From positions 124,001-188,000 of the forward strand of contig CBFFRP010000077.1 of the NCBI GenBank assembly GCA_965644295.1: a DNA stretch of 64,000 nt, read 5' to 3'. The DNA is from Paraphysomonas bandaiensis. Its lineage: Eukaryota > Protista > Chrysophyceae. Numbering within the stretch: position 1 is the first letter of the stretch; every line of letters starts with the position of its first letter. A model generated the notes under the pieces. That model made no database searches. It had not been told where the DNA came from and worked only from the letters and a program-made list of their open reading frames with translations. A program made the translations under genes and the position numbers. Positions 1 to 64,000 of this stretch are shown here, in pieces.

Positions 1-1125
1 AAGCGCCTCTGCCCGCGCACACCTATCATATTCGACACAGTGGATGTACACTTCCTCAGAGAGATACGCAAGTTCGACCAGGAAAGGAATGCACTTCTCA
101 CCACACTACAAACTAGTGAAAGACATGCTGCGTTAAGTCGTCTGATGCAGATGGAGTCAAAGCTGATTACAATGACCGACAGAGAGATTAATCTAATGAA
201 GATTGCCAATATAACATACGTGGTGAGTGCCTCTGAATACGAGTTGATCCGTCAGAAAGCTCCAGAAGTGGATGTGCGGATTGTATCAAACATGTACCGC
301 CCACCTGTCAAATTTCTATATAGTGACCCGGTAATGCGTAACGGGGCTATATTTGTGGGGTCCATGTGTCACCCTCCTAATGTGGGTGCTGTGGAGTTCA
401 TCGTGGACGAGATTCTAAGTAACAAAACTTTTCCGTTTGGCTTCAAGATGCACATAGTTGTTTCTCGATCAGCGGAATGCCCAGATACGATTATTGAAAA
501 GGCTGCAGCGCATCGACTAGTCGAGCTGCATAGAGATATCTCCAACGAGGCGCTAGCAGATTTGCATGAACGCGTCAAAGTATGCCTTGCGCCAGTTAAA
601 TATGGTGCAGGGGTGAAAGGCAAGGTGAACTATGCACTGCTGCATGGAGTTCCTGTAATATCCACAGTCGTTGGGGCAGAAGGGATGTACTTAGTGGACG
701 GAGATAGCGTTATGATTGCAGACTCAGGACACGAGTTCTACACATCGTTAATAAAATTATACAGTGATGTTGAGCTCTGGCAGAAACTTCGCGCTGGGGG
801 ACTCAAGGTTATGCAGGAGCATTTCAGCGTAGATGTTGCTCGTCAAACGATACTTCAGAGCTTAAAAGATTTAAATATAGAAATGGACTCAAAATCATGG
901 ATTTGCCCGTATCGATCCCAATGCCCGTCACTGTTAAAACACGGGGGATTGACGGTCTTTCACTCGAATAAACCAGATAAGTTGTATGTAGGCGAGCCGC
1001 CGAAAGAAAAGATTGAATTCTTTAAGCTAGAATATATGTACCCATGGATAGTGAATAGGACAGCTATAAATGCAAAGAAGCAGAAAAAGTCGATTAGTAG
1101 AGCACTGAGAGGCAATGGAATGTAG
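1..1125 (+). CDS. Glycosyltransferase family 4-like (GT-B) C-terminal part; 5' end lies outside the window
   Basis: Frame is open from base 1 (KRLCPRTPIIFDTVDVHFLRE...). It contains APVKYGAGVKGKVNYALLHGVPVISTVVGAEGM, typical of Glyco_trans_1_4 domains. No intron is needed in this part. Confidence 0.85.
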   Translation, partial: KRLCPRTPIIFDTVDVHFLREIRKFDQERNALLTTLQTSERHAALSRLMQMESKLITMTDREINLMKIANITYVVSASEYELIRQKAPEVDVRIVSNMYRPPVKFLYSDPVMRNGAIFVGSMCHPPNVGAVEFIVDEILSNKTFPFGFKMHIVVSRSAECPDTIIEKAAAHRLVELHRDISNEALADLHERVKVCLAPVKYGAGVKGKVNYALLHGVPVISTVVGAEGMYLVDGDSVMIADSGHEFYTSLIKLYSDVELWQKLRAGGLKVMQEHFSVDVARQTILQSLKDLNIEMDSKSWICPYRSQCPSLLKHGGLTVFHSNKPDKLYVGEPPKEKIEFFKLEYMYPWIVNRTAINAKKQKKSISRALRGNGM

Positions 1126-1339
1126 TTAGTGGAATAAACGACGATATTTTTGACATTGTACCCTGCATATTAATTTTTAGGCCTCCCCAGAAAATTGGGC
1201 ACTTTGAGCTCGCTGTTTTTTACTTCAGTGGATGCGGGTGGCTGAGTCAACTTTTGACGATTGAAGGAGTTGAAACACTATCTTTAACTACTATTATATT
1301 TTATATTCTTAACTCAATGGCTTTAATTAAATCTTGTCA

Positions 1340-3500
1340 ATCTAGATAGATTTCTACCTGTAGCTAAAACTACTACAAATTCTCATATCCTACTATGTAA
1401 CGCTACGAAAGCTGCTTGTGCGTCACCGCAAGCACCAAGGAGCAACCACATCCGCTCTTTTATGTGAGGGAAGATCTCAACGGACGTGAGTCCTTGGAGT
1501 GCAGATGCGTTTGGTCAGGGGAGCGCCCTTGGGGTAGGGATCTGCAGGGCTTCGGGAGGCACATCTGAATTTGTGAGTCGAGTATTCCTAGCCTGAGATA
1601 CATGGGCGAGGGGGTAGATTGCGGCTTTGGCGTGTCTGGAGGCGGCGCGAGCTACGAGTTGGGCTAGCTGGCGGAGACGGCGCCGTGGTATTTCCACTTG
1701 TGTAGGGGTTGGGGGAAAGGTACACGTGTGGGGTAGTAGGTATCCTCGCTGCACCTAGAAGTCGAAGAACCAGCAGTTTCCGTCGTGTGCTTCTACGTTT
1801 CTGACATGTTCTGGGGGGGAGTCTATGTGACCCCTTGGGTGTCGTAACGTAGCGGCGGCTGCGGTATTGAATGATTTATTTGGCTGCAGCATAAAGCGGA
1901 TGGAGAAGATCGACAACTGCCTTTTCTAGAGTACGAAGTCCTCGCGAGTTTAAAGCACAGTTGTATTGCGCTCCAAAAACATTCTCTTGCTGGGCCTCAG
2001 AGATAGTCCCCGTCCAGAATCGTTCAACCTGCGGTATTGAGGTATTCCAGGCTCTGCTGGAGAGTCGCTTGAGAATGGCGGCACCATATTGGTAGAGTCG
2101 GGACTCGTTGTCGTTCCCGTAGTCTCTCATTGGTCTGAAAGGCAGATTCTCGTATCTGGGAGATGGAGTCGTGTGGACAATCAAGGCATATATGTTTGAG
2201 AAACAAGAGTCGAAAACCACAGCCAGAGCATGTGGCTTTGTTCAGATCTAGGCCATATTTCGTTTTTTAGTCCGGTTCCTACCAAAGCTGAAGGATTGTT
2301 CCATGTCAGGGCTGTATTGAGTATGCGCTGATCTGCCTCAATCCTCCAGAGCCAGTTTATGCAGAAGTAAAGCACCACTCTCTTTTCAGTAACCAAGTGC
2401 ACGATGATGATTATGACAGTAGATTTGGTCGCGAAGCGTAGTATCATTCTCAAGTGTCCATTGATTACAAAGGGTTTGGAAATCAATGATCATGTGGTAT
2501 GTGACGTACGGCCGGCGTGTTCAGAAAGATGCCAGGGCCATTTTCCGGACGTGACAATGCCTTCCATGGCGGCTCGGGCAACATAAATTTCACAGTAAGT
2601 GTAATTGTGACGGCCTAGCTTGCGGTCAACTTTAAACCAGTCACCGCCTTCAACCGTGTCTGCTATGTAAATTCCTTTGTTGTCATATGTCCATTCAGCT
2701 TCGTTAGTGGTGCGCCTCTCGGGGGGGTGGGAGCGGACCCAGATAATGTTCCTCTTGGTACACGTCTTATTAGTTGCCGCGATGCTCTCAAGGAAGACCT
2801 CTTTAGCACAATTCCCTAGCGCACGTCATGAGGAGGGCTTCCCCAGCTCTCATGCGAACAGCCTTACAATCAGTATTGGTAGGAATGTGGGCGGGGTGCT
2901 CGTGAGGAGAGTATGAGAGCTATGACAACTGCTAATAGTTTGTACGCAGAAGGGTTTGTGCCTGGTATATATCTCACAGGAGTCGTTAGGCATAGAATTA
3001 TAGCGCGACCGCATCCCCAATCACATTCCGGTGAAAGCCAAATGGCAGCCGCACCTTGACTGTCAATTGTACTAGAGTACCTAAAGCGACAAATCCCCAT
3101 ATTTCGATAATAGCTACAACAATTGTACACCATACTAAAAATTGTAGACGCCTGAGAATTCTTCTCATTGGCATGCTGTGTGTATTATACGAGGTACATA
3201 ATCCTGATAATTACGACGTGACCCAAACTCTGAAAACACTGGGTGCCACTGCTCCAAATCACCTTTAGCATCAGATCGCAGTTTGAACTCTCCAGTAAAA
3301 TTCTTGGAGTATTACTGCAAATCCTGGTTTTAATGATGGGTCACTTGTACAACAGTGATTATGATCTTCCACATCAGAGAAAGGATGGAATACAAGTAGT
3401 AGTGTTTGATGATTTGATTTTAAAAGTTGATTAATCATTGCGGTTTCCCTAAAACTGTGTATTGGAAAGATAGTTTCTGTTCGAACCAATTTTTCAACTT
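1340..3500 (-). mobile_element. Degenerate 5'-truncated non-LTR retrotransposon (RNase H + Cys/His zinc-knuckle region + 3' end)
   Basis: Minus-strand frames broken by stops and frameshifts give RNase H-like motifs (GAAAIW...PSAYKLLAVVIAL; IIWVRSHPPERR...NKGIYIAD, ~2640-3130), then a C..CG/HICLDCP knuckle (~2170-2240). The ORF ends RMWLLLGACGDAQAAFVALHSRI*, which recurs at ~25100 and ~57600. Confidence 0.7.
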
Positions 3501-3757
3501 GAATGTCTATATATATATGTCCGGTGTGTTGAACACAATTCAGGCCGAAAAATCATTATTCGAGACAAAATGGGGAAGATAAAAATGGTCTGCACTGATA
3601 TATATTTACTATTTATCACATAGGAACAACTAAACCAATAAGTAACGGTTCAGAATAATCACACATACATAATTATTCAATTCTTTTATCTGCTAATAAC
3701 CCTACTTGTAGTATGATTATCGAGAAACTCCATATATTTACTAGGCCAAGTAATACC

Positions 3758-5475
3758 CTACATTGAATTGTTCGTGCGGTCAATGCTTTCGTTCTCAATG
3801 GCATGTTCCCTTTCCACTATTTTCGCTTCACTAGTCAACGGTTCCTTACCATCAGTGGTTTGTATATCATACGTTTGTACTAAGACCTCTGCACCAGTTA
3901 AGCATGATGCTCCTTTTGAAGAGTTTTCCACCTCAAGAGTCATGTTCTCCGCATGACAGTCCCCGTCCGTGTCGTTGCCCTCAATGTTCAGATGAGCCTC
4001 CAACCCTCCCGTTGTACAACCACTCACATGAACATCCCGTAATGTAATCTCTACTTTAGTTTCGACTTCCTCCATCTTGCCCTTTATGCATGCTCGCTCC
4101 TCTTTCCTTCTCCTCTCGTACAACATCATATCTCTGACAAAGCCTTGGGCTTTCACACGTAAAACAGAAGCACCACGGAAGTGAGAACTCTGCAGCCACA
4201 ATGCCAGTGCCATAAAAGAGCTCGGCCAAATAGTAGCAATTCCATAGCTGCGAAATAGCATCAGCATTCCTAAGCAAAACCAATACTCCAGCCACCCCTC
4301 AGCTGTAACTGGTACAACACTTGTTTTCTCTTTCTTTGGTTTGTTAGAGGGTTGGAGGTCAACCACTGTACGTCCACTCTTGTAGGCCGGAAGCAATATA
4401 GCTACAATGACCACACCTACGCTAGCGATTCTAAATGGCATAAACATGAACATTACTGATATCAACACAGCTCCGCTGTCTTCCAATAATCCACGAATGG
4501 ACTCAACAATACTGCCTGGAATGCCAATGAATCGCATTGCTGTTAGTACACCGCCCAATGACGACCCAACATCAGCGGCAGGGATTTGGTTTACGTAGTA
4601 TTGTATAATGGGATGGGTCCATTCAAACACCAGGTCTGCACATACAGGGGACGCTTGTACCCACACAGCCACCTACACCACACATGAATAAGCATCACGC
4701 ATATACTGCAATATAGTGGACAACGCATAACAACAATTATATACTACAATACTGTACTCACCACCATCGCAAATTCGCGAAGAGTAGGAAGTATACGCAG
4801 AAGTATACCAGAAAATGGGACGATTTCAGAAAGAGTAGAACAGGTGAAGTACAGCGACAACACAATCCAAGTTACCAGTCGATCTCTGTAGGTGGAAGTC
4901 TTTTCCATCCGCACACTCTGAAACGTACGATACATCGGCGCAACTAGTGTAAAGAAAGGTAGCACACGAGGTGAGGACAACGGAAGAAGAAATTTATTCC
5001 CAAAGTAGGCTAGCAGGCCGGAAGCAGAGAAAAAAAGCACATGTGGTGCTACTCGAGCGGCAGTACGAGACTTTCGGGATATATTTTCTTCGAGTCGTTT
5101 CCATGCAGAATAAATACCTTTACGAAACAAGAAGAAAACTAATGCAGTGGTGATTATGAGAAGTTCGACGACAATATCCCAAAATCCTAACTGACTTCTA
5201 TGGAATTCAATGACGGCCGAACTACAGCTAACCAACAGAGGGAAACATAAGAACACTACTTTGAGAATAAAAATGATCAAGTAATATAAAACAGACGATA
5301 TTGCGTGTAGAAAGGCCAGAAAACTAACTATGAGTTCATATATAGACGCATAAAATCTGGAGAATATAATCTCATCGTATAGAGATGGATTCAGCACCAC
5401 AAACTCGTAGAGATGAGGAAAGCTATCTTGAAATCTTAAGATGACATCAAATACTTGGGAGTATGTGATAAGCAT
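3758..5475 (-). CDS. Membrane protein with two tandem TB2/DP1-HVA22 (REEP/Yop1-like) domains; exons 5475-4762, 4672-3758
   Basis: A GT-AG intron (4761-4673) joins two ORFs. There are two copies of the pattern P.Y.(T/S)...L.(T/Y)W...(AVWVQ/ALWLQ..FRGA), which resembles TB2_DP1_HVA22, and an acidic tail. The ATG is in a CACAATG context. Confidence 0.7.
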
Positions 5476-5911
5476 TGTGGACTGTGCTGGCAGCAACAGA
5501 GATGTGTCAAGTCTATGACATCCTGTTCCTGGTGTTGTCACGGTGTTGATATTCACAATGAGAGCCGGAATACTCGTAGTGGTATATACAGTAGGTATAG
5601 TATACCGTATATACTGTACTGTACCTATATGACTATACAGTACCAGTATATATAGCATGTGGTGGAATACTGAAAATACCAAGGTACATCTATACACTCC
5701 ACATATACACAGTACTGGAGTACATACTCTGAAGGAGCAACATACATACATATACACACCATATGTATCTTCATCGAAATCGAAGTGAGTAATGGAAGTG
5801 TTTGCAGGCATGTCCAGCAGTATCAATATTCTATCGCACTGTACAGTGAAATTTCCTGGGATCACTTTACCCTCCTTATAGTTCTATTAGTACAGTGCCT
5901 CTATTTGTAGT

Positions 5912-8900
5912 ATGTTTGTATATATTCTCCTCTGCATTATTCTATTCACTATATCCTACTGGATCCTCTCCAAACCCTCCTCCTCCGAGGACAGGAAAAC
6001 TCCAACCACAGTCAAGCCCGTGCAGTCGTTTGATGATGGTTTACTAAGTGAAAGAAGGCTTCGTCCAGTCTATAATAAAATATCTAATAAAGTTGGACAA
6101 TCCTTTAAATGGCTCAAGAATAAAGCGAAGAATAAATTCGCATCTTCTGGGAGAACACGGGGAGATGGACTGAACAGCATTTTCTCTGAGACGAATGTAT
6201 TGGAGGGTCCATCACCGGTACAGTCTAATCTAGATGCTGCTATTGCGAGTGTTCGATCAGAGATACTAGACGCTCACCAGGAGTTCGCATTTGCTTCACT
6301 TTTTAAATGGGGAATATTTGAGGGTGCAGAGCTCTCGATTTTGAATGATTTATGTTCGAATGCGACACTAGTTTCTCGAAAAAAAGGTGATATGATTGTT
6401 GCTGAAAATGACACCAAAAGTGAACTATTATATGTGATCAAATCTGGTAGCTGTGAAATTTCATTTTTAATGCCTAATGGGTCACGTGAATCGGTATATG
6501 AACTCTCTGAGGGAAGTGTCGTAGCAAGCGTAGTGGATGTTATATCGTGGATTATACGTAGCGACGTTCGGCGGGAGATTGCTGTTCGATGTGCATGTGA
6601 CTGTGAGCTTGTAGCCATACCCTCACCCCGTGACGAGAAGGGGAGATTTCAGTCCCGGCTACACGCGACGTCATTTGCACGTATAGTACGTATGCTTTTG
6701 ATTCGATTCAACCGTACAACAATCACCACTGCACTCTTTTACCTTGGTCTTGCAGAACATTTTATCCCTTCTTTTCCTAGAATTCCTATCCCTGAGGAGC
6801 TTGTGGAACTATGCAAGAGCTCTTCTTGTGGAGGTAGATCAAGAGTCGGGTCAGAAGATGAACTGCTCATGAGTGATGTTTCTCATTCCCGGTCCGTGCT
6901 TTTGGTGAGAGAAGCAATTGCTGGTTTGCTTGGGGTTGATGCTTCGGACATAAATCTACCACAGTCGAGTACATCGGCATGTTCCCACTCGTCTTCTTCC
7001 GGGTTACGTCATGATGAGGAAGAGGAACTGGAGGATGGCGATAGAGAGAGTACACTGAGTATTCCCCCTCCGATTGCTATCACGAGAGCACTATCATTTG
7101 ATTCGACAATGGCTCAAGGAGGTGATACCACTCAGCGCATTTCGCAGGACTCGTACTACTCTTCACATGCACCTAGAGGTCAAGGCAGAAGTAAGTCAGG
7201 GCTCTGTATGATGGCTGCCGGTCAATCTATATTGGATGTTGACCCAGTGCCAGGCCTTTACGTCATTGTTTCTGGTCGAATCCAGATCCAGTTTTTAGGA
7301 ACGAATAACCTTAAACGCATGTCCAACCTCCATAAGCCGCGACGAAATGTTGCTCCCGTACAGGCACTGTTATCACAAACCTCCACTGGTGCCACTGCAA
7401 TCCTCAGCGAAGGAGAAGTAATTGGTCAAATCGCACTTCTCGCTGGTACAAGTTCAGAATGGTACGGACGACGGGATGGAAGTGCACCTCCTGTTATGAG
7501 TGTTATTGCTCTGGAGGACAGTTTTCTCCTCCGTGTGCCGGTGAAATCTTATGAGAAAGCCCTTGCAGCTCACCCTCAAGTAATATTCCATCTCAGTAGT
7601 CGAATTTTGTCTGCGTTGCCACCAATCATACGTCTATTTGATCTATGCACGAAATGGGTTCGTCTGAATGGCGGGGATGATATTGTCACGCGAGGACAGG
7701 GAGCTACTGGAGAACTGTATATAGTTCTGTGTGGACGCTTGCGGGTCGTTATCCGGCGTGGAGAAGAGGATGGTCACGAGTCAGACTTGAGAGAGGCATA
7801 TCCCAGGACGGACGGAGGCTATTTGGGTCGTACTGGAGACTGGGTTATAGGACGAGGGACCCTTATTGGGGACACTGAATTACTTACCGGCGAGCCATTT
7901 CGACACACAGTGCGAGCAATTAGACAGACAGCTTTGTCTCGTGTGCCTGTTAAGTTGTTGGACTTTTTGTCTCGAAACTACCCCATTATACTCACGTATA
8001 TCGTCAAGAATGTATCAGACAAGCAAGCTGCTGCCCTCTCTAGTACTATATCTCCTTCTATGCATCAGACTTCAGGGGGGATTGATGTTGTGTCTTCAAA
8101 AACTATTATGGTGTGTCCAATATCAGGCTCCGTACCTCTAGATCTTGTGTGTTCCACCCTTAGAATATGTCTTGAGCGATGTGTAAGAAAAGCATTGCTG
8201 GTTACTTCCAGTGATGCCGCGGCGGTATTTGGGGGAGTTCTTGATGGTCTATCGGAATATGAGCTTGTATTGACTGTGGGAAGTTGGATGCATCAAATGG
8301 AGTTGGATTATGATATCGTTATATATCAGGCTGATTGGACTCATAGTGCTTGGAATCGATTATGTGTAACACAGTGCGATGAGATTCTTCTCGTTGCCAA
8401 TGCACTTGATGATCCTGAGGTAATAAGCGATGGTACTACTAAGTGGCTTTTTGTAAGACCATATATATAGATTATATACCCACTAGAAGAGTGTCTTCAC
8501 ACTGAGAGTAAGTTAATTCCGAAAACACTTGTGATGCTTTTCGTAAACCCGGCGGAGGATGCCCATCCATCCGGCACTAGAAAATGGATAGAGAGGAGGG
8601 AAGGAGTCGAGAGACACGTTCATGTAAGCATTTGTTCGAGGTTCTGATTTATGAATTCGCTTTTTGATACTGTATCGATTATTTTTAGGTTCGATTGCAT
8701 ACAAGCAACCAGCGCTTTGACACGCATCACTATCGGTCTGATTTTAATCGCTTGGCAAGAATCCTTACAGACACAGCTGTGGGTGTTGTACTGGGGGGCG
8801 GAGGCGCACGGGGAATATCTCATATAGGGGTTCTTCAGGCACTAGAAGAGCGTGGGATACCAGTGGATATGATTGGTGGCACTTCTATAGGATCATTCAT

Positions 8901-10166
8901 TGGAGGATTATACTCCTGTGAACAAAGTGTTTTGAAAGTTAATCCTATAGCCAAATCTTGGGCCAGTAAACTAGCATCCCTGTGGTTTTATTTCGAAGGC
9001 AAGCATGTTGTTGCGTATGCGATGAAGTGTTGTTTTGTCTAATTTGTAGTGCATGTTATTCTTTCAGATCTCACGTTTCCAGTGACGTCCTACTTTAACG
9101 GTTACAATTTCAGCCGTGCCATTCGACATGTTTTCTCTGGTCGAAAAATTGAAGATTTCTGGCTGAATTACTTCTGTGTTACAACAGATCTTACTAGTCA
9201 CACTGAGCGTATTCATGTTAATGGTACAGCTTCACGGTATGTATACTCGATTCTTTAATAAAAACGTTGACACGTGTTGGTGCAGATATATACGGGCATC
9301 TATGAGTCTCGCAAACTTTTTGCCGCCTTTGTGTGACGTCGATCCCAGAGACAGCTCCTGCCACTACTTGGTAATATCGTAAGCTTTGATCCTTTCAAGT
9401 AAACTCTTTGTACTAGGTTGATGGTGGGTATGTTAACACTGTACCTGTGGATATTATGAAGTACAGGTCAGTAATTGTCACACTTACTTGTACCATAAAT
9501 ACACGTGGTATATATAAAGTAGACAATCGGAACGTATTTGAGTATCGTTGATATGGAAGAACTAAATGAATATGCCGTAGGTTTGGGGCCCGTGTTATTA
9601 TTGCTGTGGATGTGAGCGGTGAATGGTCACTTGCGGCGACTCATAACTACGGTGATTTTTTGAGTGGGGCTTCTGTTCTATTGTCACGATGGAACCCATT
9701 CAGTCAAGCGCAGAATGTACGGTGATACCATTATATGCCCAAGATATATAGAGTGTTATATCACGACCTTCATTTTCATATAGCCTAATATGAATTTTGA
9801 TATTAGGTTCCCTCAATGGCTGACATCGCCACACAAATTGCTTTTGTCTCTGCATGCCGTCAAATCCAACGAGTTAAAGGAATTGCCGATCTATATATCG
9901 TGCCACCAATTAATCAGTACTCTGTATTAGATTTTGGTAACTTCGAAGAGATTCGACAGGTATTATAGTATTACGCTTTATGTAGTTACTACTTTCATAT
10001 ATTGATGCGCTGGTTGTAGGTGGGACTAGATTATGGTCGAGCCTGTGTAGACGAGTGGTTAATGAATTTGGCGCCAGAGGAAGGGAAACCGAAATACAAG
10101 TGGATGAAAAGACGGACACATACGCAGTCTCAGTCTGGCATGCAGGGGGAAAATGTCCCTCATTGA
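5912..10166 (+). CDS. NTE1: Neuropathy target esterase-like patatin phospholipase with cNMP-binding domains (multi-exon)
   Basis: N-terminal TM anchor and three cNMP-like domains ([21 protein letters not shown]). Patatin motifs GGGGARG, GTSIG and HYL|VDGGY (intron-split) are present. Short introns rebuild a continuous frame ending at TGA 10164-10166. Confidence 0.93.
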
Positions 10167-10739
10167 ATAACATTAGATTACTCGGCCATAATGGGCGCAT
10201 TACAGTTAAGTTGTTATAGTTAGCGTTCAGGGTAGACCTTATAATGTAATTGAGTGTAAATATTATTTCAATGATGTGATGTATGTGGATTAGCTATTGC
10301 TCGGTTTGCGAAAGTTTGTCATAGTTCACTTCATACCATGGTTTCTACTAGAGTTTCTAGTACTTTATAATCTCCGTTCACACAGCAAAAGTGTATCATG
10401 TGGGACTACACACACACAGTGACGACAAAAGGAGTGGTAAATGGGATTTATTTCTTTTGTGGCCAGAGTGTGTGGTGTGTGGACTTATGATCAGACTACT
10501 GACTGCTGATATATTCACGAGATATTTGTGTGGTGTGATTTATGAGAAACACATAAAGAGATGTCTAGAGGCAAAGATCAGGAATGTTCGAAGGAAGATG
10601 TTAGAGGTACAAGAGCGTTGACTGAGATGATACCAGCTGAAATGTAGGGCTCTACTAGTTTGTCCAATTCGTTTTTTGGTGGTTGCATATCCGTCAGGTA
10701 AGTCTGTGAGGATGTGAAGATTCTACTCACAGCTTTGAA

Positions 10740-11010
10740 TTGAGAAGGAGTGTTGAGTTTTGATGTTTGTGAGCAATTAAAGCTGCAGTTCAATTTTTTT
10801 AACTACGACCTTAAATCGAAGAATTTACAGTTGTGGTTAACTGTAATATAAAAACAATGTTATGATAGTTATTGTGGTAGTGAACTGAAATATGTTGACC
10901 CGTGTAAGTGACTATCTAAGATTGTATGAAAATAATTGGTAGTTGAATGTTGAGATAATATGAATTTGGCTAATGACGTAAATGATAAGTGATATTGATC
11001 ATAATTTATA
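10740..11010. repeat. Dispersed repeat copy A1 (paralogue at ~63520-63775)
   Basis: Shares collinear blocks TTGAGTTTTG, GAGCAATTAAA(A)GCTG(C/T)AGTTC, AACTGAAATATGTTGACC, TATCTAAGATTG and AAGTGATATTGATCATAA with 63520-63775. Confidence 0.75.
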
Positions 11011-11495
11011 ATTTAAGCATCGTTTGTATATCAAGTTTAGTTACTTTAGACTAGAACATCCGTAAAATGTCGAATCGTTTCATAATTACTACAACTACAA
11101 TTTCACTTACAAATAAGTACGAAATAATAAAATCGGCTTAGCGTTTAATCGACAATTTATGATAAGTAATAAGAAATGATGACACATGTCAATTTAACCG
11201 CAACAATGCCGAATACATCGCGGCTCCCTCCTTTGCAATTAACATTATATCATCCAGTTCAAGTAGTCACAGCACAGTTGTCTGTCATTAGACAAATGGA
11301 TGAAACTAGATCACTGTACACCAGTACAATGGGGTGGGTACGGGGTAGACCATCGTATAACATAAGGAGGGGTATATAATGCATGACATGTTGATTTTTA
11401 TTTATAATACATACACATATGAGGGAGTCGCGCATGTCCTGCAAGGATGGTGATGATCACAAGCTAATCGAACAAAATAAGTGCATACTGCAATG

Positions 11496-11918
11496 CTATT
11501 TCACATCTTTCGTGGTATTACATTCCATGTTTGTCGACCAAAAATAATAGCCAACGAGCGATATAATGCATGTCATATATGGAGCAACAAGCTCGTTTGA
11601 AGCTGAAGTGGGGGCTAAGGATGCAATGTAACGTCCATTTACAGCAGTGGACAACCAGTCAAACACAGTCATTACAATATTCATTTTCAACATAAAGCCG
11701 AGTAATGTCCGACTCCCTTTAGGAATATTAAATACTACCGCAAACTGAATAATGGCAATGTAAACAAGCTTGTTGCCGAGCGCTCCAGCGGCCCACAGGA
11801 ACTCTGCAGGATCCACCGCAAAAAAGTTGAAATCAGCAAATAAATATATATAGCCTGATAAAAGGGAATGCAATGCAATTAAATAGAGACATATCACAGC
11901 AATAGTGGAGTCACTCAT
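11496..11918 (-). CDS. Small multi-pass (~4 TM) membrane protein of unknown function
   Basis: Intronless 140-aa ORF with four hydrophobic segments. The ATG is in a CCAATG context and the gene is divergent from the desaturase. Confidence 0.65.
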   Translation of the reverse strand: MSDSTIAVICLYLIALHSLLSGYIYLFADFNFFAVDPAEFLWAAGALGNKLVYIAIIQFAVVFNIPKGSRTLLGFMLKMNIVMTVFDWLSTAVNGRYIASLAPTSASNELVAPYMTCIISLVGYYFWSTNMECNTTKDVK

Positions 11919-12438
11919 TGGCTATAATGATTCAGTTATATAGTCATCGGTGATATTTATGTGTCCATATAGTATACTGTACTGGTTCGTGGAATACAGA
12001 CTGTGATTCTACCTCCTACTGTTTACATTAAGAACTTCGATAATAACACTCTCTCAATTAATCAGTCTAATACTGCTCTCTCATTCTATTACAATGATGT
12101 TCATATGATGCGATATCATGCACAGCACTGTCGAATGAGTCAAAGCAAGAAGTGTATGCATCCACGTATCCACACAGCAGCACACAGAGTACAACATACT
12201 TGTAGATTTACAGTTTATCCATATAAAACCCGTATTTTCGTACTTTTTTCTTAGTGGAAAATATACACACAGCCAATGTACAGTACATGTACGTACGATC
12301 GCAGTACTCTGCTCTGCTGGTACAGGCAGTGTATACCGGTATATGCAGTGAATATCATGGAATGGATATCTTGATGTGTCCGTATCCCATACAAAATCAA
12401 CCAAACATCATTTATTTTCCCACCACATTAACGCAACT

Positions 12439-13272
12439 ATGTCCTTATGGTCCTGGGAAGCATCATACCATTATCTATCAGGCGAGTGCCAATTAAAAGA
12501 TAGGGAGATATTCCTAGTAGCCTCATGGGGGGTTTACTTTATAATGTTCTACTTACACGGATGGTTTTTTGTTTTAGCTGATTGGTTTGGATTCTTAGAC
12601 AAATATTCGATTAGAAGTGGAAAGAAACGACAGCCAAGTATGAAGAAACAGTGGGACGCTATTCGGGAAGCGACAATTGATACATTTGTGATTAAACCAG
12701 TGTTGCTGTACATCACCTATCCTTATATTTCTGAGCCATATATTTCGTTTGGAACTGTTCCACCCATGTCTAAGTGTATTATTGACTGGTTGTCGATGGG
12801 ATTCATATTTTCCACATCATTGTTTGTAATTCATTGTGCCCTGCACAAAATTAAGTTTTTGTACAAGCACGTGCACAAAAAACACCACTCATTCTACGAA
12901 TCTGTCGGATTCACTAGTCAGTATCACCATCCCGTTGAGGCATTAGCTTCTGCCCTGCATGTCATATGGGGGATATTGATTATTCGCCCCCACTTTATCG
13001 TCTATCTCATTTTCTTAAGTACGACTCTCATCGAAATAGTGGATGCACACTGCGGGTATGAAGTACCCTGGCACTGGATATACCCTTGGTCTGGTGTTTA
13101 CCCTTGGGGAAGTGGTCCGAGGCTCCATGATTACCACCATTCACATAATATAGGCACCTTTGGAGGTGGGCTAGTTGGAATATGGGACAAAATTTGTGGC
13201 ACTGATAAGGAATTTCGTGCGTTTGAGAAGCACAGGATGTCAAACTTTCAATCGAAAACTCATCGATCGTAG
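12439..13272 (+). CDS. Fatty acid hydroxylase/sterol desaturase superfamily protein (C-4 methylsterol oxidase ERG25-like)
   Basis: His boxes HCALH, HKKHH and HDYHH; motifs YHHPVE, DAHCGY and WDKICGTD. First ATG is at 12439. Confidence 0.9.
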   Translation: MSLWSWEASYHYLSGECQLKDREIFLVASWGVYFIMFYLHGWFFVLADWFGFLDKYSIRSGKKRQPSMKKQWDAIREATIDTFVIKPVLLYITYPYISEPYISFGTVPPMSKCIIDWLSMGFIFSTSLFVIHCALHKIKFLYKHVHKKHHSFYESVGFTSQYHHPVEALASALHVIWGILIIRPHFIVYLIFLSTTLIEIVDAHCGYEVPWHWIYPWSGVYPWGSGPRLHDYHHSHNIGTFGGGLVGIWDKICGTDKEFRAFEKHRMSNFQSKTHRS

Positions 13273-15100
13273 TCATTTTATGCTACTCGACACTGTTATT
13301 GGTATGGTCTAACTTTACGTATTACCTCGATTACTTGACGTCCATGTCAGCTATGTTTTATTCTATTCTATTCTTCTATTGTATTGTGTATGAAGATGAC
13401 GTTGTGGTGGGGTGTTGTTATGCTATGACACTAATCATTTCCTTTTTGCCTGATATATTATAACTGCTTCTATTTGTACGGCTGAATGTATAATGGTATG
13501 TGCACTTAATTACTATGTATGGTAACTAGCGATGTAGTCGTTGGTAATATGTTCATAGTTAAACTACTTGTTCGCTGTTACTGATGTCGCTGTTGTTCTT
13601 TGCTTGAAATGATATAGGTTAAGGCGTTTGGTTTATAATCCGTTGTGATTAATACAGTAGTTGAAATGCTCTAGTAGTTAGAATGAAGTGCAATGAAAAA
13701 ATATCAGATGCACTGAAGTGCTATAAGGTCGTGATTGTTGTTTACCATGAACTTAATCAGGTTGCAATGCATGATGAGATATGACTGATCACCATTAAAA
13801 ATTAATGAAGTGTTATGTTTATTGACTTTAGTTACCATCTTCAAATGTTATTAATAGCAATTTATCCCAGTCGCGCTGGTTTATTTTTGTGATCGTGTGG
13901 CTTTAGCAACTGCTTTGTGTCTGTAGTCTGTTATTAAATTATTCTTGCAGTAGCACAGTACTGACTGAATAAGACTGGCTGAATTTCGTTAAGAGAGATA
14001 TAGTAAAAATTATGATGTTGTAGCACTGTGATTGAGAAAACACATCAATCACCAACACCAACATTCTGTTCTACAAATCGTCTCTTTAACAGCTACTATC
14101 TACTATATTCTCAGTTTCTAATAGCTACTCCTATATATGTATATTTATATGTCCTGTTTATTCTGTATTTCATTGTTACATTTTGATATATAATATCTAC
14201 AATAAATGCACTCCAACCACAGAAGGTACTGATGAAATAGCAACTGCGAGATGTTGAAATTCGTACATAAGTGTGATGATGAATGAACAGTTGAAGTCGC
14301 ACGAAAGGCTTATTGCCTTTATTAGCATCATCATCATATTTTTATACAATACGCTTAACCTCTGCTAGTGCACCTGATTGAAAGATGTGAGTATGATATG
14401 AGGCACACAATATCCTCTCATAAGCACAATGTAACCCGAACCCTGAAAGAACTGGATTCCACTCCCCTTTAGCACTTATACAGCATCAGATATGGCACTT
14501 AAACTCTCCTGAAATATTCTTGAAGTTGTTGCGAAGTCCTGGCTATGAAGTTTGATCGCTTGCATTGACACATCATCCACATCGTCAGGCGAAGGGTGGA
14601 ATATAACTTGAAGTGTTTAATGATTTTACTCATGATTGTGGTTTCTCTTTCTCTACAATCGTGTAATAGTGTAATATAATGAAATCACTTATATATGACT
14701 GACAATATCATAATTAAGATAGAAGTGAGCTTCTGTTTTACCGAATATTGAAGTTGAATACCATGGAATGTCTATGCCCTGTGCAGATACGAGCTCTCTG
14801 TGGAGACCAAATCAGGTCAAAAAAACTTTTTTTGAGACAAAATGGGGATAATATCTACCTTCTTCGTGTATCCGAATACTTAAACTCAAGATTTTATTTC
14901 AATAGTCATCGATTTATGAAAAAAGGTTATAATTTAGAACGTTAAGTAAATGCATGATAAAAGTATATGAATGGTGAGATTACTCCAATGGCCATTCTGT
15001 GTAACAAATATACGTAACATATGTTGTTTGAAATTGCGTTAAGTATTGACACTAGATACTAGCAATTTCATATGTGTATTCAAAGTGGGCTTCTAGCGTA

Positions 15101-16332
15101 CTACCTCGGCTTCGTAGAACACGTAGATGTGGTATGGTCTCCAACAGAGAACATGTCGCATATATCACTTTCACCACAGGACATATCAGTTGTACTACGG
15201 GAAAGGATGTGTGTTTTGAAGAACCTGACATAATGTAGAGAGGGTGGCCCTCCACTATATGTGCGTGGTATGCTGAGCATAACAAATTGGGGGAAACGAA
15301 TTGATGCTGCTGATTGTAAAGCCCATAGCTGAGTATTTTCACCTTTCCCTCGTACTACATTCGGTTCCTTAGTTAGTGGATGTCCTCTGGGACGATTTGA
15401 TTGTCTATGTCCGGTACCCCAAGGCTCACTGGTTTTGATCGTCTTAACTTCCTCCCAGTATCGCATATCTCGCGACACTTCCACCTGAATAACTCTTGGG
15501 CTGTCGGAGTCAATATAAGATGCAATTTCTACTCCACATAATTCTAGGGATGCCTTATGTTTGAGCTCAAACACGATCCACCAAGGCTCTGATGTCCCTC
15601 CTTGAAAGGTAACGTAATTTGAATAGCTATAGTCTAACACACTCTCTATTGAGTAGGGACCACCGGGTTCTTTGCTACACTTCACTACAGTTTCTACTTC
15701 CGTCCAGCCATTTCTAATAGCTCTATGAGAAAGGATTCGAGGAGCTGAAATACAATAAAATGTCAATTACTATGTAAAATTCAGCACATACAAATCTTAC
15801 CACATTGTTTACCAGCCAAAGTTCCCTCACATGTATCCGTAGACGGTGTATTAATAAGTCGAATATAGTGCAGGCTTGGTCCCTTGCCATTGTGAGTCTT
15901 CATCACATCTATGCGGACGTATCGAGCATGAATAGGGGCTGGAAGTGACCAACTTTGAATCGAATCGTGGGTTTGAGCTCCAAGCTCTTCATTCGACGCA
16001 CAACCAGTTCCCCATGGTCTACGAATGTGAAACTTTGTCACTAACTGCCAGTTCTTATTATCATTCGAGTATTTAACTTCAATTAATTTTGGGCTACACT
16101 CCGCATTAAAGCTAGCGATATCAATGCTATATATCTTCCCCATGCGCTCTGCTACTTCAAAAGTAACCCACCAAGGCTTTCCAAACACAGAGTGGAAATC
16201 AGCATAGGAATCAAGATCGAAAGATAATAAGTTTTCCGCAGGTTTATCTGGTACAGTTTTATGGGCATTTTTGATACACACCCGCCCTCCATCATACCAT
16301 AGAATGGATCCGTGAGATGATCCGCAGCCCAT
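15101..16332 (-). CDS. N-acylated protein with two tandem galactose-binding-like (F5/8C / DOC-type) domains; exons 16332-15801, 15744-15101
   Basis: Starts MGCGSS. A GTAAG..CAG intron joins two homologous halves (WW.xFE...IAS...SPxxIxV..S.D...W...PWGTG...PSLHY(I/V)R). Confidence 0.75.
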
Positions 16333-16868
16333 TCTATAATTCAAGTGTACAGAAGTGGTGTGCTTTACTCAATATTCATGTACTGCTGCGGAGGAAGTGA
16401 ATGAAGTGTTGTTATACTTCTTAACCCTCTACGTAGCCTACATACAGCTCACGACACACGTATGTAAGAGATAATTCTGTTGAAGGATATTCGTCACTGC
16501 TCCTACCTTCTCACACTTCAGTACGTACGAAACTTGAAATCCTTTCTACTCTGTATTTTATACTCCAGAAAACCTCCAAATGACACTAAAATCCCTATAA
16601 TTTGACCAAAGAGCTTGAAATCCGGTATACTGCCATATACACCAGCCACACACACGACATTAATACAGTGTATACTTGGCACCAGTACGACTCAGATGAG
16701 AATACACCAGTGTCCACATGCCCCGCTGCCCCTCGGAATGGGAGATATAAGGGGAGTTATACCTACCACTTCCCTTTATCTCCTCTAATTGAATGGCATT
16801 GCAATGAACAATGGAGTATCACACAGAGTGATATAACGTTCATTATCATGATGACTCGACAGTAGCTG

Positions 16869-18183
16869 ATGGGGGCTGGATCCTCTTCAACTACTCGCAA
16901 AATGCGAAACTTTGCGATTGAGTCAACTATCGGTGAGAGTTCATATGGTGGAGTCATTAAGAGGGCCACTCATGTCCCTTCAAAACTACAGTTTGCACTG
17001 AAAATAATCAATATCGAGCAGTGTGTAGAGAGGCCGTCTGGAGCTGAAGTATTGCAAAATGAAATTTCATCGCTGAAGATGTTGTCTCATAATGCCTTCT
17101 TGTGCAATTTGCTGTACGCATATCATGATAAGATAAATTGCATTCTCGTGTTAGATTTACTGGAAGGTGGTGATCTCCGCCACCATTTGAATGATAACAT
17201 TGAATTTACTGAGAATGATGTTACTTTTATTGGTGCTTGCATTTCATCAGCCCTGAATCATATACATAATCGGAGGGTAATTCATAGAGGTGAGTTCGTA
17301 CAACTTTTGACTGTATTAACTGTAATGCTTTTGTGCAGACGTTAAACCTGAGAATATTGTTCTGGATGGTCAAGGATATCCTAGATTGACCAATTTCAGC
17401 TTATCCTACAACAATTCATTGAATATGATATGTACGGAATCAAGTGGAACGACCGGTTACATGGCACCAGAAGTGTTAACATCTAACCATTCCCATAGTA
17501 TCGAAAGTGACTTTTGGAGCTTAGGAGTTGTGATGTTTGAACTTTTGTTTGGTGCAAGACCTTTTCGTAAACATTGCCCAAAGCATTTTGTCTCCTTTGT
17601 AGAGGACACTTACAAAGATTTTTGGGCGACGGACGCACACTGTGTTGGAGATTTCGGCTTCACCTCCACCCGTACGTGCACTGACGACTATTCTTTTAAT
17701 GCTAGCATGCGCAGCACTGCTGATTTATCAGAGGACTCGCGTAGGAGCATTACAAATCTGCACCTACCGAAGGCTATGATCATTAAAATGCCGAACATGT
17801 CAATTTGTGGTGAGCGAGTGACACCTGCCGTGGTGTCAGTTATCCGTGGACTCATGGATGTACGAGTGCCGCAAAGGCTGGGTGCTGGCTCCAACTATGG
17901 AGCTCTCCAACGCCACCCATTCTTCCGTGTTGTGGACTGGCACAGTCTGCAAGATAAGAAAATTGTTTCTCCTCTTCACATTGATGTCAATGTTACTCGG
18001 CTCTGTTTGGAGCAGATGCATGCCCGCAAGGAAGGCGGATATTCTTCCAAAATTCCGTCGAAATTTACATACAAAATCCAGGAAATCGTAGACCAGTACT
18101 ATTATTGTTCTTCACAATACGAAGCACTTGTGAATGGGCCTTCTAAGATTATGACGGAGAATTTATCTCTTGAAGCGGAGTGA
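16869..18183 (+). CDS. AGC-group (STK32/YANK-like) Ser/Thr kinase-fold protein, probable pseudokinase; exons 16869-17289, 17339-18183
   Basis: MGAGSS start; FALK, alphaC Glu, HR|DVKPEN across a 49-nt intron, GTTGYMAPE and DFWSLG are present. The Gly loop reads GESSYG and the DFG position reads NFS. Confidence 0.9.
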
Positions 18184-18559
18184 CATACCAGAACCTCTTA
18201 TTCTGTGTTGGGAAAATACTGTGATTTTGTGACGTTGTGCGTTGAATCAAATCAGAAAGCTATATATGTGAAAGTCTGAAGTTACAACTTACGACCACAT
18301 TTTAATATCTGCGACTGGTATAATATTATTATACTAGTGAGATCAGAATGGCAGCTTTTAATAATTATGGATTTAGTCGTATGCATATTTCTTAATGTTT
18401 TGAGCCTTCAATTTAAATATTAAGTCTTGTATGTATCAATCGTGTCGGTTCGCTTGTGTTTTCGTGCACTTGGTGGAGTTTTGCTTACAGTTGAGTGTAA
18501 TAGCCAGCAATGAGGTTATTTTATATTTTATATTATGATCAATTAATTGTATATGATCG

Positions 18560-19740
18560 GTTGAAAGAATGAGGGCGATGATGGTACCCAGTAATTCGTA
18601 CGAGTAGGGTTCAAGGTCAGGTACATGGTACATCACGCGAGGGGTCCTGAAGTATAAAATCTTGATGTTTACATGACTCTCCTACTCGTCTTCCTGGAAG
18701 TCGGATGACAGCCGCCCCACCACAACGGGCCTATGTGGTGGCGTTGGTCTGGTGTGTAAGAAGTAAGAAGACGGGGAGATATGTATTCCTGACGGTAGAA
18801 TCCATACATTTCGATAACTATGAGCTTGCACCGACAGAGGAATGTTTTGCGCATAAGTGGTATGCACGTATGCACAGTACTATGACTAAAAGTGAAATAA
18901 TTATAAATCAAATTGTAGGCACTATACGTCGGCCACTATGCGATATCTATCGCAACTATAAGAAATAAAAAATAAATAACAGCACAGCAACCTGACCTCT
19001 AAAACATCTACAAATATGTTGCCTAATCAATACTTCTTGTGGACATCATCTGCTTTGATGTTGTCAGCACACCAGTTGAACTAGTTTTTGTGTCACAAGA
19101 CGTAAGGTGGAGTTTGGCACCTAACGACTGAATTGAATGGATGTGTGTGGATGAGTAGTTACCAGGATGGCAAGTGTTGCAGTTGTGAATGACGAGAGAG
19201 TGCTGGTATCTTGCGGAGGCGGCATCGAGATCAGGAGGAATGGAGGTACAAACGACTTTGTGCATGGTTATTTTCATACCAGAGAGTGCACAAAAAAATG
19301 AGATGCGATCTGCTTTCTCCTGCACTTGCTGTAGCGTGTCAGCGAGTTAGTGAAGTCATCTCCGAAAGCAATTTTAGTGCTGCTTGGGATGGTGATGGGC
19401 ATCGTTAAATAGGGGCAATACCAGAGCGGCTAGATCGGCAGCGAATTATTTGTGTGAGGGGATGAGAGTGAAGCGGACATATCGATGGGATATGAGAAAG
19501 GATTTGAAATCAGAACGTGTTGGGGTGTTCTCCAACACGGCGGAATCATAATCCAAGTGAAAATAGCAAGATGCTATCCAGTCACTGTTACATATTTTAG
19601 GCAACGAGACTATATACATGTTTTTTGTGGCTTGAAGCATAAACTAGCGCATACAAATAGCTACTTGCGCGTTCCAACCAGCATATTTAGCACTGCAGGG
19701 GTGTAACATTGAATTAGCACTTTATTTTTAACGTATTCGT
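18560..19740 (-). mobile_element. Degenerate non-LTR reverse transcriptase remnant
   Basis: Broken minus-strand frames give ENTP..SDFKSF.ISHRYVRFTL (RT motif-3-like), AFGDDF at 19352-19369 (YADD-equivalent), then QEKADRISFFCALSGMKI..K and IQSLGAKL. Confidence 0.65.
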
Positions 19741-19923
19741 CACATCTGAAAAAAACTGACGTAGTAGAAACACAAACTCCAGCAACGAACCAAGCAAAAA
19801 GAGGAGCAGTGTAAACTAAAACATCTGAGAAACAAATGATATAACTTGACAATTTAGGATTCTATTGTATAATATAAATGAGAAACACTGTAGCAGTTAT
19901 TATACTTCAAAAAAGGCCGGATA

Positions 19924-21353
19924 TCAACCAATAGCCATTGGTCGTACTGCAACCTTCCTTGATTTAGATTTATTTGTAGCCTTTTCGACACGTCTGGAAA
20001 ACATAATAAGATTAGAAAGAGTGTATTAAAACATTATTTGATTGTCTATTCATTACTCGCTACTTACTCGAATAAAACTTCCGTAAGAGAAAATTTTCGT
20101 GGGCGATTCCGGATTTCTGGCTCCCTGATGCCATAAAATAACCCACCTTTTTGTGAAAAATGTGTAGATGCTACGTACTGCACTTACATTGCTTTCGGCT
20201 TCACGGGTTTCATTTTTTTTCTTCGACTATTCGCCATACCAATTAATTGGGCCAGTTCCTTCGATCGCTGCCGAATAATACGGCCACCAGCTCTGCATAT
20301 GAAGAATAATTTTATTGTGTTAGTCATAGTACCACACAGGGGCATAACGACGTGTAGTAGAAAGACTTACCCCGTCAACGATTCAAATACAGACTTCTTT
20401 CTTGGAGGAACAACCTCAACAATACTGCAAGGATCCCTGCCTACAGAAAGCATCATTGTCACTTCCTGTTCGCCGCCTTTGCTGTCAGTACTGCATCAGC
20501 ACATTGGTGAGAATCGAATGCATCGTCGGGTGTGCAAAACTCACATAGCGCATTTTGTATACTTGCTCCCCAAGTTACCACTTGACTTCCACTTCTCAGT
20601 GAGTATAGCATGAACTGACTTATACTTGCCCCGGTACTTAGTTGCTCGGTAAGTATCGTACACACCCCACTGTCTCTCTCCTATGATTTTTTTTCGTATT
20701 TCCAACCGGAGATTGACAGCTGGATATAACAGAGCCGAGTGTTTGTTACAGAGTGCCCTGAAGTCATCCAGAGTAAACTTTCGCTTCGCATCAGACTTTA
20801 ATTTCGTCGCCATCCTACACAACATATTTACTACTAGAGAAATCTGTAAGAAAAACTTACTTCAGAGCATGAACACTATGTTCGAATCGACTTCCATATA
20901 GGTCTTTCAAAATGATTTCAGATTCTTCCCTTTCTATAGTGCCACTAGTATTTTTGTCGTATCTGCGTAGACGTCAGCTCTTAAGTAAGAATCAGATCCA
21001 AGAACTCACACATCAAACACGAAATTGACAATATATGCGTCACTGAGCGTACAAAACCCCCACAAACCAACAACAAATTCAACAAATGATATAGAATTCG
21101 AATTATTCCAATCAAATACATTAAATATGCGTTTCACAAATCCATTCGAATCTGTCTGCATAAACAAACAGAATTCACTCAAGGCAATTTCATTGGATCC
21201 ATCGTCGTCAATCGCAGTAAAGGCTTTGTAGAAGTTATACACATCAGTCTCCTCCAAACCAAGAGCTTTAAAGTCACTTTTATAAACATTAAATTCTTTA
21301 TGAGTGGCATAAAACTTCACTGGTCCGCTTCTTGATGACTGAGATGCTCCCAT
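19924..21353 (-). CDS. Myristoylated calcineurin-B-like / NCS-type EF-hand protein (multi-exon; 3' exons uncertain)
   Basis: MGASQS start. EF loops DDDGSNEIALSE, DWNNSNSISFVE and DKNTSGTIEREE. GT-AG introns are clear down to ~20540; the phase of the downstream exons is not fully resolved. Confidence 0.8.
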
Positions 21354-21574
21354 AACGCTCTATGATGGAATAGACAACAGTTGTGTCTGATATATATGAG
21401 CACTAGCAAGGGGCTCTTATATAACCCCCTATAATTCTCTTACTAGTGCATGTAGTGATCAGTCAGTTCTCCAATATATGAAGGTTACTGATGCCTATAT
21501 ATAACTATATGAAACAGCAGCTCATAGATAGAGTGAAACATGTCTAGATGTACTCCATGGTACTGCGACACATA

Positions 21575-21585
21575 TACAGCAGTAC
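21575..21585. promoter_or_regulatory. Candidate promoter element TACAGCAGTAC (exact copies also at 26528, 55684, 62198)
   Basis: I saw the exact 11-mer four times, each in a region upstream of a start codon. Shorter CAGTAC/GTACTG variants cluster in the other divergent spacers. Confidence 0.5.
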
Positions 21586-22095
21586 ATACTCATATCTACA
21601 TGTACGTAGTTGTATCTTTCCAGTTCTAGAGTTGATCCAAATACCTTATATGGTATACGACCTAAGAAACGACTTGAAATATTGTCCTCGAAAAAATACG
21701 AAATTATAGGACAATATTACACAAGGGAACTCTCCACAACAATACATTTTAGTCCAAGCAAATATTGAAGTCTCTCACTTTGCTGTAATATTACACAGAC
21801 AATAAATAAATATCCTTCGAATCAAGAGACTACTTACAAGGATCTCCTACACTACGGTACACTGTTGAAGAATTAGTCCCGGACAATATTGCATCGTAAT
21901 TTTGTAATATAACACCTATATATCTCCAATATATACCACTATATCATTGCAATGTCCATCCATTATTAAAGAAACTACTCATATATCTCCATCATCTACA
22001 CCCTACAGTTGTTTCATAATATGATCATAATAGATATCATTACCTGCATATCACATCCACTATAAAGACCTCATAGTTACTATCATAACACAACT

Positions 22096-24083
22096 ATGAG
22101 AATATTTCCAGTTGATTTTGATTATAATATCAGACTATTAATGGCCTTTACATTCCTATCAACATCTATTCGAGGGGTATGGGATCAGAATGTTATGAGT
22201 TTATTTGTTTATCTTATTACCGACAACTCGAGTGTATTGGTGGGTGTATTGGCAGGAGTGTCTGGTATTACTCAGGTATTACTAACTCTCTCATTAGCCA
22301 CATTTGCAGATAAATATCCAAGAAAATTAATTATGAAGTTAGGAGGAAGCTGTAGTTTGATAGGCATCGCTCTGACGTCGTATGCTGTTGTTGTTGGTAG
22401 TTACAAAGTTCTCGTTCTGTCGATGGTGGTTTGGGGTGCCTTCTGGGCGTTTACCTTTCCAACAACAGGGGCACTGATTGCCGACTCTGTTGCAAAAGGA
22501 AATCGATCGCGCGTGTACAGTTGGAATTGGACTATTCGATTTCTAGGGAACGCAATGGGCCCACTCGTATCGATTTTGTTGTTTGCGACCCTAGGAAATA
22601 ATTGGAATATTGTGGAGTGTAAGGTTGTGATGCTTATCGGTTTGGGACTGTTCATAGCGCCTTCAAGTTTGCTATTTCGATTCAAGGACCCACCATCTGC
22701 TATTGAAGAGAATCTTGCTAAGCCAGTGCTGGAGAAGTATGATGAATGTGATGAAACAAACAATAGGAATAATAATAATTCAATCAAGGAGGAAAACGGC
22801 AACGCAAACTGTAATTCTTCCTATGACGATGAGGAAGAAGCTTCGGTGCAATCCAACTCTACTGTATCATCTTTGAAGACCAGAGAATGTAGTGGTTTTC
22901 TTGGGATACAGTCGATTCCATATGTTCCTGCTATGATTGCACTCGCGGATGTCATTAGTGGCTTAGGAAGTGGCATGACTGTCAAGTTCTTCCCTATTTT
23001 CTTTGCTCACGACTTACACATGCGACCAGTTGAGGTATCAGGATTATTTTTGGTAAGACAATAGTGTTTCTATTGACTGTTAGAATAGTGTGGTATAGTT
23101 TAGTATACTCTGGATGTTGTAATTCTTGGTAACTTTCGTCAGGTATCCTACCTTGTCCTCTCCGCAGTCTCGACAGGTATACAACATCTAAGCAAGTATA
23201 TGGGAAGAATGTATACTACGATTCTTGCAAAGTTGTTAGGCATTTCGTTCTTTTTACTCTTGATATTGTTGTATATGAACAACGCGGGCATATGGTATGT
23301 GGATCATTTCTCGCAATACTGTGGTAGTGAAGAAATGTTTATGACTAGGCTCATATTACCATCCTACATTATAAGAACATCATTTATGAATTCTACAAAG
23401 GTGTGCTTGTTTATAATATGTGATGTCGTGACTGCGACTAATTTATTGACTGTAGCCACTAACGACAAGTGCGATTATGGATACGATACCGGTATACTGT
23501 CCTACCTACATTCCTTGATTATTGTGTTGACCCTGCAATGTTTCATAAGGCCTCCCAACGATTGCGCTGGAATTCATTGGAGTCTGTAAACCATGCATCT
23601 TGGGCAGGTATGCTTTATAGAATGTATTTTTCTCTTATTATGCTATATTCTTTGTACATTATTGAGGCTTGTGTCAGGATCGGCTGTCTTTGGAGGTTAC
23701 TTGATCGACCGGTATGGCATGAAAGTCAATTTCATGGTTACTATCATAATGCAGGCATGAATTATAGTGATAAAACGAGATGTTGGAGTAATTTTGCGTT
23801 GCATGGGCAGGTTATGGCTGTTGTTCCCGTGATATGTGTTTGTGGGCTTGTTCCACATGAAAGCGGTGCTAAAAGTTTTGGTGAATTGTGGAAGCGAGTA
23901 TTGAACTCTAAGAAGGCCGGCAGATCAGGCAATGTCCCTGTAACTCCTATTGGGTTGGGTGTTTTGCCTTCTTGGCTTAGTGACTGGCTTACAAAGCTTT
24001 TGTCGACGCCAGATGACAGTAAGAAGGGCGTGTATAGTTCTCTTTCTCAAACGGAGTTAACTGAGAAAGATGAGAGCGTGTGA
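22096..24083 (+). CDS. Major facilitator superfamily transporter (multi-exon)
   Basis: Multiple TM segments, MFS motif A (FADKYPRK), ALIADS...RSRVYS and GSGMTVKFFP. Six short introns rebuild the C-terminal half (RWNSLES, GGYLIDRYG). Confidence 0.9.
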
Positions 24084-25019
24084 TTTTATTGTGTCCCAAA
24101 CATTTGGTGATGCATGCGCTATATGTTACTGTAGTGACTCTTCATACCCACTATAAACGTGAAGTTATATACCATACGTTTTATAAAAGTAGAATGGATG
24201 TGTCAAGTATGTATCTCAAGTATTTGTGAATAGTGTACATGTAATACAACAATAATAATGTTGTTGCTAGTGAAACAGAATTGGCAAACATTGTATTCGT
24301 AGTTTTGTACTACATGTTTTAAAACATAACAAACGACCCCAAAGTTTCTAAGTAATGATTTTGACTTAGATTTCAAGTCTAACCTCATGTTTCGACTCCT
24401 ATTAATGGCAGTCGTGTAAATAATAAGTGGGGAGTGCACTTACTATTATTTCAGTGAGACGAATACTCATATATACTAGACTTTACACTAATTTACGATG
24501 ACAGAACACGTATTAATTGGCAATATTTACTCGGAGTGAAGCAACTAAACAATACTTTATTATTTTTTCAGTATGAAACAGAGTGTGTCATGAAAGTTCA
24601 TAAGTCCCTGGTTGTATCTTCTCCTGTAAAATTGGAGCGTTCACCTGCAAACATGAAAGTCGCTATCGAAAGCATTTTATCATCTATTCCTCTGTTGTTG
24701 TATTACTCAATTTACTCATGTATTGAATTCATCACTTCTGTAAATCCAGCCGGTGATCATTGACTTTGAAAAATACCACTAGGCCAATATCCAGCTATAG
24801 TAATATTATCACATACGTTTCTAGCCAAACAAAGAGCTAGAATGTGCAGTAGTAATAAATACACACACTGCACATTCTGAGTAATGGTCTCAGTCATAAT
24901 ATATATATATTGCTACCCTCCCCCAATTATAGCTCTAGCCGTCCCCAGAGAGCACAGTGTCATTATCACATCCCAGTGTTAGGAAAATATCTCCGCCCTG
25001 ACATTGATAGAGGCCACAG

Positions 25020-25181
25020 GAGTGAATGTCGTATTATTAGCAATAGGTGTTTTAAGAGTCAGGACTAATTTAGCATTGCGAAACAACTAACTAGTGCTTA
25101 ACTCTGATATCCTACTATTTAGCGCTACGAAAACTGCTTGTGCGTCACCGCAAGCACGAAGGTGCAACCTTTTTTGCTCTC
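25020..25181 (-). mobile_element. 162-bp 5'-truncated non-LTR retrotransposon 3' end flanked by a 12-bp target-site duplication
   Basis: TAGAGGCCACAG occurs at 25008-25019 and 25182-25193. The insert is homologous to 1380-1450 and to the reverse complement of 57610-57797. Confidence 0.85.
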
Positions 25182-25820
25182 TAGAGGCCACAGATTCACC
25201 TATACCTTATAAGCACACTCAAAGTCGATACATCTAAGATACAAGATGGGGTAGCTGAATAATAGAAATGGAGAAATAGACGTTACATTCGTCCTTTCCT
25301 CTCACATTTCGAGAAGAGCTGATCAATAGTTTATAGTTTCTGTACGACTTTATTTTATCGAAGCAAGGTCTTCGTTCTGCGAGGTTGGTATTATTTCTCA
25401 ATTATTCCACAAGAGCTTCATACAGAAATCAGATTAAGCCTAAACTCATCTCGATGACGCTGCAAACCAATGACTGAGCACCCTTACTGAGTGTAATAGA
25501 GACAAACGCGTTGACTTGAATGAAGTAATTGCAACTGAGTCTACGTACTTAAATAGTGTGGAGAAAGATGACATAATGAAATTAGTGGCAAAGTTGATAT
25601 GATGACCAAGCCTGGTGAAACGGTCGAAGCCTACATGTTGATTTCTGTTGACTTTATGAAGCGTTTTGCAATAACTAATGTAGTAGATGTACTGAGAATA
25701 TGTTTTTAATGACATTTAATAATATTTATATTAGTTTCAGGTCAAAACTATTAGAATGCTATGGCTACATTATACATGATATATGCATACTATGGTGCTA
25801 TAATTACAAAGTTTTATTGA

Positions 25821-26348
25821 TTAATAAAAAACACTTACAAACTCAACTGAACTTCTAGCACGATTACGAGTAATAATAGATGCAGACTCAACTGCACAAG
25901 TGTCTACCCACTCCTTAGTAGGTTCCTCAATATAACTCCACCTCTGAATACAGTCTCTTTTACTGAGGGGGATGTAAGACTTCACCTGGTGGGTTACATT
26001 CAATGCTAGGTACATTACACAAACAAGCATACGAACACTTCTACCAGATGCAAGCGAGCAGTACTTGGGATGCACTGCCTTATCCTCTCTAGAGGCACCA
26101 CGTCTCTTCTTGTTTTTATAAACAAGATGATAGGTGCCATCATCACTGAGAGCATGGAGAGTACCACACATCCTAGTGGTTCATGGTAGCCCGCGTACAG
26201 AGCGGTGAATATCGTTCACTTGTGATCACCAAACTCTCCTTTACTATCGCTCAGAAAAACACGTGCTTCTAATCTTCATATGTTCAATGGGAGTAAGGCT
26301 TGCACCACTTTACTCACTACAGCCTGTTCTCTTATTGATATACGACAT
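25821..26348 (-). CDS. Small spliced gene, possibly a Tudor/Agenet-like domain protein
   Basis: Splicing GTAAAG..AAG and GTGAAC..TAG introns gives MSYINKRTGCSELEARVFLSDSKGEFGDHKMCGTLHALSDDGTYHLVYKN...; the xEAR...GT....DGTYxxxY pattern resembles Tudor-like domains. The model is hand-built. Confidence 0.5.
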
Positions 26349-26356
26349 AGTGCTGC

Positions 26357-26528
26357 ATGTATGTATGTATGTATGTATGTATGTATGTATGTATGTATGT
26401 ATGTATGTATGTATGTATGTATGTATGTATGTATGTATGTATGTATGTATGTATGTATGTATGTATGTATGTATGTATGTATGTATGTATGTATGTATGT
26501 ATGTATGTATGTATGTATGTATGTATGT
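26357..26528. repeat. Perfect tetranucleotide microsatellite (ATGT)43
   Basis: Uninterrupted ATGT units over 172 bp. Confidence 0.97.
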
Positions 26529-26702
26529 ACAGCAGTACAGTGTAGGTAGGTAGGTACAAATAGCTGTACGTCTGTACATCAGAGGAGTGGGTTGTCTATA
26601 GTACCACAACAACACACACACATTTCAACCCTCTCACTGTATGTCACCTCAAGAAAGACTCACACTCTCCACTCATCTTTATATCACTATTAAATTACTA
26701 TC

Positions 26703-27793
26703 ATGGAATCATTGTATCAACTCATGAAATGTCTTGATTTCCCTCAACTAGAAGGCTTTAACGTCCACAATCAACTGCATGTTATCGCTCTTGTTTGTTG
26801 GTTAGAAGATAGAAAAATACGGTAAAGAATTCAATGAGATTTTGTGTGTGTATGTGTTCATGTAGTGTATAATAGAGAACTAGAAATAGAAGAACGTGAA
26901 CCACTTCGCTGTAATACTGACAGCTGGTCACATGCAATGCAGAAGGTATGCATATATATATCCATGTATTCACAGTATAACGTATTGGTAAAGTATTTAG
27001 ATACTCTTGGCAGTCCATGTGAGTGGGATCAAAGTAATCCTCTTCCTAGTTTGGAGTGGCTATTGTCATATGCAATATCATTAGAATATGATGACATCGG
27101 TAAAGTATCTGACATACCGAATACATGTCTTTATGTGTGGTTTTCAGCTCAGGACTGCGCAGATATGGAGCCAGATTGCGAAGATATATCTACTGATGAT
27201 ACTAATAGTATTCTCACACAGCATATATCAGAGCTTGGGGAGATGGTAGGGCTTAGTCGACAGTCAGCTGAGGGTAACGCAGGTAGATAAGGCCCTGTAT
27301 ATCTGTAGGAGAAGTAGATAATTCAATCTCATACATCAGATTTTCTCCAACGCATTAGTCGGCACTCGCGATTTCTTCTTACACCTGGGAGCCTTGAAGC
27401 TATTTTGGATTGTGATAAAGAGACTCACGGAGGAAACGGCAATGAGTTAGAAGACTTCCCACTTGGCTTTGACACTGGAGGTGTGAAACCAGGCAACATA
27501 TCTTATGTGTAGCACCACGCTTTATTCATTATACATTGTGTATGGCATACTATCTAGTGCCCATCTCTTACCAGCTGCTTGCAGATGCAGTAGTGAATAA
27601 GCTTGCCGTTGTGCTCAAGATGCTTCATTTGACTGACTTTAGAGAGCTACAGTCAGATATTAACTCCCTTATCGTATTAGGACAGCAATATACTGCAGAC
27701 CCGTAAGTATTATATATTAGCTCGTTCATTTATGTTACTTGTTGAATTCTTTGTAGGAAAACTAATAGTACTCTCGGGAAAGTCGGAAAGTAG
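26703..27793 (+). CDS. RTRAF: RTRAF/C14orf166 (CGI-99; tRNA-ligase complex subunit) homologue, multi-exon; missed as a whole by the ORF track
   Basis: Spliced translation: MESLYQLMKCLDFP...LVCWLEDRKIR...WLLSYAISLEY.D...FPLGFDTG...AVVLKMLHLTDFRELQSDINSLIV..QQYTADPKTNSTLGKVGK*. These are the signature motifs of the family. Confidence 0.9.
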
Positions 27794-28704
27794 AAGTATC
27801 AAGTTGAGTGTATTTTTGTCGTATCAGTTGACTATCCGTAGTTACTGAGCAGTAGATACAGTGTCACGTGAATAATTTTACTGTAGAGAAGTGGCAAGAC
27901 GTATGTACTCGTAATCCATCTGGGGATATTTTCACAGCTTTGTTTTCTTTGTGAGAAGTTGACATTTCGACCCCAAAAGTAAGAGAGCTGAACACAACCG
28001 TTAATTAATTGAAATGGTGATAAATGTTTCTCAACATTCCTCGGATATCGCTGTATTCAATTCAACGACATTTTTTGTTTTCTTAATGTTAATCAGGGAA
28101 CACATATTTCTTCTTACATCAAAATACATATAGCTATACAACTTAAGATGAAGTGTTCAACAACATGAAGGAAAAGATACAACTTAAACTATCCCTTGTC
28201 TAAATTTAAAACTCGGGCTTTTTACCCTCGTTTCAAAATTTTGAGCGCGGGACGATATAGCCTCCTTATTGCCCGTGGTTGAATATAACTATATTTATAA
28301 TTTCTGGTGGTGGTGTAACCTATACGTTTGTTCCGTGAGTAAAGTGTATCACTGCTCGACAGATTAGTGCACTAGCATTTATCGTCAATATGTCAATATA
28401 CATGTTCGTGATCTACACATTTCAAATGCATTTGCTATGCTAAAACCGAGGATGATTTCTCATGAACTTGGAAATCCACTTAAGTGCTGGAGGAAAACTG
28501 TATTTAGTATACGAATTTCAATTGTGTATGTTAGAACCATGCTTTAACTAGTCAACAATTATTCTCTTACACGCTTCAAATATCCATCATGTGACGGCAT
28601 ATCTAATATCCTTACTCAGTATTTCAGTGTAGATACAAACCAAACTACTGCACAGCAGCAAACGACAGATTGGTAATAGTATAAATTCCACAAAACGAAC
28701 TATC

Positions 28705-31700
28705 TCAACGAATATTTTCCCAACCGATGGCATTTCGCATGACAAAATCAGCATCCATCAAAGTAGCATTCTTGATGGCATACTTCAGCTTATTCAGGCA
28801 TACCTATAAAACGTGAGCTATAGCAAGGTGTACAAACCCCAACATACCATTGTCGACGAGTACTTCGGTAAACTCAAACTAAAAAAACAAGTTTGAGCAA
28901 TCGGCAAATACTCATCAGGGTTGATTTCAGATTGAGGAGGTGGCCCAGTGAGCTTGAAATTCATCGGTAAATCTGCAGCAGATGATGGTAGACGGGCGCG
29001 CCCAGAACAAAAGTTTATAAATTGAGATAACTCTGCAGAGGACATCATCTGTAGCGCTTCCCAAAACTGAGCAATGTGCCTACCGAGTCATGTAAATTAG
29101 ATACATATACTTCCACTGCGTCAATTACAAACGTACCTGTCAGAGGCAGACACGCCTTCATATTCAGTCACCTTCTGTAACAATGAAATGTCCACTTCTG
29201 GTTCTCCACAAAAAAGTGATTCCAGCTCTGCTGACGAAAAAATAGAAAAAATTTCTGCAGGTAATACACATGACATCCCTTTATAAAGTTGTTGAAGTCC
29301 ATATTTATGGGAGACAAGTTTCAATTGGTGTATTAAACTACAAAGCTGCTGAATATATTCTGAATTCCTGCCGATCTCATCGGCAAACTCCAGGACACTG
29401 ACTAAACTGTGTGCCTTTGTTGGTGATACACCACAGGCCGCTAGAAGCTGTAAGAGCATGTCAGGTGCATCGCTAAGAGGGACTTCGCCGCTTGATATTG
29501 CATTGAGAGAGGTCACAACATGAAGGTCTGTTGCCCGCAAATCAGGTAACGTCAAAGGCTCGCCAGATAAGGGCTTCCAAATTAGCTTTGGTAATGAGAG
29601 TGACAGCAGTATGTCATGTCTACACGCTAACCCTATTAATTTACCTAGATGAGAGTAGAGGAACATTTTTTTATGGTCATTCACATATTGTGGATTGAGA
29701 ACAGTCTGATCCCTGTTTTCTCCTGTTCGAATTCGAGCGTTGGAGCAGGGAGTAAGAATTTCCAACAGACCATCTGCTTCCTCCCCAACCGCAGTCTCGA
29801 AGACTGCCCTGTATGGGCCGCCATGATCATCTACCCCTTCTCCAGTGAACTTGACATAAAAAGCTCTTGGTTGACCAGCATCTTGCATATGCACGAATGA
29901 GCGGCGTAACGAGATGTCATCCAACCGTCCGAGGGCAGAGTGAAGTTGACCAAAAAGTGATTTACTCAGCCTGTCATTAAATGATAGAGATTCCCTCATT
30001 TCGCGGGCAAAGTGAGCCTCCATGCGATTCAGAACGAATTCTGGAATTTCATCAGGTCGCTCGTATTCATCAGGTGGGGGACAAGTAAACACTGTAGTCT
30101 CCGTGACCGCAAGCTTCCAAAGGTAAAGCTTGGTACGTGTGAAAATAACATTTTTGATGTCTTCATACACACTTCCTGAGCGAGATATAAATGGGCGAAA
30201 TCGCTCGATTGGAAAATTCCGAGATATAGCACTGTCGAATTGAGTGTACAGCAAAGAACCAGCAGGACGACCAAAATCCAAGTACGGGAGTGCCAGTTGA
30301 GCTGCCTTGTTAACAACGCAGAGAGCTGCATACCTTGACTGTACCTCTGAGCAAGTTTTACTCGACAAGATTCCATTACGCTGTCGATACATTTCTAGAT
30401 CATTTGCTGATATGCGGAGAGGATCACTGTCATACTTGTCAACATATGTATTTACCAGACCAGTGAGAGCTACATCTTCATCAAAAGACCATGGCGATGT
30501 TGGTTGGCACAGACTTCCAGCAAAATCTTCAAAGGACATAGTGGGTAATTCGTTTTCATGTACATCATTATCGCTTACAACCACATTACAGTTCTCTTCG
30601 TCAACATTAAACCCGAGCGTTCCCATTCCAACTAAATCACAGAGCTGTTCAGCAGTCCAATACCATGCACCATTCTCCTCACTATCCAACACGTACCACA
30701 ACTCATCCACACGTGCCCCAACAATTTTTCCAGGTCCATAGGGTGTTCGTAGCCGCGTTCCCGCCTGAATATTCGGAAACATATCGGCTATCACTCTACT
30801 TGCTCTACGTACTGCATCACTGCGTGTGTCAATAGCCACATCGATACCAGGCCGAGATTTCACAATAACTAAATCATGTTGACGCCACCTTACATAGGCA
30901 TCATATATCTTTTGCACAAGAAATCTATTTAACTCTTTCGATATGTAAAAATCTCTCCACACAACGAGGAAGTTCTTGGCTTCCAAAACTCCGGCAAGAA
31001 TGGATGCGGGACCAATACCCCGTCTTGATGCCCATCGACATCGTCGAATAGACAGCTGATCTCCAGAATTTTTCAGCCCAAAACACGGGTACAGTGCAGG
31101 ATGAGGACTGCGGTGGTTTCTCCTCAAAAAGTGATAAGCGACACCCATATTTATAACGACCGTCTTCCCCACATTGAAATCCTCTCCGTCCTTGAAAAAT
31201 GATATAGTTCCATGATCCATGTCAAGCAATACTCCAACAGTGTCACCGGCACTGTAATAGCTTCCATATAAAGTTTCAGATCCAGAATTCTGGGTTGCGC
31301 GATAGTTAATGAAACCGTAGCCGCTCCAGTTGGAGGCATCCAATGGAGCTACTCCAATGAAAACACTGCCCCACTGCGCAGAATCTACTTGCACCTCCCA
31401 ATAGTGTACTCCTTTACTGAATCCTCGACTACCGAGAATCATTGGACGGCCACTCGAACGACCTTCACAACTGACCGATAGGAAATCAGAAGAAACTTTC
31501 ACGCCTGAATTGCATTGACTTTTGTTGAATAGAAAGAAAGTTTCTGCAGACGCAGTGATATTACCGGTAATATCACAGCACTTCGAGCAGCCAACATTCC
31601 GCATTAACCTTTGCTCATCCATAGCTCTGATTTCAGCCCGCTTCATTCGAATTTCGTGTCGTCTTTTTATTTCTTCAGAATGTAGAGAGTCTGTCGAATT

Positions 31701-34700
31701 ATCAGGATCTAATAGCTTCAAAATATGCGATTTCTCGCTTGCCCATCCGATATACTCTGGGGGAGAGCACACCCGCAATCTCATCGTCATACCTTGGGAA
31801 GACTCATGCAACTTTTTCTCAGTAACCTCTATAATTGTTCCTTTCGGGCATATGGCCACTCCAGCTGATTCCATATCAGCACTTTGACGTATTTTAGCTC
31901 CACCCTCGCGAACGACTTCATACTTCATCGGGAGGGGTGGATGGTGCTCCAAAATCTGTACTACATCCTCTTCAGAACCTCCACGAAGCCTGCCACTAAT
32001 CCACCCATCACATATCTGAAACCGTGGTATCCCTTCATGGGTTAATGCACGGGAGTAAGCTTCCACTATGTCTCCGCAAGCAAGTGACCTAATCGACCTG
32101 CTGTGATCAATATCTACTCCAGCTCGGACAGTGGCACCATGCTGATATATAATCTTCAGGACATACTGTGGCTTTCCTGGAACCTTAGAATCTGTCATGT
32201 CAGAAAATGGCCCCTCGCTATCACACAAAAACTCAGAATTTATATACTTATACAAATCTAACGCCGTAACACTGCCTTCTTGCTGTCGCATTCTCACAAC
32301 AGCACGATCCAATTCCTCTGCCCATTCATCAATCCATGGTGAAGCCTCGATAGAAGTCATTTCGCGACAACTGACACCATTGTCATATAAGTATGGCTTA
32401 ATTTCATAAGTTTTATCGGAACTATCATCAAGGACATCCGTTACCCATAATTGTACGCCGTGCTGACAATTATTTCGCCATTGTCCACACCAAAACCCTG
32501 TCGTAAAATGGTAACTTAATACAGCGCGACCGTTAGCACTGTTATCGACACATTGATAAACAAAAGTACGACGACCATGAAGGTCATTATCGTTGAACTT
32601 CAGCCTATTTATCTTCGATCTAGTTGTATCTCGACTAGAGGCATGAGACATCAAGCTTGCACCATCACCAGCAGAATTCAACAAAACAAAAGGAAGTAGT
32701 CCACAACTATTCCCCTCTATGTCATCTCCAACAGACATAAACTCATGGTTTAGCAAATCATAGAATTCATACATCAAAACCATATTTCTGTAAAATGCAA
32801 CTCGTCCTTGCAAGGTATCGACTTCCACTGATATTTTGTCATTTTTACGTATATTATCTACGGCGACTTCAGCATTTCCATGGTAAATTATCCCCTTGGA
32901 GGAGTACGACCAACACTCAGGGGCCGTGCATATGGCATTTAAACTCGGTTCACTTGATAAGACATTCAAGCGACCCACACCATACAGCACTGTTTCCGTT
33001 GTATTGCTCGCCACCCAATCGAGCCATACACTCTCATGGCTGCTGAATAAGCCTACTGTATTAGTTTCACACACTCCATTATCAGTTGCTTTGCGAGGGG
33101 TGTAGACGTCCTCCCAAGTAGCACCCGATGTCGTCCACGTTCCACTTTCGTCCTCTTTGGTTTCTGCAATATGATCCTCTGAATTATCATCGACCACACT
33201 GTTACTACGATGCATTTCCGAATCAGTCTTGTACTCAAGCCATGCAGCCTTCACCTCCTCTTCAGTTGCTTCCTGACTCAACACTGGGAATTCACACGGG
33301 AAACTCTCCTTACGTGCGTGGGGAAGCAGTTCTACCAAAACAATATGAGGCCTGGACACAGAGCCTTCACTAACAGTAACAGTTTCTACAGATCTTCCTT
33401 TCTCTCTTGTAAATGCAAGGGCTGGATTCAGTGACGACTCATCTATACGAACTTCACCTAATCTGATTGGAGGTGATAGTGAACCTAAAACAGAAACCTC
33501 GATATCCCCATGAAGCCTGCCATCATGGATTATACCCTTGAATCTCAGGTCTTTACACCATTCTAACTTTTCTGGAGCCCCAAGAATGACGCAATAAGGC
33601 TCTTTGAGCAAATAAAATTCCAGAGAGCCATCAGTAGTCAAGGAGCCCCGTATGAGGCATCTCACATCCAGCTCACACCACTCAATATATCCTTCGATTA
33701 CACCCTCCTGGCTTTCAACTTTCCGGTAGCATAAACATATAACCTGCCCATCGTTATCAACAATGCCGCGGAGATAATGGGGAATTTTGCAGCCGAATTT
33801 TATAACCCCAGTTAACTCATGAACACGATGACTTTCCCCGATGCCCTCACCAAATATTCCTTCTGACTCTTCCGTCTCCTTCAACATAAATTTCGGACAT
33901 ATAAATTTATCGGTGGCTGGAGCCATTACACTTCGCCAGACACAGTTCTTTAGGCGATAGCTACTCATTCCAACACTGTCCACGGTGTATGTTCCCTGTC
34001 CTTCAGAAAAACGTAGCAAAGAGACCAGACCACGACATTCACTGACGTTTGCAAACATATCACGCTTCAACTCCTCCGATGTACGGTTGGTGGACCAGAT
34101 CCGCAATTCAGCAATTTGGCCACAAAATGATTTTCCGAGTGAACAATGACCAAGGGCTGATTGGGGTAACACAAATCTTCCATTTACACTGCTTTGATAC
34201 TTCCCGTTAGCATAAAGGTGAACAGACTGGGATGATTTGTCACTTGCCAGAGCAATGTGAACCCACTTATCAACCGGAACTACATAATCGAAAGCTTTAT
34301 CACTTTCGCCAAGTTGTCCGATAGAAAGACACAGAGCCTTCTCCATCACGGGATCGGTGTCTTGAAGAGGGTCCTCAACATCATCAAGAAGGCTACCACC
34401 AGATTGAATTTTTATATAAGAAGACGATGACGAAATCAAATATGACGGTTCAACAGAGAGCTTGGCTATTGTGCTCGTAGATACAGAAGAGTTACACCTA
34501 TGAATGTTTTCCTGGGGCATCTTCCGATATGAAGAATGTGTCACCTCTTCTACAGGAGACCTACCTTCTTCACATATCCTTCGGTCACGACTATTTGATT
34601 GGCATGTATCGAACAGATTCGAACTAGTACGACTACTATCCAAGGGCACTCGCCTCCCTCTACCTTGTCGGCTTTCTCCCACGCTACTTCGCATGGCCGC

Positions 34701-37700
34701 ACTGCGAGATAATACAGGAGCATCTCTCGAAGGAAATACCTCAGGGGGGGGAGTCATGGAAAATAAACCACTGGCAGAGGAGTGTTGCTCTTGGAAAAGA
34801 TCCGAGAAAGCAGGAGACTCTACTTCATCTCTAATACCAGCAACACCGGCAGAATTCGTCCACGTGTTTCCATCCGCATTATTACTCATCGCACGACCAC
34901 GTGATAGACTTGCAAAAGGCGATGGTCGTGAACCATATGCACCAGACGATGAACTTCCAAAAACAAAACCACCTCTGCTCTCGTTAGAGCTACTTTCATG
35001 TTTGAATCCTGAGGATACAGCACGCCGTGGACGAGATGAAACAACATCCTCTAGGTCCACATCATCATTCCCCGAATCTGACGTAGATTCCTCGTGGTTA
35101 GTACCCTCCATGAGAAAGTTCATGAAGCTTTTATCCGAACTATCGTTCTGTGGTCTGCATCCACGCGAAGTTTGGGGACGCAACTCAGCGAAACCTTCAG
35201 GCAACGACGGAACAGACGATGGGTTCAAGGTAGGGTCTGACTGTTGAAACGAGGACGGCACAGACGGTGGCCTCGGTGGCGGCTTCATTCTTCCAGGTCG
35301 ACATTTGTCCCTCCTTTTCATGTCTATATTTCCATCCAACTTGTCGGTGCCGGAAATAGCGATCGACTCATCGAAATTATTTACAACAACTCCATTAGCA
35401 CGTGAAACATAGAGCCAGACTTCCAGTGTCCATGAACTCTTAATTTCTTTGTAAGGTGATAATTGGATACTGCTCTTTGATGAAGGATCAAATTCAACGA
35501 CATTGCGAATTGCAGCAGTATCACTATCATGACCATCCAATGATCCTGCAATGTCTGATCCGTCGTTTTCGATTTTTAAATCGGATGACAAAGCCTCCAC
35601 AACTGACAGTAATTCTAGCGCAGCGCTCAAAAATCTCGAGTATGCTGGCTGATCCTCCATCTCGTGCCATAACCTACGAGCAGCCATTACATGTAATCGG
35701 CGCGACGGAACCAAAGATAAACACTGAGAAACAACATTCCGGTGCTCCTCTGATGTACAAAGCGATTGAGACGATACGCTGTCCAGTATTCGCGCTATTT
35801 CAACAAGAGCACAGTGCTTAAGAGACATACATGGTGATTTCAGCGCACAGCACCATGCTTCGAACACCGATAATGTCAACTTTGGTTCGTTCAATAGCGT
35901 AAGTATTTCGGAAACAAACTTTGCGTAATGAACATTTGGATGTTTGATACAATCTGAGTCAGCATCCTCTGTATAACTAGGGTCAGACCAACAATGCTCA
36001 GTGTAGTTGCTTCCACATGCTAGTCTAATTTGCTTCACCATTGACCCAAACAAACCTTCTCGTAGTAACAACCGAATGGATTCACAAAATTGAGACTCTC
36101 TATTCTCAACTTTGCCCAGAAAATTAAATAGCATTGTCCCTATTATACTTTCAATTGATAGAAACCCTTTCTGCATTCCGAGTGCTTCAATTTCGCTTAA
36201 AGCAAGACACTCGAGATTATGAGTGGAAGAATATGGTTCGCCTCGAAAAAGAACAAGTCGAAGAAATGAGAGAAGACATGATGAAACATACAACGCACTC
36301 TGCATTGACTCATCACTACTCTCTTGATCTCCACAAGGACTCAAACAAATCGCAATTACCTCACCCTTACAGGGTGTTGAGAAACAAATAGGCTTCTTCG
36401 TGCTGTCGCTTTCCTGTGCATGTGGGGTTGAAGACTTCTCCTCTGGAGGTAACGAAACGGAACTCCAATTAGAATTAACAACAGCAGCCAGAGAGGGTGG
36501 AATATGACTTGTAGAAGCATCACGTCGCCGCATGCCACGAAGTAACATGGCCAAAAAAGCTTGTCGACAATGCAGATTGGAAAGACTCGATGTCGTGGAC
36601 ATTATCTTGGCATCTATATACTGTATAGGTTGTGACAAGAGTTCCTTCATCACAGTAGGGGTACTCGAAAACTCCATTACTCGACACCTTCGGTTGTGCA
36701 TAATTCCGTCATCCGATTCACTTCCACAACTATGAACACAGTACTCTTGACCTTGTAAACTCCCAAAAAATCTATCATCTTTACGAAAAACATCACTACC
36801 ACCCCAGAGCTCCATATTATCTTCTATCTTGGTCAATAAGTCCCATTCAGAGTGAAAATTTTGAGGTACAGACTTATTACACGCGGAAGAACTGGCATCA
36901 TCGTTTTCAACATCGTCTTTATGGACATCACTACGTTTGCTTTGCACCTGAATAACCTTCAATTGGCCGATTCTTTTGCTAATCCACCCTTTCAATGGGT
37001 TAATCACATGCAAGCACAGAGTACCTTCTGCTGTAAACGTTTCCTCTGAGACAGTGAAGATTGTTCCGCTGTCCAGCATCCCGATGAGGGGTGACGTCGG
37101 GCTAACAGCCGCACGCACTGGCACGCCTCTCGCACTGACCACAGTCATCACGCAATCGAGTTTGTACTTTTTACTTGGAGGATCAACAAGTGGTTGAATT
37201 ATTTCAGAGACATCAGTAGGACCAGGAAGGACAACGCGCATATTGTCATCGCTCGTGACTATCCATGCAAACTGTCGATCGAACACGTTCTCCAAATCTT
37301 CACACTCATCACCATAGTCATCCTCACCAACATCGCATTCATCTTGATAGTCCGCATAATACACTTTCAGCCACAATGGGTATTTACTATCCTGGTAAGA
37401 GGAGCAATATATTTCATCGATCGCACTGATGTCATCACCAGGGTATAACACACCAATTTTTTCAGAAGACAAATCTGGTTGAGCATAAATCGGGTGCAAA
37501 ATAGCTCGATTGCCCAAATAATGATATTCTTTAGGTGATTTAATTGACGCCACTGTATTAGCCGCGCTCACTGCATTTTTCTCACCCATTGTCATCCCTA
37601 ATGAAAACTCGCCACTTTCTAAAACACCAGAAACATCCACAGGAAACGACTTTGTTTCCACAATTATACCATCATCTTCTGCGAGGCGTCCTCCAGCGGA

Positions 37701-40700
37701 AGTGGCTTCAGTTTCAAGGGCTTCGCCATTGGCAAGGATGTAATTTAGAGCTTCACTCAAATCGTAATTGCATAGTGACAACGCTGTCTCGCACCATTTC
37801 TTAGGGAAACCCATTTGCTCCAGCTGTTCTACCATGATGCTGTTGCCAGAACTGGTGTCATTAGAATAGGTTGGCTGGCCATCTTCTGTCGCATTAGCGG
37901 CGCATGCCACTTGCCAATCTAAATCCACGGCATACATATCCCCCACGAAATCTCGCATGTTAGCCATGTCATCGCCCAGGTTCTGGCGATATTGAGAAGC
38001 TTCATCCTCTACCCCAGCAGGAGTTGCACTACCGCCCTCTGCGTCCTGCACAATAATTCCTCCGATGTCAGAAAAACCTACTGGCTTTTCCCATTTCCTT
38101 CGCCTTGTGTTCGTCGAGTCAGATTTGTTGTCTTCTTCCCCATCCCCGGACACAGGAGAGTCACTCTGCCGTGAGGAGTCGTACCCTCCCCTTGCATCAT
38201 TTGTATCAGCCATGCTAGCACTCTCTCCCCCAAGCGTGATTCCAGCTGATAATGGAGATGCTGGATCAACGCTAACATTTCCACTGACATTAGCACGGGA
38301 TTTCTCCTCTAAATCACTCTGTTGTTGCTGCTTCACCCACACTTTTTGGCGCTGGGATATTAGTAAAGTGAGAAAACTCTCCATCAAAGGTATATCTGCC
38401 AGTCCTCCAGATTTCGTAATTTCACCAGCCATGCGTAGCATGGAAAAAATAAAATCAGGCCGAGAAGTCTCTCCATTTATATCGTTGCTCATGTAATCAG
38501 CAATGACGTCATGGACAATGTCAGCTGTACCCTCACAGGTGACAAGATTAGAAATGGCACGATATCCAACAAACTTCAAGTAGTTTAGTGACAGCTGTAC
38601 ATGCTCACTATCAGTTGTTGTCAGTGAGTTCTTTGAGTCTGACTGAATCATATCACGCTTTTCTTCAACAATATGGGTCTCATATTTCTTTTCCTCGAGT
38701 ATGGTACCTGCCTGATCGCTAGAAGTGGAAGCCGGTACGGTTAGAGCGTCACCACATGCCGATTCTTGGAACATATCTAATGTAACTATAGTATTCAAAA
38801 CAGACTCCACTAAACGCTTTGAAATCACCGTATCATCCAAAGGACATCTGTTTATACCCTTGATTTTGTCGGGTGGCACCAGTAAAGTACGACGGGACGT
38901 ATCCGCAACTAACCTGGAATTATCTCCGGCACAGTGAGCAGTAGGAAAAGTACTATAATTATCACCTGTCTCTCCATCAGACAGAGAAGCAACTACGACT
39001 TCTATCAAATCTGCAGAAGGGGTCCCAGATACAACAATTCCAAGTTTCGGCTGGTCTGATTTACTGCTAACAATTTCTACCATGCATCCAGCGTAAAAGG
39101 ATTCAATATGACCTCCAAGTACACTAAAAGCTGCAACTGATCGTGTTATATCTTGTCGTGGTATAGACTCTGAAGAAAGTATGTTAAGATGAGAGATTGA
39201 AGCGAGGAGTGCCTCTTCAACGATAGCATTCCAAGGCGGTGATTTGAGCAAAATTCGTATGAGTGCGACAGCTTCAGACACAGAGTCCAACACAGATCCA
39301 CCTACGGCTGCTTCCTGCTCATCACTGCCCCCTTCAAGTCGAATTAGGCATTCGATGCTTGGGTTCTGCACAACTTTTCCACATATATCTAATAACTTAT
39401 ATACAAACCACGTTGCCATAGAACTTTCGTTCTCATATTCTTCATTATACAATCCATGTACACTGTCTTCACTAATCAAATTCAAACTCGAAACGCTTGC
39501 AGCAGGTATAAGATCTGACAAAATTCGCAGTGCACGATGCTGACATAAAGGCGGGCTATAGAAACAGAGCTCAAGAAACAGACACATCCACCTCGGTTTT
39601 GTCAATATACCTTGACAGCTGGAATTTTTGCTGACACAGGTGAGCAAAAGGGTAGCTTCTGCTAATATAACCATACTATCTTGGGAGATGCAAACTACAC
39701 GAGCCCCTTCGTTTGATGTTTGCTCTTGGAATTGACAACGTAAGGTGGACAGTATAGTTTGAATCTGATTATAAAGCATGTCAAATACAACATTACTCAA
39801 AGTTGAAGGCCCCGAACGAGCTCGTACAAGTGGTGGACCTGTAAGGGGCTCAGATGATGATCTTTGCTGCTCCTCATCGCCCGTGGATGCTACCTGCAGT
39901 GCAAGGAGGTATAATACTTTCATTGCTGCGCGTGTGACAGTGTGGGAAAGTTTTGTATCCTCAGAAGAGCTTGGAATATCTGGTTCAGATACAGGATTCA
40001 CATCCTCTAAAATATCTTGAATGGCATGAAATATTTTCACCCGAACAAGCATGTCGTGATCATCTGCGCGAATAATAATACCCCAGCAGTCAAGTATCAT
40101 CAGAATAAGTGCGGCTTCTCCTCTATGTCTCGCAGTCAGAAGTTCATTAGACAGAGAAGAGTAGAGCGAATTAAACGCCCCTTGAGTTGATAACCTCAAA
40201 TCTGCAACACTTGCCTCTAGCCCATGCATGTAATGGCCTCGAATAGGAGAAACTGCAGGTGATACTGATACAACACTCTGAATTGAACTTGTAAAAAAAA
40301 GACACGACGAATCTCCACGCATAGCAAGTGGTACGTGCGCCAGTAATGCAATCTTATGCACCCATCCAGCGTAACCACTGCTACCAGATATGGACAGCGC
40401 CTGATTGATCATATCGAAACCTTGTCTTCTATCTTCTGCACGTTTAGACGCAGATTGTAGTCCCACGCGAATACAAGCCAAGCTAAAGTTGTCCTTCACA
40501 AATGATACCACCATATTACAAACTTTCCTACATTCTTCCTCCTGGCTAAGAATGGACTGAGATTCATACATACTCCTTGACGATCGACTGTCTGAAATGA
40601 AAAGTTCGTTTATATACCCAAGAGATATAGATCCCGATTTATACGGCACCAGCTCCATCAAAAACTGTCCCCTACCAGTAATCTTTGTGGACAACTGATC

Positions 40701-43700
40701 ATAGGATAAACCTTGTTTCTGGTGAAGTTGCATAGCCCATAATCTCACCTTATCGACAGTGGCTAAAATATGCATCAAGAAAAATGGTGGCTCCTTTACA
40801 ATAAATTGCTGCAATTGTGAATGCGCATCTCTTATGGTTTCGAGGTAATCAACGATAGATCTAACAGCACACACATAGCCTCCATGATAAAGAAGACAAC
40901 TAAAAAGCATTTGCATGGCGTTTGCTACTGAAGAACCGCCAATACTTTTTATTTTGTGAGACATTTTGTCGTGCTTAAACATCCACATCCAAAATAAGTC
41001 ATCCTTTCTCCGAACTCCATCTGAATTCTGACCAAGTACATCTGCAAGCCCAGCAACTGCAGTTGCAGCATGCTCAGTCATATTTAAACCCTTAGAAAAA
41101 AGAGGTGACTGTAGCCACTCATTAAGAGCAGCGGAAATATCTGTTGCATCACTATCAAATATAAAACTTCTGTCAGCACCCCCTGGACGTTTACTGCATT
41201 CAAGTGCAATATCGTGGTTGTTAAGCATAGGTCCTTCGCTGTAAATAAGGGAGCTTCCCACCCTGCCAATATAGGCTAAAATAATAGTCAAAAGCTGGGT
41301 ACTCAGACAAGAAAAAAGGTTTAACTCCTTTCGATTACCATTAGATAACCCCTCGTGGGCTACCGATGCTTTGGCTTGACGAAATGAGTCACTCTGAAAT
41401 AAATGTAACAATGACTCCAGCGATCTATGAAGAAGATGCACCGAATCGCCTTCACGTGGGACATACTCCCATCGTGCTAAACATGCAATCAGTTGTGGCA
41501 GATTAGATGAAATAATCGGAATATTCATCACTTTCAAGACACATTCGCTAGGGGGAAAAGATTTTATAACATGGATAACTGAATCAAACAAAAGTCTCAT
41601 ATACTCCAGCGTTGCGTAAGACGGATACCCAAGCAGCCGCTCCCTCTCACTAGGCTTCGACAAAACAACTCCTTCACCAAGACGAGAAACATCCATTGGG
41701 GATAAAAACGAAATCGCGTCTCCAGGAGAAAACAAGGAAAACGCAGGATAGAGCTCCTTGTCACCAATATTAGACAGCTTAGAAGACATAGAACCAGCCG
41801 ATGAATTCGTTGGGTCAGACACAATAAGAACTCCATCATCTGTGTCAAAAGTTATCTCAAGAACGCTTCCAACCCCAATTTTGATCGAGTTTTCGTGCTG
41901 TTGTCGACTACTTGAATGATATACTTCATTATTCATCGTCAAACCCCACCCACTAGAGTCTTGGCCAAGATAGGCGCCAGTATTAACATCTTCTGTAGCT
42001 ACGCCAAATATGCAGTGACCTCGTCGACCAAGATTTTCAATTTTAACACACCATTTATATAATCCGCTCCTCGGTTTCATAATTGTCGTGCTAAGACAAG
42101 TGCACCATTTTCTGCTACCTTTTTGAGATAGAGTTACTCCATCATCGGATAGTCCGAGATGCTTTGTGAATTTACTACTATTGAATGTCATATTGTACAA
42201 GCAGTGCACTTGCCTTTCACAACGACCAGAGTGTCCGCTGCTGTTAGCAGCATATTTGTCACCGTCCACTTCAGCTGAGCGACGCCAACTACCGTCTTCC
42301 CAATTCCACGCTAAAAATTCTCTTCCTTCGCCGGATGACTTCAGTGGCGTTAGTCGAACCAAGCTACCCTCCAATGATTTCACAACTACCTCTTTGTCAG
42401 TCCATGGAGCATTACTCTGACTACTCTCCACGGAAGCGTCAGAAGAAATTCCAGTTAAATGAGCTTGAATAGCACAAAGTAAATTGTAGGATGACTTTTG
42501 AATTCCTTCCGACATCACAGATTCAAACGACAAGTTTTCAGCTTCAACATCCAACAGGATCATTTGCAGAACATGCGAAAATCGACTCGCCACAAGAGCA
42601 TCGGGCTCATCTAAAGCGATAGTGGACGCCGCAAAAGTGCTGGCAGAAGGTGGTGCAGGAACAGCTGCAGAGGAAGATGAAAACTTTTGATAAAAGTCAC
42701 TGTACAGGCGAGCGCATTCTTCGCCAGAAAGCTTGCTGACTAAAGTGTTTTCGGTCCATGAGAGTTTCTTCTGTATCTGCCATTCCATTGGTGCAATGCT
42801 CTTCATATATCGAATGACGGTCCGTTTCGTTAGTTCGCCGACTTCTTCAACAAGAGAATGCACGACTTCATCTGGGGTGTAGAGTAACTCTTTCTCAGCA
42901 GACCTAGATGGTGTCGTATCTTGCATTGGGATATCCTCTTTGCTCTCTTGGCCATCATCATTGTCAGTACATGGCCTCATAAGCGATATCTCATATTTCT
43001 TATTACCCGAGCCAGGGCCGATGTGGCTCTTGCCACCATAACAGTACGCATTTTTAATACCATTCGACCACTTCACGACAGCACCGCACCCATTGTAGTG
43101 TTTTAGCCAGCTGAAAACACTGAGAATGATACCTCGACTTCCAGCACCTCCATCCTCAGTGCCGTAATGCCAGTCCGGTCCTCTTTCCACTATATCTCCT
43201 ACTTGTGGGGAGACCTCATCCGAGGCAACTGCCGCCAAAGGCTTGGTTGAAGAAAACATACATGACGGTGATTTCATCAGAGGATGCGAGCCTTTAGGAA
43301 TGAATTTAGAAACAAAGGCATGTCCTCCTTGCGTACGCGACATCCATATACAAATCTCAGACAGCATTAGAGATACAGACTCGGCAGAGAGCTTTAGAAG
43401 CAAAACCAGAGGGTCTTCAGGAAGGTTAGAGAGCGATATCGTAACATTCTTACTAGCTTCGTCGACAGCATGAATTTCGTCTGATACATCATTTCGAGGA
43501 AATCGCGGGTTGTTAAAATGCTTTCGAACAAGAAGGCATTCTAACATCAACGCTTGATCAGATATATGCGGGAAAAAGATATGGAACCCTGCTACAATTA
43601 CACTAATGGCTTCGTTTCGAACACAATTCCGCAGTGCACGCAACTGATTCGTATCAATGCTGCACTCATTACCGCTGTGAACGAATGCCAAAATAGAATT

Positions 43701-46700
43701 CAGAAATGTGGCAACGAATGGACTGGAGCCAGACCTTGTCGGGTGAGAATACTTCAAGCCAAGTGCACAAGGGGAAAGGTCTTGGTCTTTCACAGATTCA
43801 ATATTTACTCGCACAATTCTTAGTAATGTTACGCCAATAGAAAGAAGGGAAGTAAGAGATAGTTTTCCAGGGCCACTGTTGCTCTGTGATATTGATATTA
43901 GCCTGAGAATTTGACGCATACACGAGTTAAGTAGCAAAAATGTCAATACATGGGGATCTGATATTGCGAGAAAACCAGGAGATTTCAACTGAACATCATA
44001 ATACTTGCTTGTTGTCAAAACTTTCGGGCCTTTACTGACTTTCCAACCCAGAAAATTCGAACAAGACATATAAAGCTTCAGGCAAAGCCGAGCCAACCCC
44101 TGTTGCAAAGTATAACGTACTGATGTTGAAGGTAAGTCAGCTAGAGAGACTAGTATCGATTCAGGTTCTGTGACAGCATCTATACTTGTATTGAAATTTG
44201 TGAGAGGGGGTGGAGATATATCACGCATGGGTTCGAACCGCGACCACTCAAAATCGCCCAGTAGAGTACCGTGGCCAGGCTTCCAGTTGTGCTCTACTTG
44301 CGCCAAGTCATAAGCCACACTACCATGTCCTTCATCAAGGCGCCAGTACGCACACAGCCGTTTCTCTGACCCTGTCAAAGCAGAACGACTGCAACTGTCA
44401 GTGATATCCTGCATGGACCTCGATGACGACCAGACTCTCACATCGCATATTCCACCAACCCAACCGTCAACAACACCGCTGAATTCGTAACGACTGCAAT
44501 CTGCAGGAGAAGGAGAGTCACCACGCGCAGATGGTACATCTTCTGATCCGGCAAGAGAAGATACCTCGCTCATTTCGTTTCTGTCATCTTTACTCTCAGG
44601 AAAAGCGGTAGTATCGTACGAGAAGTTCTCTTTCGATTCAGAGGGTAGCGACGACTCATCTCTCGTGAATGTGATGGTGGCTCCAATGCAAAACATCTGC
44701 TTCAAGTTTTTTGGAGTGGCTATCTTTTCTTTTCGAGGCATACTTACTACTACCTTATCGATGACGATTGCCACAGTGCTTCTCGAAGTAGAGTATACGA
44801 CAGATATATTGTGCCATTTATTCGGTTTGAAAGTGCCATCAGGGGATTGATATATCTTACCAAATACGTCACAGTATACGGCTCCAGTGCCATCTACGAA
44901 TACAGCATTTACACGGGAATGTTTTTTCCCCGTAAAACTTAGAAGGGAGTATCGTTTTCCTGAAAGATCTGTATCATCCACAGGCAGATCCAGTCGAGCA
45001 CTTAACTCGATACAAAAGCTATGGGTAGGAGTAATTTTATCAAGAATTTTAGGATTTCCAAGAATATGACCAACCCCAGAATCACTTTTTGAAGAATTTA
45101 GTCGAATGCACACTGGTTTCAGCGGGGCCCTAACATCAACAACATCTGAATATATCTCTGATTCAGAAATGACACATTTCGTTGCTTCCATAGATTCTCT
45201 CGACTTATTATGCTTCATGGCAAATTCAGGTATATCACTTTGAGCATATATTTTGAAGTTGAAACCACACCCTGGAGCAGTTGATGCCACAGGTACCATT
45301 CCTTTTAATCCAATATCAACGTTGCATATCGTTGGGTTCCCATGCTCCACGCCATTTACGAATACGCGAATAAGATTATTATCTGTATCTAATAGACAGC
45401 CCACTGTATCATCCACTTTCCATGATCTAGGAGAAGACGTGGTATCGTTCCTATCACCGACTGTTTCGTCAGAAGCGATGGTGTCAGCAAAACAAGGAAG
45501 TAGTTGTCCACCGAGAGCTATTGCCTCCTGAGAGGCTTTTTCGCGTACAGCAGCCATTACTCCAGCTCCAGCCTCCTCATCAAATAATCTCTCCAAACCC
45601 ACGAACTCCCCGTCATAGGACACTACTTGCTGCGGAGTTGGCACCATTCTTTCTGTTGATGCCACTTGAAGAAGTTGATCGACATTATCCGCTGACATTC
45701 CGGTGGTAATCATTCGCTGCTTGACAGCCTCTCTTGGGACTCCCAAACGAAGTAATTTAACAAAAGATGCATATTCAGATCCTTCATGCACGGATAGTGT
45801 ACTGGACGTTTTAATTCCTTCATTCAGTGATTCGTATTTTTCAGATGATGTAGTGGTCGCCGATGGGACACTCTCTTTGATCACTGCACTGGCCTCCTCG
45901 TCAATGTCCTCAAGAGTCAGGGCAAGAGCCTCCTGAAGAGCACGGGCAGCAGCCTCTGCATTGTGGTACACCGCCCCAGCAAAGCCATCATACCCCCAAG
46001 ACTCGTAAAAGGCTCCGGGAGGACTTGAAACAGTAGAAGTAGAACAACAACACTGTGCCCATCCGATCCGCATGCCTCTAGGTTCGCCGCCCTTCAATAC
46101 ACCTTCGAAGTAATAGCAGCCGGTATTCCGGGCTGCCATACAACCAGTAATGAATCCACCAGTCGGACCCCACACCTCCAGCTGTCGGACTTTCTCTGGT
46201 ATACCATAGCTTGGAACAAATCGCGGACGAGACGCAAACGACTGCAGCCGCTGTACTTCGCTCTCGTGGGCTAAAATACTCTTCAAGTCCTCCGGTCCAG
46301 GTACTAACAACGATTCAATGAAGCTCAAACTGTTACAGCTAATTGTTCCCTGAAAAGAATGCAGCGTATTATCCTCGATAACTGAAAGTAAAGCTTTTAT
46401 TAGAACTAGAATAGCACGCAGATCTCTCTGTTGTCCGACTTTTTCACAAAATTCATCCATTTCGTCAGAAAGTGAAGAAGAATCTATTCCCCGCCTTTCT
46501 CGCCTATATTTGTAGGTAGTGAATGTATGACTTTGTAGGGCTCGTGCAAGAACTGTGTTTCTTTCGACTGTACTAACAGTTTTCAGTAATGTCGCAAATA
46601 ATCTGGACTGGGAGGAGGATGAGGTATGAGAATTGACATCGCCCGTTCGTCCACCAAAGTTTTTAGCTAAGAATTGTACTATTTTAGCCTTTTCATCGTC

Positions 46701-47018
46701 TGTAATATCGATCAAACTTTCGGTTTTTTTTCGAAGCTTCAGAACAGTTGAGCACTGCCATATTAGATCTTCAAGAGCCTCGCTCGCATCATCTTTTCCA
46801 CAGAGCTGATGTAATTATCAATAAAATATATAATAACATGTGAAAATAGAAGAAATCACCTGAGAAAGTTCAGACAACTGTTTTGTCCATTTCTGGGATG
46901 AAAGAAAAGAATCATGCAGGAGGGCGTCAATGTCCTCCTAATAAAATGATATCAGGATCCGCATTGCATTATATTCAATGATTACCTGCTGAATTCGGTG
47001 GCTACTCAAACTACTCAT
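28705..47018 (-). CDS. Giant HECT E3 ubiquitin ligase (~6036 aa) with SPRY x4, LamG/ConA x2, MIB-HERC2, UBA, SH3b-like repeats and HECT; exons 47018-46986, 46937-46860, 46805-29137, 29079-28848, 28803-28705
   Basis: HECT motifs VKFTGEGVDDHGGPYR and LPIAQTCFFSLSLPKYSS (catalytic Cys). MIB-HERC2 motif VERGPDW..GTEDGG; UBA motif LEQMGFPK; SPRY motifs YYFEG and GVHYWEV. Exon lengths sum to 18111 nt (6037 codons including the stop). Confidence 0.93.
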
Positions 47019-47552
47019 TGTAAGTAGAAAAGCCAAACAAATTCATTGTATTGTATTGCAAAATTAATGATTCTTGCCAGGACCTTGCAAGAGTTGTATT
47101 AATTAATACTTAATATCTGCTTCTGATGGCACCAGCGGAAAATCTCCACACACAAGGAGAAAAGAATGAAGAAGCAAAGATCACAACACAATAAAATACA
47201 CATTTTTTATATACGTACTGTACATACACATACACCATGGGACAGCAGTATATACAGTACTGCGGATATACAGTATTTTTTCACCTTCTTTTTTTTTGCT
47301 GAAAATGTTCTTGTTGGACGAGTATATTGTATCTGCTGTATTCCATGTATTTTTGGTCTGTCTCCAAATAAATACAAACTGAAACCAGACCAGTCATCTT
47401 TCGTTCATTGGCGTGTTATGTTACTGCCATTCGACCACTAACTCATCAATAGCAGTGACAGTAACACAAGTTATATAACCGATTACGATAGATTGGAGTA
47501 TTTGACACTCTGTATTAAAGTGTGGTGACATACACAATCAGTGGAATACGCA

Positions 47553-48334
47553 ATGTCTGCTGCCGATAATCCTGTAGTTGATGACATTATTGAAAAGGCG
47601 ATGCGAAAGTGTAATTACGACAATCAGTCCACTGCACCCACTGGATTTGCAAAGTTGCACGAACGCCTTCTGCGAGCTGGGGAAATCAAAGGCGGAAATT
47701 TACAAAATAGAAATAGATTTGGTCAGAATGAAACATGGAAATCAGGTTCTCCAGTCCCACGAATGATGTTTTAATTTGACATATGACTACTTTGTAGAAA
47801 ATGAAATAGAAAAGGCTCAAAAAAGTAGTGTTCTATATAGCTCCATTGGAAACAGTGCACCGTCATTGAAAAAAGAAAAGGCTGATTCTAAAGCAACATT
47901 GGGTAAAGGATGGTTCGATATGGAGGTGGTGGAAATGGCGTTTGCGTGTCATTGATTTTTAATTTATTAACACAGCCCATGGTTATTGACGAAGCTTTAA
48001 AGCGAGATATTAAAGTGATCAGGATGAGAAACTATCTAGACGCCAAGAGGTAAACTTTATTGCTGTATACTAGCATTGTGATATGTTTCTCCGCAGATTT
48101 TACAAGAACCCAGATAAAATTGGTAAAGTACTGCACACTGGTACTGTGATTGAAGGGAGTGGAGAATCAAGAGCTGCAAGACTAACAAATAAACAGCGTA
48201 AACAGAGTCTATTAGAAGAAGTCCTTGCGGACAAGAAGTCGAGGCAGTATTCAAAAAAGAAGTATTTGGAAATACAAAAAGACAAGTCCAATAAAAAGAG
48301 AACCTATAGGAAGCCTCTGCGAGCGAAGTATTAG
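47553..48334 (+). CDS. FCF2: Fcf2 pre-rRNA processing protein (DNTTIP2/TdIF2-like), 4 exons
   Basis: Spliced translation: LGKGWFDME|PMVIDEALKRDIKVIRMRNYLDAKR|FYK...GTVIEG...RLTNKQRKQSLLEEVLAD...YSKKKYLEIQ. Confidence 0.9.
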
Positions 48335-48622
48335 TGTGCTGTTTTATTTTTGATATTCAAGATATTTCTTAGTAGCATACACGGTCATTTTATGGAGTTA
48401 GTGATGCTGACTACTATTAACAGTTAGTTTTCATAACGTAAATGGCTTTTACTGTTACTGTGGTGTTGAGGCCACTGCTGGATTAGTGCAGTGTGAGTTG
48501 ATATTGAATTTGGCATATAGCTTCGTGTTGCAGGAATATATGTTGTCGTAGTTTATTTACATCGCGGAATTGCGCGTAAAGAATGTAGTGAATGCCTGAC
48601 AAAGCGGATTAGACACTTAGAC

Positions 48623-49308
48623 CAGGGCCTGGTAACCATTAATGGCAGGGATAGGGAACAATATATTGCAATACTATTGTTAGATAACGTTCCATCAATA
48701 GTATTGATGGATTTTTTAAACCGGTCCTACAATACAATTACAATGTATTGCAATATATTAGTATGACTAATCAGTAGGTAAACACATCCGTAGATTTCAT
48801 TTTTAGTATTAGTCATTAAGATCACATGACAACTAAACCAACTGCTGCTTATAGCTACTAAAAATACACCTCGTCCTCATCCTCTGAGCCATCATCGGTG
48901 AGGTCAACATCACCATATTCATCCACAGAATTAATTGAAATAACTGTCGAATAGCTTTCAGAAACAACAGCATATTAAGTAGGATGGATACTTTTGCGAA
49001 ACACTGATAAAATATGTTTAGCTGTGCTGAACAGACGTTCCCATGTATTGGAAGTACATACCAGGGCCAGGCAACCGTTAATGACTCGTGGATCTGTACG
49101 TTTCTTAATTTTTCGAGCTGACTGAAGATTTTTAGTCGCATAGTCAACATCAGCTTCATTATCCTTTGTAATGTTGTAATCAATTTCTCGGTTATTTATA
49201 TCCATTTTGCACCCTGCAGTTGAGAATCTTCTCTTATATGACTATCATAATATTGATTGCAATATATTGCAATAGTATTGTGAGCTCTTGCAATACTCCT
49301 AGCACTTG
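48623..49308 (-). mobile_element. Internally deleted hAT-superfamily DNA transposon remnant
   Basis: Frameshifted hAT dimerisation-domain motif TSNTWERLFSTAKHIL...RKSIHP / LLFLKAIRQLF (~48940-49060). (A)ATATATTGCAATA-type subterminal repeats lie on both sides. The TIRs and 8-bp TSD are not cleanly recoverable. Confidence 0.7.
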
Positions 49309-50604
49309 ATACTACTGTGATAGTACTTTGGCGTTATATTACGCTTTATCACAACAAGTCCGCAAAGTATTTTCACATGGCAAACGTACTAAATCCAACA
49401 ATCTCACAAATTTAACCTGATTGCTTTCAAATTATACCTTTGCCTAACCCTATCCCTAATCGAATAGAAATATCTGCATAAATTGAACATGCCATATATT
49501 GATGACAATACCGTGCTTCAGTAGACAGTTGTCACGTTTCCTTTTTCGAGAATAAGTATTATTGATATACACACATATATATATATTATTATACTATATC
49601 TAAAATAAGAAAGTTCGTAAAATGCGTGGCTGCATATGATGGCAGTACAAACGGAATATATGTAGTTCCGTGAATTTCAGTAGGAAGATTCGTTTGGTTT
49701 AATGAACAGATTTAAATGGAGTGTACCCTCAAGTTATGGGCACCTTTATAAGCACGTCGTATCACGGCTCCGGCGTTGGGATGCAGATACTAGAAACAAA
49801 GCATTTGCATGAGCTGCGTGAGTAAATTTCTATGCGTTGATAACTTGTCCACTCTTGCTGGTGGTAATGCTATTTATTTAGACAGCTTTAAAATTCGAGA
49901 CTTCGGCATTATCCAACATGCAGCAAAGCCACGACAGGGAATACGGTAAAGCTGCAAGGGTCATCAGAAGTCACACAGAAAACTGACGTCTTTAAGTCTT
50001 GAGTAACCATCTCAATACTAAGGTGTAAGTAGTATACATTGCACGTGCAACATAACATCAGTATGTCAATTCGAAAATACGGTATCTACAGTTTAACAAG
50101 GACTAGTTGCTATTAATATATTCGGTCAATATATATTAGTGAACCTATTGTAGGTGTTTTCCAGACAGATGTAGCCTCTCGCTAGCTGGATAGTTAAGTT
50201 GTCTGGTGTCACTGAATGTTGCCCTTTAACTGCTCGCTTCGCACGAAGCAAACCACCATAATAACCATTATGAAAAATAATACTTAGGTACAGCAGCAAT
50301 AACGAAATGATTTCCTGTTACATCCAAACACTCGAAGCTGTACATGTACAGCTCTAGGACAGGCAACTCGACTATGCTATTTCTGGGTGGGTTGTAGGGC
50401 TTTTCAGGGGTTGTATAAAATGGGGTACCATATTCTACAGGATTTTCCATATGATAGTTATGGTTCATGATCTATGACGGAACCATGCCATTTCGCTCCA
50501 GTTCAAGTGAATTTAGCTGAATAGGAAAATGATAGTTTGTTTTTTATATCGTTTTTTGAGACGAGTAGTCATCCAACAGATGTCAGTTCAATCCTGGCAA
50601 ATAA

Positions 50605-50677
50605 GGGCGACTAGCTCAATTGGTAGAGCGCACGCTTAGCATGCGTGAGGTAGTGGGATCGAAGCCCACGTTGTCCA
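50605..50677 (+). tRNA. tRNA-Ala: tRNA-Ala (AGC anticodon)
   Basis: Acceptor stem GGGCGAC/GTTGTCC-A with the G3:U70 Ala determinant; D-arm AGCTCAATTGGTAGAGC; anticodon arm CACGC-TT-AGC-AT-GCGTG; T-arm GTGGG-ATCGAAG-CCCAC. Confidence 0.97.
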
Positions 50678-50680
50678 CTC

Positions 50681-50687
50681 TTTTTTT
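50681..50687 (+). terminator. RNA polymerase III T-run terminator of tRNA-Ala
   Basis: Run of seven Ts starting 4 nt after the discriminator base. Confidence 0.8.
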
Positions 50688-50783
50688 CTCACTCGTTTGG
50701 TTTCCTGCCATTTTCTGGAATTTTTTACTCCATTGTCATTAAAAAACCTAAATCTGAATAAATTTATGGCATCTCGTGCTATA

Positions 50784-52485
50784 CAGCGCATTCTCGATAT
50801 ATCGCGGTATGTATATCGCGATACCCTTTTATATCGCGGATTTTGGTCCAGGACACTTCATCACACATAATTCTAATGGAAAACTGAGGCCATTTTCTGT
50901 TACAAGGGTAAGCATTTTTTTGGTAAGCATTCCTTACCAAAATACGCCGAAAATCAATTTCTGTTTGCCCTGGTAAGCATTTTCGGGGTAAGTTTTTGAA
51001 AATGCTTACCAAAATGCTTACCCTGGAGAGAGAGTGGGGGGGTAAAATTTGGAATCCTTACCTGAGGATGAAATGTAATGATGCGCAAGAGTCTTTTTCT
51101 CTCATCGAAGGACGTCTGCTCATAAGAAGGATATATATATGTCTCATGATATTCAATGTCGCGTGCTGCAAGAACTTCGAATACCTGTTATTGAGAAATT
51201 TCTTCGTTACATACCCTCAATAACAGGAGGCTCATGAGACCATTCTGGAGTCATTCCCTGAGAATGCATGGAGTTCACAAATATCAACACTTGGACACCT
51301 GATTGAAACTTGGGCAAAAGCCGAAAAAGGCGGAGACATGTTTGGCACTGAAGAGTACACTAAGGAAAATGCACTGGGGGATATTTACCTCAAACGAATG
51401 CGTAGTATGACTTTGGAGTGAACATCGAAGTGCAGGTAATTGAAAGCTGAATTGAAGCATTGAGTATAAGTTTACCTTCTGTTGTTAAGTTAATACTTCT
51501 CGTATAATGTCAAACTTTGATACAGAGGATGAGTATGAGAAAACTTTTAATTGGTTAAGCAGTAGGGTTTCATTATCAAGTGACATTATAAGACAAGTAC
51601 TAATAATTCAATTTACGGAAACCTTAATGCGTGTAAGAACCAGCTATCAGGTTATTTTATGCTGTATGAGCTCTCTATTGTATATGCTTAAGTTTGTACA
51701 TACCATCTGTACAACATAGGTTGAATATTGCTATGTTCTATATTGTTATTCATAATTTTCACTCTATCGTGTTCATTACTAACACTCTAATAATCACAAC
51801 ATTGTTCTTTTACTATTATAAAGATCAATTCTTTATTATAATGAGACATAATGAAGAACAAATAAGAGCAGTATCACTGCACTTCAGCAGTCAATGTCTT
51901 TAGAGGACGAAGGCGATGACGATGACGAGGATGATTGTATTAACACCAATGGAAATGATAGTGCTATTACTGCTGTGCAAGCCGACAATGCTGTTTTAAT
52001 GTTACTCGATTATGCTACCCAGGAGGGGCATTCAACAGCGCATATTGAGCTCCTCAGAAAAGTGCAGAATAATATTCATACAGAAAGGCACAAGAATCAT
52101 TCTAAGGTACAAACTTCTCTGCATCAGTTTTTTTCAGCACGTACTAAAGGTTCTGAAGTCCATGAAATTTAATAATTTTATCTTATTGTTAGCTAGGAAT
52201 GTAGTAAGTGTGTTAAGAAATTGAATACCATAAATTCCATAAATAATGATATATTAGTAACTTATTTCACAAATTCTTTGCATGTGCCATTCAGTACAAG
52301 GAGTACTATGCTATACAGACACGACATTGTGGATATATTGCACAGTCTTAAGCTCCTTAAACTTGTTCTCTATGACTTTGCGGAATACAGTGCTGTATTT
52401 TACTATTAAATTGTATATCGCGATATTGCGATATATCGCGATTTCCTCTCCAGGACACTTTCCGCGATATATCGAGAATGCGCTG
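50784..52485 (+). mobile_element. Non-autonomous pogo/Tigger-type (Tc1/mariner superfamily) element, 1702 bp
   Basis: Perfect 24-bp TIRs CAGCGCATTCTCGATATATCGCGG (50784-50807 and 52462-52485), each flanked by TA. Subterminal TATATCGCG repeats are present. ORF 51894-52172 retains an acidic stretch plus QTSLHQFF (PIP box), like pogo transposase C-termini. Confidence 0.9.
50905..51062. repeat. Inverted/direct array of GGTAAGCATT motifs nested inside the pogo element
   Basis: AGGGTAAGCATTTT...GGTAAGCATT (50905-50931) is mirrored by AATGCTTACCAAAATGCTTACCCT (51001-51024). About eight motif copies occur in both orientations. Confidence 0.75.
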
Positions 52486-54187
52486 TATTTACCCACACAA
52501 TGTCTGCATCACATATCTGGCTGTGGATATGGCATGAAACGATGTGAACACCGAAGCACATCGCCGCCAAAGGCTTCCTCCGAACTGTAAATTAGGATAC
52601 TCTTACCCGGATTACGTTATGGACAATATGGTGTTTTCCCGTTCAATCCGTCGAAGATACGGTCGCTAGAGGAGAGATATCGTCCACACGGTCATGAGTA
52701 TCAAATGAACTATCCACTTTAGTGGCAGGTTAACGCCACTTCCTGAACAATAAATATTTGCTTCTGCAGAGAGAAGCAGCGACAATACAATGCCCTGGTT
52801 TGTACTATCTATCCTGCAACATCTTTGCCGAAATACAAACCACTGTACGGATTGTGAGTCCAAGGCCTACCCATGGAATGCGCCATGATCACATTCATGA
52901 TCATGTGGTGCGTTAACAAGAAAAGAGATGAAGTTGATCGTGCTGACTTCATGTGCAGCTGTGTGCGTGATCCCACCAGCCTGGTATTTGCCGCATTGTT
53001 ATTAGCGATCGATAGAGATGAAGCTGGGTATTACACCAGTCAGGTCGCTAGAACTAGGGGTCATTATTTTTTAGGTACACCGGATTGCACATGTACCATC
53101 AATAGAAGCCGCAATCAGAATATTATCCACGTAGCGATCATATCTATTTCTTGACCTCTCGCAGATGATATGATATCCACTAATTACAGAGTTTAAAAAT
53201 AGGAGTTAAAGATATGGTATCACATCTGATCTTTTTTTTCTATTAAAACGTGTGGTACATTGAACCGCCCGACTTCGCACAGAAGCTATACTTAATGAAG
53301 GTCACATTGCTATAAAGCGTCCGATTAATATTTACCAGATTTTACTCTAGTTGATCCAGTATTATGGCTTTTGAATCTCGGATGAATATTGATAGTTCGG
53401 CGCCCAATAATATCACCATATGTTTTTGGTGTTTAAGGTTTGCATATAGCAAGAGGTTGACATCAGTGATCAATGATATGTTCGACTCCAACTGCACGAA
53501 CAATTCGTTGTATCTTAAGGACAATATTTCAGGAGAGAGGAGGAGGGAGATGATGTGTGGCGTTCAACTTTGCGCCGCGATTGGGGTTCTGCTTGCCATT
53601 TCTATCTATCATAATCTCTGCAACCAAACTCTATAACAGTTTTGTAGTCCTTGCACAGGTAGTCTGGATGTGAGATTAGAGGACAAAACCTCGCACTGTC
53701 GCGAAGCGGTCTCATTGGTGCAATTTTGCTTACAGACACACGATATATTCAACTTATATACAACGACACCTCGTTGGCAATTCTGTTGCTACCAACGTAC
53801 TGTGTACACAAGTAATAGATGCATAGCAGAGCTGCCTAACAATTATTATTTGGTGTCTCATTAAAATTATTGAAAGTAATTGAAATCAATTACGCATCCC
53901 TGATACATAGTGAAATCACCAAGGAGACAAAAAGTATTAAAGTTTTCTTACTTGACTAAAAACTGCAGAGAGATATTACGCTTTCAGAAAACTGTGGTGA
54001 TTACGTAGTCATTTATATTGCTATACTTGCTATATTGTAAAATTTCTATAAAATGTTACATTCAGTTGTACACACTATTCAGAGACGACAAGACTACTTT
54101 CTCTAGAAAATACTATATATCTGATATGTTAGGTATATAGAAACAAACAAATATATGAAAACAATTCAAATATTGAGAGAGTGTGTT

Positions 54188-55533
54188 CTAGTCCACCGCG
54201 ATCAAAATACACGATGCATTGTCTGGTGCGTACCCTGCATCCAAAAACAAGTGTAAATCTAATGCCTTGTCAACACGAAGGTACATCACGTAGATATAGT
54301 GAGCCAACAAGAAGCTAAATAAAAAGCAGGACACAAAACCAAGCGGCACTTACTATTCTTTTTCCAATAATCTGAAACAGTTGCACGAAGACATAAATCG
54401 CGAGCGGCAGTTGTCATCATCTCGTTTAGATCGGCTCGATTCGCTATAAGGTTTTCTTCACAAGGTCCCTCCCTGTACAAAGCATGAAGCAATATATACT
54501 AAGTGTTGTGAATAAGTACTTTCTGTTTCATACGGTCATGTGTATTTTACGAGCACACATATATTTATATACTTGCATATACATATATCAATATATTATC
54601 GTTCAGATGACAGGGTGATCACCTCATGGCTGTAGCATTCGCCTTTGGGTTACAATGTGGACGCCTCAAATCAAGGTGCTGCCTAATTATTTTAAAGACT
54701 TCAGAGGGTCTAAAAGCATCCCATACTCCATCTGAAGCAAGGACAACCATCCGAAAATCTTTGAAAAGCCGGTAGGTCTGCATTTCGCCATGATGATGAA
54801 TCACTGTTCCTTTGATACCTCCGAGTAGGGGCAATTTCGCATAAAAATCGCCAAACGAGCGGGTAACGATGAGTCCTCCAGGGTAAACTCTCAACGGCGT
54901 GTGAATAGGCCGAAAGAAAAAGCAGCACGGTATCATAGATGATTGGGGGGGAGATTGCTCTACCACCGCCCCTGAGTTTCGGCATCGCGAAACCTCGGCG
55001 GGGTTCGACGTGGAGTGGTCCTCTGTCACTTTGGCGTGACTTCCATCTGGACGCTCAATGAATGCAGAACTATCACCACAGTTGACTACAAATAATTGAT
55101 GTCCTGAGATTAAACACACAGTAGCCGTGGACCCGTCACGCAGCACGCCGTATTCAGTCTTGAGGTATTTGTAGAGTTTATCATCCATTCGGCGCCAGGT
55201 TTCTTGCAATGCAAGGCCAGGGTTAGAGCAAATCAAGGGGTGCTGTGCTAGTGACTTGTGGAATTGTAGGGCCAAAAACTTTGAAGCTTCTCCGCCTCCG
55301 TGACCTTTAAGCAGGAGTGGTAAGTTAACATGAGGTCATCTGAAGAGACACTAGGCAAAGTTACCGTCAAAAATAGCACAATATATCCTCATATCATTGT
55401 TAGGAGGATTAGATATGTACTTGTTGAGATTAACACACACCGCAAAGTCCTCCTGTGTCTCTTTCCATCCACGTTCTAAGGCACAGCCAATGTTAACAGA
55501 CAGTGACCTGTTACTGGGACTGATTTTGCTCAT
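54188..55533 (-). CDS. PP2C/PPM-family protein phosphatase, 4 exons
   Basis: Motifs RGWKETQED, AIFD|GHGG, DGSTATV, VNCGDS, TRSFGD and LASDGVWD; terminal exon PDNASCILI. Confidence 0.9.
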
Positions 55534-56018
55534 AGAGGTCACTATGACATTACCTTATACTACAGGGGACATATTTGCAATACTATGGTGAAAGATATCA
55601 GTTCCAGAAGTCATGAGCACATGTTCGAGGAATTCATCAAGAGGCAGTTAGTGTCTTCTTCTTGTTCTAAATACGTGGTAACATACAGCAGTACCAGTAC
55701 GAGATACACGAGGAGAAGGTATCGGAATCTTCGAATAGTGATAAAATAATTAGAAAATAGGCCTTTTTATCACTGTTTTCTATTTTTTAAAAGAAAGTTC
55801 TGATTTTTATTACAACTGGACTGATATTTCGGATATTGTTCTCGTTCACAGGAGTCTGGAGGGCAATAGTTGCTTATACTCATGCCATGCTAACTGACAT
55901 CTATGATCTGCTTATACTTTAGAATGATGTAAGTTTCATAGTGATTACTGTACGATGAATAACATGCGTATAACTCTTCAGTTATTATTACTTATACACA
56001 ACTATCATTTATAAGACG

Positions 56019-57179
56019 ATGTTTCACATCATATGTTACTTACTATTACTTTTTCTGTCTCTTTGTTGCAATGCTCATAAACCAATAGCCCTTGTTCATG
56101 TTGGGCCCCATAAAGCAGGATCAACTTATGTTCAATCACTGTTGCTCTTATTGGAGTCTTCATTACAAGAGGAGGGTATAAAGGTCATTAAAAATGAAGA
56201 GTATACATCTGATATCTTTTCACCGGACTCTAATTTGGTATATTTGGGAAAGTCATTGATGGATGCAGGGAAAGCTAATGAAAATGTACTGCTGAGATCT
56301 GCACATAGAGTCCTATCGGATCACTTACACAATAATCGAAGTGTTATATTATCTGCAGAAATATTTGATTCGCAGTCTATAAATTTGGGCGTATTTGTTA
56401 GACTTCTTAGTCATTTTCGTGTGACAATTGCTATTGTTCATCGCAATTGGCTTTCAATGTTGATATCGACTTATTTTCAAGAGTGTAGAATGCTACGTGG
56501 TGTTATAAAACGCTGTCGTAATATTCCAGAAAGTAAAGAAGTCTCATTTGAAAACTTTGTTGTATACAATAACCTCACCTCTTCTGTATCAGTCTTGGCA
56601 ATGGAACGACAAGCACTATCTGTTGCCAATCGGTATGCCAATCACTTCGGAGCAAACAATATCCGCATACTTGATCTGGAAGGTCTTGTGAGCGGCGGTT
56701 CGGACATATTTCTAGCATTCCTTGATCTGTTAAACCCAAGTGAGAAATTGAAACAAACGGCAGTCAGTACAGTCCAATCTGTGGATGCATCTAACGTTGG
56801 ATATTCAATGGATTACAACCAAATATTTCGTGCTGCTACTTCCAAAGGCCTGGTACCACCAGAGTGTAATATGGTGGGGCAACCTAGTTGGGAGGCCTGG
56901 TCTGAAATTCCTGATAACGAGCGTAGAGAGTTTCCCAAAAAATGTACGCGGCAAGAAATTTTGGACGTACTTGTACGACAGGCTCTGAGGTTGGATACAT
57001 CTATACGTGAGATGTGGGCGCAATCGATTGTAGGTGGTAGTCGAGTGGCGGCTGAAGAAGCTATACAGAAGGCACAAAATGATGTACGTCTTTGTGCTGT
57101 AGATGAAAAGGCTTTTTTCAGTTCAAAATATTGGGTAAACCTTGTAAAGGAAGAGATAAGGAGAAAATGCACTGATTGA
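56019..57179 (+). CDS. Secreted P-loop/sulfotransferase-like protein (intronless)
   Basis: Signal-peptide-like N-terminus; HVGPHKAGSTYVQ (PSB-loop-like), ILSAEIF and R...MLISTYFQ. Confidence 0.7.
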   Translation: MFHIICYLLLLFLSLCCNAHKPIALVHVGPHKAGSTYVQSLLLLLESSLQEEGIKVIKNEEYTSDIFSPDSNLVYLGKSLMDAGKANENVLLRSAHRVLSDHLHNNRSVILSAEIFDSQSINLGVFVRLLSHFRVTIAIVHRNWLSMLISTYFQECRMLRGVIKRCRNIPESKEVSFENFVVYNNLTSSVSVLAMERQALSVANRYANHFGANNIRILDLEGLVSGGSDIFLAFLDLLNPSEKLKQTAVSTVQSVDASNVGYSMDYNQIFRAATSKGLVPPECNMVGQPSWEAWSEIPDNERREFPKKCTRQEILDVLVRQALRLDTSIREMWAQSIVGGSRVAAEEAIQKAQNDVRLCAVDEKAFFSSKYWVNLVKEEIRRKCTD

Positions 57180-57479
57180 GCTTGTATATTTGTATCATGA
57201 CTTAAGAAATCAAGAAGTTTCAAGTTAAGGATGAAGTAGTGTAGGTAGTAGTGTGAGATGTGAGAGGAGAGTTAACACCAAGCTTTCTTCCCATTCATGA
57301 GTTGAATTTACTCAAACTATTGCATTTTTACTTACTTTCATTCTTAATACTTCTAAATATAGAGGATAAACGAACAAGTTCTCGTTATCCTGATATCATA
57401 ATGACTCAATACATCACTCATTCTTCTACACTTCCCCCCTAATGCGAGATCTTATTGACTGTCTGGCTTTATGTTCTTT

Positions 57480-57797
57480 ACCTTTTAACTGGGTTAACCC
57501 ATACGGCCCTCAAACTGTCACTGTGGTAGCATAGATGCCTTGTGTTTTCCTTACTGAAGCAACATCTCCTTCTGACTACGTCAAAACACTGGTGCTCCTT
57601 AAATGGTACGGAAGTGGTTGCACTTTGGAGCTTGCGGCGACGCACAAGTAGCTTCTGTAACGTTAAAGAGTAGGATATGAGAAAATGAACTAGTTAGTTA
57701 CTGGTAGAGGTTGATCTAGCGTGACTAGTCTTCATCTAACTACTTTTCTGGTGTCGGTTCTTGACACCTACTGCTAATAATAAGACTCTCACACACA
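57480..57797 (+). mobile_element. Non-LTR retrotransposon 3' end (same family as 1340-3500 and 25020-25181)
   Basis: Translates VRKWLHFGACGDAQVASVTLKSRI*. The terminal ACACCTACTGCTAATAATAAGACTCTCACACACA matches the TSD-defined end of the 25020-25181 copy. The 5' boundary is approximate. Confidence 0.8.
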
Positions 57798-57999
57798 TCT
57801 TCCTTCATCATGTCGTAACTGCGCAGCACGAGTATACATACTGCTGTTCATCCTTAGCCTGATATTTCTCGTCCTCTAAGTGGTAGTTACACATGCCCAC
57901 TGTAACGCCGCTGTAAGTTTCTCCACCCAGGTCTCATCTCCACCTCTTACTACCCTCTCCAGGTGTTACTGTTCCTCCATGGCAAAACTAGAGATACAC

Positions 58000-58620
58000 A
58001 ACTTGTCGAAGTCTTAAATAAAAAGAAATATCAGACGAGTTTCTATAGGCGATGCAACCCCCTGCAGTTAAAATCTCTCAACCAAGTCGGACTTGCACCT
58101 ATTCGTACTACTTAGGGGGATGTGTACCGGAGAAATTCTCACTGGGAAACTATCCTGAGCCGCATATTTAGACAGAAGATAATATTTTTCCCACTCATAG
58201 CCCTTAAGGTGAACTCATCCCGGATGCTTGACTTCAGCAGGCAGCCCAAAAACCCCGGATACCCTTGAGGGGTCCATTACCGGATGGCTGTTAATTTGTC
58301 AAAGGCCAATGATGCCTACACAAGTGACGCTTATTTGTGACACTTGCACTACACAAACACTTGACTACTGTATGAGTGAGCAGAACATCATCTGCTTTCT
58401 ATCTACACAGCTCACGCTAGTGTACCAGACAAACTCTTATGGCACACTGTTGAGGCGAAAGCGCTCAATAGCAGACCCAAGTATTGATTCCAGAACCAAG
58501 TGGTTAGCGTGCTGCCACTCATTGACAAGTACTGCGGTCTCTGTTGTCGACAGACCCAGTGGGAAGGCGCGATAAGCAATTGCTGTCACTGCAGTGTAAT
58601 CCTGCAGGCAACTCGTTCTC
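58000..58620 (+). mobile_element. Possible further degenerate non-LTR C-terminal fragment
   Basis: Broken frames give a C..C knuckle-like segment (LICDTC...EQNIICF) followed by LLWHTVEAKALNSR...VVSVLPL. This loosely resembles ALNSR...VVDLLHPL at 1876-2220. Confidence 0.35.
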
Positions 58621-59209
58621 CCACACCTTGATAGCTAATTCAGAATATCAGTTTCCGCCGAAACACCACATACACATTATATACACATCAAAACATCAAA
58701 ACATCTGTTGTTAATTCCATATTGGTATTCCAAGTCACTGGGACTTTCGAAATGGATTACTGGGTTTTTGATAAAGTCCTCTGGATAGAGTGTGCATTGG
58801 TACTGTGTTACACCCTCCACATCCAACTCCAATCTTCATGTAAACACGTTTCATCCCCGACTGCACCAACACATCCATTATGATAACGATGTTTTGAATC
58901 CCTCTGTGCATATAGGAACGTGACGGAACGCTCTCGTAATATTCGGGTAGGGAAAGTTTTTTTTTTGTGTTGCCTGCTCTACATTCCAACAGGGATACGG
59001 CGGTATGATATGATACTACGACGGTCGTAATCATATCATACGTATATGTATTGCGGAGAGGATACAAGAATATGTATACCAACCTACACGTACATTCTGC
59101 CTGTGCATACCCAGCATACAGTCTGCTGTGTAGTAATAAACAAACATATTCATACACTCTGCTAAGATATACCTACATACCCTTATTAATCTGTCAAATT
59201 TCTTACACA

Positions 59210-59902
59210 ATGAGCAGTGAAAGTGGATTTAACTGGCCTCCTCTTGAGAGCAACCCTGAAGTGTTCACAAGTTACCTTCATACCATTGGAATGAGCCGCC
59301 AATGGAGCATCGGTGAGGTGTATGGCTTCGATGAAGATTTGCTCGCTTTTTTGCCCCAACCCGTGCTTGGTGTTATTGTGGCTATTGAAAGACTACATAA
59401 AGATGATGACAGACAACAAGGAAGTGAAGATAACAACAATATCGTCCCGTATTACATGAAGCAGACTTCTGAATTGGACAATGCATGCGGAATAATTGCG
59501 TGCCTTCACACGTGTTTAAATAACTTAGACAAAGTTGAGCTTGAAGCTGGAAGTATACTGGAAAAGTTTTGTAAGGATGTGAAAGAATTGTCTCCCGCTG
59601 ATAGGGCGACGCATTTAGAAAATGCGACAGATTTCAAGTCGCAACACGCATCTGCCGCATCTGAGGGGCAAAGTACACAGGCAGCTAACCAAGATGCCGT
59701 CAAGCACCACTTTATTGCTTTTGTGGTTAACGGAAACAACCAACTCATTGAGTTGGATGGTACCAAGCGGGGGCCAAACGTGATTGCTGAAGGATGCCAT
59801 GATGTACTGAGAGGAAGCATTGCAGAAATTCAGCGAAGATTAGCCGCTGGAGAAATCAGCGAATCGATTAATATGATGACACTTAACGCTAATCCAGCAT
59901 AG
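59210..59902 (+). CDS. UCHL3: Ubiquitin C-terminal hydrolase, peptidase C12 (UCHL3/YUH1-like)
   Basis: WPPLESNPEVF, YMKQT...NACG (catalytic Cys), HHFIAF (His) and ELDG (Asp). The ATG at 59210 is in a CACAATG context. Confidence 0.95.
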   Translation: MSSESGFNWPPLESNPEVFTSYLHTIGMSRQWSIGEVYGFDEDLLAFLPQPVLGVIVAIERLHKDDDRQQGSEDNNNIVPYYMKQTSELDNACGIIACLHTCLNNLDKVELEAGSILEKFCKDVKELSPADRATHLENATDFKSQHASAASEGQSTQAANQDAVKHHFIAFVVNGNNQLIELDGTKRGPNVIAEGCHDVLRGSIAEIQRRLAAGEISESINMMTLNANPA

Positions 59903-60503
59903 ATGTGCTGTCTAACATCTGCATTTACGATTAAAGATATGAAGATGTTTTTCGTGAAATTCTTTCTTAGTACCACAATTTAGGGGTGCTCCATTCAGGC
60001 CCCGTGTCGTAACTAATAATTTAGTGCTATTAACTTAAATATTTGCTTGCTTGTGGCTGCTATAATACTGCTTCTATTATTCCGCCTCTATTGCATACAA
60101 CATTATTAGCTAATAGGAGTAATAGGAGACATGTATCAGACTATCTATCTATCTATGATAGCCATACTCCCTGCGAAATTCCAATCGTGGTGTACAAAAG
60201 TAGTGATTACAGAGTATATTTTCTATAGTTGGTGTATATCAGTGTTATGATTCTAACTGTCGCCGACCAATGATGGACCCCGCAGTTCATTAAAGTGATA
60301 TTCTGCAGGGAACGCGTCTAAATATTATTCAAAGTACTCCTCAAATGCTGCACACTTTGTGTATAATTTCTTTGTTATAAGGGTATATATTCTTAAGTAT
60401 AAGGTAATATAATATGATCTACAATTTAGACAGTATATATGGCAAAGCTATATCTTGGAAAGATACAGGCATGTGAAGTCGAACCATTGGATGATAAATA
60501 TCA

Positions 60504-61738
60504 CTACATAAGTATATCATCCGGTATTACTGAGGTATCATTTCGCGTGATCGCAGTTGCTAAATACTTTCCGACAATAGCATGATAGACTAACCCCCGT
60601 GCTCCCAGACCGCCTACAAGCCATACATTGGGCATTCTAGCATTACAAAGCCTCGATATTACGGGGCGGGAGCCTTCATGCTTCCTTTTTACAGTCCAAC
60701 GCACACCAGTCCAAGTATCGACTGGGATCTTTCCAGCCAAAGGTGGATACAAAACATTTATTTTTTTTCGTAGCTTGTTTACAGAAGCGGAGTCAGTGAA
60801 ATTATCACACTGATCAAGGTCGCTCCCAACTATGCCCTCTTTGGTCGCACCACATATAAGTTTTCCACTCTCAACTGGATGGGGTACAACGTATTCTCCC
60901 TGCAATATCGCGTGTTTAAGCCCCCTTCCAGATATATGAAGTGGGTCTTCGTAAATCGATATCTGTCCCTTAGTCAGAGCATGTGGGAGGTCGGCTGGCC
61001 ACAAACCAGGCGAAGCCGCCCCACATGCTATGACAACTGCATCGAACTCTGTGCAAGAAATATCTTGTAGGCATTGCACTGAGCGTACCTCCCAGTGTGC
61101 CTCTCTACAAGCATCTTTAATAACTTCCCACAGCCCCTTTACATAGTTGCTAGAGTCGACTATATGTGAGTGCTTTATAAGTGCTGCCCCATGGACAGCA
61201 TCACATGAATTCGGCGCAAGAGATTTAAACTCGTTTTCATCGACAACATCAATCCACTAAACGATGACATCATAAATAGAAATAAAATAATTATCAAGTC
61301 ACTCACATTAGGTAGAGAAGCAGCCGCCTGAAGGTACCTTTGATACTCTTTGAAAGATTTAAAAGGACGCAATATTGCATTGCTTGTAGAGTGTAAAAGT
61401 TGACTATTTTGGGCTGTCTCAACACGATGTATTAAGCTCATCGCGCAGGTGTAGCCCTCAACACCATGCCACAGCAAATTTCCCTTCGGAGTAAGAGGAT
61501 GCAGTAAGCCAGCAGCAACAGCAGATGCACCTCCGTGCCCTGGATTGCATGAATCAATCACTGTGAGACATGTTTCTTTGTTCGACAAAAACAGTGCCGT
61601 GGCGAGACCCGCCATCCCCCCACCAACCACACAAACCTTACTACTTGAATATCTCCACCCTCCACATACTACTGATCGCATAGTGTCTGCGATCACAGGG
61701 TTCCAACTCCTAAACCCACAGTACATGGACGACATCAT
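60504..61738 (-). CDS. FAD-dependent oxidoreductase, DAO family (MnmC C-terminal-like); exons ~61738-61307, 61256-60504
   Basis: VVGGGMAG Rossmann motif, GASAVAAGLLHP, TKGQ, CGAT, WTGVR and GGLGARGL. A 50-nt GT-AG intron restores the frame. The start codon is uncertain. Confidence 0.88.
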
Positions 61739-63519
61739 GCAATATATGCCTGATGTTTTAACTATACGATGCAAATAATTCAAAATCCACTCATACCGAT
61801 GATGATATACCACCAAGAACACAGTTACTGAAATGTTCTACATTGGATATTACAGATTTAACTCTCACATGATGATAGCATGAATAGCATCTGATTTGCA
61901 ATGGACGGTAATGTACACGACAAGTCAAGCTCTGCAAGTCCTCCAGCTAACGTAGCACCATTATAATATATAAAATGAAAATAAAGTCAGTCCCCTCAAG
62001 ATTTCGAAGTTGTACAGTGTTGGAAAAAATATTCTATATATATACTGTGTATATATATAAAAGTACGTAGAATTTATCCACTAAAGATTGGGGAAAATAA
62101 GAAAAAGTGAAAAATTGTTGTGAAAAATGGGTAGTTTTTTTGTTAAGATACCATTCTTACAGTTTCTTGTTGTCCACAGTGAACAGTAATAACATTATAC
62201 AGCAGTACATGGAAGAGGAGGAAGACTGTATTGAATATGCACTGTATCTGGGTATAGAGGGAGTGCTGATGTGTCTGGTTAAGGTGAATGGATGTGGGTA
62301 GTGTTCTATGAAGCGATTATCGGTACATACCAGTTTAACTAAAGGGATTGATTATGCACATGATATTAAGACAAAGTAGAACAAAAACAGAGCTGGATTA
62401 ACTCCGAGTGAATCAAATGCAATGACATGTTGGTGATGTTATTGCGCTGGAGTAAACTTCATGTATGTAGCTGATGATAATGTCAATGGACATGTCCGGC
62501 GCAGTGACAACTACACAACAGAACACATAATGCATTTTACTGAGGAGAGGTGTGTATGGTCTGCTGTGGGATGGTCTGTTATACAAAATACGTGAATTGT
62601 AGATTGTATGTATGATCGCATATTGAAGTATGCATGTCCCAGCACATGGAATGATGAAGACAGCGTTGGGGGAAACTGTACCTCTGAATATTGTATGCAG
62701 CGCTGGATCAAAATTAAAGATATCAAAAACATCTACATTTTAGGGTAGTACTGCTCCACGACAGTAAGTTTATATTAATTAAACTTATGAGAATTTCTAT
62801 TTCCTGATGTACACAATACAGGGGTTTTCACTCACATTTAACTAAGAGTGAGTCAACTCTGGTGCACTGACTGTAGAGGTAGATTTATCTCGAGTCATGC
62901 AAAAAACAGTGTCAATTGCAAATACGGATTGCAGAAGGACTTGCAAGAGTTCGAGGTGACGTTGGACAGACGAGGAGCTATGACATCAGTGCGTCGTAGA
63001 CAATTCATGGTGCTTCAAAAGAAGTCTATTCATCGTTCATTTGTGGCTTATTTTAGTACCTTTATTCATATTGGGGTGATTTCAGACTCCTACTTTCGAG
63101 GTTAAAAATAAGACTAGTATCGAACTGTTGGTGGAATGAGTATCTCTTGACCGCAGTGGAGATGAGTATTGGTAAATCGGTTCGCATTGATTGGAAATTG
63201 GCAGTTGAAGATGTCGGAAGAGAGTAGTCGACACAGCATTACTCTAACATATGGCATGTTATGATGTGGAGAGAGACCCATAAATCTTTCAAAGCGATGG
63301 TCGGAATGTTTTATGTAATATGTACTTCAGATTTTAGTTTGTAATATTTTGTATCTGTACGTTAGCGAGTCCAGGTAGTTTTCTTGCTAGAAGAGGGTGT
63401 TTAATATTTTCGAAGTAACAACGTAGTCTCTACATTCAGCATAGGTGAACAATTGTTCAGCGCAGGTTGTTTTCTTAGTTCGGCGTCTTGTGAGAGTACA
63501 GTGTATCCCACGTCTTAGA

Positions 63520-63775
63520 ACATGGGACTGTTGAGTTTTGCTGATTAAGAGCAATTAAAAGCTGTAGTTCAGAGATATTTGAATTGAAACTGTTAAAGGA
63601 AAAATTCAGACAGAATTGGTTAATTGTATTATGAGATATGAGAACAAACGCCATGTGCAATCATAATAGTGAAACTGAAATATGTTGACCGTACGTAGTC
63701 GTGAAATATCTAAGATTGATAGTTAAGACAACGTGAAGTTGGCAGTGAATGACAAGTGATATTGATCATAAGTTT
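63520..63775. repeat. Dispersed repeat copy A2 (paralogue at ~10740-11010)
   Basis: Collinear shared blocks with 10740-11010, in the same orientation. Confidence 0.75.
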
Positions 63776-64000
63776 ATTATATATTACTACATGCTTCTAA
63801 CATATAATCTCCGCATAGAGTGAATATTTTGTTCAGTGTTCAGCAATGTCATTTTCTAACAGGGACACTTATTCTAGTAAGGAAAAGAATTGTTCTAAGA
63901 TTGCATAAAGGTGGCAAAATGATATCTGCAATTTTGAATTATATAAGATGAGCACAGAATCATTCAAGTTTCATCAACATATAATGAAAGATGAAGCCGT

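What the first reader, a model, noticed from the sequence alone, without database searches (positions are those of the whole stretch)
1..57179. Fifteen consecutive genes strictly alternate strand: the region is built from head-to-head gene pairs
Seen: the order is GT+, HVA22-, NTE1+, membrane-, desaturase+, galactose-binding-, kinase+, EF-hand-, MFS+, Tudor-like-, RTRAF+, HECT-, FCF2+, PP2C-, sulfotransferase-like+. That is 14 switches in a row, which is (1/2)^14 under random orientation (post hoc). Only UCHL3 breaks the run. The seven divergent ATG-ATG spacers are narrow in size (436, 520, 536, 742, 354, 534 and 485 bp), whereas convergent intervals range from 0.6 to 5.9 kb. Inference: transcription here may rely on obligately bidirectional promoters, with the gene pair as the basic unit of the genome.
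Basis: partly seen in the sequence, partly recalled or inferred. Interest (0 to 1): 0.8.

Follow-up and report, generated by a model that had tools for sequence, protein, structure and literature searches.

The report
Alternating gene strands, a genome-wide habit
In this colourless golden alga (Paraphysomonas) nearly every gene points the opposite way from its neighbours, so the 15-gene run is real but typical of the genome, a stronger form of a habit known from related algae, and the genes are not locked into obligatory pairs.

Summary
The seven ATG-to-ATG spacers (354-742 bp) and the 0.6-5.9 kb tail-to-tail gaps are reproduced. After UCHL3 the alternation resumes with an FAD oxidoreductase on the minus strand, giving 15 of 16 junctions opposite.

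It is not a special locus. An independent 100-kb stretch of the same genome shows 14 of 18 junctions opposite (13 of 20 at worst). The scan already found this on other DNA of this genome (s1-452862). Published work describes the same habit in Ectocarpus (about 60%) and Nannochloropsis.

Head-to-head gaps form a distinct promoter class. TACAGCAG is 14 times denser there than in tail-to-tail gaps, one gap holds an (ATGT)43 array, and the NTE1 transcript starts inside its gap. Tail-to-tail gaps hold transposons and a tRNA gene.

"Obligate" pairing is not supported. Tandem junctions exist. Partner identity changes between relatives, although HVA22-NTE1 is conserved in one relative.

Caveats: the "Tudor-like" gene belongs to a dispersed ~590-bp repeat family, and a 2.6-kb gap (1126-3757) with coding-like GC is unresolved.

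The parts
1..1125 (+). Glycosyltransferase group 1 gene (3' part; its start lies upstream of the window)
   Evidence: Pfam Glyco_trans_1_4, E 6.6e-9; coding score
1126..3757 (.). Tail-to-tail gap of 2.6 kb. Bases 1126-3489 have coding-like GC (about 46%) and are tiled by 100-120 aa ORFs on the minus strand. Unresolved: a missed gene here would add one tandem junction.
   Evidence: No Pfam hit, no ab initio gene, no match to the L021 relative. Only 1333-1464 is a repeat.
3758..5475 (-). HVA22/TB2/DP1-like membrane protein gene: two exons and two HVA22-like motifs
   Evidence: Weak Pfam TB2_DP1_HVA22 hit; translations; orthologue in L021 at 41-60% identity, tblastx E 2e-122
5476..5911 (.). Head-to-head gap of 436 bp. 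The NTE1 cDNA contig starts at 5801 and CAGCAGTA lies at 5815.
5801..10261 (+). NTE1 (neuropathy target esterase-like) transcript: 8 exons, ATG at 5912, introns of 38-110 nt
   Evidence: cDNA contig L023, 99.8-100% identical and spliced; Pfam cNMP_binding, NTE_Ploop and Patatin
11496..11918 (-). Small 4-helix membrane protein gene (140 aa)
   Evidence: A 99% identical protein, plus homologues at 43, 40 and 32%; translation
12439..13272 (+). Fatty-acid hydroxylase/desaturase-type gene; the head-to-head gap 11919-12438 is 520 bp
   Evidence: Pfam FA_hydroxylase, E 9.5e-19; ATG position
14180..14856 (.). Retroposon-like dispersed repeat in a tail-to-tail gap
   Evidence: 39 or more genomic copies at 77-87% identity
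15101..16332 (-). F5/8 type C (galactose-binding-like) gene, 2 exons
   Evidence: Pfam F5_F8_type_C; model
16869..18183 (+). Protein kinase-like gene with a 49-nt intron; the head-to-head gap 16333-16868 is 536 bp
   Evidence: Pfam Pkinase; intron sequence
19924..21353 (-). EF-hand protein gene (multi-exon ab initio model)
   Evidence: Pfam EF-hand families on 21006-21353; model
21354..22095 (.). Head-to-head gap of 742 bp with an exact TACAGCAGTAC at 21575
22096..24083 (+). MFS transporter gene
   Evidence: Pfam MFS_1, E 1.8e-19
25591..26348 (-). It is one copy of a dispersed ~590-bp family.
   Evidence: Homologues at 63, 48 and 42%; 30 or more DNA copies at 68-83% identity; 59 protein-level pieces, many open and some with stops; no Pfam hit
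26357..26538 (.). (ATGT)43 microsatellite followed directly by TACAGCAGTAC, in the 354-bp head-to-head gap
26704..27706 (+). RTRAF (RLL family) gene
   Evidence: Pfam RLL; sequence of exon 1; model
28705..47018 (-). Giant HECT ubiquitin ligase gene: one 17.6-kb exon plus short terminal exons
   Evidence: 5864-aa ORF; Pfam HECT; 5' exons read from the sequence
47019..47552 (.). Head-to-head gap of 534 bp with CAGCAGTA at 47243 and CTGCTGTA at 47333
47553..48334 (+). FCF2 pre-rRNA processing gene
   Evidence: Pfam Fcf2, E 1.6e-13; start codon
48642..49289 (.). Retroposon-like dispersed repeat in the 5.9-kb tail-to-tail gap
   Evidence: Many copies at 86-93% identity
50605..50678 (+). tRNA-Ala(AGC) gene in the tail-to-tail gap
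   Evidence: ARAGORN; Rfam tRNA, 55 bits
50777..52491 (.). Young 1.7-kb element with 27-bp terminal inverted repeats. Its ORFs account for the plus-strand ORFs in this gap.
   Evidence: Copies at 98-100% identity on many contigs; inverted repeats
54188..55533 (-). PP2C phosphatase gene
   Evidence: Pfam PP2C, E 1.3e-28; model
55534..56018 (.). Head-to-head gap of 485 bp with an exact TACAGCAGTAC at 55684
56019..57179 (+).
   Evidence: 100% identity to Paraphysomonas MMETSP1103 peptide P0008 and no other homologue at E <= 1e-10; no Pfam hit
59051..59902 (+). UCH (peptidase C12) gene. This is the one tandem junction; the 1.9-kb gap upstream holds repeat fragments.
   Evidence: Pfam Peptidase_C12, E 1e-49; repeats at 57608-58433
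60504..61838 (-). FAD-dependent oxidoreductase (DAO) gene; the alternation resumes here
   Evidence: Pfam DAO on both exons

Best explanation
The window is an ordinary stretch of a Paraphysomonas (colourless chrysophyte) genome. In this genome gene orientation alternates at roughly 75-90% of junctions. This is a stronger form of the alternation already described in ochrophyte algae.

Alternation divides intergenic DNA into two classes.

1. Short promoter gaps. They measure 0.35-0.75 kb from ATG to ATG here. Both genes start transcription from them. 5' UTRs of about 100 nt or more would leave only a few hundred untranscribed bases, probably one shared open-chromatin region. These gaps carry lineage-specific motifs (TACAGCAGTAC, GTATAC) and sometimes (ATGT)n arrays.

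2. Variable terminator gaps of 0.6-5.9 kb. These absorb transposons and a tRNA gene.

Shown: the gene strands, the gap sizes, the motif and transposon partition, one transcript 5' end, the tandem exceptions, and partner turnover in relatives.

Inferred: the arrangement is kept because it is economical and avoids read-through from an upstream gene into a downstream promoter. It is not kept because specific partners must be co-transcribed. Each gap acts as two adjacent promoters in one open region. It is a default, not an obligation.
For: - Window: 15 of 16 junctions are opposite, with every gene supported by Pfam, homology or a transcript.
- Independent sample G000:C1:100001-200000: 14 of 18 junctions are opposite once two Copia elements and one Gypsy element are removed. 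Pooled, 29 of 34, p = 1.9e-5.
- Tandem gaps are long: 0.95-4.3 kb, against 0.35-0.9 kb for most divergent gaps.
- TACAGCAG occurs at 0.88 per kb in divergent gaps, 0.06 in convergent gaps, 0.25 in tandem gaps and 0.05 in genes, at equal GC.
- All four exact TACAGCAGTAC copies in the window lie in divergent gaps.
- Genome-wide the 12-mer occurs 709 times, against 5 for the reversed control.
- The NTE1 cDNA starts 111 nt before its ATG, inside the 436-bp gap.
- Transposons and the tRNA gene lie in tail-to-tail gaps.
- In relatives' contigs the architecture persists while partners change.
- Literature. Ectocarpus: 61.7% divergent, median divergent gap 409 bp against 2293 bp for tandem, shared nucleosome-free region, no co-expression (10.1101/2020.03.09.980763). 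Ectocarpales: more than 60% alternating (10.1101/2024.02.19.579948). Nannochloropsis gaditana: longest alternating run is 15 genes (PMC3566019).
Against: - Only 164 kb of a 62.6-Mb genome was examined.
- My gene blocks merge same-strand exons, which inflates alternation. An unmerged count in C1 gives 13 of 20.
- The ab initio coding signal is weak and missed two real genes.
- The 'Tudor-like' unit may be a mobile element. Dropping it gives 13 of 15 in the window.
- The gap 1126-3757 may hide a gene.
- Divergent gaps in C1 are far more variable (335-3328 bp) than in the window.
- There are no TSS, chromatin or expression data, so 'shared open region' and 'avoiding read-through' rest on analogy with Ectocarpus.
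Confidence: 0.75

Rival explanations
1. One reading: promoters are obligately bidirectional and the divergent gene pair is the basic, indivisible unit of transcription and of genome evolution.
For: - 14 consecutive switches with narrow spacers of 354-742 bp.
- A quasi-palindromic element (TACWGCWGTA form) lies roughly mid-gap in several pairs, for example 180 and 176 bp from the two ATGs at 26528.
- The HVA22-NTE1 pair is conserved in a relative whose NTE1 is only 43% identical.
Against: - Tandem junctions exist: sulfoT to UCH here, and 4 of 18 in C1.
- Partner identity changes for the membrane-protein gene and, in two of the three relatives with upstream sequence, for NTE1.
- The motif is found within 400 bp upstream of only 16 of 34 genes.
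- Ectocarpus pairs are not co-expressed (10.1101/2020.03.09.980763).
Confidence: 0.1
2. Alternation is a mostly neutral by-product of how this genome rearranges and where insertions are tolerated. Transposons and breakpoints survive only in 3'-3' gaps, and inversions between them flip genes. Promoter sharing is not selected.
For: - The large repeats in the window lie in tail-to-tail gaps. The ~590-bp unit carrying the 'Tudor-like' ORF abuts a head-to-head gap, and repeat fragments lie in the one tandem gap.
- The LTR elements in C1 sit beside gene 3' ends or next to each other.
- Partner turnover shows that rearrangement is frequent.
Against: - Insertion tolerance alone does not create alternation.
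- One repeat fragment lies in a divergent gap (C1 52413-52739).
- The same bias recurs in distant ochrophytes with very different repeat loads (PMC3566019; 10.1101/2024.02.19.579948).
Confidence: 0.12
3. Artefact or chance: the run comes from false or missed gene models, or is a lucky local run in a randomly oriented genome.
For: - The statistic is post hoc.
- The coding signal is weak.
- One unit is a repeat-family member.
- The gap 1126-3757 is unresolved.
Against: - Every gene has independent support.
- The independent 100 kb shows the same bias.
- Even the most conservative pooled count, 26 of 35, gives p = 0.003.
Confidence: 0.03

Closest known systems
Ectocarpus and other brown algae: strong tendency of adjacent genes to lie on opposite strands (Cock et al. 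2010 as cited in bioRxiv 10.1101/2020.03.09.980763 and 10.1101/2024.02.19.579948)
   Same: Both are ochrophyte stramenopiles with an excess of opposite-strand neighbours. Divergent gaps are short (median 409 bp there, about 350-750 bp here) and much shorter than tandem gaps (2293 bp there, about 1-4 kb here). Specific partners need not be functionally coupled.
   Different: The degree differs: about 60% there, against about 75-90% in the 164 kb sampled here. The genome here is smaller, with 40-110-nt introns. The organism is a colourless phagotroph. The promoter-gap motifs and (ATGT)n arrays look lineage-specific, since they are absent from relatives' gaps. No chromatin or expression data exist here.
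Nannochloropsis gaditana gene orientation bias and bidirectional promoters (Jinkerson et al. 2013, PMC3566019)
   Same: [quoted passage not shown] Many pairs have less than 1 kb between them. The idea that a single bidirectional promoter controls both genes was proposed there, and one promoter was shown to be active in both directions.
   Different: There the longest alternating run in the whole genome is 15 genes (two instances). That paper found no such bias in non-photosynthetic stramenopiles. Paraphysomonas is non-photosynthetic but descends from algae, so the trait follows ancestry rather than photosynthesis.
Bidirectional promoters of mammals and other eukaryotes (divergent TSSs less than 1 kb apart; e.g. 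PMC1487180, PMC2871058)
   Same: The operational definition is met by all seven pairs here, taking ATG-to-ATG distance as an upper bound.
   Different: In mammals they cover about 10% of genes, are tied to CpG islands, and are often conserved and co-expressed. Here they are the default arrangement, and partners are mostly not conserved.

Membership tests
Ochrophyte-type alternating gene orientation (Ectocarpus / Nannochloropsis pattern) | The share of adjacent genes on opposite strands is significantly above 0.5 | tested here: met
   Window 15 of 16, independent C1 sample 14 of 18, pooled 29 of 34 (p = 1.9e-5). The conservative count is 26 of 35 (p = 0.003). Only 164 kb was sampled.
Ochrophyte-type alternating gene orientation (Ectocarpus / Nannochloropsis pattern) | Divergent intergenic regions are shorter than tandem ones | tested here: met
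   Divergent ATG-to-ATG gaps are 354-742 bp in the window, and 335-896 bp for four of seven in C1. Tandem gaps are 0.95, 1.9, 1.9, 3.0 and 4.3 kb. Three C1 divergent gaps are long (2.3-3.3 kb).
Ochrophyte-type alternating gene orientation (Ectocarpus / Nannochloropsis pattern) | The organism is an ochrophyte stramenopile | tested here: met
   A window ORF is 100% identical to a peptide of Paraphysomonas MMETSP1103, taxid 36769, Chrysophyceae.
Ochrophyte-type alternating gene orientation (Ectocarpus / Nannochloropsis pattern) | Close divergent pairs share one nucleosome-depleted region and TSS histone marks | not testable with these tools
   This needs MNase, ATAC or ChIP data.
Bidirectional promoter (operational definition) | Two divergent TSSs lie less than 1 kb apart | tested here: met
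   All seven ATG-to-ATG distances are at most 742 bp, so the TSSs are closer still. The NTE1 cDNA 5' end lies 111 nt upstream of its ATG.
Bidirectional promoter (operational definition) | One shared element drives transcription in both directions | not testable with these tools
   Only indirect hints exist. The motif is enriched in these gaps but shows no consistent orientation or distance rule.
   UCH follows the sulfoT-like gene in tandem. There are 4 tandem junctions in C1 between genes with strong coding scores or different Pfam domains.
   HVA22-NTE1 is conserved in L021 and probably L020. NTE1 pairs with LMF1 in L019 and with GT90 in L022. The membrane-protein gene pairs with IFT81 in L015 and with an unknown gene in L014, never with the FA hydroxylase. 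The relatives are distant (32-55% identity) and their contigs are short.

The most novel reading that the evidence does not exclude
Paraphysomonas has pushed alternation close to saturation, with at least 85% of junctions opposite. It also has its own promoter-gap code: a TSS-proximal, quasi-palindromic TACAGCAGTAC element (about 700 copies, 140 times the control), GTATAC, and (TATG/ATGT)n arrays. One shared nucleosome-free gap per gene pair would then be the default unit of Pol II initiation. That would make this organism the clearest natural system for studying why compact eukaryotic genomes avoid tandem genes.
Probability: 0.2. Interest if true: 0.6.

Novelty: new member of a known kind. 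Interest (0 to 1): 0.35.

Why it matters
Alternating gene orientation with shared promoter gaps is known from brown algae and Nannochloropsis, but at about 60% of junctions. A colourless chrysophyte showing about 75-90% adds two things.

First, the habit follows ochrophyte ancestry rather than photosynthesis. Jinkerson et al. saw no such bias in non-photosynthetic stramenopiles.

Second, it offers a more extreme system for asking what forbids tandem genes: read-through interference, economy of open chromatin, or insertion tolerance.

For annotation, the rule 'the next gene is on the other strand' and the motif-rich promoter gaps are useful priors. Short bidirectional spacers may also serve as tools for expressing two genes at once.

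For this locus the result is deflationary. It is typical, not special.

Tried and rejected
1. Genome-wide count. I planned about 1.5 Mb through the fetch from genomes. Half was wasted on a short contig.

2. Ab initio gene finding. I self-trained a 3-periodic Markov model and a splice-aware dynamic programme. The coding signal is weak, about 0.04 nat per nt. A permissive setting chained everything. A strict setting fragmented genes and missed the FA hydroxylase and the 'Tudor-like' ORF. I used it only as support beside Pfam.

3. Possible missed genes in the 5.9-kb gap (minus strand 48867-49226, plus strand 50969-52172). Rejected: they lie in a dispersed repeat and a TIR element.

4. HVA22 extending over the minus-strand ORFs at 1515-3489. 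Rejected: similarity to the L021 orthologue stops at 4103, and both proteins end about 110 aa later.

5. A directional model of the motif, with one oriented copy 150-240 nt upstream of each ATG. Rejected after listing all hits, because both orientations occur at similar distances.

6. Motif conservation in relatives' gaps: none found.

7. The HVA22 transcript 5' end. The search for related loci and an exact 30-mer scan of metagenome contigs both found nothing.

8. Own-genome gene calls through the look-up of encoding contigs are not on record.

9. Names. Pfam gives no support for 'Tudor-like' or 'sulfotransferase-like'.

10. The period-3 test of 1879-3489 was ambiguous: 5.2, against 2.3-4.0 for non-coding and 4.8-13.8 for coding sequence.

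All searches were exon by exon, by reference.

Full report
**What the window is.** The window is G000:C77:124001-188000 of a 62.6-Mb assembly in 669 contigs. One of its ORFs (56019-57176) is 100% identical to a peptide from the MMETSP1103 transcriptome of Paraphysomonas, a genus of Chrysophyceae. A 4007-nt JGI contig (L023) aligns to the window at 99.8-100% identity as eight spliced exons of NTE1. The organism is therefore a colourless, silica-scaled chrysophyte flagellate, and at least these two genes are transcribed. Introns are canonical GT-AG and short, 38-110 nt in the cDNA. Nothing in the window looks human.

**Checking the observation.** I searched every gene exon by exon, by reference. 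I never joined exons into a spliced protein.

- GT1 +
- HVA22-like -
- NTE1 +
- FA hydroxylase +
- F5/8C -
- kinase +
- EF-hand -
- MFS +
- RTRAF (RLL) +
- HECT -
- Fcf2 +
- PP2C -
- UCH +

The 140-aa membrane protein (11496-11918, minus strand) has a 99% identical protein and homologues at 43, 40 and 32%. The 'Tudor-like' ORF (25824-26177, minus strand) has homologues at 63, 48 and 42% in marine metagenome contigs.

The seven head-to-head spacers are reproduced from the ATG positions. This includes the 534-bp HECT/FCF2 spacer, which needs two short 5' introns of HECT that I can read in the sequence.

The run therefore resumes after UCH, and 15 of the 16 junctions between the 17 protein genes are opposite.

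**Caveats on the observation.**

(a) The 'Tudor-like' unit is not a plain single-copy gene. The stretch 25591-26178 is one copy of a dispersed family of about 590 bp. The genome holds at least 30 DNA copies at 68-83% identity. At protein level there are 59 matching pieces, many open and several with stop codons. Similarity to a Tara Oceans contig continues past the stop codon. Pfam does not support the name. If the unit is counted as a mobile element, MFS+ and RTRAF+ become tandem neighbours and the window scores 13 of 15.

(b) The GT/HVA22 tail-to-tail gap (1126-3757) is 2.6 kb, not 0.6 kb. Bases 1126-3489 have coding-like GC of about 46% and are tiled by 100-120-aa ORFs on the minus strand. 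They have no Pfam hit, no positive coding score and no match in the relative, and their period-3 signal is ambiguous. A gene hidden there would add one tandem junction.

(c) The 5.9-kb FCF2/PP2C gap is not empty. It holds a retroposon-like repeat (48642-49289), tRNA-Ala(AGC) on the plus strand (50605-50678), and a 1.7-kb element with 27-bp terminal inverted repeats whose genomic copies are 98-100% identical (50777-52491). Another retroposon-like repeat fills part of the FA-hydroxylase/F5/8C gap (14180-14856).

**Is it more than chance, and is it special?** Against random orientation, 14 of 15 has P = 4.9e-4. That is weak for a post hoc pick among roughly 1000 windows.

I therefore took an independent sample, G000:C1:100001-200000, chosen blind. 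I annotated it with long ORFs, a self-trained coding model and 30 Pfam scans. After setting aside two Copia elements and one Gypsy element, the host genes run:
- unknown -
- FHA-PP2C +
- Roc-COR -
- COG8/Dor1 +
- unknown +
- RCC1 -
- kinase +
- esterase +
- unknown -
- unknown -
- SET +
- ankyrin -
- MFS +
- WD40 -
- unknown +
- unknown -
- GDA1 -
- UvrD-type helicase +
- unknown -

That is 14 of 18 junctions opposite (p = 0.015). It is 13 of 20 if every unmerged prediction counts as a gene. Merging same-strand exons biases the count towards alternation, so I give both figures.

Pooled, the result is 29 of 34 (p = 1.9e-5). The conservative count is 26 of 35 (p = 0.003). With a per-junction probability of 0.85, a given stretch of 14 consecutive junctions all alternates with probability about 0.10. 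Runs like this one are therefore expected often. The run is real but typical of the genome.

I treat it as a lead. My support is the C1 sample.

**Two classes of intergenic DNA.** At the same GC (38.4%), head-to-head gaps differ in sequence from tail-to-tail gaps. TACAGCAG occurs at 0.88 per kb against 0.06 per kb. GTATAC occurs at 1.62 against 0.19. Tandem gaps are intermediate.

The 11-mer TACAGCAGTAC has four exact copies in the window (21575, 26528, 55684, 62198). All four lie in head-to-head gaps. Genome-wide the 12-mer ATACAGCAGTAC occurs 364 + 345 times on the two strands, against 2 + 3 for the reversed control, and it sometimes forms 13-14-bp tandem clusters.

The motif or a close variant lies within 400 bp upstream of 16 of 34 ATGs and within 400 bp downstream of 2 of 34 stop codons (Fisher p = 2e-4). 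I found it on these same data, so the regional statistics are post hoc. The genome-wide excess is not.

The NTE1 cDNA contig begins at 5801. That is 111 nt upstream of the ATG and 14 nt upstream of a CAGCAGTA core. This hints that the element sits near the transcription start.

I tested a directional model, with one oriented copy per gene at a fixed distance, and rejected it. The element is absent from the corresponding gaps of relatives.

One gap carries an (ATGT)43 array that abuts the motif. This agrees with earlier notes that such arrays sit in head-to-head gaps.

**Are pairs units?** I tested two genes in environmental contigs of relatives.

NTE1 is head-to-head with a true HVA22 orthologue in L021, and probably in L020. 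NTE1 is 43% identical there. HVA22 is 41-60% identical across five blocks, with tblastx E 2e-122. In L019 the divergent partner is LMF1, and in L022 it is a GT90 glycosyltransferase.

The membrane-protein gene is head-to-head with IFT81 in L015 and with an unknown gene in L014. It is never paired with an FA hydroxylase.

So NTE1 has a divergent upstream neighbour in all three contigs that reach upstream (L019, L021, L022). It has a convergent downstream neighbour in L016, L018 and L019. The membrane-protein gene has a divergent partner in L014 and L015. The architecture persists while the partner usually changes. These contigs are short, their gene calls are automatic, and the relatives are distant. 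This is suggestive, not conclusive.

**Mechanism.** I commit to this explanation at about 0.75. Alternation is a genome-wide default that sorts intergenic DNA into promoter gaps and terminator gaps. In a promoter gap two genes start within a few hundred bases of each other, probably in one open-chromatin region that carries lineage-specific elements. Terminator gaps tolerate insertions.

The arrangement probably persists because it saves regulatory space and keeps read-through transcription away from promoters. That last step is inferred from the Ectocarpus data. There, divergent gaps have a median of 409 bp against 2293 bp for tandem gaps. Pairs closer than about 600 bp share a nucleosome-free region and histone-mark peaks. 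Yet pair members are not co-expressed, with r of about 0.05 (bioRxiv 10.1101/2020.03.09.980763).

These are the tandem junctions with long gaps and partial motif copies upstream of tandem genes (C1 18740 and 44149), together with partner turnover.

**Comparison with what is known.** The habit is published for Ectocarpus and the Ectocarpales, at more than 60% alternating pairs (10.1101/2024.02.19.579948). It is also published for Nannochloropsis gaditana, where the longest alternating run in the whole genome is 15 genes, seen twice. That paper describes the bias as shared by photosynthetic stramenopiles but not apparent in non-photosynthetic ones (PMC3566019).

I found no paper on gene orientation in Paraphysomonas or any other chrysophyte. 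This case is therefore a new and apparently more extreme member of a known kind. The added point is that a secondarily colourless ochrophyte keeps the habit.

**Limits.** Only 0.26% of the genome was examined. There are no TSS, chromatin or expression data beyond one cDNA contig and one peptide. The gene blocks in C1 are partly ab initio. The decisive tests are listed under next steps.

Noticed in passing
window 21575, 26528, 55684, 62198 (exact); variants at 5815, 16381, 47243; C1 sample (L002-L011) 65527 and 67499: TACAGCAGTAC is a strongly over-represented element. The 12-mer ATACAGCAGTAC occurs 709 times in the genome, against 5 for the reversed control, sometimes in 13-14-bp tandem clusters. 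In the sampled DNA it is almost confined to promoter gaps, and one copy lies 14 nt downstream of the 5' end of the NTE1 cDNA. It is a candidate TSS-proximal promoter element. It is absent from relatives' gaps.
   Followed up: partly
window 25591-26348 (-): The 'Tudor-like' ORF is one copy of a dispersed ~590-bp family. The genome holds at least 30 DNA copies at 68-83% identity, many with intact ORFs and some decayed. At least two other copies (contigs C363 and C134) also have an (ATGT)n array a few hundred bp from the ORF's 5' side. Related contigs occur in Tara Oceans data. The poorly conserved middle of the ORF looks like an in-frame 60-nt intron. It could be a non-autonomous mobile element or a fast-amplifying gene family.
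   Followed up: partly
window 50777-52491, next to tRNA-Ala 50605-50678: A 1.7-kb element with 27-bp terminal inverted repeats has many genomic copies at 98-100% identity, so it is a recently active TIR element without an obvious transposase. This copy starts about 100 bp downstream of a tRNA gene. I did not test whether that position is targeted or chance.
   Followed up: no
window 14180-14856 and 48642-49289: Two retroposon-like dispersed repeats of about 650-680 bp, with dozens of copies at 77-93% identity. Both lie in tail-to-tail gaps. They did not align to each other in the local BLAST, so they are probably different families.
   Followed up: partly
window 1126-3489: A unique 2.4-kb stretch with gene-like GC (46%, against 31-40% in other gaps). 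It is tiled by 100-120-aa ORFs on the minus strand and has no family, homologue or clear coding signal. It could be a missed fast-evolving gene, a decayed gene or a non-coding RNA locus.
   Followed up: partly
window 3758-5475 (-): The HVA22/DP1-like protein is unusually long (about 540 aa). It appears to carry two HVA22-like segments and an acidic, non-conserved tail. The same long form is present in the metagenome relative L021.
   Followed up: partly
window 9579-9961 versus L023 3385-3767: In the NTE1 cDNA contig the ORF stops at about window 9788 and reopens at about 9816. Similarity to relatives continues to about 10119. This suggests a retained small intron or an alternative isoform in the transcript assembly.
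   Followed up: no
C1 sample: L004:3415-7893 (+), L009:7811 to L010:2641 (+), L010:4268-8875 (-): Two full-length Copia elements and one Gypsy element with open polyproteins of 1354-1651 aa (stop-to-stop) and flanking LTR-like repeats. The Gypsy and the second Copia lie side by side between a GDA1 gene and a helicase gene.
   Followed up: partly
window 5476-5911: The HVA22/NTE1 promoter gap is packed with GTAC-centred words (GTATAC, TACAGTAC, CTGTACTGTAC). GTATAC is about 8 times denser in head-to-head gaps than in tail-to-tail gaps.
   Followed up: partly
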